52,786 nucleotides of DNA. It comes from Girardia tigrina (taxonomy: Eukaryota). How positions within the stretch are numbered: the stretch's first letter is position 1; each line of letters begins with the position of its first letter. Position numbers and translations under genes: made by a program. Under the pieces are notes generated by a model. That model was not told the origin of the DNA. It was given only the letters and a program-made list of their open reading frames with translations, and ran no database searches. This document shows positions 1 through 52,786 of the stretch, piece by piece. The stretch is taken from NCBI GenBank assembly GCA_001938485.1, contig MQRK01215037.1, positions 28,754-81,539 on the forward strand, in the 5' to 3' direction.

Positions 1-398
1 ATGACGGACCACAATTTCAGAATTTGAAGGATTTGGAACTAAAGGTTAAAAATGCAATAGAAGCAATAAACTGTGGAAATCGAAATAGCATATTGGATTT
101 GTATAGCTCGTTAAGAGGATGTTTTTGTAAAGTTTTACAGACAAGGGGAAACTTATATAATTTGTAACTATTTGTGTATTAATAATAGATGTGTTAAAAA
201 ACTTGGCCATTTTTAATTTTTAATTTTAACAATAATTGATTTNNNNNNNNNNNNNNNNNNNNNNNNNNNNNNNNNNTGGTTTCATATATTTAAAAATGAC
301 ATAGCATAAACTTATTTCGCATAAGCATTTTCACATTGTAACATATTACTTTGCATTCAACTAAAATGAAGGTGTGCTAAAAAACTTGTCCGGCAGTA
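1..398 (+). mobile_element. 3' end of a Tc1-like DNA transposon (transposase C-terminus plus right TIR, IR/DR type)
   Basis: Frame from 3 reads DGPQFQNLKDLELKVKNAIEAINCGNRNSILDLYSSLRGCFCKVLQTRGNLYNL*, resembling a Tc1 transposase C-terminus. End AAAAACTTGTCCGGCAGTA is followed by TA (399-400). An internal direct repeat of the terminal motif lies at ~189-209. Confidence 0.7.
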
Positions 399-608
399 TA
401 CATCAGTTATAATATGAAATAGAAGTTATGTTTAAATAATAAATATTATATTTATTATTAAACTGTTGCAGAAAAGAAGTTAAAATTAATTTTTTAAGGG
501 TTAATATGCATAAATCATTTAATAAGATCACATTATCTTGAATTATGGATCTGCATTACATCTTACATCAACGGTTTCTTCGACATTAATAAAAACAGTA
601 TAAAGAAC

Positions 609-753
609 CTGTCAAAATATTTGCAACAGTACTCTTGTATTTCGTCTCCACAACAGAACCGATTGGACATATCGTCCCATGGACATACGAACCATGGAGT
701 GGCAGTAATATTGCGGTCATAGAGACTATATTCGTTATAGCAAATCGAAATAT
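609..753 (-). CDS. Shisa-like/STMC6 gene, copy B, exon 3 (6-Cys extracellular domain); gene continues left of the window
   Basis: AG acceptor at 755-754, GT donor at 608-607. Reads (D)ISICYNEYSLYDRNITATPWFVCPWDDMSNRFCCGDEIQEYCCKYFD(R), a C-C-CC-CC pattern. Same 145-nt length and phases as 44477-44621. The ORF-track frame (586..795) is not the coding frame. Confidence 0.9.
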
Positions 754-1329
754 CTGTGGATTAAATATTTTAGAATATTTTAATCCATAAACCATAACAA
801 GATTAAATCAACATAATATCTTCTATAAGGTATACGTCATATCATAACATTTTCGCAAACTAAAATTACATTTTACAGGTGTTTCGATTAATATATTTAC
901 ACAAAAATGTATTTTAATACTCTGATATTTATTTTGATGTCTTTATATGATGAATGCAAATATAAAACTACACGAAATAATTGCAGAGAAATATTATCGT
1001 TCATTGTTTTGTATCTTGTATTTTGTTTTGTACCTTTGTTTAGTGTTTTTACATATATGTTATGATAATTAATGGAATTGAAAAAGATACGTCGGGGTAT
1101 AATCAGAAATAATCTTTAAAACGAAAATATTTTTACAAATCAAGCTTTTAATAACATAAAACCTGGCATACATATTAAACTGAGGCTATCAATGGAAAAC
1201 TTTTTAAATGGTTTACAACACAAATTTTTTGACACGTTATTATATAAAAATCTTTTAATAATTTTTTTTAAAAAGAAGTTAAAAATAGAGTCGATTCATT
1301 TTCTGTATCTTTTGGATAACATACTTCAT

Positions 1330-1851
1330 TTGAAAATCGTGCAAATATTCTTCGTGAGATAATTGATTCAGAAAGTTCAAGAGATGAAACAAAAATTTAC
1401 AATTTGATAGATTATTAAGAATTATAAAATATAAATGCATTATTTCAATTTAAATTTCAATTCAACAAATTGAACCCTTATTGCTTGTTTTCTCAGTTGT
1501 CAACTTGTGAGTTAATTTTCGACAGCATCGGTTAATTTTAAAAATTGTATTAAATTGATGGAATATAATTTATATTAACCCCGCTCTGCTGACAAACAAT
1601 GAGTACTTCTTGATGGATTTGCTTCAAAAGCTTCAAACAATACATCAACATTTTTTAATAGATCATCCAGTTGTGTAGGTGATTGAGACTAGTGTACCCA
1701 TTTTGAAATTTTTGGAATCAATTGCATAGTGTACATCAGTCACTATTTTCCAACCTTCAACGTCACATATTTTTGAGCTGCAGCTGCTGTTTTGCATAAC
1801 TATTCTTTTAATGAAACAAGATTTCTCGAATTAGAATTTTTCATTGCTCAT
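1330..1851 (-). mobile_element. Decayed mariner-like transposase N-terminal (HTH) remnant
   Basis: Frameshifted minus-strand peptides SRNLVSLKE..KTAAAAQK, VLFEAFEANPSRSTHCLSAERG, RKLTHKLT and RVQFVEL resemble the mariner paired-like HTH region and linker. Boundaries approximate. Confidence 0.5.
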
Positions 1852-2403
1852 TTTTAAGATTATAAAAGTTTCGACATAATTATAAGTAAAACTGTTCCTT
1901 GATTTAGGTCAAGGGTTGATAAACAGTCGATCTCGGACTGTGTGGTAGTAATGTACAACAAAAAAATTACCGTAGTAAAAATTGTAAAAATTAAATGTAT
2001 TGATATAAATTATGAAGATGAATACCCTGGAAAAAGCGAATTAAGAAAAGGAAAAGCTTAAGTATTGCAAAGTCAATTAGCAAGATAGCAGCTATTATCT
2101 CTGTGGTGTACGTAACAATCCATGTTGATAAATTAAGCTCATATGCGATCTCTTTAGGTTTGGAAAATTATAAAAAATTTTATTAGGATGGTGAAATTTT
2201 TAAGGAGGCTTAACTTGAGGAAATGGAGAACTCAGATTATACTTACTGGTCAATGCAACATTGAAAAGTTTTTTTTGAAATAAACAATATTAATCAAGAA
2301 TTTATGAAATGATTTTCAAATCTCAATCATTTTCAAACTATCCTAAAAACGAGTTTGAGGGTAGCAGTTTATTAGAATAAAAACGTTTTTTAAACGAAAT
2401 ATC

Positions 2404-3520
2404 CCTTAGTAAAGAGTACTACTTTTATTAGAGAATTTAGTTCTTTCAAATAATAAATTAACAATTTTTATTTGGTTTCTTGTTCCTCATAACTACAAAA
2501 ATTATCGTCATCATATAAACAATCAGTCAGTTTTTGGCAAATATCATCATTTTCTTCGTTTAATTCCTCATCAGTCGATTCAATTTCATCAATAATCTCA
2601 AGTTCTGATGCGTTGATTTTTTCATTGTAAAAATTAAAGGTTGTTTTCTTGAAACCCTTGAAGATGAGGGATATGTAACATATACCCATACTTTTGATAT
2701 CAAATCGTATGACGCATGCTTAATATTGCCTTATTTGATGTACTCCTTGTATCCGTTAATTATCCAATTCTCCCATTGTTTGCGTAACTATCTTTTAAAT
2801 GACTTGTTAACAATTAGATATAAAACTTGGAGATTCTTTGACAAACTTCCCTGAATAATTGAAATAAAAGTTTCATGGGCTTTAAAACGTGATTTTACTG
2901 TGTCAGTCTTGTGGTCAGGAGCAGCATCAAACGTAAATAAAGATTTAAATTATTGCGATTTATGCAGACGATTTCTTGACACAAAAGAGTTTCTGTTGAG
3001 TTCATACAAAACTTTTCATTGGCTGAGACTTAAATGCTTTTTAGATGCTTGCCAGAAGGAACTGTTTAGCGAGGAAATATTACATAAGCCCGTAGTTTTG
3101 AGCCATCTGCTGTAACACAAAGCACATTAGTAACGCGACACTTTACAGCAACAGTTATGACTATTCGAATATCTTGAGTACCTTTTGGTCCATTGTATAG
3201 TTTGTCGATATATTAAACGTTATCAGCACTTCATATATGTTACCGATTTGATTGAGAGTATAGCCATCCTTATGTTTGGTTACAAATTCAACGAAATTCT
3301 TCATTTTTACCTGTCAATCTTCTAGTAGTTACTGGTCAACTGAGGTTACAGCTTCCCGGACAATATCATTTTGTACTTTGAACTTTTTCAGCTCACTTGG
3401 AGATCTTATGAAGTCATGAAGTTCATAAACAAAACTTGACTTTCTGCTTGTTAAAGAATTGCAGATACAGATAATTGAATTGACTTTTTACGTTGATTGA
3501 GAATCCATGTCTTCAGATGA
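2404..3520 (-). mobile_element. pogo/Tigger transposase pseudogene (DDE_1 domain to acidic C-terminus)
   Basis: Minus-strand peptides NQIGNIYEV, VLCVTADGSKLRAYVIF, LFTFDAAPDHKTDTVKSRF, NLQVLYLIVNKSFKR*LRKQWENW and FKGFKK plus an acidic tail (2468..2689). Subterminal motif CCTTAGTAAAGAGTAC occurs at 2404 and again at ~4789. Confidence 0.8.
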
Positions 3521-3581
3521 GTTTCAAGATCTTACTTACCATTTTACTGATCTTACTCTCGGTGATAATTTAACTTTTTTG

Positions 3582-4161
3582 TTAGGGTTCAATCGAAATA
3601 TTTCTACTTGTTTTTTTCCATCGAATAATCTGATTTATATGTACTCGATAATGTTCTTCTGGCATTGTGGAGTGGGCGCCACATCGTCTACTTGAGACCT
3701 TGGCTGGCCCGATCGTCGTAAATCGATCCTGGGAATTGGATCGAGAGAAACTGCTGAAAAAAAATAATAGCCTACCGGTTTCGGATGGCGTTGGGATATA
3801 ATGGGGGGCCGCCATCTTGCCCGATAGCTCCGGAATGATGTCGATGCGATTTGAGAGCGAACGAACTGAGGCGCGATGATAGCACGAGGAAATCGAATTC
3901 CTTGCCGTTGGCGCCGTCGATATGATACGCAGATTTATCGAGACAGATATTCGATATTGTTGATATCAATGGATAGAAATGGTGCAACAAATTCGAATGG
4001 TTCTTCGAGATCAATAATCTCTCGAGCATTTTCTGTGACGGGCTCTCGGGCAAACTGATGTCGACGATGTGAGTCTTGGGGTCCGGTGAGTTGTCGAACA
4101 GTTTTGTGAGAAAATCGAAACAGTTTTCGACGCATAAATCCTCTAATGATCTGATATGCAT
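3582..4161 (-). pseudogene. Orphan 5' fragment of a gene with an N-terminal BC-box/VHL-box-like motif (ZER1/ZYG11-like Cullin-2 adaptor?)
   Basis: GC-richer island. ORF starts MHIRSLEDLCVENCFDFL...IVDISLPES, matching the SLxxLCxxxCxxxL BC-box followed by an LP cullin-box motif. A possible 22-nt GT-AG intron (3754-3775) joins the two ORFs in frame. No downstream LRR/ARM exons are visible. Confidence 0.45.
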
Positions 4162-4919
4162 TTGGAGATATATGAATATATAATATCGAGATTGAGAAAG
4201 AGAGAGAGATAGGTATATATAAATAGAGGTTGTGGTAAAAAAACTTCAAGTAAAAAATGCCAGAATGAGATAAAAAGAAAATAATCGAAAAATATTGAAA
4301 ATGTTTATTTCATTAAAAAAATTCGAATTAATCCATCGGAAAGAGAATTATTTACATTATTTAAACAAAATTAATTTAATTTATTGATCCACTTTATTTT
4401 TGAATCCCATTATAAAGGAGCAACAGTAAAAACTGGGATAAAAGGTTTTTTTTTGTGAAAATTAATTATTGGTAAAAATTTTTATAATTTATTATACACA
4501 TAAATTATTTTCGTATGTGGAAATTCACGGGAAAAAAATTCGTTGATTAATGGTCACTACAGGCATAGTCGATTGTATCCAACTTAAATCGCAATGTATA
4601 AGTATTTCGTTTTTTACCCGGCATGATTATTGATTAAAGATTTATACTAATTAAATCATTGATTTAATACTTTTGATGGTTAAGAAATTCAATTTTATTC
4701 TTTGATAATGTATTACTCTAGTAAAGATTACTAGCTTGTATAGTTAAAGAAAAAAATTTAGCATCCAAAAATGTTTATTAAGCTACTACCTTAGTAAAGA
4801 GTACCACCTTCAAATGTTATTTTAGGGTATTTTTTGAATTTATTTTATTTCCATTATATAATTCATGCAGATTAAGTATTTTCTAATTTTTGGATTAATC
4901 TTCATTTATTCTGAATATT

Positions 4920-5730
4920 CTGTAACGTAGACAACAGAAGATAGAGTTTTCTTGTTTTTTCTAGGTAAACGACCGTTTCATCCATTGCAACGATTTCCGA
5001 CAGCTGATATTTATTAAAATCAATATTATCAATAAATTTCTTGTACTCAAGAGCACGCTTAATTATTTCAGAGTCTTCAATTTTAAATAATGTTGTTGAA
5101 CATCTAATGCTAAGATTATAAGTTTCGAAAAATCGGTCTCACTAATGTTGCGATGCTTTAAATTCATCAGAAGAAATGTTATATTATATTGCGAGATTAA
5201 TCGCAAACTTTTGAACATCTGATCTTCGGACTACAAAATTTGATTCTCTTCTGAACAAGATCCAATTAAATAATTCTTCTTCTAAATCATTAAAATGAAC
5301 TTTTTCCCTTATCCTATTTTTCTTCTATCATCGAGACCCAGTAAATTCTGCTGCAGATTTGTTTCATACTTTGCTCGCCATTTGCTCACACGTCTCAGAT
5401 CTAATTTCCTTTCCTTACAATATTCCGTTAAATTTCTGTTGCGAGACTCCTCAACGACATCCACTTTATATTTTACTGTGTAACCTTTTCTTTTTTGGTT
5501 CATGAAGGGATGAAAAATGATAAATTCAAAATTACTTTTCAAAACAAATTTTGTATAACAATTTTTAAAATTTACATAATTTTTTTATTTTTGAAATTAT
5601 CAAATAAAATATTTTTGAAAAATGTAAGGTCTTATATTAATGGATGTCTTATAATAATTCTCACAAAAATAGTTTTTAAATTTTGGACTAGGTCTTATAC
5701 GGGGGATGTCTTATATTTGGAGAAACACGG
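4920..5730 (-). mobile_element. 5' half of a pogo (POGK-like) transposon
   Basis: 5' TIR TA|CCGTGTTTCTCCAAATATAAGAC at 5730. Brinker-like DBD MNQKRKGYTVKYKVDVVEE, CENP-B HTH LEEELFNWILFRRE and first catalytic motif IVAMDET, with stops. Confidence 0.8.
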
Positions 5731-6752
5731 TATTACCATAATGGAGAAAAATCCGCTGCCACTATATAACCTTTTACTACTAGAACGGATAGACAAACTA
5801 AAATAATGCATCAGAATGTTGATTCAAAAATTTGATAAGATTGACAGTGGGTTGATTAAAAACAAAGTGGTTGTTATACCACACAAATGTCTAAAGTTTC
5901 TTATGTTTTGCAGAATGTAAGTGTAGACTATGAAACAATGACTTTCCGCTTCATCTCTTATAATCTAGAATTATATTATATCTCAAATCATCTAAGTCTA
6001 AGACTAAATGGAAGATTTTTCTTAAAAAGTCAATTTTGCTAAAGTTAAGCAATAATAATAAGCAGCGAAAAATTATATTTTGTAACATACTTCTTCTAAA
6101 GTTGTTTGAAAATGAAGATTTTTTTAATTACATTTAATGTTGCGATGAGTCAATATTTCATCTGGAGGACCAATTGCTTCTGGGGTAAATAAATCATTAA
6201 ATTTACTCTGAAATGTGATGCCATAGTTTTTATGTATCCATTTTCTCATGTACATTCTTTTACAAACTCATATGGTTCATGCTTTAAAAATATCCATACT
6301 AAAACTGGAGTTACTGGTACCATCATCCAAAATTTTACATGAACATTCTTGAAAATAAACATTTTCGCTACCTTTAGATTGATGACATATATAACAACAT
6401 TATCTTTGAATAGGACGGAACAACACATTATATTAATAAAAATTCCCTTTTTCGAACTTGGTTTGCTGATCACATCATAAGTTATAATGCAGATGACCTT
6501 TAGTCTCCGCACAGTCTTGATACCACACTTTGTAAATACTGACTTTCCGAATACTTAAATAAAGATGAAAAGTTATTTTGAAAAGTTACATATCGCTGAC
6601 CAACAGTTATCTTCAGATGAAATTAGTAATGTACCAAAGTAATGTTTATGTAATCATTATGTAATAACTAAATCATAAAAGTACTGTATTAAAATAATAT
6701 CAAATGTTTACATTTCCGGTTTGAATAAACTCCTGTATGTATAATTAAAATC

Positions 6753-8331
6753 ATTATATGATTCAATTCTATTAATTTTTGATCATTTATTGGGATTGAA
6801 AGTCAAACGTAACTATTTATTTACCAAATAGACAAACGTGTTTGAATGAATCAAAATCGAAAGATATAATGACTATGGATATTTTGAACGAATGGATCTG
6901 TTGGGTCTCCGGATAAATATATTAAACTTTCGGAAACCAAACAAAAAATATTTTTATTTCTCTCTGGTTCGCCTTTCTTGGTGGTGTTCCGAGAAAGGTA
7001 AGGCCTTTAGATTTAAGATTAACTGGTGCTTTAAACTAAAAATTTAATCGTAGAAGTTTAATTATTCAACAAAATTTTACTTTAAATTAATTTCAATTAT
7101 CAAAAACCAACAGTATTGTTTTCAAATAAGATTGATTTCTTTAATACAATTTTTACAGTAATAAAAATACGAATAAATAAAAATGAGAATTTTCCTATTT
7201 TATTTGATTCTTTACCAATCAGATATCTCCAATTAGTAAATTCAGTTTGACAATGATTTTAGAATTATAGATACAAAATATGATTTTAATCGAATTTAAT
7301 TTAAGAAATTAAAATGTTAAAAAGGATTTTTACTTATTAAATTATAATAACCCGCTAAGCTAATCCAAATGAATTTCTCACATCAATTTACTCCAAAATA
7401 ATTTACTTTAATTGCCTCGATACTTTCTTTTTCCGAGAAATTTAAACCACTTCTTTCAATAAGATTCTTCGCCATTTAAATATAACTTTCGTCCTCAAAT
7501 TTTCTCGTAAGATATATCTTCTTTTCAAAATTTTTTCTCCTTGACTTCCAAAATAAATTAGCTTCTTGATAAATTTAAAATTGCGTTCGTTCCTTTTTCA
7601 AAAAAATTAAACCAAAAATTCAAAACACCTATTAAAATTTTCCTTTTTCAAAAAAAAAATAAAAAATTTAACAACTGCGCATTTTAGCGACAGTGTTTAT
7701 ATATACACTGCACTATACGGACTTTTATTTTGAATCTCTAAACTGTGACGAATATTCTTAACGAAGCAATAGATTGATAATGTACCAATTTTCAATTCGT
7801 TAGATTTTTAGTTACAATGAAGCACAAAACCATACATATCAAGATAAAAATCATTCTATCTTGCACTCTGCCCTCTAGGCCTTGCACTTTTCTTTTATAT
7901 ATAATTTTTGCACTTTTCATAAATCATACTTTATTTTAATTTAAATATAAATAAATAATAATTTTGTTTTAAATTAAATAAGTAAAATAATAATAAATAA
8001 TAATATTCTACTATTATTTGCTAATTATTTATTTTTTATAAACATTTTTATATTACCCAACAGATCCAAAAACGTATTTTGTAAAATATAACCCACAAAA
8101 ATTGGTATGTCGGTTGTATCGATCTTGATATATAGTATAGTACAAGTAATCAATGAAAAAATCCGACCGGTATTCAATTTTCGATAGTCAATATGAGTCC
8201 AAAAATTCATAGTCATTATATCTTTCGATTTGATTCATTCAAACACGTTTGTCTATTTGGTAAATAATCAGGCACGTGGGACTTTCAATCTCAATGAATG
8301 ATCAAAGATTAATAGAATCGAATAATATAAT
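6753..8331. repeat. ~135-bp inverted repeat pair (6753-~6890 / ~8197-8331) enclosing ~1.3 kb; foldback or non-autonomous MULE-like element
   Basis: The reverse complement of the right arm matches the left arm (core ATTTACCAAATAGACAAACGTGTTTGAATGAATCAAA). No clear TSD. Confidence 0.75.
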
Positions 8332-8479
8332 TATGTTTTTCACTGCAAACATCATAATTACTATTTTTAAAAAGTTTTTATTCGTACATTTTCCCTTGAC
8401 CAAATAATTTTTTGTATCCTTTAAATAATATTTCTGCCATTAAAATAATTTTATAATTTTTTTCATATAAAATTCTTAC

Positions 8480-8881
8480 CATCATAAGCACTGTCTTTAT
8501 AAATTGGAAATGAATGTCTTCGATGTGGATTTATAATAATTAGACCCGTCATAACTCCGACTCTTTTATTTTTGTACGAAGTATATTTGTAACGAAAAGT
8601 TGGTGAATATCCATGATATCTTGACCATGACGAATATCTAGACGATACTCCTATTCGACCATACGATCCACTTCGATATCCGGAACTACTTCGAGAACTT
8701 GATCCAATTCGGATATTAACACTACTACGAGAATCGCCAATTCGACTACCACTACTACTTCGATAACTTGAACCACTTCGGCTACCACTGCTACTTCGAT
8801 AACCTCCACTACTACTACTACGAGAGCCTCCACCACGACTCCCACCACCACGACTCCCTCGAGAATCAATATTACTGAACC
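8480..8881 (-). CDS. Shisa-like/STMC6 gene, copy B, exon 2 (Gly/Ser/Arg/Tyr low-complexity region)
   Basis: TTAACAG acceptor, GTAAG donor, phase 1-1, 402 nt open: (G)FSNIDSRGSRGGGSRGGGSRSSSSGGYRSSSG...RYKYTSYKNKRVGVMTGLIIINPHRRHSFPIYKDSAYD. Paralogous to 50494-50799. Confidence 0.9.
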
Positions 8882-9112
8882 CTGTTAAATTTTTTCAAGA
8901 TATTATCGTGAACAATATTCAGGAACAATTTTAAATTAATCTAATTATCATAGAATTTCATATTGATAATTTTAGGAAATAACTACTGTATTGATACTTA
9001 ATTACTAAAAAATTAAAATTATCTTTAAATAAATATTAAAATACTTAAATACCTTGTTTAAATAATATTTAAATTAATTTTTGTTTTTAATATTGAAGCC
9101 AAAAAGTGCTAC

Positions 9113-9113
<1 letters not shown>

Positions 9114-9142
<29 letters not shown>
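9114..9142. repeat. (TA)n microsatellite
   Basis: Seen directly. Confidence 0.95.
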
Positions 9143-9145
<3 letters not shown>

Positions 9146-9761
9146 GAAATGTCGCAAAAACTATAAAAAATTTAATGAATATATTTCAGAAAATAAGGTA
9201 AATATTTAGTTTTTTCTTAAACATTTCATATTTCATAGTGATTTAGTGATTTAACCATGAAATAAAATATAATATCGACAAAGTAACGTAAACTATCGCA
9301 GCACGGTCAAAGTCCGCAATCTGTTCTCCTATGATTCCAAATCGAAAGTCTACCTGTTTTGTATTTTACAACACGTACGCAAAATAATTCTCTTTTTGAG
9401 AAACAGCGTCATTTATGAAAAAATTACAAACATCCTAATTTTAAAAAATGTTAATTCTATTTTAGAACAAATTGTAAAATTATTTCATACTTAAAAATAA
9501 CGGGTATATATCATAAGGAAAATAAAATTTTGCATCAAATTGAACGAGAAATCGATTTTTGATTCCCGATTTGACACTCAACTAATTCGATAAAACGAAA
9601 TCGATAGAAACATAATTCAACGATTTCATAAAATAGATTTGGAAATATTCACTGATATCATTCAGAGAATATTTCTGACATCAATTAAAAGAATCTTATA
9701 AATTCAAAATACGACAGAATAAATTATAAAACTAGAAATCGAGATTTAGAAACAAACGTAC

Positions 9762-9807
9762 CCGTAATAAAAATCAGTAGGAGTAACAAATTGAATTTAA
9801 TGCACAT
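9762..9807 (-). CDS. Shisa-like/STMC6 gene, copy B, exon 1 (signal peptide)
   Basis: ATG at 9807 (an alternative in-frame ATG lies at 9828) gives MCIKFNLLLLLIFIT-G|gtacgt. The phase-1 donor joins exon 2 in frame to complete a hydrophobic signal peptide. Confidence 0.8.
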
Positions 9808-10074
9808 GGTGTTCAAAATAAATGTCATAATCAAATTGATTAATTTGAAGTGTTAATTATTTACACGAAGAATTTAAACAAACTCATATATTTTAATATT
9901 CTCAACTTCACGTATCTCAATTTTTTTAGGTTCAGAAAAAAATTTAGGACATATGATTTTGAAATAAATTAAACTTTTGTCTAAATTTATTATCAAATAT
10001 TTAATTATAGAGAAAATTTAAAAAAACAGAACACTATAAAACTTTAAAAAATAGAACACTTATTATAATCATCA

Positions 10075-10345
10075 GATTGTTGTACATTTAACCATCGACT
10101 TATTGCTATTGTGGATTCCAAAAGTGCCAATTGCCTCTGAAAAATCGTACATATATCGTTTCATTTCTTTAATCAAATATTTCCATATTATAATTATTCA
10201 ATGAAACTATACGATTGGTTACATCATGTTTGATTAATGTTTTGATTGCAGAATTCATGGACTCTGTTGCATTCGAAGTGTTCTTCCCATACTTTGAAAG
10301 ATTGTACTTTGTATTTGTCCACGTCGATTCACCAATCGAAAAATA
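10075..10345 (-). mobile_element. MULE/Mutator transposase C-terminal fragment
   Basis: Reads STWTNTKYNLSKYGKNTSNATESMNSAIKTLIK, matching the W...(R/K)YG..TSN..ES.N motif around the MULE catalytic Glu. Confidence 0.55.
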
Positions 10346-10928
10346 GAATTATAAAACTCTATATTTGTTGAGTATAAATAATAAAAGTATTTAATAGAAA
10401 TAATTTTAGTTTTAATTAATAGATATAATAAGAAATTATTTATCATATTAAATATAGAGTATATATAAATAATGGAAATAAAAGTTATTAGAGATAAACA
10501 AACTAAATAAAAGAAAATAATGTTTATGAAAGAAAGGAAATCACTATATTTTAAAAGATAAATAAAGGCAATTATATTTAAAAAGGAACACTATAAAAGA
10601 GCAAGATTTTAAGAAGAGTCACCTTAATTATATTTTTAAGAATAATTTTAACACCTTAATTATATCTCAAGAGTTAAACGACTAAAAGTAAATTGAAAGG
10701 TCAAGAACCAAAAGAATTCGTAATTAGACAGATCTCACGCGAAGAATAACTTGAATTAATTATTGATCAGAGGTAAATATAAAGCTTTTAATTGAAGCAT
10801 AAAGACGCAAATATTGACTTCAGACTCGACGACTAGAAAAACGAAAATCAAAGCGGGAATCTTTAAAATTGAAAGGTACGATAATCGAAGGCATCGAACA
10901 AATATAAATATATACTTTGTTAACATAT

Positions 10929-10929
10929 T

Positions 10930-10969
<40 letters not shown>
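10929..10969. repeat. (CA)n(TA)n compound microsatellite
   Basis: Seen directly. Confidence 0.9.
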
Positions 10970-11506
10970 CAAAATAATTCGAGTAAGAGAATACTCTTCT
11001 CGTTTTATCCAAACTATAAAATCAATTCTATAAGGTTTAAGTTTTTATTGAAATAACTTGTAATTATTGTAATAAAGCAAATAAATATTTGTAACTCAAT
11101 CTTCAAATTTTACATTTCTTTTTATACTTTATCAAATCACATCGATACGCCAACATATTCATTACACGGAATTATTACATCGTTCTTTCAAATAGGGCGT
11201 TTTCATACGTCTATAATGTTATATAAATTTATCATTTAGTAATCAATTTCTAAAATGTAATTTTAGATTTTTAGCAATATGCCTAATTAAATTTCGTTTT
11301 ATAATATTAGGTACAACTTCTTTGGTGGCAGAAAGTAGCCATAAATCTCTATCAGACATTAAAATAGTTTGATTATTATTTATATAAAAGTACTCCTTCA
11401 AATGATTTAAAAAATATCTTCAGTTTCTAATGTTTTCGGACTCCGTAATAGCAAATAATAAAAAGTCAATTTATCCATTCCGTCTTGAGCTGCAACAACA
11501 GGTAAA

Positions 11507-11644
11507 GTTTTTTTATGTGACTCTAAAAATATCTCCGAAATGACAAATTTGCATCCATAAAAGATGTTTATGACCTATTTGTCAAACAGCTGCCAAAATA
11601 TTATAAGCCATGAGGGTTTCTTTTATGTGACTCTAAAATTATCT
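11507..11644 (+). repeat. 80-bp inverted copy of piggyBac sequence (source 12144-12223) flanked by ~28-bp direct repeats
   Basis: 11532-11611 equals the reverse complement of 12144-12223 with 2 mismatches. Flanks GTTT(T/C)TTTTATGTGACTCTAAAA(A/T)TATCT lie at 11507-11534 and 11616-11644. Confidence 0.85.
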
Positions 11645-11922
11645 TCTATCCATCAATATAATTTTACTGTTTATTTGATATGATCTTTTGTTATCGGCCC
11701 ATGGCATGAAAAATCTTTTAAATGTATTATTTCCATTTGCATATCATGATAAAAATCAGTATCATTCAAAGTTGCGACTAGTCTGTTTAATTTATCATAT
11801 TCATACGAATATGAATTAAGTACAACCAAAGTTTTCTTAATTTTCATTTATAAATGTCCTTATAAGACTTATTATATTTCATTTCAACTCTAAACGTTTT
11901 TTAATAACTCTTAACGTTTTTC

Positions 11923-13369
11923 TTAGCATAAACGTTCTTCGACAACCTTTTGCGCAAGATTTGTTGCTACTTCATTTCCTTCCTTACCCAAATAAGGTTT
12001 CATTCCACACACAAAGCTTGTATCATTGCAACACATTGCAAAAAATTTTAAGCCATCTTTCGAGGGCTTCATTGGCATATATTGTTTGAAAACACATCGC
12101 CCTCTAAAAGAAACCAATTGCTCATCAATTGTTACAGAATGAGATGGCTTATAATATTTTGGCAGCTGTTTGACAAATAGGTCATAAACATCTTTTATGG
12201 GTGAAAATTTGTCATTTCGGAGAAGAAAACTCCTGCTATCCTTCTCATCAAATCGAAACATTGCATTGAGTTGCTTGAATCTTTTCAACGACATAGTTTT
12301 ACGAAAAATAGAGCGGCCCATTTCTGTGCTCCAAAGGCTCAGAAGTGACTCATAATTGGAGCGAAATACTTCAGCCAAAATGGATAGACCAATAAATGTT
12401 TGTATTTCATCATAGGTTGTCAAATTCTAATTATTCTTCGTTTTCAGACCCTCTGAATTCGTATGTTTGACAATGGTTTCAATCATTTCTTTTGTTACAA
12501 ACAGACCGAATGCGTCTGATATACCAGTAATCTTTCTTTGGGTTTCAGCAGTTGGCCCATATTTGACATGCATTATGATATGAGTCATTGTCTGTCGAAC
12601 ATTCGGTGGTTCTCTACTCCACACCTCTTCATTTTTGCTGAATAGCGTTTGTTCAGATTGGGAAGTTTCATCACTGCTATCTTCACTTTCGGCAGCATCA
12701 CTCTCACTTTCACCACCATTTACGACTTCATGAATCTCATTTTTTGGAAGATCCGTGTCCTCTTCACTTTCGCTACTCTCATCCTCGATGGAATCTTCAT
12801 CGTCATCTTTATACAGCTCTTCACCATAGAGCTTATGGGTGGCTGTGATCGCAGCTTGCCTTTTAATCCGATTCAAGGACTGAAATAAATAAAATACAAT
12901 GTAAGTAAATGAAAATTTACGAATTTCGAATAAGGTAAGATAGCCGTATTTCGAACAGGGCTCAAATTTTGAACGATTAAAATAGCAGAGTCCTGAAGAT
13001 GAGTAATGCTTGGTGACTTGATTACCTAATCCTGATTGAAGATAAGCAGCGCCTTATTGTAGTTATTTTAATAAATTACTGTAAATATTCGCATGAATGA
13101 ATCATCATCTTATTAGTTAGATATGTTTATAATGCATTAAATTATAACCAGGGGTCATGGAAGTGGAACCTAAGTGCGATATTTTTATAAAATTAACTCT
13201 CTCATCATACAAATAAAATAAATTCGGCATTATCAGCGAGATTTATCTTCTTCTTTATGTCACAAAAAATATCACAGAAAACCAGAGTCGAGCAATATTC
13301 CATTTTTGGGCAATACCCTTTTAAAATATCCCTGGGGGTTATACGCTGACCACAGGGATCCTCTAAGGG
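11923..13369 (-). mobile_element. piggyBac transposon, 3'-truncated, with PGBD4-like transposase pseudogene
   Basis: TTAA|CCCTTAGAGGATCCC end at 13369. ORFs 12427..12876 and 11923..12423 are separated by one in-frame stop. Motif TIDEQLVSFRGRCVFKQYMPMKPSK. Confidence 0.9.
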
Positions 13370-14972
13370 TTAAATATTATGAATTAATTTAAAACGTACG
13401 ATGATTCAAGCGAAAAATCCAAAAGTAGCAATCATCCCATAAATCACTATGATTCACCAATGATTCACAGAAAGCTGCTGACATTGAGAGTGACTGCATA
13501 GCCTTGGCACACTTGGAAGATAGATAGTAATGGCCTACGAGAGGATTATGTGAAAATGGCGATTGACCGATAAGAATGCTACATTTGGAGAAATCAATGA
13601 ACACACAGCATTCCAGAAAATTCTGAAATGTAACGTGCGCACACCACATATTAATCTGCTATAAATATTACAGATATTTTAGAAACGAAACATATTTTTT
13701 AACCACAAAAAATAAATTCTTCGCATAAAATATTTACATTAAAAGAACATTACAACAAGAATAAATAAATCACTCCAAGAAGTACAGAATATCACAGAAT
13801 AAAATTACGCAAAGCTCGATAGAAACTTGTACGCAAATAAAAAGAATCGAGAGAAATCACATTTCGAAGTCAACCGTCCACAAAGTTAATTTCATTGTTG
13901 TTATCTTCTTTCGGAACGGCCCAATACTCCATAATAAAAATAAATAACTTTTTCGTAAAAATTTATTTCTATAAACAATTTTCTACTCTTTTGAATTTTT
14001 TCCAAAACTCTGAATATTAAAATAATTTCTTTATTTTAATATCATTCAGTTATTTTTTGGAGGAACCAATTTATTTAAATTACCAACCATATATAGTACA
14101 AATATTTATATAGATAAAAATAGTTTAATTATTTAATTATTTAACTTAATTATTATGATAAAATTTTCTTAAAGAATTTTACATTATTATTATTCATTTA
14201 AATTAATTTACTACATCAAAAATTTTAGCTTCCAATTTAATCCCTAACAATTGTAATTCGGGTAAAGCGACTGACAGCTCAGGAAACAGACACCGTGACC
14301 GAACATTCCGAAGCGCACAACAGAATCAAAATGCATATCCTTAGCTGCTTTTTATAATTTCGTTTTATCGTTTAATACAGGAAATTTTTTAACATTGTAG
14401 CTGGGCACCAAAATGGGTACCTAGTCATTGATTAATAGATGAATATTCCGTGGTGTAGCTCCATCTTCCTCCACTTCCAGATGTAACTGGTTTTTCGGAT
14501 AAATAAACTTTAGAGATAAACTTTATCCTTCTTTATCGCTCGCTCCGCCATTTGGACTCTTACTCTTTGTAGCACGGCAAATAGACTGATTCATAAACTC
14601 ATTATTTTGATGATAATTACAGTCCCATTTCTATAGATCAAGTTGTGACTGTGCACATGTACAGTGGTCAACCAGAGTTATTCATTGAAAGTTATCAATA
14701 CTAAAAGTTATTTCCCGTATGGTTTGAAAAAGGTGCATTTCAGAAAAATAGGTTTCATTTTCCCGACATTGTCAGAAAGTGGGTGCCCAGTAAAAAACTA
14801 TTAAAATATGGCCTGATTTAATATATTTTATTTATCTATTTGTTTTATGTTTTGATAACTAATATTCGATTTATTTTGATAATATCTATACATTTGTTTT
14901 TTTTGTGTCTGTTTGAACTCTTCTTTTCACAGGTCAACTTTTTTTTTCCATCAACTTAGTCGAGAATAATAG

Positions 14973-17075
14973 TATCACGTTCCGGTCGATAGTCAGAGAC
15001 GCGAGTTTAGGCACATCGACCCTCGTTGAAGAGTTCAAATAGATCACACAGTTAAAGGTCTCATTTTGGTATATGAGGTGGGAGATTGACACCCAGTTTG
15101 ATAAGAGAGGAGTTTATGTCAATCAGCCTCTTCATGATGAACCACCTTCGTAAGTAGGACAAGAAATGATCGAGGAAGAGAACTGCGTAATTTTCATAGG
15201 ATTTACATAGGTGTAGGATTGACTATCAATAGAATTGATAGATCCATTGTAAATAGAAAATAAAATAGATAGAAATTGCAAATATAGATTTGAAATGTCA
15301 GGAGTTGTGAATTTAGACAGTAAAATTCAATCTGGCAATCTAATTAGTCCAAGAAAATAGAGATAGTGTGTATAGACGGAGCGGAACGATTAGTTGTGTG
15401 CAGTGCTTTTTTTGTAAAAAAATAGGTGCCGGTACTAGGGTGAGCACATTTCTGTTCTGCCATTCAGGGATGCTATTTTTGAAGTGCACGAACGAGAGTG
15501 CCGAAGGCACCTGAGCGCAAGCGTCGAAGACGCTAAGCTGCTCGCGATTAGGGGTTCTGGGGCGGAGCCTCAGCCGCCAATGCATTTTCAGGCATTTGGC
15601 TTGAAAAAGAGCTCGTTTTTGGACCATAAAAAACTAATTTCGTCAATTGTATTTTTAAAAAGAAAAAAGTAAGCGAATTTTAAAAAATCATGTTTTTTGC
15701 TTGTGAATGGTAAAAACTAAAAAGACTGGTGATGCAGGAACATTATATCAAGTTTTCTACCCACGTAGAATAATTTTATTTATTGGGATTTTGTTTGTTA
15801 GTTGGAGTGACGGAAATTCTAGGACTGTCCCGGGCCTTGCGGTACATGTTGTTAACCTAGCTGGTACGGAGTTGAGGTCGTACATTTTTCGGAATCTAAC
15901 ACAGAAGTGGTTTTGTAAGCAACTGATGCATAGGTATTAATGATATCATTTATTTATGTAAACCACAACTTCAAAGATACTAAAAGTTTAAAACAATTAA
16001 ATTTGTTTTAATATTGCTATAATATTGTATAATATTGCTATTCAGTTGTAAGATTTAACTAACGACTTATTCTCAGTTTACTTTGAAAAATGTGTCTATT
16101 TTTCATTTGTTTAAAAAAACTATTATAAGTGAAAATTTAATAGAAATTTTATTGCCATTGGTGTGAAATAATTCATAATAAATTCCAAAGTTTTATCAAG
16201 TTTTCATCTGACACATATTCACGTCTGCGTTCTTTGCTGTTGGTGTCTATTGCTGAATGTCTGCCTCGAAGCAGCCATGAATCAACGTATCTTGTGGGAT
16301 CAAAACGTGGGAGTGGTGGTCCAACTAATCTTATAAATAAAAGTGAAGAAACAGTTGTTATCATCAATGAAGCTCTTGTCGGGGTGATGATAAGATTCAT
16401 TTGCGAAAATCCTCTTTCAGCTTCACTTGAAGAAATTNNNNNNNNNNNNNNNNNNNNNNNNNNNNNNNNNNNNNNNNNNNNNNNACTTTTCTCGATAAGA
16501 TATTCACGAAATCCACGAATCATTGTTCTTTCGTTTAATTGCAATCTTGTTGACAAGTTTCTTATTTCTGCTTCGCCAAACGTTAAGTGAGTATCAATAT
16601 TGTCTGGCCATTGTTTCACATCGAGCATTCGAGCCCAATCTGCCAAATCAGCATCTTCACTGGAAAGCAACCTTTGTTCAACTGATTCTTTTTTTTTTGT
16701 AAAAAGCTTTCACATCAATCGGTGGATCATTTTTACAGTCTTTTTTTATGAAGTGAAACTCCTTTGAAAAGTTTAGTACCTGCAGCAGTGGCCGCAATTT
16801 TATAATATGGGCCTGAAATAATTTGCCGTTCTTCAAAAACCTGTGCAAGAGCCTTGATCTTTTGATCTGCTCTGTAGAGGTCCATGTTGCGCTCTTGTAA
16901 ATATTTTTTTATTTTTCATCACTTGAAAAAGGTGCCGGTACGCCGTACCGGCGCGTACCGTCACAAAAAAAGCACTGGTTGTGTGAATCACCAACAGACA
17001 AGTTAGATAATTTAGATTAAAGATTTAGGATCGATGGGATCGAAACACATTAATAACTATTTGGTGGAGCTAGAG
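14973..17075 (+). mobile_element. Probable 5' LTR plus PBS remnant of an LTR element, interrupted by a hAT insertion
   Basis: Starts TATCACG (TGTCACG-like), contains AATAAA, and is followed by TGGTGGAGC at 17062 (complement of a tRNA-Ala-type 3' end). No partner LTR or pol. Confidence 0.4.
15401..16977 (-). mobile_element. Internally deleted hAT transposon with intact ends
   Basis: 15-bp TIRs CAGTGCTTTTTTTGT / ACAAAAAAAGCACTG and a perfect 8-bp TSD GTTGTGTG (15393-15400, 16978-16985). Subterminal GGTGCCGGTAC repeats. ORF 16173..16670 carries the hAT dimerisation motif ISSSEAERGFSQMN. Confidence 0.95.
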
Positions 17076-18928
17076 ATTGGACGATGACTCGGTTTCACCC
17101 ATAACAGAGCAATATTCTGATTCACGAACAGAAATAAGAATGACTATACATCGTAAAGAAGTGTTAATATAATAAATGCAACTTTATTTTATAATTTTGA
17201 ACATTAGAAATTTTAGTTTTATAAGTAACAAGTCATATATAATTTCGAGTGTTATAAATCTAACTTCGAACGCAACGAATTTAAGTTCTGTAAATAGAAA
17301 TAAATCTGATTTTGATAAGTTTAATTCCTGTGAATATATTTTTGAATATTTAGATATTGCTTATGATAAATTTAATTTTTGTAAATATAGTTTTGATTAT
17401 TTAGACATAAGTTTCCTTGTTTAATGGTTTTAGAAAAGCATAAATCCACTTAAAAACAAACATTGTAATTGTAAGAGCGCGCTTCTCAGTAGATTTTAAA
17501 TCAATCACAACATAATTTATAATGAAGAATATTTCTTCTGAATCGTCTTCAGGACACCCGATATCACCAAAAACAGATAAGAGATCGATACGATATTGCT
17601 ACTTCCGACGATAGTGCAGATAAATCTAAAGATATCATAAATCATCCCCGAGCGATACTGTTCTGGCTTGGGGGGGGGGCTCTTCACCCGTCCAGGCCGA
17701 ACGGACCTGAAGGCACTCAAGATCTACACTGTTCACAGATGTAGAGCGAGTGAGATGCGTCCGACCACCCAATCATGAGATGTACATAAAGAGACAATAT
17801 TCAACGGGTTGTGGTTGAACCCATAAAAACCTTTGAGGGCTCACAAGCTTTTAAAGATGTTCACATCAAGGATGGTCGTGACAATTTATTGAAAAACAAA
17901 CAATACACAGTTTCCTTGTCGGATGTTGTTCTCATTGTATTCTGGCGAAGCCTTCTGAAGTTCCAATCACCCACATCAATTTGAGGGGTGTACGACACAC
18001 CGCATACGCAACCCGAAGGTCTCGGCGCTCAGTGTGCCTGAATTGTTATTTAAGTGGCGAAAAATCAGTCCAGTGCTTCGTACTATTTTCAATTTTCTAT
18101 TACGAATTGCTAATTACCAATTTTCATATTCCGTCAAGCACCAATTCAACGAGTATCATCAATAACCGACATTCATCATTCGAGCAACGAGGCACGATCG
18201 ATAATAAAGAAGAAGCCCCGTTTGTAATTGATTTTAATAATAATTTAATCATTTTATTTCGTTCCTTATTGTTTTTTTGATCTGTCATTTTAAATAATCA
18301 AATACATCTTGAAATTAATATATTCTTTCTCACTGTTATTTATTGATAATCATTTTATTTATTTTGGTTAACTGATTAAAAAAAAGATCTCACTGATGAA
18401 AAAAAAAGAAGAATATTAAGAAGATTATTACTCAGAAATGTAAAATCTAAACATAATTGATCGTTTTTCACAGGACCAAAGACAGTTCGAGTGTAAAATG
18501 CTGACGACGCGCATGAAGCTTATCGGGGACTGTTTATCTCTTTAGTTTAGATGGGTTGTCTAAAGGGCATTGGGCTTAATATCATTGAAAGGGATGGTAA
18601 GCCTACATTTAGAAAACACTAATTTTAAGTAATTCCTCCTCCAATTTCAAAAAGCATCACTCATAAGAGTGCCAAGAAAGGCCTTGTTCCGTCACTGGTA
18701 AACTCGACTTAACTCTGACTTTTTTTACAAAAAACAATCATATGGAAAAAAGTACTTATTTTGATCTTACTCTTGGAATTATTTTGTTGTTTGAAAAGTT
18801 TGAACTTAATAAGTAAATTGTATTAACTATAGAAGTTTTCATTTGGGATTAAGTCTTGAGAGTTTTGTTACATACATGTTCACAAAAGTTATAACAATGT
18901 AAAAATTTTGGTTATTTATTAATATAAC

Positions 18929-19289
18929 TGTGGTGTTCAAAAAAATCATTATAAAGAAAAATTCAAACTATTAAATGAATAAACAAAAATTAATGTTTTT
19001 GTTTTACTAAACAAAGTGGCAAACAAATTCAAAAAAATGAGAAATATGGAATCCACCACGACCAAAAGCAAAAGCACAGCCAGCAACTTCAGCAAACACT
19101 CAGTCGTCAAATCAAATATCCCCAAACAATACACGAGTTTTCAATTCAATGATCATTCCGATAGATACCCCTATTTTGCCGATTCGGTTCGTATTCTCAT
19201 GTCATGTATCAATGTATTTTATGCTCGTTCTATTTGTTTTTTCTTCCCGTTCAAACGATGGAAGTTGGTGGTGCAAACTGCACACGCCA
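18929..19289 (+). repeat. 5' LTR (361 bp)
   Basis: Begins TGTGGTG and ends CACGCCA 3 nt before the PBS. Its first ~214 bp recur at 24385-24598 with about 6 mismatches by eye. Confidence 0.9.
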
Positions 19290-19292
19290 AAT

Positions 19293-19310
19293 TGGTGTCA
19301 GAAGTGGGAT
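19293..19310 (+). promoter_or_regulatory. Primer-binding site (tRNA-Leu type)
   Basis: TGGTGTCAGAAGTGGGAT is complementary to the tRNA-Leu 3' end ATCCCACTTCTGACACCA. Confidence 0.9.
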
Positions 19311-19354
19311 CTTCCCACCACAATCGCAGACCGATCTCAAATGATTCGTCGCCA

Positions 19355-21026
19355 ATGGGAGCTGTTAGCGAAGCTGAGCAAGTCAGACACGTAAATTTTT
19401 GTCTACCCACTTTCTTATCCACGTGTTTCTTTCATTTAATCGGTGGATGTGTCTTATCTCATACCACTTTCCTCTCTTCTCGTGTTATCTTCCATTTCAT
19501 TATCATTATGATTTTATATCTATATTTTGCTGTGCCACATAATGATTTTATTAAAACTTTTAAAATTATTTTTCGTAAATGTGTATTGAATCTCACAAAA
19601 AGACACAACATCTCAAGTGACACTTCACCACCACACAAAGACTACGCAGCTCTCGGAGAACACAACACGAACACAACCAATATACTCTACCCCGATCAGG
19701 AACAAGAGTCATGGGACATACGCATCACCGTCACGGGCGACACACATCTTTACGAGACAGTCAACATTAATGAAACAATTTCACTAACACTGGATCACAT
19801 CGCCCACACAACCGGCCATATGGTCACACTTTATCACGGGTTTAAGCCGCTCAGACCTCAGATAACGTGGTCAGATTATAACATTGTGAACGACACAACA
19901 CTACGAAGTCACGTCCCTCTGGCACGGGGAAAACCTACAAAAAGGATACCGCAACGACACCCCCCCCATAATAGCACACATGCCAAGGCGAACGCGAACG
20001 CAACTGAAACTACAGAACCTGTTGGGTCAGATTCATCGTCCGACACAAACGGATCGCAACCAATACAGATTGACAAACAAGAAACAAGCATGACGCAGAT
20101 TTCGAACCTCTCGTCACAGCCTCCGCCAGTGATGCCCACGACTAAAAGTTTCATCCCATACTTCGAGGACGAAACTGGATCAACACAACTCTGGTTAAAG
20201 GTCATGGATTCCAGACTAAGATCCATGCACATTAACAGGCAACTGGACCTCTTCCACGAGTTGTTGGTATCCTTTCCATCAGAGCAATTAACAACCATCC
20301 AGAAATACTTGCCGCAATTACTGGCACACGACACACCATACGAGGAGTTACAACGAGGTTAGTTCAACGAAATACTCCATCCTTCGAAGAGTGCTTTGAC
20401 GAATGCTTCCGACCCATGCCAATCGGCGACTCGAAACCCACTGAGTTTCTCAGAACTGTCACCAGGAAACTCAACAATGTGAATCCACTGCTCACCACAG
20501 GCGATAGAGGAAACGACAAGCTCAAGTAATTTCTAATGCGCGCACTACCTGCCACGCACCGTGCTGTTCTTTTAACGTCCCCACACCTTCCGGTACAAGA
20601 CCTTGCCGAGATTGCCGACCGCATTACCGATGCAGTTGGCCACAACTCCTGTCCCCCATATGCCCCGATACAGTCCATTCAAACATCAGCACAAGCTCAT
20701 CCCGCAGCAATCGTACACCAACCCCAACCGATCGACGACATTGCTACACTCACCGCGCGATAGCTTTCCTTGAGGCGAGAGACAATAGCTCCAAGGGTGC
20801 TTACCGACGACAACCACGGCCTCAATCAACCACTACGAGAACTCATGACACACAATGTTATTTCCACCGCAGATTCGAAGCGCTTGCTAAAAAATGCCAA
20901 CCGAAATGTTCATTTCCTTGTGCTCGCGATCAACTAACGGCTACGGACACATGCGTTTGGCACTCACAATTCGGGACGGCAGCGACCCGTTGTGCGCCTG
21001 GCTAGCATCTGAACAAAAAAAACTGA
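19355..21026 (+). pseudogene. gag: ORF1: hydrophobic leader, ubiquitin-like domain, linker, Gag (CsRn1-like)
   Basis: First in-frame ATG after the PBS is at 19355 and the frame stays open to 20362. The Gag core PYFEDETGSTQLWLKVMDSRL...PYEEL continues through frameshifts and stops to CYFHRRFEALAKKCQPKC and CVWHSQFGTAATRCAPG*, ending AAA AAC TGA. Confidence 0.85.
19712..19930 (+). other. Divergent ubiquitin-like domain in frame with Gag
   Basis: WDIRITVTGDTHLYETVNINETISLTLDHIAHTTGHMVTLYHGFKPLRPQITWSDYNIVNDTTLRSHVPLARG aligns to ubiquitin with one 3-aa gap and 19 identities: I3, V17, T22, I23, I30, G35, L43, K48, L50, T55, S57-I61 (SDYNI), T66, L67, L73, G76. Confidence 0.75.
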
Positions 21027-21077
21027 GACCGCCACTCATTCGTGCAGCCGATGAGACTCAACATGGCAATTGCTGCA
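21017..21077 (+). promoter_or_regulatory. -1 ribosomal frameshift signal (A AAA AAC plus stem-loop/pseudoknot) at the gag-pol junction
   Basis: Slippery heptamer 21017-21023 sits immediately before the gag TGA, and pol is in the -1 frame. Downstream pairings GCCA/TGGC and CTCAT/ATGAG; loop TGCAGC is complementary to a downstream GCTGCA. Confidence 0.8.
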
Positions 21078-24000
21078 GCGTCTTCACATCAGAGGCACAA
21101 ATCCACAACAATCAACGCACCTCAGCATTCTTTTTAGTTGACACTGGTTCGGCTGTTTCAATTTGGCCACAAAAATTCGTACTGCACCTCACAGAGACCG
21201 ACAGGAAGTTCACAGCAGCCAATGGTACAGCAGTCCGTACTTACGGCACCATCTCCTTAACCTTCTCACTGACGCAGGTGCAGCGATCTTTCCAGTGGGA
21301 GTTCACAGTAGCAGATGTAATCCAGCCTATTCTGGGGGCCGACTTACTGGAACATTTCGAATTCTTAGCAGATTGCAGGATGTACCGACTCATTCTCAAT
21401 CAGGCCACAGCAACGGACTAAGTCAACACAGCGCCGGCGGACACCATCACCACACCAAACAAACGACAAGGGACAGTTCCCAACACACAGTCTCATACGT
21501 TCTCGATCCATGAGCAACACATTCGTGACAAGTTCCCAACGCTGCTTCAAGCACCAAGCAACGACAGCACAACTTGCGTTTCGACCCACGTCATAGCAAC
21601 GACCGACTACCCACCAGTCCATCAGCGAAGACAGGAATTGTTACAAGCGATTCGTGCCCTGGCAGCTGAAGAGTTCAAATAGCTTGAAGAGGCCGGAATA
21701 ATCCGATGTTCCTCTTCCCCATGGGCAGTACACCTGCAAATCTTCAAGAAGAAGGACGGAACCTTGCGAATATGTGGTGACTACAGAGGACTCAACAAGG
21801 TGACCATTATAGACTCGTACCCAATGCCGCTCATTACCGACCGTCTTCAGCGCTTCGTAGGATGCATCGTCTTCTCATCTCTTGATTTGAGCAAAGCGTA
21901 CCATCAGATCCCCATGGACACAAACTCAATTCAGAAGACGGCAGTCACAACACCGTTCGGCCTATACGAATATGTGCGCATGCCCTTTGGGCTACGAAAC
22001 GCTTCACAAACGTTCCAGCGGCACATTGATACGGTACTCAGTGGACTCCCGAATGTAGCCGCGTACGTCGACGACATCATCATCGCGTCGCCGAATCACG
22101 AGCAACACAAAACACATATTACCGCGACACTTGCAAGATTGAGCAAACACAACCTACAGGTAAAACTGCCGAAATGCCACTTTTTTCGACAACAAGTTGA
22201 ATTCCTGGGTCACGTATTATCCGACAAAGGCGTACTACCACTGGAGAGCCGTGTCAAAGCTATCAGAGATTTTCTCCGACCAGTAACAGTCAAGGCACTG
22301 AGAAGCTTCTTGGGGATGATCAATTTCTTTAGACGGTTCATACCGCACATTTCCGACATACTGGCACGCCTTACAGTCCTTTTTTCCGGACCAAAAAGTT
22401 CAGAAATCACCTTGACAACCGAGTCAGAACAGGCGTCTTTTCGAGCCAAAGACGCCTTACAAAAAATCAAATCCCTGCATTTCCCGGACAACAACTTACC
22501 ACTAACATTGACAACGGACGCCTCCAACACGGCGATTGGCGCAGTCTTGATGCAGGTCCGCAACACGCATTCCGAAACCATAGAATTAATTTCTCACAAA
22601 CTGTCACCGGCTCAGACAAGATATTCCGCCTTCAATCGGGAACTGTTAGGCCTTTACATGTCGGTCAAACATTTCGAACATTTCTTGATCGTCAAATCGA
22701 CAGTCGTTTACACGGACCACAAACAGCATCTGCATTATCTGACCATGAAATATTCTTCCCCGCGGCAACAACATCACATGAGTTATCTGTCACAATTTAA
22801 CATCGAATTACACTATATCAGAAGAGCTGAAAACGTTGTCGCAGACTGTTTGTCCAGCGCAGACATATCCAGTCTTGATTTCGAATCCCTCATTACCACT
22901 GAGACCCTAGCACAACACCCACCAACCCAAAAAGATCTCAGCTTTTTCTCCAATCCACCGGTCTCCAAATGGAACATATTCTTTGACACTTAGCTTGCTG
23001 GATCCATCCGACCGATACTTGGACAAGAGCTACACGCACAAGCTTTCCAAGCCGTTCACAACGTCGCTCACCCCGGCAGGAAAGCAACGTACGAGTTGTT
23101 ACGAACTAAAGTCATTTGCCACAGATGCGAAAAGACGTCACACTATGGTGTCGGGCTTGCTTCGACTGTCAACGGGGCCAGGTCACCCGGCACACGAAAC
23201 CACCGACTATAGCCTTTCCTACTGGCAGCAGGTTCGACACAATTCATATGGACCTGGTCGACCCACTTCCTCGGTCAAAAGGATTTTCTTACTTGTTCAC
23301 AATAATTGACAGAAACACACGCTAGACTGAAGCATTCCCTCTCTGAACAACCGCCAGCGAGACCATAGCAGACATATTGGTGAACCACTGGATATCCAGA
23401 TTTGACATTCCCAAATGGATCATTACCGACCATGGTCTGCAATTCGAATCCGCACTTCTTACGGATTTAACCAAAAGACTGGGTATCCAAAAGGTGAGGA
23501 CAACTGCTTACCACCCCCAAACCAACGGTCTCGTGGAACGCTTCTACAGGGCACTAAAAAACTCGTTCAGAGCGCTAGGCCAAACAACAGCCTGGGCAGA
23601 CCAATTACCTTTCGTCCTTCTTGCTTGGCGTAACATCCCCGACGGCAAACACGGGACTTCGCCAGCACAACTGCTTTTCGGGTCAAACACTTCCTTCGTA
23701 AACGAACTGTTTTTCAACGAAGCCCCCGGGAACAACAGCCAACTGGCGGCAGCTCAGACGCTCTTCATGGAAACCGACAGAACGCCCAAACATCATGACA
23801 CACAAAAGATTTTCGTTCCAAAAGACCTGGCAACTGCAAAATTCGTCTGACTGCAGAAAGAAACCACCACGTCTTTAGAATGTCGTTACACTGGGCCACA
23901 CAGACTCATCTCCATCGACTCAAGCAACAACACAACAAGAATCACCCTCCACGGTGCAGAACGCACCGTCAACGTATGCAAACTTAAACTCTGCATACAC

Positions 24001-24216
24001 TTGCAGGATTACACACCCGGTAACAACGATACAGCACCGAACAACAACAGTCTGCCAGACACCGGTGATCACACATGCACATTCCCCACAACATCCACAG
24101 ACGTTACACCAAGCCAACGGAATCAATCCATACCAACACAGCCAACGAAGACCACACTACCCCGATCTAGACGTCGTCCAGCACGCTACAGAGAACAAAC
24201 CCAAACACTTACATAG
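21023..24216 (+). pseudogene. pol: pol: protease, reverse transcriptase, RNase H, integrase
   Basis: FLVDTGS protease; LDLSKAYHQ, MPFGL and YVDD RT; TTDAS and ENVVADCLS RNase H; H..HPG/CFDC zinc finger and HMDLV, ITDHG, NGLVERF integrase. Broken into several ORFs. Confidence 0.95.
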
Positions 24217-24384
24217 CACACATAACACTGAAAAATCATCATCTGTACTATACCACATCTGTTGTATTTTTTTTGTTTTTTGTGGTTTTCCGCTCTCCCG
24301 CCGATCGGCAGTTACACTCAGCGACAACTCTCATAACTCTGTGACCTCCACGCCAGTGCTCCATACTTCCTGTGGGGGGGCTGA

Positions 24385-24598
24385 TGTGGTGTTCAAAAAA
24401 CTCATTATAAAGAAAAATTCAACAAATTAAATGAATAAACAAAAATTAATGTTTTTGTTTTACTAAACAAAGTGGCAAACAAATTCAAAAAAATGAGAAA
24501 TATGGAATCCACCACGACCAAAAGCAAAAGCATAGCTAGCAACTTCAGCAAACACTCAGTCGTCAAATCAAATATCCCCAAACAATACACGAGTTTTC
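24385..24598 (+). repeat. 3' LTR (truncated)
   Basis: Follows a G-rich PPT. Matches the 5' LTR up to GAGTTTTC, then abuts an unrelated gag. Confidence 0.9.
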
Positions 24599-24619
24599 GA
24601 AATTTCTTTGTTGGTTTCG

Positions 24620-25204
24620 TTATTTATAGTGTCGTTTACGTTTGCCTACCATTTTCCAATCATCATGTTTACCTACCGTATTGTATGCCGCAATTGTTTC
24701 TTCTTTTTCCATTTTGCGTAGTTCATACATATTTGAAACTACATCTTTTATGTCCTTTGTTTCGGTAGCTCCTCTCAATTTCAATTCTCTTTTCACTGCA
24801 TAATCGTCAACCATATTCATGTAAACAAGGCTGAGCAGCTTTTTCTTATAAAGTTTGCCTTCTGTTAATATCGTTACTAATTCTTCGACTTTTTTGAACG
24901 TTTCTTCTGGATCTGAAGATCCCCACCGGAGATTTAAAATATCCTTCATTTTGTCAAGCAGAGATTTTTCTTTCACAAATGCCGTTTTCAGTTTTTCTTT
25001 ATACGTATTTCCATCTGCGTCTGAAAATTTTGTGATTGCTGATGGAATCATGAAGATCGTCACCATCACTAATCTTCTATCTTCTGTTATACCCATATCA
25101 GCAAAAAGTTCGAAATTTTTTATGAAGTAATCTAATTTCGACTCGGATCCATCAAAATTTTCGTGTCCCATAATGTTTGTTGTCACATGAGCTGTGGTCG
25201 CCAT
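24620..25204 (-). mobile_element. gag: gag fragment of a separate Gypsy-type element
   Basis: 194-aa ORF with ENFDGSESKLDYFIKNFE and KRELKLR, similar to the gag at 41502. PBS-like TGGCGACCAC overlaps the ATG. pol is absent. Confidence 0.7.
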
Positions 25205-25599
25205 ATTAACAACATCAATATGAGTTATATTAATATTTATTTATTAATATCACAAGCGCATTCAATATTTGACATTTTTCTTGATCGAAATATTTCTGAG
25301 TTCATACTAATTATTTTCAATAAATGAAAATCTATTAATAAAAATTATTTATTATAAAGAATCTAATTGGTTAAAATTAAATCTAAACATTTTTTTTAAA
25401 AAAGAACATATTAAATTAATATTAAAATTTTAAATTACATTAAAAAATAAATAATACATTCAAAAACTATTTTAAATCTTTTTACTTTAAAATTAAATTA
25501 AATTATCTTTAATTAGTAGGAATTAAAGAAAATACCAATCATACATCTGTGTAGGAGAGAGACATTCCGAATCAACATAAAACATGCACAATATCAACA

Positions 25600-26330
25600 C
25601 ATAATTCAAAACATTCACTCTATCGATATTTTGTATAATATTAACTTTACTACAGAATTGGAAGTAAATAATACTTTTCTATTTTCGGATGTCCCTGTTA
25701 AATGAATGAATGGTTAATATGAAACAGATTGGTACAGAAAGGTAACAGACACAGGACTTTATACAACATCAAAAAGTTACTGTGATTAGAGTTGCAAAGA
25801 TAGTATGATCAAGGGTTTAATTCTTAGAATATGGAATTTTTCCATAACCTTTGCGAAAGCATGTGAAGAAACTAGACATTCTTAGAAAACGTTTGAGTAA
25901 TAGTATGTGTCCGAATAACAAATAGAAAAAATATTAAATTAATGGTAGATAGAATCTACTCTGACAAACCTAAGAAGGAGTACGAAAAAGAGCGGGTTAA
26001 AATTACAAAAATTCCATATTCATAAGGTTTCAGAAAATTTTAAAATAACATTTACAAAAATATCAATAATGTTAAAATAGTATCCGTAACATCCAAGTTA
26101 GAAATTATGTTACCATGAAGTCTAAAACTGACAATTTAGTGAAAGCTGATCTTGTGTACAAATATAACTATTACGGATGTGAAAACTCATACATTGGAGA
26201 TACAAATCGTCATCTCAAAACACGGATTAGTGAACACTCACAGTCAAGTCGATCGAGTAAGGTTTTTGATGATTTCTTATGTTGCAAATATAGAACATCA
26301 TCTATTTCAAAAGATGATTTTTTTTAAGCA
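25600..26330 (+). mobile_element. Penelope-like element 3' fragment (RT thumb plus GIY-YIG endonuclease)
   Basis: INFTTELE, YETDWYRKVTDTGLY and LVYKYNYYGCENSYIGDTNRHLKTRISEH. Confidence 0.85.
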
Positions 26331-26435
26331 CTTTTCATATACCTTCACTGTATTTCATCTTGTCAAGAATGGGCCATTTACTTTTGCCTATATCTCAGCA
26401 TTTAGACCACATAGAAACTTCAAATTTTCACTGAA

Positions 26436-27414
26436 NNNNNNNNNNNNNNNNNNNNNNNNNNNNNNNNNNNNNNNNNNNNNNNNNNNNNNNNNNNNNNNNN
26501 NNNNNNNNNNNNNNNNNNNNNNNNNNNNNNNNNNNNNNNNNNNNNNNNNNNNNNNNNNNNNNNNNNNNNNNNNNNNNNNNNNNNNNNNNNNNNNNNNNNN
26601 NNNNNNNNNNNNNNNNNNNNNNNNNNNNNNNNNNNNNNNNNNNNNNNNNNNNNNNNNNNNNNNNNNNNNNNNNNNNNNNNNNNNNNNNNNNNNNNNNNNN
26701 NNNNNNNNNNNNNNNNNNNNNNNNNNNNNNNNNNNNNNNNNNNNNNNNNNNNNNNNNNNNNNNNNNNNNNNNNNNNNNNNNNNNNNNNNNNNNNNNNNNN
26801 NNNNNNNNNNNNNNNNNNNNNNNNNNNNNNNNNNNNNNNNNNNNNNNNNNNNNNNNNNNNNNNNNNNNNNNNNNNNNNNNNNNNNNNNNNNNNNNNNNNN
26901 NNNNNNNNNNNNNNNNNNNNNNNNNNNNNNNNNNNNNNNNNNNNNNNNNNNNNNNNNNNNNNNNNNNNNNNNNNNNNNNNNNNNNNNNNNNNNNNNNNNN
27001 NNNNNNNNNNNNNNNNNNNNNNNNNNNNNNNNNNNNNNNNNNNNNNNNNNNNNNNNNNNNNNNNNNNNNNNNNNNNNNNNNNNNNNNNNNNNNNNNNNNN
27101 NNNNNNNNNNNNNNNNNNNNNNNNNNNNNNNNNNNNNNNNNNNNNNNNNNNNNNNNNNNNNNNNNNNNNNNNNNNNNNNNNNNNNNNNNNNNNNNNNNNN
27201 NNNNNNNNNNNNNNNNNNNNNNNNNNNNNNNNNNNNNNNNNNNNNNNNNNNNNNNNNNNNNNNNNNNNNNNNNNNNNNNNNNNNNNNNNNNNNNNNNNNN
27301 NNNNNNNNNNNNNNNNNNNNNNNNNNNNNNNNNNNNNNNNNNNNNNNNNNNNNNNNNNNNNNNNNNNNNNNNNNNNNNNNNNNNNNNNNNNNNNNNNNNN
27401 NNNNNNNNNNNNNN
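26436..27414. other. Assembly gap (N run); smaller gaps at 243-275 and 16438-16484
   Basis: Seen directly. Confidence 1.
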
Positions 27415-27672
27415 AATTGAAAACTGAGGGTACACTAAAATTGTCTTTTCTGACCCAGAAAAGTTATTTTGTCCTTTTGAGTGCATTATGAAAAGTGCTT
27501 AGTATTTTTTTTAAAATTCTGTTATTTATAATTCAGAATAATTATGATTCACATTATGAGAGCTTGTACTGTGAATCATTGCTAATAAGACATTATAACC
27601 CATTTATCAATATCCAAAATGGAAAACGTAACAGAGCCTCAATATTAAATATCTTTAAATAAATTAATGTTA

Positions 27673-27677
<5 letters not shown>

Positions 27678-27720
<43 letters not shown>
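27678..27720. repeat. (TA)n microsatellite
   Basis: Seen directly. Confidence 0.95.
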
Positions 27721-27723
<3 letters not shown>

Positions 27724-29306
27724 TTTAAACAATAAAATTAAACTTTAATATTAATTTTCAAATCTTTATTACCTTATATACTTTAAAAATGACAAAAATA
27801 ATTATAGCTCAAATAAAATTGCTGAAGATAGTCAGAGATTGTGATCAAAGCCGTGGTCGGGCTAAAGCCCAATGGAAAAATGACATTTGTAAAAAAAGCC
27901 CAAAGCCAAAAGCCCATGCCGGTAAAATCCAATGCAGACAACAACAAAAGAGAAAAAAAGTACTAATTTATAGAAGTGCAATATGACAATAATAATTAAA
28001 TTTTGTCGCAAAAGCAAATTATTTCTGACAAAATTCTATAAGAATAAAATATTATGACAAAGAAAAAATTTTGCAAAGTTTGAAAAACTTAAAAAATTTT
28101 GAATTATGAAAGTATTTTAATATTATATACAAACATTGTATTTCAAAAACTATCCAACGTTGAATTTTTAAAAAATTCTTTATCAAATATTGGATAAAAT
28201 TCAGCCAAGGACTAGTTCATCATCAAGATCATGTTAATTATTTCTTTGACTTCGGGCTAAAAACTGTGAAAAATATGTCATATAACATATGTAATCGCTT
28301 TTACTTTTTTTGTTTTATAGTATCCAGTAAGTAACCAAAATTACAATTCGAGTTCTTCTGTGTTACACCCACCAACAGCCACAAAACATGCCAATCAAAA
28401 GTACTCATAGATTTTAAGTATAACTTGGCCATTATTATTACACTTTTAATAAACATTTTTAGTATGTTGCCTTTAAAACATACGCTGTTGAGAAATACCG
28501 GTTACATTGACAAGAGAAAGTTGTTCAAAGAAAGTGATCTAAAAATGATATGCTTCTGGTTAAAGGGTGATCGAGAAATGCACTCTGAACTCGGGTCGAA
28601 GTGTCACTTACTAAATGCAAACCTCCATCAAAATAATCAGAAACGGCACTTCAAAAAAACTGTGATGAAGGTCGAGAAGCTTGTCACCTTAGAAGTCATT
28701 CTTCATCATCAATATAGTGTAGACAACACACCATCTGAGTGATATTTGTTCTGGTCTATGTTGAGGAAGTACAAAATGAAGTCTACGACTTTTTCACCAG
28801 AAGAACAAAGTAATTGAATCAAATACGAGTTACATATCTGACAAGAAGATTTCTTATGTTAGTAAAATATACATTGACAATGCTCTAGAACGTTCACAAT
28901 ACAGTAATACATAGGACACAATTTCTTATGATTTTGATCCTCATAAAACTAGACATTGCCATTTTATCAAAACATAACAAACTCATTAATAATGAAAATA
29001 ATATATTTATTCATACAACATTTATAAATAATTTCTACAAAATTTATCCATAAATGTGCTAAAAGTTTCTAATGTGTTAAAATGTTCTTGTGGATAACGA
29101 TTGAAAAGTTTCATTTAAACACCTTTCACCATGAATTAGATTAAATTCCAGAGATAAAAAAGCAATAAGGATAGAATTTTATTTAATGAGATTCCGATAA
29201 TAAAATTCGATAATTTTTGACAAGAGTTAAAATAAAGACAGATATTAAAATAAAATAATAATTATCATTCATAAAATCAATGAGAAAAACGTAGGTTACT
29301 TTCAAT

Positions 29307-29356
29307 TTAATTTTTATCATGTTTCACCACATCAGAATAAGACGGGGGAGCAACTT
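29307..29356 (-). CDS. Shisa-like/STMC6 gene, copy A, last exon (PPxY motif and stop)
   Basis: After a 49-nt GT-AG intron (29357-29405) it reads (E)VAPPSYSDVVKHDKN*. PPSY is a WW-domain (NEDD4-family) ligand motif. Confidence 0.85.
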
Positions 29357-29405
29357 CTAGAATTAATTTAATAAAAAATAGGAAAAAATATGAAATATAT
29401 CTTAC

Positions 29406-29660
29406 CAGAAGGTATTAATGGATATTGTGGACCTATTCCGTCGTAAGATGTTGGATTATAAAATTGTGAAGGATGTTCTGGCTGTGGCATCGAAGGATTT
29501 GTAGTAGGGTATGGTAAATTTACAACTTCAGGTGCTCCAGGCATTGGATTAAGAGGATATTGTTCAGTAGGCATCGGTTGCATAGGATATGGAGGAAACG
29601 CATTGATCGATGGATTTGGAGGATATGGAGAGAAATTAGGAGCAACCATAGGATATTCAA
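29406..29660 (-). CDS. Shisa-like/STMC6 gene, copy A, Pro/Tyr-rich cytoplasmic exon
   Basis: After a 46-nt GT-AG intron (29661-29706); 255 nt, phase 1-1: (V)EYPMVAPNFSPYPPNPSINAFPPYPMQP...PQYPLIPS. Confidence 0.9.
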
Positions 29661-29706
29661 CTTAATTTATGAAAAAATCACTTTTCAATAGAAATATAAC
29701 CGATAC

Positions 29707-29861
29707 CTTTATTTTGTTTATTAGAATCATCACGCACTGCTAGAACTACTCCCTTCTGCTTCCTCTTGTTCATACAACAACGACAACAACACCAACAACA
29801 TACAATAACAGCGCCTAATACAATTAACATACCAATAATAAAGCCTGCTAAATGTCCTGAT
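29707..29861 (-). CDS. Shisa-like/STMC6 gene, copy A, transmembrane exon
   Basis: (R)SGHLAGFIIGMLIVLGAVIVCCWCCCRCCMNKRKQKGVVLAVRDDSNKQNK: TM helix, juxtamembrane Cys cluster and basic stop-transfer. Its phase-2 acceptor matches the donor of exon 44477-44621. Confidence 0.9.
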
Positions 29862-30129
29862 CTGAAATTTGAACTCCGATTTTATTGCTTTATATTTTTA
29901 CATAATATGAAAGAAACCAGTTTCAAAAAAACTTGTTTTGCTTTGCATTATTCACGATTTATAATATACAATTGTGTTATGTTTTCAATAAAACCAGTCA
30001 AATTACATGAAATTTATCAATTTAAGAAAAAAATAGAAACAGTAAGTTCATAGATTAACAAGAATATTACAAAAGTATAAGTAATTTATTGTAATTAAAT
30101 AATATTCAGATGTATAATATACCCTAGCA

Positions 30130-31370
30130 CAGTGATTCTCAAATGTTTTTGTCAGTGACCCAAATTTTTCTAATCTGTAGTACTGGCGACCCAAGGATAT
30201 ATAGAACATTAGGAGATTCCCTTTATTATTTTAAATTGAGTAAAGCAATAATTCTGATTATAATTTTTATTGAAATAGCAAATGTTAGTGTGAAAAATGG
30301 TGACGAATATGGTCACATATTGATTCAAATTTAGGTCTCTTGTCTGTCAATGCACATCGGAGATCGTCTTCTGAATCAAGGCGATTTCCTGCTAGTTTTT
30401 AATCAACGTCAGTGCTAAAAAGCCAGCTTCACATAGATAAGTTGTGGGAAAAGGAACCAGCATCTTAATAGCTTCTATGGTGAACAGAGGAAAGTCTTGA
30501 CATTTGAGACACCCAGAATTGTGACAGTGATAGCGTTTTGAAGCTCTCTTTCAAGGTTTGATCACTCTGCATATCCAGGAACTGTTCTTGAAGATTATCC
30601 GGGTGTTCAGGAATCATTCCTGAATGAGACAAAATATTATATAATTTCTATAATTTTTATACGGACTTATTGTTACAATGTCGCTCATTTACTTACCAAC
30701 ATCTACCTCAAAAGGATTTCGAATCCAACTGTGAACGGCTGTATCCGGTAAATAATGATTCATGTGATGTCGAAGACAGCGAAGATGGCTTAAGAATGTT
30801 TCAGAGACGTCCTGAACAGCGACTGAATCATAATCTTCTAGGAAAGCTTTGAGCTGACATTTTATTCGCCCATAGTTCCAGTTTCAATTGGAAGGATTTA
30901 ACTTTCTCCGAAAGATCCACAATTTTTACATTTTGTCCTTGCAGAGAGCAATTCAATTCATTGACGTGTCCAAATATATCAGAGAGGTAGCACAGACGCG
31001 CAAGCCTTGTCTGCACACTAAAGCGACCAGTCAGAGAAGATTTCCCATCTAAGAATTGTTCAATTTCTATCCGCAATTCATAGAGGCTTAAGAACTGTGC
31101 CCCTTGATAGCGATCGGAGTCGACGAGTAGAAAAGTAGATGTTCATATTGAGAACCGAACTCTTCACAAAGGTATTTAAAAAATTGTGAATTCAATGCTC
31201 TTGTCTTTATGAAATTCACGATTGCAACAACATTATCCATTACCAAAGACAATATTTCTTGCAGTTCTTTTAATGTCAATACTTGACGATGAATCATACA
31301 AGGCACTATGAGCACATTTTAATTTTTCTCTTATTCAAGAGCATTGAATTCACGTGTGTTACCAAGTATT
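30130..31370 (-). mobile_element. hAT Charlie/Buster (ZBED5/SCAND3-like) transposon, 3' part
   Basis: TIR CAGTGATTCTCAAA at 30130 preceded by CCCTAGCA (nnnTAnnn target). Peptides CMIHRQVL, IVNFIKTRALNS, LCYLSDIF and FPTTYLCEAGF. Confidence 0.9.
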
Positions 31371-31733
31371 CCGACCACGTTCTTGATTCTCCTAGAGATG
31401 ACAGGACGTCTCTCCAATGTGTGTGGCATTACACCCATTACATGTAAATTTATATACGACGTAGGTGGAAGTAATATAGCAGAAAACAGAAGGGTTGTAA
31501 TTCGAACGAAAATATAAACATAAATGATTTTAAGATTCTGTGTACTCGTTTAAAAACTATTGGGAAAGGGTGACCTGTGAAGCACTTTATATCAGACCTT
31601 TAGATCCTAAGATTAATGTGCAAACGGGTCTCTCGAAAACCCTATTGAGTGTGTCTAGATGACATAACAATCCATCGATGATACAATCACTGCTTGCCTA
31701 TATACGCAGATTTAAAATTCATTTTTTTCTTGA

Positions 31734-31772
31734 GACCTGACGATGAAGACTATACTATCGAAATTAATTGTC
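31734..31772 (+). ncRNA. Minimal type I hammerhead ribozyme motif in a solo Penelope pseudo-LTR fragment
   Basis: GAC-CTGACGA-TGA..TC-GAAA-TTAA-TT-GTC: 3-bp stem I, conserved core and palindromic stem III (AATTAATT). The downstream tail resembles 50286-50335. Confidence 0.7.
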
Positions 31773-32529
31773 GTAAAATATATATTTAATAAATGGGTGT
31801 TTTTGTTTTTAAACATAAATTGTCATTATTTTTTAATTTTTTGAATAATTAGTTTTATAAAATAATTATTAATTTTATTTTTCAAAGTTTATATTTTTAT
31901 ATGGAGAATATTTTTTTATAATTTTAAATAACCAGAAGAAACACTCTGGTTACGTTAAAAATCTGAAAACGTTGAAGGAGAAATGATACGTACTCGTTAA
32001 ATTCATTGCAACATAATAAATTAAAATAACATGACAAGTTCAATCATTGTAATAATTGTTTTATTAACTAAACAATGAGAATAATGAGGTAACCACTTCT
32101 AAGAGATAAGAGTATATATAATATAAATTTGAACAAAAAACCTTAAAGTAAGAGGTGATCTGATGAAGAACGTTGTACCTAACATAATAACAAACGATAA
32201 TCCAATGAATTACTTTTAATTTAGATTTGAATGATTACATGGATTTACTTTTGATATATTATAAAAAAAACTGTTGTTAATAGTTCAAAATTCGAACAAT
32301 GATGGAGATGCAACATCCTTCTTTAGGACAGTCTAATTCTATTGAGTAATTCTGAGAAAAAATGCTTGTTTGCTAATAATATTAAGTTTTTCCTCTTCTT
32401 CATGAGAAGATTTTCTTTGGGTTTGGATCGACGTAGTTCAATCAACTTTTTTTCAATATGTGCTTTCGTTTTTTGTTGTTTTTACTGTGAACGCATTTTT
32501 ATTATAAGGTTGTTTTTGATATTTATTTA

Positions 32530-35500
32530 TGTAAGTTTAAACAAATTGAGATGAAACAAAAAAAAAAAATCACGCTTTTAACAAAAATTTATTGTTACAA
32601 CAAAACCCTGAATATTCAAACAAATATTTCATTAATAATTATATCCCCACCTGAACCCTAGTTCACATAATAGTTTAACCAATCAGGTCTCTTCCGAGTT
32701 CTACTGGATAGTCGTATGCAAATGTCCTGATTAACTTGATCGTCACATTCTTCCTCGTAACTACTACTACTGCTGCTATATCCATCTTGTATTTTGTTTT
32801 TTCCGTCAACCGCCATATCCGGCAGTCCGATGTTCTCTACTTGTCTCTTTCGTATGTCCTGAACGTGTCTCGGTACTTCATCAACACACTTATCACTAAC
32901 TACCTTTGTAACGACCCCCGGTGCCACTGTCTCGGTTCATCGTGTATGTTGATGAGGTTTAATAAACACCTTATCACCGATTTTCCATTCATTTTTGGTA
33001 ATCTGATGTTATACCTGTATATAGACTCTGCTAGAACTTCACCTTGTCTTCACCTTTTCCACGAGGTACTACATTGTAGTAAAATACTGCTTTCCATATA
33101 GGAATATCAGACCTCTTCGAAATTCGTTTAATTGTGCGATGGCATCTCTCCACAATACCATTTGTTGATGGCCTAAATGCACATCTATAAATAATATTTA
33201 CTTCCCATGAGTTACACAACATTTTGAATTCTGATGACCTAACCGCAGTTCCATTATCCACCCAGATTTCTCATGGACGTCCTCTTTCTGAAAATACAAT
33301 TTGACATTATGCAATCACATCTTGAGCCGATTCAGAATTCACGCGTTTCCATACAGAAAATCTACTTGGTCCACAGTCTATCATTGACAAGTACGTAATA
33401 CCATTGTAATGTGTATGGTCTAACGCTAAACGTTCCCAATTACTTTGAATTCTTAACGAATCATGAGTTACTCTCTTCGGTGACGGATCGATACTGTTGC
33501 ATTTATTACACTCTTTTATCACCCTTTTAACTTCATCAACGTCTGCTGCTATCCCATATCTCTAGAGTAAATAAATGGTCTTTTCTACGCCCATATGGTA
33601 CAAATTATGATGCTCTCTGATGTCAGATATTGCAGATTTACACTCATTTACAGTCATTGCTACATTTGGCTTTTCCATATCCAGCCAACTTCGTTTGACT
33701 CGAGTCATCCGATCTGCAATATTCTGCTCGGAATTTATCCACACACATTTACATCGAAGATCAAATTCTCCAAGTATATCTTCAATCATTTTTAAACGAC
33801 GCTTATAATATTATATACATATATATTTCATTTATTCCACTTACTTTTATTCTTTATTCCGATCAACAACGGAGTTTAACCAACCACACACTACTTGAGA
33901 ATCTGTCATTATGTCAAACTCTTTCACGTCCCATTTCAAGATCATATTTAAACCTTTGATCACCGACTCTATTTCAGCTACATTTGTATGACTCGAATCA
34001 TTTTATTTTCTAATCCAACTACTGTCTTCTAACGTATTCCCATTACACTCAACAACACATCCAGTTGCTATCTTACTTGCATCGCACCACACTTTCCATT
34101 TAGTTGACGTTGGTGTATTCCATACGCCCTTCACAGGATCATCTTTATTTACTCTTTCTAATAAATCATTCATCAAAACTTCTGTTATACGTGACAACGG
34201 TTGATTCCAATCGATTCAGTTACACATTCGTTTTAAATAGCTACACGATACCCTCAACCATCCGCATACAGGATAGTGTCCAGTTAATTTACCAATGATA
34301 GAATAAATTCGTTCCTTTGTCATTACTTGATCCTCCACTATATTAATATTATTCGTTCTTTTCCATATCAATACGTTTTGCTTCAAATACATCTGAAGCC
34401 CAAGAACTGTTGTTGTACTATTTTTTTCTGGTTCTTTACATATCAGTCCATAATTTTCTAAATGATTTCTCACTTCCGAAACCGAAATTATATTTTCATC
34501 TAAAATCAAGTCGTCCACATAATGAGATACCCCTTTTTTAAATACATTCTGAGTTTCTAAAATAAAGTCTAGTATTCTATTCATGATTTTCGGAGCTGAA
34601 GCCAATCCAAAAACCCAATCGAGTTAATTGATATGGACAATCATTAATAAACACTCGCTGATATTCCCACAGATCTCTTTCAACTTGTATCTGTAAGTAC
34701 GCATTTTTTTCTCCACTTGCGGAGTGATTCACTAACTGCTATTGTATTTATTAGGTTCGTGATTAAAATTGGAAGTCATAATTTTGTAAACTTTATTTCT
34801 ACTACAATTTTCATTATTGAAACAAATTTATGAGGAACAATATTTTAATTACATAATCCAGATCTCAAAATTCTAAATAATATCGATAAATATATAAATG
34901 TTATTTTATTCAATTTTGTTTAAATTTAGATGTTTAAAAATATTTTAAAAATTCAATTCCTAAATATCTTTCTTTGATTTTAAATCATTCGATTATAAAT
35001 TATTTCTTTTTAATAAAAACCTTTTATTTGTTTATTTATAAAAATTGCAAAAATAATTTACAAATTTAAAATACAATTCACAAATTTAAAGTATAAAAAT
35101 ATTATTTTTATTTTTGAAATACAATGCACAAATTTAAAATACAAAAATATTTAGAAATATTTAAATTTATTATTATTTAATAGAGATTCATTAATTATAA
35201 AATTTTTCATATACATATATCTATATTTTATCAATTATTTATCGAATTTAATTTGCAGAATTTCCAACTGCCTTTTAACTTTAAATTATCTTTTTTTATT
35301 ACAGCTGACAACAAAAATTTCAAAAAAATTCTTCCGAATAACTCTTAAAATAAATGCAAAACAAATAAAATTCAATTATTTATGAAATTAACTTTTTAAA
35401 ATTAATTAAGATATTTTTTTACTAATAACTGTTTAAAAACTTTTGATTTTAAATATTTAAAATTATTTATAACAATTAATTATTTCCAAAAATTTAAAGT

Positions 35501-37255
35501 TTCTTTCTTTTTTTTAAGAATGTAAAAAGATTTTTATTTTAAAGAATTCTTTCATTTTAATTAATCGAACATTATTTTAATTTATTTAAAATATAAATAT
35601 GATTTTTAAAAATATCAAAAATTTAAAGTTCACCAAAAGGAACCCCAACAGTATCCATCGAGTGAGACTGAATAAACTTATTAACCTCCCTGAAATCCAA
35701 AACTGCTCTTACCTTCCCTTTTGCTTCTTGCTTCACACACATGAGAGGAATAATTCCATTCTTGTTTCTCTCAACTGGGACCAGCCATCCGTTATTAATC
35801 CATCTTTCCAGTTCCCTAAAGTACTCCTCCCTGTCTTCTTCACTCACCTTATATTGAGCCACAGTGTTCCATAGAATTGGTTTTATGTCCTTCCATTTCC
35901 ATCTTACCACTCATCGACTACCAGTATATCTATTTACCATGCTGTGAAGTCAACATCATCGATCACTGTGCACTCTACCATATTTTTTATACTCGCATAA
36001 TCTATGACATGAAGATTTATCTTCTCATCTTGTCTGTTCGAATTCCATGACACATTATCATATACATCAATTTGAATACCTTCTAATTTCTTTATCAAAT
36101 CCATTCCGAAAATCGCATCAACACCAGATACTAGTTTATTCATTACTAACATATCACTATCCACTCTTCTTCTTCTTACGATTATTTCAACACTAACTTA
36201 CATTTTATACTCTACTTTTATTTCACCCACTACAGTGACCCATCCTCCTTTTTCGTTTATCTCTCCACAGCATACTTTCTCTCGATTATACTCACCGTGC
36301 TGCCGGTATCTTTCAATGCCTGGACCTCTATACCATTTATCCAAACACTCACAATTGGTAGCGTCTGAATTATAATAGGAGAGCCAGCGACGCCTACTGC
36401 TCTCCATTGTAGTTTAAATTATTCCAATTCCTTGTAAAATGGCCCGGTTGACGCAAGTATAGCATTTAGCAAAAGAGGTTTTATATAGGCGCCTCTCATC
36501 CGCCTTCTCGACACTGTCATTGGACTTTTGTGACATTACTTGGGGAGCGTTCTGCCACGAACGTTTCCCATCACGTCCTGGTGGCTGTCCGACATCATCT
36601 CGAATCAATTTACTGTCCTTGCTATTCCTGACGGCCAAAACATTTTTTTTTCGATTTTCCCTTAAAAATACATCGGCCTTACTGGCAATACAATCTAAAC
36701 TTATCTTTGAATATTCGATCAAAGTTTGTATTTTTTCCTTCACATTCGATGGAAAAGAGCTGATAAAAAATAATCTTAATGTATTTTCGTCGGTAATGCG
36801 ACACTTTGAACATAAGAGCTTTATATCACTCAATAAACTCTGGGCACTTTCATCGCCGTTCCATTTTTTTGCATCAATTCTTCAAAAACTTCCACATCAT
36901 TTTTTTGAAACATTTCTTTTAATGCCGATTCGATTTTAACGATATCGCATTTCCGCGATTTATCTAAATTAACGCAGACATCATATGCCTTATCTTCCAG
37001 CAACATTGGCATGGCTTTAGCCAAATCTTCATTAGCTACTTCAGCTATCACTTTAGCGCGATCGAGCCACTTCCCAATATCCTCTTCTCCATTGTACTGC
37101 TTAACAGTTTTAATCAATGTCTTCATCTTGGCTGAGTAGCTTGTAAGTTTGAACAAACTGAGATGAAACAAAGAAAACAAATCACACTTTTAACAAAAAT
37201 TTATTGTTACATAAAAACCCTGAATATTCAAATAAATATTTCATTAATAATTATA
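32530..37255 (-). mobile_element. Full-length decayed Gypsy-type LTR retrotransposon with 114-bp LTRs
   Basis: LTRs 32530-32643 and 37142-37255 (about 8 mismatches), 5-bp TSD ATTTA on both sides, PPT GGTTCAGGTGGGGA. Order gag, protease, RT (AYLQIQV, SAPKIM, HYVDD), RNase H (WCDAS, NIADRMTR), integrase (LALDHT, DNGT, NGIVERCH). Confidence 0.95.
34733..35628. other. ~0.9-kb extremely AT-rich insertion splitting the RT domain
   Basis: RT coding stops after HSMDT(VGVPFGE) and resumes at ESLRKWR. TTCAC flanks both sides (34728-34732, 35629-35633). No recognisable coding capacity or TIRs. Confidence 0.7.
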
Positions 37256-37634
37256 ATTTAGTTATTGATTTTAGAAATTTTTAAATGATCATATTGTTTT
37301 TGTTTATTATTAATTGTATATCTATTTAGGAAATTCCTTTTTGGTAAAAGTGAAAACTCGTACTCGATTAATTTGCTCTTTTAAGCGTCAGCGAAATAAT
37401 TAATTCTCCACTAGATATTCGTGAAAGACAAAAAATAATAGGGTGTTTCTAGTGAGTTAATATAAATAAGATTTATGGTAATTATTATAAATCTTTACTT
37501 AAGTATGGTAGTATTTCTACAACTGTAATAATTTTAAAAATTATTTGAGAGTTTCTCGTGATTCATTTTATTAAATTTCCTAATCCATCCATTAAAATCG
37601 AAAAAATCTTTACTTTTTTGAATATATTTAATTA

Positions 37635-39312
37635 TTGTAAATCCCTAGTATAAGCTGCAGCTAATACGTACATAAAGGAAACATTTTTGAATCGCAGTTA
37701 ATATGATTTGCAGCTTATACAACTAAAAAACAATTCAAATTGAAGATAAGATTATTTATCTATTTAAATTTTCAACATCACCACTCCTCAAAACCATCAC
37801 ACTTTTCATTGTCAATAAAAGTGAAATTTTGTAGTAATTCTACAAGGTCATGAAAAACTGCAATGTTTGGATCAGATTCATTCAAATTCACTTCATTTTC
37901 TTCAATTTCAAGAACATCGTCGTTTTCACCAAATGAAACACGAAAACCATTCAAAATAGTGAAAAGGTTAACCTCATCCCAAGAGGAGACAATCCATTTG
38001 AAAATGGTATTACTTTCAGCTACTTTCATATTTCCGGACTTAGTATGTTTGATGTTCTCATAATCTTTAATGATCCAATCTCCAAATTCTTGCGCAATTT
38101 TGACTTGAACGAACGGTTAACAGTAAGATCTAATGGCTGCACCTTTGATATCAATCCGGTAGGTATGAAAGCTACTTTGGATTCCTTCTTAATTTTATCA
38201 AGTGCAGTAGCGATAAGATGTGAGCGATGCATATCAAATAAAAGCAATGATGGTACTTTTGGATCCTGGTTCTATGGTGTCTTTGGAGGCGATGTAATTC
38301 GACTCTTCCATACTTTCTTGAGCCATAACTCAAGAGTTTCATGATTCATCCAACCAGATCCATTAGCTGCAATAACAAGCTTTGATTCATGAATGCAAGT
38401 CTTTTGAAGTTTCTTTGTGCTCAAAATAACAAAGGCGGAAGTTTACTACTATTTTTGAGAACACGTAGATTGATGGTTAAACGTTTTCTTCATATTTGGT
38501 AGTTTTAATTCGTACCTCATGGGCAGCTTTAGCCTCAACTGTGGAGCTTAAAGGCATGTCACATTGAAAGGACACTTCATCAAAATTACCGATTTGATTA
38601 TCGGGCAAATCCTTCTATAAATCTGAGATGATGCTTCTAAACTTTGTCACCTGAAATTCCCAATCTTTCGGCAATTGTTGCTTCGTGGTAGGCCGTCGAA
38701 AACAAATATTCTTGCGTTTCATTAAATTATCAGTCCATTGAGAGCTCGCGAAAAATCCTTCAATCTTCATTTCTTTGACAATTGCTTGTGCCTGTAAACG
38801 ATTTCGAACAACCGACACTTGAAGTTCTCGTTCACGTTGAATTAGGATCCATTCGTGTAATTTCGTTTCCAATTCCGGATATCTAGCGTTACCATCACGC
38901 AAAGATCTTCGATTTGGATTCATTGCTTTGATAACAGACTCTCGGGCGATCCATCGTCGAATAACAGTTTCATTAATATCATATCGTCTTGCAGCTTCCC
39001 GTATGCTTCCTAACTGACGAGCTAATTCAATAATCTCTCTTTCTTTGCTAAACTAAAATATCTTCGTTGTTTCTTTTGTTTTTGTTCAGAATCGTTATCC
39101 ATTTTAATCATGGATTCAAAACAGTGCAATAAAAAATGTAAACAATATAAAAAATTAAAACAAAATGGTTTTTGTCACTGTGACATTTGTTTTTTAATGA
39201 TAGGTTGCTGATTTTAAAATCATGTATCATCAACGCAAATGGTACAGCTTATACGACTAAAAATACACTTTCATAAAAACATTCTCTGCAGCTTATGCTC
39301 GGGATTTTACAG
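37635..39312 (-). mobile_element. pogo (POGK-like) transposon with both TIRs, decayed transposase
   Basis: TA|TTGTAAATCCCTAGTATAAGCTGCAG ... CTGCAGCTTATGCTCGGGATTTTACAG|TA. ATG at 39102; CENP-B HTH (YPELETKLHEWI), GNFDE, LLFDMHRSH and VQPLDLTVNRSFK. Confidence 0.92.
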
Positions 39313-41501
39313 TAATTATTTAATAATTTAATTGCAATCAAGACATCACATTTGTTAATAATTCATGGAGATTGTCGAGAATGCAAAATTGTCTTTCGAA
39401 AAACTTTAAACATTAAAAATTACTTGATAGTATTTTTGATTACAACAAAATCTTGCAATTTTTAATTGCCATAGAGACAAATCTCTGTTTGTACAATTTT
39501 CTGTTTTCATATCATATCAATTTCCAGATAACGAGAAATAGAAAATCAAACTATATGTCAGTTATCTTTAATTAATTTTCTAATAGTACTTTCTGATTGA
39601 ATAAATATTTAATCTGAAACCATCAGTGGATTGAATACACAGCACCAAATTGGTTCAATTGTTTATATTAGAAAATGATTTGAGAGGATGTTTAATTTGT
39701 ACTGAAATTTAGTTATTATTTATTGACCATTGATAAAAAAAATTATTGCTACCACACTTTGTAAAGATTACATGTGTACAGCTCATTTTAGCAAATGTTT
39801 TTGTTAATATATATTTTCCATATTAATTTCTAAAATCAATAAACCTAAATTATATTTATGCAAAATGAAATAATACAATTTAATTCCTATCATCTGAGTT
39901 GTTGAATAAATTTATTCATTCTATTTGTATTTTTCATCTGGATTTTGTCACTAAATAAAAAATAAATTTGTGATAAAAATTTAAATAGTGATAATAAATT
40001 GTTTTGAAAACATAAAAAGCGCGCACCATAATTTTTATTGTTAATTTCGATGGAGTAATCGTCATCATTAGATTAAAGTTACAATGATAAATTCGCATTT
40101 ATATATGCAAAGTTTAAGTAATTTCTAAATCATAAAACTATTTTCAATAAAGTTGCAAAAGATGGTGTTCGTACATGGATTCGAGGATCAAAGGATTTGA
40201 TCATCAATTCTTCATACATCACCTTCAGGTAGTTATTAAATTGTGAACACAAAATCTTGAAATAACTAAAATCAACTTTAATATTTAAACAATATTTTCT
40301 ATGTTTATCAATGTTACAATAATTTACATTCGATTAGGTTCCTAAATGCGTTTACATAGTAAGTGACACATCTATTCGCCACACGGATTACATTTATAAC
40401 TGTCGTCACACCCATTACATTTATAATGATAAACTAAATTAGAACTTAAACTCATTGAAATGATAAAGGAAAAAATCATATCTCATGTGATCTAGACACA
40501 ATTTTAAAATTTAATAAATTAATTTCGTCGTATTTCATAATTATTCGTTCCACCCGGAGGGATGGATTGCAGCTGCACAAACCGATGACGACCATCAATC
40601 ATTCTCACAATGTCGTTTATGAGAAATACAGTCTGGATTATCTCAACAAAACATGTGAGGATCTTTCAATAACAGAATATAATTCCTTTATCCTACGTTT
40701 TATCTGGAAAAGTAATTCAAAGCTCTCGACAAATAGCTAACCAAGAAGATAAGTGAAATGGGATCCGAATTTCAAGAATTAGTTGAAGAGAAAGAAATTT
40801 ATTGAAAAAGGTCAAATATATCGAAGAGTAAACAACCATATTTTCAAATGAACTAAATCAAGCCTTCTACGAATTCGTTAAGTAATTTAACTTTATTGTC
40901 AAAAAAACTCAGAAGAATTGTGACAATTTCGAATAGCATGAGACATACGGTACTTTGAGAATCAGTCGGAACGGACATTTAAAGCCAATAACGACATCGA
41001 AAAAGTCATCATGTATTCTCCTTCAACGAAATTTTCGAAAAGATTATTAAAAATTTATATGAATTTAAAAATAATACTCGTGTAATTCAAAATAGAGAAT
41101 TATTTTTTAGTTTTGAAAAATATAAAATATTGATTAAAAAAAGAAACGAAAAAGACTAAAAAAACTATATAAAAAATAAAACTATATAGTAAAGAAAACA
41201 TTAAAGAAAACTATATAGCTTAAAAAATGTTATATAGTAAAAAAAAGGTCACGATGACCTATAAAAAATAAAAAAATAAGAAAACGTTGTGATAATTGTG
41301 AGATATTACAAAATTAAATTAAAATTTATTAAATAAAATTTTACGCAATCAATAAATTTAGAAAATTTCTAAATTTGTATTACACAAGTATTACGGGTTC
41401 GAGAACAGAGTTAACCTTTGACTCTCCTTTTATATTTGGTATATAAACAATGCATGCGTATATTTATGTTAGATTATTATATATATTTTAGAGTAGAATC
41501 T

Positions 41502-42456
41502 ATGTCTTCTAGCATATCGACCGAAGCGAATTTCATCAATCACATGATTCCGGAAGCGTTCAGTGGACAACAAGACATCAACGAATTTATTACGGACTGT
41601 AATAGATTCTTCGAAATTTCCCAAATTAAAGGAGACGTCCAGAATGTATTTGTCAAATGAATGTTGCCCAATGATTTAATTTCAATTTACGAAGCTGTGG
41701 ATCCGAAGATCACCAAATTCGATGAACTGTTAAAAGCGGCTTTTCAGAAACCCTTTTCATTAATTCAGGATTTCGTGAAATGAGAAAGGAAGTGATCCAG
41801 CCGCACTGTTTTTTTCAGAAAATCGATACAATGGGAGATAAACTGTTATCCCACAAATGGAATAAAGAGGAATTAACGACCTATTTCGTGATCCATTGTG
41901 TGAAAAATGTTGAAACAAAGAAAGAACTAAAATGCGCGATACGACGAAAATTGAAGACATCAAAAGTATTGTCTAGAAAATGGAATATGTTCTATTATTT
42001 ATTATTTTTTTAATAGAAGACAACGAAGTAGCAGTAATCAATCATAAAGAAACGTTTACTCAGATGATGAAAAAGAAAAGAAATTGTCAAAATTTACCGT
42101 CAAATAACTTTTCGAGAAACACTTCAAATAAGAGAAAATATTATGCCAATTCAAGGATGTGGAATCAGAAAGAAGAAATCAAATGCTTCAACTGCAAAAA
42201 AGAAGGGCATTCCTACAGAAACTGCAACCGAATTCGGAAAATCCAATGCTATTCATACAAAGAAGGAGGTCATATAAGAAGGAACTGCCCATACATATGC
42301 TGTTGTTCACCGTGCAAGAAGCAAGGACATTTCAATTATCAGAGTTTTGAGAAACAACAAGGTCAAAGTGGTAATTTTAGATATAACAATTTCAGACAAA
42401 GAAGAAACGAGAATGTGGCTATAATCAATTCAAAGATGAGACTCTTAGACCGTTGA
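41502..42456 (+). mobile_element. gag: gag pseudogene with three CCHC-type zinc knuckles (Gypsy-type); pol missing
   Basis: IPEAFSGQQDINEFI..., CFNCKKEGHSYRNC, CYSYKEGGHIRRNC and CSPCKKQGH. Related to 24620..25204. Confidence 0.85.
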
Positions 42457-42946
42457 GAATGCGATTATGAAATTGATGATGATTACTCAAAACATCGGGC
42501 TCAGTCTTCAGGAGAGGTCTAAGGAACTTGTTTGAGAAACAACTTTTTTCTAGTATATTTACCAATTAGTTTTTTAAACCATGCGACTATAAAGTTTAAC
42601 CAATTTACTATTAACAGTCAAACCAATAAAAATGAATTAAACACATACTACAGTACCATTGTTACATACATTACAATTTAAGACCTCAACTTATATTATT
42701 CTAAGAAAATATGCCATACATTACAATATATCAAAAGAAAATATTTCTCTAACCATTGAATATATAGAAAATAATTTATAAGTACTATAATAAATTGTAA
42801 ATATGTTAATCAAGAGGCATATAGGACTAATAAGCAATAAAAACAAAGTTACAATAACATTTGTTTCGAATATTTGATCTAACACACAAAAACCAGGAAA
42901 TAAAATAAATATGAAGAATATGGCGGTTGCAATCAGGATATTAGTC

Positions 42947-43446
42947 AACGGATACGAAATGAAATGCGAAGCTTAAAGAATTGAAATCTGCAATTCAGAG
43001 TACCGTGTAGCAAAAGTATTGAAGAGAAAACCGATCGAGACAAGTATTTTATCAACAGTCTATTAGAGTAATGAGTCCTGGACAACGCCTGAGAAATACC
43101 TTGCACGGTTACAAGCTTTTTAAAATTTCTGCATGAAAGCGGCTCTCAAGAAGACCAAACTCGACAGAATCCAGAATAAGGATATGGCTATTGAACTGAC
43201 TGGGGCAATATTGATTCTGGTAAAAAGGTACAGAGTATTATATTAATAAAATTCACGGAGGGTGTGTCTGAGGTTCGAAGAGTTCTTAAGTCTGAAATCA
43301 CCTTAGAAAATCACAGAATCAACGGACGTAAAAAGATACTGATGAGAGAGCGCATTGCTCGCGATGTGCTCTGGGTATTCAACGATCCGGAAGATTTGGC
43401 AGAATACAGGGGAAATCTAAAAAAGAGAGCTTCTCGACAACAATGA
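42947..43446 (+). mobile_element. 3' fragment of an RTE-like non-LTR retrotransposon
   Basis: TSILSTVY*SNESWTTPEKYLARLQAF*NFCMKAALKKTKLDRIQN matches the post-RT YGxExW...L..FE..C...L region of RTE/L2-type ORF2. Confidence 0.65.
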
Positions 43447-43449
43447 GAA

Positions 43450-44066
43450 ATTTAAACACTTGAGCAAAGGAACCCTATCTGAGAGATTGAAAGAGGTAAT
43501 CAAGCATGAGGAAGAATATGTAAAAATGTTTGAGCCGCGTATCAAACGAGTAGCTTGCATATTACCTTCTTGCTTTAAATAATTTGCTGAGCAAAAGGAA
43601 CTCACAAGGCAAATTAAAAATGTGCATCTGGCTACGGCGCCGATGACATACAGAGGTGATGGTTCATTCATGTCTCATGGAGAACTACCACAAAAGTTAC
43701 AAAATTTATGGACAGTTAATTTATCATCGAATAAAAGGTAATGATACTTCGAACATTCAATTAGTACAAAGAGCAGAAACAAAATGACGAACTGGACCTT
43801 CGAACTTGAACGCGCAACATGATATGTCAGTGTCTGTCGATGTAACTAATGAGGACTGTTCAGGTGTAGTTCCTAGTATGGTACTGACTTTTCGGTTGGA
43901 AAGGAGAGTGTTTCATTGCTCATTTCTCCGTTGCACTAAGTGCGTTTATACAGCCAAAAGTCTTCAGAATCACGGAACGAAGGAACATGACTGGTCATTT
44001 CTCAGGGGGAAGCCGAAGCATGCTCGTTCACAGAAAGCTCACACACTCACATCCGAAGCCGTTTGA
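43450..44066 (+). pseudogene. Degenerate fragment with two C2H2-type zinc fingers
   Basis: CILPSCFK*FAEQKELTRQIKNVH and CSFLRCTKCVYTAKSLQNHGTKEH. Possibly the N-terminus of an R2/NeSL-type retroelement. Confidence 0.45.
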
Positions 44067-44476
44067 GAGAATCAAAAAACTTTGTATATTTCAAATGGTT
44101 TCTACCTGATATAAAGTATATGATTCGCTACCCTGTGCGCCAATACGGAGTGTTAATTGTAATACAGTTATCCGTAACAGTCGGGGATGCTTATTATCCT
44201 TCAGCTATAATATGAAGTATAAATTATATTTAAAAAATAAATACCAAGTTTATTTTCTATATATTATAATTAATGCATTTTTAAATGCATGTGATATGAA
44301 CGATAAAAAACTGAAATATGAAACTAAATAATTTTAAAAATAATTTTGTTGATGGTTGATATGCACATCGTAGATATTATTTAATAAAATAACAAGATCT
44401 TAAATTATGGGTCTTCATTAATTACTATAACAAGTGAACTGGTTTCTTTAACATAAATAAAAACAGCATAAAGAAC

Positions 44477-44621
44477 CTGTCAAAATATTTACAACAGTAC
44501 TCTTTAGTTTCCTCTCCACAACAGAACCGACTGGACATATCGTCCCATGGACATACGAACCATGGAGTCGCAGTAACATTGCGGTCGTAGAGATCATATT
44601 CGTTATAGCAAATTGAAATAT
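44477..44621 (-). CDS. Shisa-like/STMC6 gene, copy A, 6-Cys domain exon
   Basis: (D)ISICYNEYDLYDRNVTATPWFVCPWDDMSSRFCCGEETKEYCCKYFD(R), 145 nt, phases 1/2. The N-glycosylation sequon NVT is conserved as NIT in copy B. Confidence 0.9.
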
Positions 44622-44883
44622 CTGTTTATTTAACACGTTAGAACATTTTAAACAATAACAAGAGTAACCAAAATTATATCTTAAAAATAAATATGATATT
44701 TATACATTCTCTCAAAATAATATTATATTCGTACAAATATTCAAATAATATATTAAAAAAATAAAATATTTACATAATTTGACATATTTAAATGGTGAAT
44801 ATATACATATATATATTTTCTAAAATTAGGAATGGAATTTTAGGTAATAATTCAAATAAAGACCATTTTTGATTATTAAATTT

Positions 44884-44930
44884 ATTACCTAAACAAACGT
44901 GTTTCACCATTACGGCATCGTCAGGGTAAT
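44884..44930 (-). ncRNA. Degenerate type I hammerhead ribozyme-like motif
   Basis: Minus strand ATTACC-CTGACGA-T-GCC GTAAT GGT-GAAA-CACGTTTGTTTA-GGTAAT: 6-bp stem I and intact core, but imperfect stem III. Confidence 0.55.
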
Positions 44931-45707
44931 GAAAAAGTGATTAATTACAATTTATATAGTGGAAAAAAATATTAAATCATATGTATCAAAAACATGTTTT
45001 TAAAATATGTTATTTAATAAACGTTAATATGATTCTATGAATCACTTTGTATGTTTAAGCATGATTTCTAATACTTTCTTAACAAAGCTACACAAATATC
45101 CTTTCCTAATTTGTGTCAAAATGAATTTAAATCCCTTAGAAATCTTTATTGTGATCTAAATGATTACTCTTACATTTTTAAATATGGCTTGTTTTGCGAT
45201 GTTTTGACTTTTCTTATAAAAAAGTCGAATTGTTGAAAAGTTCGAAAACGGTGATTTTTCCAAACGCAATTTCAAATTCTCAATCAAGCTGCATTACAAC
45301 AAATAAGCGTTAAATCGATCTTTTTAATTCGGTAGTCTATTTTGTAATATTATTTTCAATCGGTTTCATTATTTGGATATGAATCTGTCGTTTTGATTAG
45401 TGATGGCGAAATTGTAATTCGTAAATTTGTCAGAATTTTTTGTGTTCAAATTGATTTAAAATATTTTATTCATATAATTGAACTATTTTTTATGTTTTAT
45501 ATAAAATTTCAAAAATTTGTTTTAATTCAAAAACATTAGAAATTGTATGAATTGGTTTAATCGAATTTAATCGAATTGTTATAAAAATTTGTTTTTTGTT
45601 TTGTCGAATAAATGAATAAACCTTTTGAACGTGCGAAATTTGTTCTTGATTGAAATTCACCAATTTTTTATAATCAATTTTTTATTTGAAACAATTTAAT
45701 TGACGAA

Positions 45708-46343
45708 ATGGTTGAAAAAGTAATCAAAGGTAGTTCGACGGTTATGGTGTGTGAAATGAAAAAGTTAATAAACAATCAATTGATGAGTGATGTGCAATTT
45801 GAAATCGGTCCCGAGCGGAAATTGTTTTACGGTCACAAATGCATTTTAACTGCGCGCTGTGAAATATTCAAATCGATGTTCGTCGATCAAATGAATCGCA
45901 AAGACTCCCCAAGTCCGTTAGTGTTACAAGAAATGAAGCCGAATATTTGCAAATATTTACTCGAATATCTCTACACAAATCATATTAAATTAGAAAAATC
46001 TTCCGTTAATGAAACAATTGAATTACTCGCGATTACGATTGAACTAGAACTCGACAATGGGAAAATCGTCGAGAATTATTGTTCGTATTTCTACGAAAAT
46101 CATCCGATCAATGAAAATTGTCGATTGGCTCGCGAATCGCGACCGAGAATCGATCGAAGGAAATCGGTGACTGACAGAAGAGATTGGAAGTGTCAGTTGT
46201 GTTTTAGTCGATCGATGGTGAGAGAAGGAAATAATGATCGCTACTGTTGCCAATATCACACCGAGTTGCCGGATGATGTGATCGATCGTTCTCATGGGCC
46301 ATTTGAGGGCCCGATAAGTGTGTGGCGATCTTGTGTTTCTTGA
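45708..46343 (+). pseudogene. BTB/POZ-domain ORF (BTBD19-like N-terminus) fused to an unrelated Cys-rich segment; lies antisense in an intron of copy A
   Basis: LINNQLMSDVQFEIGPERKLFYGHKCILTARCEIFKSMF...LLEYLYTN is a clear BTB domain resembling BTBD19. No recognisable BACK domain follows; the frame continues past one stop (PNRASVFTCQPCCKK). Confidence 0.8.
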
Positions 46344-46839
46344 CCGAATCGAGCGTCGGTGTTTACGTGTCAGCCGTGCTGTAAGAAAACGTTTCTTTCC
46401 GATGTCGGCGCTTATTATCAGAGTCAGGTTATTTACAAGCTGGAATCAGAAAAATAAACAAATGTTACTACAGAATTCGACCCAGTTCATGGTGAAATAT
46501 ATGGGTCTTCCAAAGTCGATGGCAGTAAATGCTATCAATGGGTTCCAAATCCTATTGGAGTTTCAACGGTGGCTTTAATTACCGAAGAATTGGTTATCGA
46601 TAAAAACGAACTGCTAATTCTATATCTGCGGCGAAAATAGAGTGAAAAGGAAAAATTCTCAAACCGACTATCGAAATCGAAGGCAACTATAAGATAATGA
46701 TGAAAACCATTCCCAAAAAGGCGCTCCAACGTCCCCAAAGCCGGCAATAAATTACTTTTTATCCCCCGACCCAAATACTGTCACTCAGAACCAGAGTGCC
46801 ACAGCCACGATATCGCTGCGCTCTCTCTCGCACCATTTC

Positions 46840-46857
46840 TGGTAGCAGAGCGTGGTT
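46840..46857 (+). promoter_or_regulatory. Primer-binding site (initiator tRNA-Met type)
   Basis: TGGTAGCAGAGCGTGGTT is complementary to a metazoan tRNAi-Met-like 3' end (…CTCTGCTACCA), 4 nt after a CA dinucleotide. Confidence 0.85.
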
Positions 46858-47137
46858 GCGGCGCTCTGGGGTTGGTGGGTGGTTGTTGGCATCGGGGTTT
46901 GATATTAAAATTCGAAGCGTCCTCCACCTGATGGAGAAGGCTTATGATATGTTTGTGTGTTCACAGTGGATGAAAGAATCGAATGAAATAAAATTAATGC
47001 CCCTGTGGTTGTTGAATAAATTCGCGGATTGTTTGTGTCAGCATTGCGGGATGATTGTGAGAATTTCGAGGATTGGGTCGTCCCGAATACAATACCGGCC
47101 AAGCACCAGGGTGCGACTTAATCTTCCAGCTTGTTGG

Positions 47138-47340
47138 TATGAAATGTGTGTGGATGTTCTAGTTCTCTAGTTCTGGTTTATGAGCCAAGTGAGACCATAA
47201 AGAGTTTGAAGGAGGAAATACATTATGAACATCAAAGGTTAATATTTGCAGGGAAACAGTTACGAAACGAACGAAAGTTAAAGGATTATAATATCCAAAA
47301 AGAATCGACGCTCCATTTGGTTTTAAGTTTGAGAGGCGGG
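47138..47340 (+). other. Ubiquitin domain ending LRGG, read through into the Gag region
   Basis: [53 protein letters not shown]: 30/36 identity to ubiquitin residues 41-76, a ~6-aa deletion after I30 and a frameshift near 47160-47170. No stop after GG. Confidence 0.95.
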
Positions 47341-48074
47341 TGCGATCTGGACGTTGTAGAGAAAGAGAGTTTGGATGATCAGTGGGACGATGGAAAGCGA
47401 AAGAAGATCCTTGATGAGAAGAAGTTCGAGAATGAAGATCCGAAACAACATTGGGATTCAGGAATGAAAAAAGACAATGAGTTGAAAGAGAATGTTGATT
47501 CGGATCAGAAATCTAGCGTTAGAAGAACTTCGAATCAAGTCCGAGACCAGAATGAGTTACATGCAATATGAGAGAGAGTTTGATAGATTAATAATAGAGC
47601 TAATATTGGTAGGGAAAGAATTGACACAAAGCGAATAAGTTTGCAAGTTAATAATTGAGAAGGAAGAAATTAAGATGAAGCATAAAAAATGTGAGGAATT
47701 ACATGAGAATGAAATTAAGCAGCAATTTCCAGATTCGTTCTCAAGTAGATACATTTACCTCAAACTACTAGAGGTACCTAAGTTTAGCGGCCAGTGGAAA
47801 GATTATGGATATTGGCGCGCGTCCGTCAAAGTCTGTCTAGAAGACAACAAAATGTTGGAGGCGGATAAATATATATTGTTACGACGAAGTTTATTCGGAG
47901 AGGTATTGTCTTTGATCGCAGATGTTGGAATTCATGAAGGAACGTTCAAGACAGCTCTCGAACTTTTGGAAAAGGCCTATGATAGAGACAAGCGGAGCGT
48001 CTCAAGCGATGAAAAGCGTCGGGCTGAATTTCAAACTTCTCCAAAGTTAGAAAGTTGTAAAGAATCTTCAAACT

Positions 48075-50335
48075 GTAAAGAATTGATCTTCCTTTATCGG
48101 AGGAAGTTTACCATTTTTACGAAATTTATTAATTTTCATAAATTGGGGCCCTTTGAGAACATTAATCAATTTATTCACATAATCCTACTTATTTAAAAAG
48201 ACTAGACAATTCCCTTTATCAAATTTACATGCATTAATATTTTTCTTAGATAATTTTTATTAAATCAAAATCTTTGTTATTTAAATTAAAATTTCAATCA
48301 AAGATTGAAACAATGTATGGCTATTATTTATCTAATATTTCTTATTTTCATAGTTTTGATTTCGGATATTTTAAGCATGTTTTGAATAAAAATACTTCAG
48401 ATTATGTAAATAAAAATTTTAAGCAAAATAACAAAGATTTTTTGATTTTAAAAATTCTATCTAAGAAAAATATTAATACATGTAAATTTGATAAAGGGAA
48501 TGGTCTAGACGTTTTAAATAAGGAGGATTATGTGAATAAAATGATTGATGTTCTCAAAGGGCCCCAATTTATGAAAATTAATAAATTTCATAAAAATGGT
48601 AAACTTCCTTTGATAAAAGATGATGAATTTTGTACTTCTTTATTATCAAATCTTAATAAAAACAGGGTCATTTTTGTGATAATCTTGATTTGCATCCAAT
48701 TGGTTCTCAACCAGCCAAAATATATGGACTTCTGAAGGTACATAAAAATGGAATACCTTTAAGACCGGTTTTATCGATGATTAGAACGTCTCAATATATG
48801 GTAGCGAAATATATAGATTCAAAATTAAAACCTTTATTATCATCTGGATTTTTGTGTCGTGATAGATTTGAATTTGGTGATTTCATTTCTACATATAAAG
48901 TACAGAATGAAGGTGAATTTATGGTTTCTTTTGACATCTCTAGTTTATTTAAAAATGTTCTTTTGGTTGAAACTTTGAATTTGTGTTGTGATCTATGGAA
49001 AAATAATCATTCAGAACATCATATTGTCGACGAGGTTGGGTTTCGTGAGTTATTAAGTTTTGCAACATCAAATGTTCATTTTCTTTTTAATAATGAGTGG
49101 TATAAGCAAACTGATGGGGTTGCTATGAGTTCACCGTTAGCACCAACGTTAGCTTCTGTTTTTCTTTAAGATTGAAAATAAAATTAAATTGTTTGATGGA
49201 AATCAACCTTTAGTATATAAAACATACTTTGATGATATATTTCTAGTTTTTAAAAATCAGGCTGATGTACTTTCATTTTTAATTTTATGAATTCGTTACA
49301 TTCAAATGTTACTTTTACAAATGAAAATGAAAGGAATGGAGTCTTACCTTTTCTTTATCTTTTGGTTGAAAGAAAATCTCTTAGTTACGAGACTGGAATT
49401 TATAGGAAGCAAACTGATACAGGTTTGTATACTTCACCAGACAGTTTTTGTGAACTTAAGTATAAAAGAAACACGATTAAAGGTTTAATTTATCGCTCCT
49501 GGTTGTTGTATTCAACTTTTGTTAAATTTGTAGAAAGTGTTAATAAATTAAGTTCTTTGTTAAATCAGAATTGTTACTCTAAATCTTTTCTAGAAAAATT
49601 AATAAAGGAAACAGTAGATAAAATATTTTTGAAAGATTTTTCGAAAAATCAGAGTTTGGCTTCTCCTGATGGATCTAAGAAAGAAATCGAAGGATCATTA
49701 GATATTAATAATATGCCTAAATATTGTTTATTTTTACCTTATTCTGAAGGATTTAAAAACTTTAAAATGCATTGTTAAAAACAACTAACAATGAATTAAA
49801 TTTAAAAATTATATCACGATCTCATAAAATTCCAAATATGTACAGTAATAAAGATCTATTACACCTTTAACACTTTGTTCGGATATTGTTTATGAATATA
49901 AATGTAATGGGTGCGATGCCACTTACATTGGAGAGACTGCCCGTCATCTCTGTAAAAGAATGCAAGAACATGGTAGAAAAGAGAGTAAGAGTAATATTGT
50001 AGAACACAGGAAAAAATGTAAATTTGATGTTAATTTTGAAAATTTCAAAATTCTGTGTAAGTATTTTGACAGTTATTTGGAGAGTGTCGTGTGAAGCATT
50101 GTTAATTAGGTCACGTTGCCTTATCATTGTTCAATCGGCAGTCTCAACCAGTTTATTGAGAATTTTTGATTAGCATGATTTCATGCAATCAATTACATAA
50201 TCATCATTTTTGTATTTATATACAGGTGAATTGATTATTAATTAGTGACCTGGAGATGACGGTAGATCCTTCGAAATATATTGTCTATAAATATATTTTT
50301 TTAATGGATGAGTGTTGTTTTTATTGAATAAACAT
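48075..50335 (+). mobile_element. Penelope-like element (RT plus GIY-YIG), decayed, with 3' pseudo-LTR
   Basis: DKGN, KIYGLLKVHKNGIPLRPVLS, MVSFDISSLF, QTDGVAMSSPLAP, YFDD, YRKQTDTGLY and VYEYKCNGCDATYIGETARHLCKRMQEH. 5' boundary approximate. Confidence 0.95.
50247..50285 (+). ncRNA. Minimal hammerhead ribozyme motif in the Penelope pseudo-LTR (core variant CUGGAGA)
   Basis: GAC-CTGGAGA-T-GACGG TAGAT CCTTC-GAAA-TATA-TT-GTC with palindromic stem III. One core substitution probably inactivates it. Confidence 0.65.
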
Positions 50336-50493
50336 TACAATTTTGATGAGATAAAAAGTAAAACTTGGATTAACGGCAAGACCTTTTTACAATAGTTTAA
50401 AATAAATTCCCTTAACCGAAAATATTTTTTTAGATTATTTAAATAATATTTATATTATTCACATTAATATATATGTTTCAATAAAATTCTTAC

Positions 50494-50799
50494 CGTCATA
50501 AGCACTGTCTTTATACATGTGAAATGAATGCCGATGCTGAGGACTTATGATAATAAGACCCATCATAATTCCGGTTCTTTTAGTTCCATACGAGGTATAT
50601 TTGTAACGAAAACTTGGGGAATATCCATGAGATCTTGACCATGAAGAATATCTGGACGATACTCCTATTCTATATGATCCACCTCGATATCCGGAACTAC
50701 TTCGAGAACTTGATCCAACTCGGATACTAACACTAGTACGGGAACCTCCACTTCGACTTCCACCACCACGACTCCCTCGAGAATCAATATTACTAAACC
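50494..50799 (-). CDS. Shisa-like/STMC6 gene, copy A, Gly/Ser/Arg/Tyr-rich exon (signal-peptide exon not found; probably right of the window)
   Basis: TTTACAG acceptor, GTAAG donor, 306 nt open: (G)FSNIDSRGSRGGGSRSGGSRTSVSIRVGSSSRSSSGYRGGSY...KRTGIMMGLIIISPQHRHSFHMYKDSAYD. Confidence 0.9.
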
Positions 50800-51389
50800 C
50801 TGTAAATTTTTTTTCAACATGTTATGATGTATATTAAAAACATGATTGTAAATTTTAGGTATAAAAAATAATTCAAAATTCATACTTCAAGAAAAGTATG
50901 ATAAATTGATCCGTAAGACACTAAAACGTCGAAAAAAACATCGAAAAAAACTTCGAACGTTACATTAAATGCTTAAAAAAATTTTTTCCACAAAATATTC
51001 GAAGAAACTAAGTTAATAACGTGGTTAGAGGGAAAATCCACAAATACTTAATCCAAAAATAATCTAATTAAAAATGATCTTACTGAACTTTATTTTATGT
51101 TTTAATTTATATTTCTAGGTTGTTTGGACAAACCTAAAAAATTTAACCGATATTCGAAACATTAAACTATGAACGAAAAGTTGATTATATTTTGAAAAAA
51201 CAGTTGTATTATATATGCAGATTTATTTTAATTTACTCCAACTTTAACTGGGATTTTTCTCTTAATCAACCTCACAACCCTTCCGTTATAGTTTTGTAGT
51301 AACCGCAAATTAATCAACAGATTTTCCCCGCGAAGTTTCTAATTCTTAAACAATTGAAATTGGGTCATCTTTGTAAAAATTCCTCACAC

Positions 51390-51550
51390 CATTAATAAAT
51401 TTCATCATTAACAATTCTCATTTTTTCATCAATAAAATTTATTATCTATAAACTATCATTATTAAACTTCATCATCAATAAAATTCATTAGTAATAAATT
51501 CAATCATTAACAAATTCTATCAACAATAAATTTCATCATTAATAATTTTT
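51390..51550. repeat. Degenerate ~15-bp minisatellite (AATAAATTTCATCAT-like)
   Basis: About ten imperfect tandem units seen by eye. Confidence 0.6.
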
Positions 51551-52186
51551 TTCTTCATCAGTGGAATTTCGTCAGTAATAATATTTCTTTTTGCTCATTA
51601 CATATAAAAATTAAAATTGCTCCAAGGGAAAGTGAGACAAAAAATAATAAGTGAATACGTAAAAAATATATAAAAAGTTGTTTAACTAATTAAAAAAACA
51701 ATAATGGATGAACAAAAATTAAAAAACCATGATGAATGTGATATCTGTAAAAATTAAATAAATGGTGTAAAGATGCGTTTTTGTTCAATTTTCACCGGTG
51801 TGAACCTGATGTCCGTCGGTTATGTCGAAAGAGTATCAGCAGAAGTGTGGCCAACTGACTCGAACCCCAGTGGTGAGCCTGGGTGTGTCAATTCGATGAG
51901 GTAAGACGGTGGCCCACAGTCCTTAATCGAAACGCCAACATTCGCGGGTAACCCCTTCGTGCTGATAAACAATTTTTCTTCCATTTTATGCCACGGTCCA
52001 GTTCATTTAGTCAATTTATCAAACCTTGATCGACTGTGCGTTGTCACCTTCAACGTACTGGTCATGCCGCAATGAGTGGGGGATTCATCACGACCCACGA
52101 TGATCATAACTCAAACCTCAACAACTTTTTTACTAATTATATACCTAAGAGTTCAACTGAATTTTAATTTGTGATTTTATTTCATT

Positions 52187-52345
52187 TATATTTGTAACGA
52201 AAACTTGGGAAATATCCATGAGATCTTAACCATGAAAAATATCTGGACGATACTCCTATTCTTTATGATCCTCGATATCCGGAAATACAAGAACTTGATC
52301 CAATTCGGATACTAACACTAGTACGGAAACCTCCCCTTCGACTTC
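52187..52345 (-). pseudogene. Degenerate partial duplicate of the copy A low-complexity exon
   Basis: Matches ~50596-50760 with small deletions and lacks both splice sites. Confidence 0.85.
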
Positions 52346-52710
52346 AGTTATTTAGCTTTCGGATGATACTAAGCAAAAAAATATATTTTATTTGTAGATA
52401 GATTTATTTGATACTAATGTTTTATTTATGGAGTTTTTCGGTCAATTTAATAATTTATTCGACCAATTTGATAATATATTAATTTTAAAATGTATTAATG
52501 AAATGTTTTTTAAGCAAATTCATAAAATATTCGATCAATTTAATAAGTTTTTAATATCTCATAAAATGGAAAAAATAGGTATAAGATAATTTGAATAGTG
52601 TCAAGAGAAAGAATAATTAACCTTTATAATTTATCTGTAACAACAAAGTCAATTGTGGATATAACAGAGTTACCATTACAAGCAATGTATTTGTAGTGAC
52701 CCAGTCAATT

Positions 52711-52786
52711 ATTATATATAAATTATATATAATAAATTATATATAAAATTATATATAAAATTATATATATATATATATATATATAT
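52711..52786. repeat. AT-rich simple repeat / (TA)n
   Basis: Seen directly. Confidence 0.9.

Follow-up and report, generated by a model that had tools for sequence, protein, structure and literature searches.

The window, that is the whole stretch of 52,786 nucleotides analysed here (Girardia tigrina, contig MQRK01215037.1, positions 28,754 to 81,539 of the forward strand), holds a CsRn1-like Ty3/Gypsy element and a BEL/Pao element, whose features are collected in Table 1. Both are decayed copies, each from a multi-copy family, and all BEL and Gypsy copies examined are decayed as well; a single-copy retrogene insertion is ruled out by 41 and 64 matches plus 154 protein matches. A sequence-only reading of this DNA had placed both ubiquitin-type domains on the sense strand, between the primer-binding site (PBS) and Gag and with no stop codon directly after the domain, and this holds for both elements.

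Table 1. Features of the Gypsy and BEL/Pao elements, in window coordinates
Feature	Positions	Strand	Basis
Gypsy 5' LTR, TG...CA	18929..19289	+	214-nt direct repeat with 24385-24598, 97%; ends read
Gypsy PBS, complementary to host tRNA-Leu(CAG)	19293..19310	+	ARAGORN tRNA-Leu(cag) genes
Gypsy leader, 66 codons, from first shared in-frame ATG	19508..19705	+	ATG in 26/29 copies; pN/pS 0.75
Gypsy ubiquitin-like domain; most copies end in diglycine, the window's does not	19706..19930	+	Atlas, PDB, profile-profile; pN/pS 0.58
Gypsy linker, 53 codons, C-run 19960-19967 varying in length among copies	19931..20089	+	Frame kept in 12/29; pN/pS 0.91
Gypsy Gag core with weak DUF7041, Met 20090 common to the copies and a CHCC knuckle region (broken here)	20090..21005	+	Complete CX2HX9CX3C in L014
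Gypsy pol, decayed; order protease–RT–RNase H–integrase	21110..23850	+	Pfam
Gypsy 3' LTR, partial, 3' of purine-rich tract	24385..24598	+	Direct repeat with 5' LTR
BEL 5' LTR, ~1.65 kb, multi-copy	45190..46835	+	Common left edge; 44 matches
BTB-domain frame within BEL 5' LTR	45690-46343	+	PF00651 E 1e-14
BEL PBS	46840..46857	+	Complementary pattern at 14 places
BEL leader, ~124 nt missing at end including ubiquitin N-terminus	46858..47164	+	Comparison with other copies
BEL ubiquitin remnant, ends LRGG	47165..47340	+	PF00240 E 8e-15; 30/36 identity
BEL Gag N-terminal part, weak DUF1759, frameshifted, cut at 48087, without pol	47341..48087	+	Pfam; alignment to copies

The pattern complementary to the Gypsy PBS lies inside two ARAGORN tRNA-Leu(cag) genes, both in locus L252, one of five loci scanned. 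The ATG at 19355 was rejected as Gypsy start, since it is private to the window copy (1/30). A hydrophobic stretch (19484-19540, mean hydropathy 2.11) lies mostly upstream of the shared Gypsy ATG and is hence a poor candidate for a membrane anchor. The BEL PBS is presumably initiator-tRNA-Met-like; ARAGORN, run on one of the 14 places of its pattern, called no tRNA there.

The BEL domain is indeed ubiquitin, as first read: it matches PF00240, and 30 of its last 36 residues, up to the LRGG end at 47340, equal host ubiquitin. The leader–ubiquitin–Gag order claimed with it stands for the family and not for the window copy, in which ~124 nt that L063 and L064 possess are lost near 47165, the N-terminal part of ubiquitin is gone and a stop lies just upstream. 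The frame of the remnant differs from that of the leader and from that of the DUF1759 core. Hence, it takes other copies, L061, L112, L117 and L125 among them, to see the in-frame fusion. Nor is the window copy a full element: only the 5' LTR is present, likeness to other copies ends at 48087 and pol is lacking. DUF1759 (PF03564) reaches E 1e-10 in L061 and 9e-11 in L112 and stays below cut-off in the window copy (E 8e-4); Peptidase_A17 (PF05380; E 5e-40 in L061) is found in all but one of 13 Gag matches and not in the shortened window copy. An LTR pair is seen in L120 (373-nt repeats, 94.6%, ~8 kb apart). Some BEL ubiquitin families contain CCCH fingers, and several derivatives are without pol.

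Ubiquitin directly before Gag is the mark of a BEL/Pao lineage; this scale, a lineage-wide trait with repeated ubiquitin replacement, had been missed by the first reading. Among 70 BEL loci chosen by Gag (PF03564) alone, 52 carry ubiquitin or its tail, the remaining 18 being cut short, gapped or without a Gag core call. A ubiquitin profile match is present in 44, of which 39 end in GG, and eight further loci hold ubiquitin DNA, a very diverged ubiquitin-like domain or the tail only. One of these three occurs in every locus that lacks a profile match and has the PBS in reach, and no intact ubiquitin-less member was found among the 70. PF00240 is matched above cut-off; the most diverged family (L222/L232) gives no match. 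At the 39 GG junctions the next residue is Met in 29, Ser in nine and Thr in one, and it stands at the usual start of Gag: public ubiquitin-less BEL Gags have their initial Met at roughly this place. Families with Ser after GG have no Met there; in those with Met, translation of Gag could also begin at that residue. Six unnamed public proteins show the same ubiquitin–Gag layout, five of them with GG. The protein homologue search from BEL returned 13 distant BEL polyproteins, none with PF00240; in another such search polyubiquitins dominate among the matches listed (best 120 of 866). An ESM Atlas search with the ubiquitin–Gag piece gave no usable match, and a sequencing-run search gave no run with half of the words; the contigs found to bridge the junctions are evidence of presence, not of transcription.

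The diglycine is kept in 16 of 19 BEL family representatives, in which identity to host ubiquitin ranges from 24% to 96%. From the mean identity 8.6 would be expected, and among diverged representatives 11/13 are observed vs 3.9 expected, by a null that ignores shared descent and with a ubiquitin profile that favours intact C-termini. In the tail, L73, G75 and G76 are kept in 16, 18 and 17 of 19, and position 74 varies (9/19). R74, which is important for ubiquitin recognition by many enzymes, is lost in 10/19. Other kept residues are K48 (17), R72 (16), R42 (15), I44 (14), K63 (12), L8 (11) and V70 (10). Because the other ubiquitin glycines are also well kept (G10 16, G35 15, G47 14, G53 13), a general constraint on the fold accounts for part of the GG retention. 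Upstream tandem ubiquitin remnants, which serve as internal control, have lost GG and end in GS, GN or GV. In family B, chosen by Gag DNA (n=30), the ubiquitin tail is present in 30/30 and GG in 27; herein pN/pS is 0.24 (0.17-0.33) for ubiquitin, 0.37 for Gag, 0.61 for an Hsp90 piece and 1.01 for the far leader. BEL ubiquitin is thus under purifying selection, and conversion from conserved host ubiquitin could be a partial cause of its low pN/pS. The outcomes that the sequence-only reading had named against itself, namely ubiquitin missing from copies, out of frame or neutral, were not encountered in BEL, where ubiquitin is carried and in many copies in frame; the conservation of GG that it proposed to check amounts to 39/44 BEL profile matches and 22/30 Gypsy loci.

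Ubiquitin modules are exchanged between sister lineages. L147 and L149 differ by a pS of 0.17 in Gag vs 0.63 in ubiquitin, and ubiquitins 91-96% identical to host stand beside 65-66% ubiquitins on short branches of the BEL trees, which were built on Gag; in the ubiquitin tree 1/22 branches was supported. Leaders and LTRs contain further host scraps (Hsp90, LRR, PRMT, phosphatase, RING, Vac14, BTB).

The Gypsy domain is far more diverged. Its description as ubiquitin-like at ~25% is borne out by a 75-aa domain (19706-19930) with 19/76 residues equal to host ubiquitin in a sister copy, although a Pfam search with it found no match. The ESM Atlas ranked it with ubiquitin/Rad60-SLD clusters (0.93), the ten best family-bearing matches all belonging to one family or clan. 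In the PDB sequence search 16/17 matches were ubiquitin, none significant per domain, and hhalign against ubiquitin gave E 3e-4 at a probability of only 39%, with GG in exact register with the ubiquitin end. AlphaFold models were unusable (pLDDT 46 alone, 48 with 16 copies), and a protein homologue search with Gypsy ORF1 returned nothing among 2550 candidates. Independent capture of the two domains, as first proposed, is plausible. The Gypsy family and the BEL loci have no DNA in common, and the Gypsy domain is no nearer to BEL ubiquitins (12-27%) than to host ubiquitin (26%); it found no firm place on a tree.

How this domain relates to Gag is less certain than in BEL. It ends in GG in 22/30 copies, the window's not among them, and GG is followed by Lys-Pro (Lys in most copies) and the 53-codon linker. 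The domain may be part of an upstream frame or spacer, with Gag starting at Met 20090 and only a superficial likeness to the BEL layout, a reading to which we give a real, if minority, chance. In its favour, ATG 20090 is present in 28/30 copies at the position where related families start Gag, ubiquitin identity is low, and the C-run shifts the frame in 17/29 copies; the frame from 19508 to 20090 is open in only 3/29. Against it, more copies are in frame than in any other single state, such copies are found among both sub-families, and the shifts are scattered on a star-like tree; GG is exactly in register, and many ATGs lie upstream of 20090. In addition, pN/pS of the domain equals that of Gag (0.58 vs 0.62). 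What weakens the cassette reading in Gypsy is that the interval of the domain (CI 0.40-0.83) overlaps the non-coding-like baseline (0.83-0.91); the leader has 0.75 (CI 0.50-1.15). The shared-vs-singleton selection test had too few variants in the domain for power (7 synonymous, 8 non-synonymous). The Gypsy domain, with weaker support than BEL, probably works in the same way as the BEL cassette, if less surely so.

For the whole, we favour as fairly likely that captured ubiquitin acts as a cassette cut by host deubiquitinases to make the N terminus of Gag, in the BEL lineage and, convergently, in the CsRn1-like Gypsy family. An ancestor of the BEL/Pao lineage would have taken up coding sequence of host ubiquitin, in frame and precisely where Gag starts, so that ORF1 encodes leader–ubiquitin–Gag(–Pol), translated as one precursor. 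Cutting behind LxGG, host deubiquitinases would release a Gag whose N terminus is defined, either small or Met, whatever lies upstream; no deubiquitinase domain was found in the element frames scanned. Cleavage of a linear ubiquitin fusion requires that the next residue is not Pro, and BEL presents a GG end, in frame, followed by M, S or T. As the cut would free Gag regardless of what precedes it, selection would preserve the ubiquitin fold and the GG next to Gag, leaving the leader free to drift and to accommodate host scraps. Now and then a template switch, to host polyubiquitin mRNA or to another element, would replace the module, and the benefit may be improved expression or folding, shielding from the leader or the N-terminal residue. 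Ubiquitin-capped elements would thus probably let host ubiquitin-trimming enzymes make the capsid start. The host-cleaved cassette of the first reading is well supported for BEL, as judged from sequence.

The same cleavage might be real and yet not adaptive. Ubiquitin would then simply be the one host insert tolerated at the Gag N terminus because it is cut off; loss of the old start would create dependence, and abundant host ubiquitin mRNA would refresh the module by chance. The other abundant-mRNA scraps in leaders and LTRs and the neutral far leader fit this, and capture through LTRs by template switching is a general process, according to the available text of PMC5131818. We nevertheless regard it as unlikely: with Met kept at 29/39 GG junctions ubiquitin should be dispensable, yet no intact member lacks it, and the fold core and K48 are kept rather than the tail alone, the tail-only copy (L239) being seen once. 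Very improbable is that the ubiquitin variant is itself the payload, as a decoy or chain-altering agent against ubiquitin-dependent host defence or as a docking site for ubiquitin-binding machinery (ESCRT, proteasome), for although K48, R42, R72 and I44 are kept, some LTRs contain BTB and RING pieces, Burro elements hold ubiquitin-pathway domains (PMC6431247, available part) and Gag-fused ubiquitin can replace late domains (PMC2958808, available part), that late-domain work used C-terminal ubiquitin with GG removed, whereas a GG-ended N-terminal ubiquitin should leave Gag, L8, V70 and K63 are less well kept, and near-host ubiquitin replaced diverged ubiquitins in several lineages, contrary to what would be expected of a tailored decoy. 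ESCRT recruitment, suggested at first reading, accordingly finds little support, the conserved feature being the cut site.

If the cassette reading is true, deubiquitinases are a new host dependency of retrotransposition, testable with inhibitors, and a reason is given why some elements gather host gene fragments, as Gag would take no harm from anything that lands ahead of the cut. The ubiquitins also form a natural series of variants, 24-96% identical and free at position 74 with LxGG kept, in which deubiquitinase needs can be probed. The broadest statement, to which we give even chances, is that a deep LTR lineage spanning several host species matures its capsid N terminus by host deubiquitinases, with a cassette renewed from host mRNA and a pre-Gag bay for host pieces, and that an unrelated Gypsy family of the same host arrived at the same solution.

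The BEL element resembles BEL/Pao (Belpaoviridae) in its DUF1759 Gag, Peptidase_A17, LTR pair and PBS; other BEL Gags have only their start Met where ubiquitin-GG stands here, and ubiquitin occurs in 0/13 homologue matches and 0/30 sister-clade rows. The Gypsy element shares the CX2HX9CX3C knuckle, a weak DUF7041 Gag and the PR-RT-RH-IN order with the CsRn1 clade, which is characterized by this CHCC knuckle and a tRNA-Trp PBS (PMC2582038, available text). Because its PBS fits tRNA-Leu(CAG) and not tRNA-Trp, it is CsRn1-like and not a CsRn1 member. A further difference is the stretch of ~800 nt that separates its PBS from Gag and comprises leader, ubiquitin-like domain and linker; by profile, 30/30 other DUF7041 loci lack it. 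The giant planarian Gypsy elements Burro/GYPSM1 also contain a ubiquitin/SUMO-like domain (PF11976) among captured host domains in ORF1; there, Gag is N-terminal, the domain lies downstream between MATH and BCL-2, and the available part of the report mentions no diglycine junction at the Gag start (PMC6431247). In the open literature, Repbase and Dfam being outside the search, no description of ubiquitin before Gag in LTR elements was found.

Host linear ubiquitin fusions (polyubiquitin, Ub-RPL40, Ub-RPS27a) join ubiquitin-GG head to tail and release their partner by cleavage; a Ub-RPL40 frame lies at L093. In these, ubiquitin is N-terminal and invariant, whereas element ubiquitin follows a variable leader, is mobile and has many substitutions, including R74. 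A close likeness is found in cytopathic pestiviruses (BVDV Osloss, CP1, CP Rit), which acquired host ubiquitin through recombination of RNA, in many cases as two units or together with adjoining host scraps (PMC8310069, PMC13517609, available text). Ubiquitin there also stands directly before a viral protein, and cellular hydrolases cut after it to make the NS3 N terminus (PMC8310069, same text); in the retroelements such cutting would be analogous. As far as these texts go, pestivirus inserts before NS3 are sporadic, independent and limited to single isolates, whereas the BEL cassette has become fixed throughout a deep LTR lineage, ahead of the capsid protein, spans 24-96% identity and was replaced repeatedly. 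If true, a retroelement lineage would have made the 'ubiquitin fusion technique' a fixed natural trait, unlike the one-off pestivirus accident.

In the assembly searched (1.43 Gb, 255,254 contigs), the ubiquitin (Ub) domain before Gag is real and lineage-wide in the sampled BEL elements and family-specific in Gypsy, for which the feature is probable. This follows from the counts at loci chosen, blind to Ub, by the BEL Gag domain DUF1759 (PF03564), as opposed to those of the Gypsy Gag domain DUF7041 (PF23055), where 0/30 gave a Ub match before Gag. The BEL sample comprised 70 of 150 listed loci, namely the top 30 and 40 picked for upstream room; four of them (L143-146) are identical. The Gag core was called in 68/70, and the C-terminal half of Ub lies ≤900 nt upstream of it in 44 loci, 39 of which end in the diglycine GG (residues 75/76). 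The five other ends are frameshifted (two) or read RG, DG, or GV. The 24 loci without a match consist of 16 that stop at a contig edge, run into N, or are 5'-truncated, so that no primer-binding site (PBS) is within reach, four with frameshifted or gapped Ub DNA, one with Ub shifted farther upstream, two with a very diverged ubiquitin-like domain (Ubl) ending in RGG, and one with the tail only. At L239, a state seen in one copy, Ub before Gag is reduced to about a dozen C-terminal residues with GG, and the PBS is intact. A genome search with the Ub profile PF00240 yielded 3445 candidates; 20 loci with long open frames, chosen from the 150 listed, represent 19 fusions of Ub to a BEL Gag N terminus and one polyubiquitin. 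Family B, a BEL family, was sampled solely through its Gag DNA; of 41 matches, 30 loci were taken, and they carry the Ub tail in 30/30 and GG in 27/30. The presence of Ub in other copies, on which the sequence-only reading depended, is hence borne out. In the Gypsy loci, the distance from PBS to Gag match is 43-83 nt in 18/23 listed, and several frames of these other DUF7041 families (L151-L180) seem to start inside the LTR.

The 19 representative domains (18 BEL, one Gypsy) are identical to host Ub at 18-73 of 76 residues. GG is retained in 16/19 versus 8.6 expected, and in 11/13 versus 3.9 among those <70% identical, with expectations computed from mean identity under a null that ignores shared descent; other Ub glycines are also well retained (13-16 of 19). 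Position 74 is free to vary (kept in 9/19) and is flanked by conserved L73 and GG, giving LxGG, a deubiquitinase-type site. Upstream remnants of a second Ub have a junction reading GS, GN, or GV, which may reflect descent from few events. Pairwise pN/pS in family B amounts to 0.24 (0.17-0.33) for Ub, 0.37 for Gag, 0.61 for an Hsp90 piece in the leader, and 1.01 for the far leader.

In the Gag tree, Ubs that are 91-96% identical to host Ub are sister to Ubs of 65-66% (L117/L240, L147/L149). With Gag compared without gaps, L147 and L149 show a pS of 0.17 in Gag and 0.63 in Ub, and L149 and L240 have a common Ub (pS 0.09) and more distant Gags. The fresh near-host Ubs are accompanied by tandem remnants, as expected if the source was a polyubiquitin mRNA. 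Nearest to them is the GC-rich host-type polyubiquitin L074, yet at a pS of 0.27-0.58; therefore, it is not established as the donor. This locus (G000:C179109), a GC3-rich three-unit frame of 242 aa, occurs on four contigs, and no BEL primer site was found in it. Host scraps are also present in BEL leaders and LTR regions, and 7/15 upstream frames scanned have a Pfam match. An Hsp90 middle-domain piece abuts Ub (residues 42-144 of the family B ORF at L112; public protein P0144); it is collinear (43% over 242 residues) and common to family B and the divergent P0144. By eye, an Hsp90 remnant seems joined to the Ub tail in family C. The family F leader (L219) has a leucine-rich-repeat fragment between PBS and a 36%-identical Ubl, and sister-family LTR regions hold PRMT, metallophosphatase, RING, and Vac14 pieces. 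CCCH zinc fingers (PF00642) occur in the Gag of some families (L112, P0137). Template switching is an established route of LTR-mediated capture (PMC5131818).

Ub occupies the site of the start Met in Ub-less BEL Gags, and families with Ser after GG have no Met at the Gag start position. In the 39 GG loci, the next residue is Met (29), Ser (9), or Thr (1); residues here are mostly small or Met and never Pro, which fits N-degron and cleavage rules. ORF1 would most likely be translated as a leader-Ub-Gag precursor, and host enzymes are predicted as the most likely agents cutting after GG; none of the element frames scanned yielded a deubiquitinase domain. The benefit may be higher yield or folding together with insulation from leader acquisitions. 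Alternatively, Ub could be locked in without any benefit, or Ub itself could be a payload or docking site.

Both elements of the window are decayed copies, and every copy considered here is a natural one. The architecture of PBS, leader, Ub, and Gag ascribed to both stands insofar as Ub lies between PBS and Gag; however, the BEL copy lacks ∼124 nt covering the Ub N terminus, and its Gag start is frameshifted. The identity first read for its C-terminal half was reproduced (table). Similarity to other copies stops at 48087, and the copy groups with one pol-less Ub-Gag lineage. At L061, leader, Ub, DUF1759, and Peptidase_A17 are all in one frame (reading through stops). Several Ub-Gag derivatives (L064, L103-L119, and window 47341-48087) continue as extended Lys/Glu-rich frames of coiled-coil or low-complexity type and show no pol; they are probably non-autonomous. 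A BTB domain lies in a frame of 217 codons inside the BEL LTR. A 196-nt inverted repeat (48075-48270/48440-48635) cuts the copy, and the decayed frames beyond it, within 48075-50200, are Penelope-like by eye and had no Pfam match. Long open frames at 26143-27498, in several frames on both strands, likewise had no Pfam match and are probably low-complexity.

Features of the window (window positions)
Feature	Position	Remark
PF13843 transposase	11532-13053	Pfam
Gypsy element	18929-24598	LTR repeat 97% identical
Gypsy PBS	19293	matches tRNA-Leu(CAG)
Gypsy ubiquitin-like domain	19706-19930	
DUF7047/RT fragment	34219-34623	Pfam
Tc5-type HTH transposase fragment	38618-39052	Pfam
BEL LTR	45190-46835	∼1.65 kb; multi-copy, 44 matches
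BEL PBS	46840	
BEL Ub remnant	LRGG end at 47340	30/36 residues identical to host Ub

The Gypsy pol comprises protease, RT, RNase H, and integrase by Pfam. The CHCC knuckle of the element, complete in a sister copy, is the type given for the CsRn1 clade in PMC2582038, whereas the clade PBS in that paper is tRNA-Trp and that of the window family is tRNA-Leu. The Ubl has no Pfam match. It is grouped with ubiquitin clusters by the ESM Atlas (0.93), its weak PDB matches are ubiquitin in 16/17, and its profile aligns with Ub end to end with the C termini in register (E 3e-4, probability 39%). It is a large family: 150 of 1571 candidates were scored and gave 154 matches. Among 30 loci, two of which are near-duplicates, the Ubl ends in a diglycine at 22, in another pair at 7, and in a gap at 1. 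Conservation of GG, a check proposed with the sequence-only reading, applies to BEL and to most Gypsy loci but not to the window Gypsy copy. Selection on Ub is apparent in BEL family B; over 29 Gypsy copies, pN/pS (Ubl 0.58 (0.40-0.83), Gag 0.62) has intervals overlapping those of leader (0.75), linker (0.91), and the region behind the PBS (0.83). No stop common to most copies interrupts the ORF1 frame between the LTR interior and the Ubl; this stretch (18983-19507) is probably non-coding because pN/pS is 0.83 in its last part. For Gypsy only, the Ubl could instead belong to a frame upstream of a Gag that begins at Met 20090: the frame stays open across 19508-20090 in only 3/29 copies and is kept at a C-run in 12/29. 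However, the C-run shifts are spread across a star-like tree, and in both sub-families in-frame copies outnumber those in any other single state. The fusion of Ubl and Gag is hence backed by the scatter of the shifts and the common in-frame state and opposed by the few open copies and the frame losses at the C-run. The source of the Gypsy domain may be either the host or a BEL element.

Outside this genome, a profile from nine post-GG Gags run against 1.84 billion representatives returned 150 proteins, which were scanned for Ub together with 13 separately found BEL polyproteins. Ub lies directly ahead of Gag in 6/163, five of them with a GG end; in addition, P0137 opens with a Ub-like tail by eye. 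One weak Ub match was spurious. The Ub-Gag proteins (records from JGI, ENA, and MetaClust) rank near the top of the list, a ranking favored by the profile choice. Of the 48 rows in a tree, 30 without Ub group in one Gag clade (support 100) separate from 16 Ub rows; two further Ub-less rows outside it are N-truncated and long-branched, respectively. A single origin of Ub-Gag would be allowed, not proven, by this tree. Family B DNA is present in sequencing runs from organisms coded A-E and a leaf-litter metatranscriptome. Among four runs examined, X2 contains contigs bridging leader/Ub and Ub/Gag, and X7 one contig across leader-Ub-Gag with a different Ub middle, which shows presence rather than transcription.

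Among the entries listed by searches of the open literature, no report of Ub before Gag was found. In the available portions of the respective texts, extra-domain fixation in LTR elements is called rare, with ubiquitin only in a reference (PMC9289625), and ESCRT experiments used Ub at the C terminus with GG absent (PMC2958808). Burro elements, as far as described in PMC6431247, carry a Ub/SUMO-like domain downstream of Gag, whereas Ub precedes Gag here. The closest working analogy is provided by the Ub inserts of pestiviruses (PMC8310069, PMC13517609). Ub-Gag would be a new variant among known element kinds that, given its predicted cleavage, resembles a known processing trick in action.

Follow-up and report, generated by a model that had tools for sequence, protein, structure and literature searches.

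The locus raises the question of why a retrotransposon should carry ubiquitin ahead of its Gag, and whether this is an accident of one copy or a property of a lineage. The window, which is the whole stretch of DNA that was analysed (52,786 nucleotides), forms the end of contig C215037 in the Girardia tigrina assembly (1.43 Gb, AT-rich, 255,254 contigs). Matches to host genes agree with an invertebrate animal: for a host KCTD gene, two matches were at 76–80%, while those named as molluscs, annelids, nemerteans, and arthropods were at ~41–49% across most of the gene. This assembly is gappy, with N gaps and local duplications (L097, L099, L100, and L104 contain gaps), so that long frames and chimeras are partly suspect and some of them may be assembly products. 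Open frames of 800–1,700 aa were rejected as intact elements, being mostly N gaps. The element in the window was composed as follows:

Positions 45190–46835, plus strand: 5′ LTR, 1,646 bp, TG...CA, multi-copy; copies begin at 45189/45190 and finish at 46833–46837
Positions 45690–46343, plus strand: captured host BTB-domain gene fragment within the LTR, first ATG 45708, its end broken in the window copy (Pfam BTB, E = 1.2e-14)
Positions 46750–46835, plus strand: GC-rich U5 end, common to otherwise unrelated LTRs, open in frame entering the primer-binding site
Positions 46840–46857, plus strand: primer-binding site (PBS), 18 nt, 4 nt past the LTR end, tRNA-Met
Positions 46858–47164, plus strand: coding leader with ATG 46931 and CLCQHC; 1-bp loss at 46893, 124-bp loss at 47164
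Positions 47165–47340, plus strand: ubiquitin remnant ending LSLRGG, N-terminus gone, 18-bp loss at 47207 (PF00240, E = 8e-15)
Positions 47341–48087, plus strand: Gag N-terminal helical region and first half of DUF1759 (~47783–48004); frameshift at ~47470–47490, stop at 47636–47638
Positions 48075–48635, no strand: inverted-repeat insertion with 196-nt arms that are 90% complementary, foreign to the element, at its break-off point

The sequence-only reading had described a BEL/Pao element with a tRNA-Met-type PBS. The identity was borne out by the Gag and pol of relatives, and the 18 nt of the PBS were those at the 3′ end of the host tRNA-Met(CAT) genes in L114, which we take to be initiator tRNA genes from three G-C pairs in the anticodon stem and the A in the T-loop. 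The PBS plus two bases had 276 matches in the genome, and the control had 0. At ~1498 on the minus strand of L113, an LTR end was followed by a PBS extending far into tRNA sequence, where ARAGORN called no gene. Both the ATG at 46931 and CLCQHC were present in the window leader, and the window frame 46704–46931 crossed the LTR end and the PBS without a stop. The leader had been put at ~70 aa; in a sister copy it spans ~108 codons (PBS to GG 642 nt in L046/L226). The break suspected near 47165 is real, but it is a 124-bp loss, relative to four sisters, that removed the leader end and the first ubiquitin strand.

The Pfam ubiquitin match sits in the window frame 47143–47568. The remnant keeps I44, K48, K63, H68, and V70 and has Ser at residue 72, as had been read, but "near-canonical" was too generous a term, with just 40/76 residues identical to ubiquitin. 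The six-residue gap was not family-wide: it reflects a loss of 18 bp in the window copy, which 0/4 sisters share. Over the last 41 codons, comparison with host ubiquitin gave pN of 0.14–0.17 and pS of ~1. The Gag frameshift that had been called exists, but it lies at ~47470–47490 rather than 47570, so that part of the supposed acidic coiled-coil region is out-of-frame text. The in-frame stop and the death of the copy were both upheld. The DUF1759-type Gag was matched in frame 47639–48073 (E = 5.8e-4), but in the window only at half length (profile positions 1–75 of 148) and below the cut-off (20.3 against 25.4 bits). The relatives L098, L099, L101, and L112 scored above it, and the window Gag was 41% identical to that of L101 (tblastn, E = 5e-48).

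Likeness to the sister copies stops at 48087. Neither pol nor a 3′ LTR was found in the window copy, whose contig ends where the window ends, and the expected BEL pol was present downstream in relatives but not in the window. L101 encodes ubiquitin, DUF1759, aspartyl protease, Peptidase_A17, and integrase; L097 has ubiquitin, Gag, and RT in one gapped frame, and PR, RT, Peptidase_A17, and rve were found in L097/L101. L227, which is 79–86% identical to the window leader and ubiquitin, contains Gag-PR-RT-RH and part of IN (tblastn). The pol order in L097, L101, and the sister L227 was PR, RT, Peptidase_A17/RNase H, and integrase. Pol was absent from contig C75585 of the window's closest sister and from the contig of L088, where Gag continues into a charged tail. 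The 3′ part of the window copy groups with copies whose Gag stops mid-DUF1759, and not with the pol-bearing L227 that its leader and ubiquitin resemble, which marks it as mosaic. The window copy is, to judge from its sequence, a dead, mosaic BEL/Pao element, and it was probably non-autonomous. CCCH zinc fingers occur at the nucleocapsid position in L097, L098, and the outside protein P0002. Four loci (L095, L096, L102, and L104) join ubiquitin and a truncated Gag to 400–600 open codons that are charged and coiled-coil-like; these tails are possibly defective-interfering or restriction-type products.

A ubiquitin-frame search of the genome matched in 150 of the 150 candidates scored, out of 1,740. 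From the fetched loci, 75 distinct junctions of ubiquitin with non-ubiquitin sequence were collected, duplicates being dropped by exact 90-nt identity only. In the 53 that were inspected, the continuations were related Gag N-termini with few exceptions. As had been anticipated, leader, ubiquitin, and Gag share one frame in sister copies; in L225 a single frame, with in-frame stops, runs from U5 to Gag, and L098 has a gap-free frame of 1,118 codons in the order Vac14-U5-PBS-leader-ubiquitin-Gag. These junctions indicate that the ubiquitin-Gag fusion is real and family-wide. Ubiquitin as a secondary insertion does not agree with its presence in 4/4 close sisters, many subfamilies, and outside proteins, or with a longest A-run of 3 after the GG. 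The longest word shared by its flanks was 6–7 nt, and pN was far below pS. A processed ubiquitin pseudogene inserted into the element was likewise rejected (present in sisters, A-run ≤3, pN well below pS, no neutral decay).

Deubiquitinases cut ubiquitin-X fusions where X is a residue other than Pro. The junction ended in GG in 65/75 cases, and the residue after it was non-Pro in 75/75, so the earlier suggestion of a likely cleavable tag is compatible with the sequences. That suggestion had been extended to a potential Cys/Arg N-degron exposed on Gag, and to R72S hindering conjugation as a form of E1 evasion. This holds for the letters of the window and of one sister, L088, both of which are dead copies without pol and the only ones with Cys after GG (2/75). 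Ser follows GG in 63/75 junctions, including the close sisters L225, L226, and L227, while R72 is kept in 64/75 and replaced by Ser in 8/75, seven of these with the window-type LVLS/VLS tail. Because Cys is rare after GG and R72 is mostly kept, the N-degron and E1-evasion ideas fail, and the exposed Cys degron is scarcely credible.

Another explanation would have ubiquitin stay partly on Gag and act in cis, either standing in for a late domain in membrane budding or holding down Gag levels as a degron. Engineered Gag-ubiquitin fusions can rescue budding, and the hydrophobic patch and K48 are conserved (K48 in 70/75 and I44 in 60/75 junctions). However, GG-Ser is preserved, and loss of GG would be expected in a fusion that stays uncut, as happened in the upstream remnants: ubiquitin remnants ahead of an intact ubiquitin end in GS (9) or GN (4) and never in GG (n = 13), and these 13 probably share one origin. 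In addition, no env was found in the loci scanned, and we regard retention as very unlikely. Met1 of ubiquitin is missing in many subfamilies, the window's included, so ubiquitin must be read from upstream.

Intact tandem ubiquitin (GG-MQIF) was considered and rejected as an element feature. On the 26 contigs examined, which cover most of the 33 genomic junction matches, Gag never came next: the ending was that of host polyubiquitin in 20, and the other six are cut, gapped, or truncated. An Hsp90 middle-domain fragment lies in frame directly before ubiquitin in L097, L100, L104, L108, and the outside protein P0023, and in the four loci ubiquitin ends LCGG. In the near-canonical subfamily, a short Hsp90/ubiquitin crossover-like remnant precedes ubiquitin. 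An AlphaFold single-sequence model of ubiquitin with the Gag N-terminus had a mean pLDDT of 48 and was set aside.

The ubiquitins of 12 element copies were compared with two host polyubiquitin units, and silent sites were saturated (pS 0.6–1.1). In 7/12, pN was 0.02–0.08, with 68–73 of 74–75 residues identical to the host; in the other five, which include three close sisters of the window, it was 0.17–0.31. Between elements, dN/dS was 0.05–0.27 in 9/12 pairs with a value and 0.47–1.13 in three close pairs. Low pN despite saturated pS argues that the element ubiquitin is translated and under strong purifying selection. With up to 73/75 residues identical to host polyubiquitin, the comparison identifies the moiety as ubiquitin proper, not NEDD8 or SUMO. 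Near-full conservation of its surface in several subfamilies likely exceeds the need of cleavage alone. The dN/dS of the leader ranged from 0.23 to 1.75 (14 pairs). Between L111 and L109/L098, dS was 0.13–0.19 in leader plus ubiquitin and ~2 in the Gag behind them, which points to module swapping between subfamilies.

The 5′ LTR with its captured host gene had been missed by the sequence-only reading, and it gives a likelier reason for ubiquitin. Perfect 5-bp target-site duplications (TSDs) flank the solo LTRs L004, L008, L013, and L019, and L003 matches in 4 of 5. The BTB segment of the LTR was covered at 90–100% by 40/40 scored genome matches (105 candidates). A 325-codon frame runs up to the last LTR base in the solo copy L004, and in L011 and L012 the frame likewise has no stop before the LTR end. 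Neither the protein atlas nor Pfam gave a match for the C-terminal half of this cargo, and a search for its parent BTB gene in the host, with 40 of 105 candidates scored, did not find it. Other ubiquitin-Gag copies match the window LTR only in its last 90–100 bp, and upstream of this shared end they carry pieces of Vac14, PRMT, MAP65, 14-3-3, and RNA-polymerase-N. The first 100 of the 276 exact PBS matches yielded 76 fetched and 68 distinct loci, in which 8/43 long frames upstream of the PBS matched Pfam: tubulin (2), ThiF, calcineurin-like phosphatase (2, one with cyclophilin), AD plus SH3, SMC_N, and Ras. The 51 usable loci contained 38 different LTR segments (families). The BTB, Vac14, and PRMT types are multi-copy, and solo LTRs with TSDs were found for BTB and Vac14; the Vac14 copy L121 is a solo LTR of 877 bp.

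Alignment of the Vac14 cargo to the host gene in L219 begins ~20 nt before the ATG, thus including 5′ UTR and Met1, and joins U5 in exon 3. Neither GT-AG host intron (57 bp; 4.8 kb with a gap) was present in any of 10 copies, and in public contigs the host Vac14 mRNA was spliced in the same way. The lack of host introns indicates that the Vac14 cargo was captured from mRNA. Its dN/dS against the host was 0.24–0.49, a pairwise value with a conserved host gene, uncorrected for transition bias, which cannot show selection on the cargo.

Two classes of LTR-PBS spacer place the leader in different frames, and in both the LTR frame tracks the leader frame. Among the 36 class A loci, an upstream frame open for ≥60 codons was frame A in 20, B in 0, and C in 4; among the 22 class C loci it was C in 15, A in 1, and B in 1. 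The class frame was open for ≥60 codons in 25/40 loci, against 3.4% in shuffled DNA. A family-level count of 22 against 4 was inflated because stops in U5 are inherited, and it was superseded by a test that excludes U5. With counting begun 120 nt before the PBS, 27 of the 38 families were informative: the class frame was longest in 19 and another frame in eight (p = 9e-5 against 1/3), while the remaining 11 had no long frame. From 210 nt upstream, the class frame led in 16 and another in 10 (p = 0.003), the signal being weaker further upstream. In 18/44 PBS loci there was no ubiquitin within ~1 kb, and since some of these have in-frame Hsp90/LRR leaders, in-frame cargo capture may not require ubiquitin. 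In L188, L204, and others with the spacer TTTCCAAT, the leader holds in-frame Hsp90 and leucine-rich-repeat fragments of >330 codons, with no ubiquitin in view. The RNA data were assembled contigs only, from four runs, of which X1/X2 were presumed to be RNA and X5/X6 gave small shares. Public contigs covered U5-PBS-leader-ubiquitin-Gag in pieces; none among them spanned cargo to Gag, and the Vac14 stretch was covered by host-type mRNA only, with no Vac14-LTR variant.

The best model, to which we give a slightly better than even chance, is that deubiquitinases of the host detach Gag-Pol from a captured N-terminal part that varies between elements. The members of this BEL/Pao clade would be read as one long frame, in the order of a host mRNA fragment captured in the LTR, U5, PBS, leader, ubiquitin-GG, and Gag(-Pol). 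Transcription would start in the 5′ part of the LTR, before the cargo, and the frame conservation suggests that translation proceeds from a captured or leader AUG across the primer site. A host deubiquitinase would then cut after GG and leave a Gag with a Ser N-terminus at the position where ordinary BEL Gags begin. Capture may occur by template switching onto co-packaged host mRNAs during minus-strand synthesis over U5. Such switches would be tolerated because ubiquitin separates Gag from everything upstream, making in-frame captures in the LTR and leader harmless to it. The dozens of LTR types, diverse and of spliced origin, that sit on one ubiquitin-Gag chassis would be the outcome.

Ubiquitin-ribosomal-protein fusions provide the pattern for another role, in which a cleavable ubiquitin helps Gag to fold or to be expressed, the short leader is the sole site of translation initiation, and the LTR cargo is a by-product of very frequent template switching. 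The cargo would then be in frame because out-of-frame AUGs block Gag translation or trigger decay. Many subfamilies do have an ATG ~30 codons past the PBS, distantly related pairs have a leader dN/dS close to 1, and the cargo looks degenerate, as in the weak tubulin and cyclophilin scores. However, this account still requires the cargo on the mRNA and its in-frame reading, by which it merges with the deubiquitinase-release model, and the cargo supplies its own start codon (Vac14 Met1 with ~20 nt of 5′ UTR). We consider it unlikely as a separate explanation.

The released cargo-leader-ubiquitin might instead be an effector, either loaded by E1 and conjugated or engaging host complexes as a decoy (cullin-3 adaptors, the Vac14 scaffold, 14-3-3, and PP1). 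It would have a free C-terminal GG; R72, K48, and I44 are retained at the frequencies given above; and in five copies 71–73 of 74–75 residues are those of host ubiquitin despite saturated silent sites. The cargo is rich in regulators, and the low dN/dS of Vac14 would be in keeping with a function, but pairwise values cannot establish selection. The cargo is also an extremely variable mosaic, with 38 segments among 51 loci, and ubiquitin in the window's subfamily has drifted to 41–50 of 74 identities with the host. An effector role thus appears quite unlikely.

Outside the genome, 1.84 billion representative proteins were searched with a Gag profile, which gave at least 150 matches; among the 150 listed, six carry a ubiquitin match and one more begins at a KLKGG tail. 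A search for homologues of Gag only gave one match, P0272, with ubiquitin and DUF1759, bringing the outside proteins with the fusion or its GG end to eight. When part of ubiquitin was included in the query, solely polyubiquitins were among the matches listed (120). The seven proteins from the profile search are metagenome or cluster records, and P0001 may come from the same or a close species. The Gag tree had 43 rows, including the 31 outside proteins that span most of the profile, the others being excluded; it was rooted at the midpoint and contained two long rows. Every ubiquitin-bearing row lay on one side of a branch with 100/100 support, and 20 ubiquitin-less Gags lay opposite. Ubiquitin-less BEL Gags mostly start with Met near the GG position. 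The simplest reading of the tree, in which the root is uncertain, is that one old fusion replaced the initiator Met of Gag. A wider proposal would make ubiquitin an insulator and the clade a standing machine for capturing mRNA 5′ ends, whose elements mass-produce and spread conjugatable host-domain-ubiquitin chimeras in more than one animal species. On this view, translation of each of dozens of LTR types would begin in a different host gene, cross the primer-binding site, and release a cargo-ubiquitin piece with a free GG. We put it forward tentatively, as plausible but somewhat short of probable.

The elements resemble BEL/Pao (Belpaoviridae) in their DUF1759 Gag with Cys-His boxes, PR-RT-RNaseH(Peptidase_A17)-IN order, TG...CA LTRs, 5-bp TSD, and tRNA PBS. 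Unlike described BEL/Pao elements, they have ubiquitin at the Gag N-terminus, a coding PBS and U5, and LTRs with host gene fragments. Ubiquitin-ribosomal protein precursors and the ubiquitin-fusion technique share the LRGG|X junction, which is open to deubiquitinases and gives a defined N-terminus; by comparison, the element ubiquitin is internal, has a variable N-terminal extension, and often lacks Met1. Ubiquitin inserted in pestiviruses is a signal for processing by host proteases. In cytopathogenic BVDV, RNA recombination has placed host ubiquitin immediately before a viral protein, in some cases preceded by further host fragments (PMC13517609). Those insertions are sporadic and in an RNA virus, whereas the present one is old, fixed, selected, and at the Gag start of a retrotransposon clade. 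LTR-mediated retroposition joins partial, spliced, and sometimes multi-gene mRNA pieces to LTR elements, which are re-amplified (PMC5131818). The retrocopies in that paper replace internal ORFs between the LTRs (PMC5131818), whereas here the cargo is inside the LTR, in frame with Gag, and also in pol-bearing relatives. The giant planarian Ty3/Gypsy element Burro/GYPSM1 encodes a polyprotein into which host domains, a Ubi2/SUMO-like motif among them, have been captured (PMC6431247). It belongs to another superfamily, its motif is internal after Gag, and the relevant section describes no cleavable N-terminal ubiquitin or LTR cargo (PMC6431247). The word "ubiquitin" occurs 0 times in the BEL/Pao superfamily paper (PMC3118150). 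Titles and the starts of abstracts contained no published ubiquitin-Gag BEL/Pao element or in-frame LTR cargo; Repbase, Dfam, and subscription journals lay outside this search, and a repeat-library entry may note the domain. Within that scope, the separate parts have precedents in pestivirus insertions, LTR retroposition, and Burro domains, and the combination was not found.

If the model is true, the clade would offer an example from nature, under long selection, of a retrotransposon whose Gag N-terminus is defined by host deubiquitinases and not by the protease of the element. The model would also account for the tolerance of heavy host-gene capture in the LTR upstream of gag, where captured AUGs should normally block translation of Gag. 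Solo LTRs spread pieces from the N-termini of essential genes through the genome, with 40 or more scored matches for each of the BTB and Vac14 types. This bears on the duplication of gene fragments, small-RNA cross-silencing of host genes, and mis-annotation as host gene families.

Other elements were also observed. Decayed RT and GIY-YIG frames (PF01541, E = 0.0014) occupy window positions 48660–50094, and this element is presumably Penelope-like by its architecture; the stretch 49050–50123 is 92% identical to one in L225. A separate Ty3/Gypsy-type element with RVT_1/RNase H lies at 18929–24598, its 214-bp LTRs being 97% identical. DNA-transposon remnants with DDE_Tnp_1_7 and HTH_Tnp_Tc5 were located at 11926–12426 and 38618–39052. 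Three related minus-strand copies encoding Gly/Ser/Arg-rich repeats (8450–8895, 50464–50813, and 52187–52345) are possibly a small gene family or repeat. In L092, positions 1878–5552 contain integrase-, ATPase-, and capsid-like frames that, by eye, are typical of Polinton/Maverick elements.
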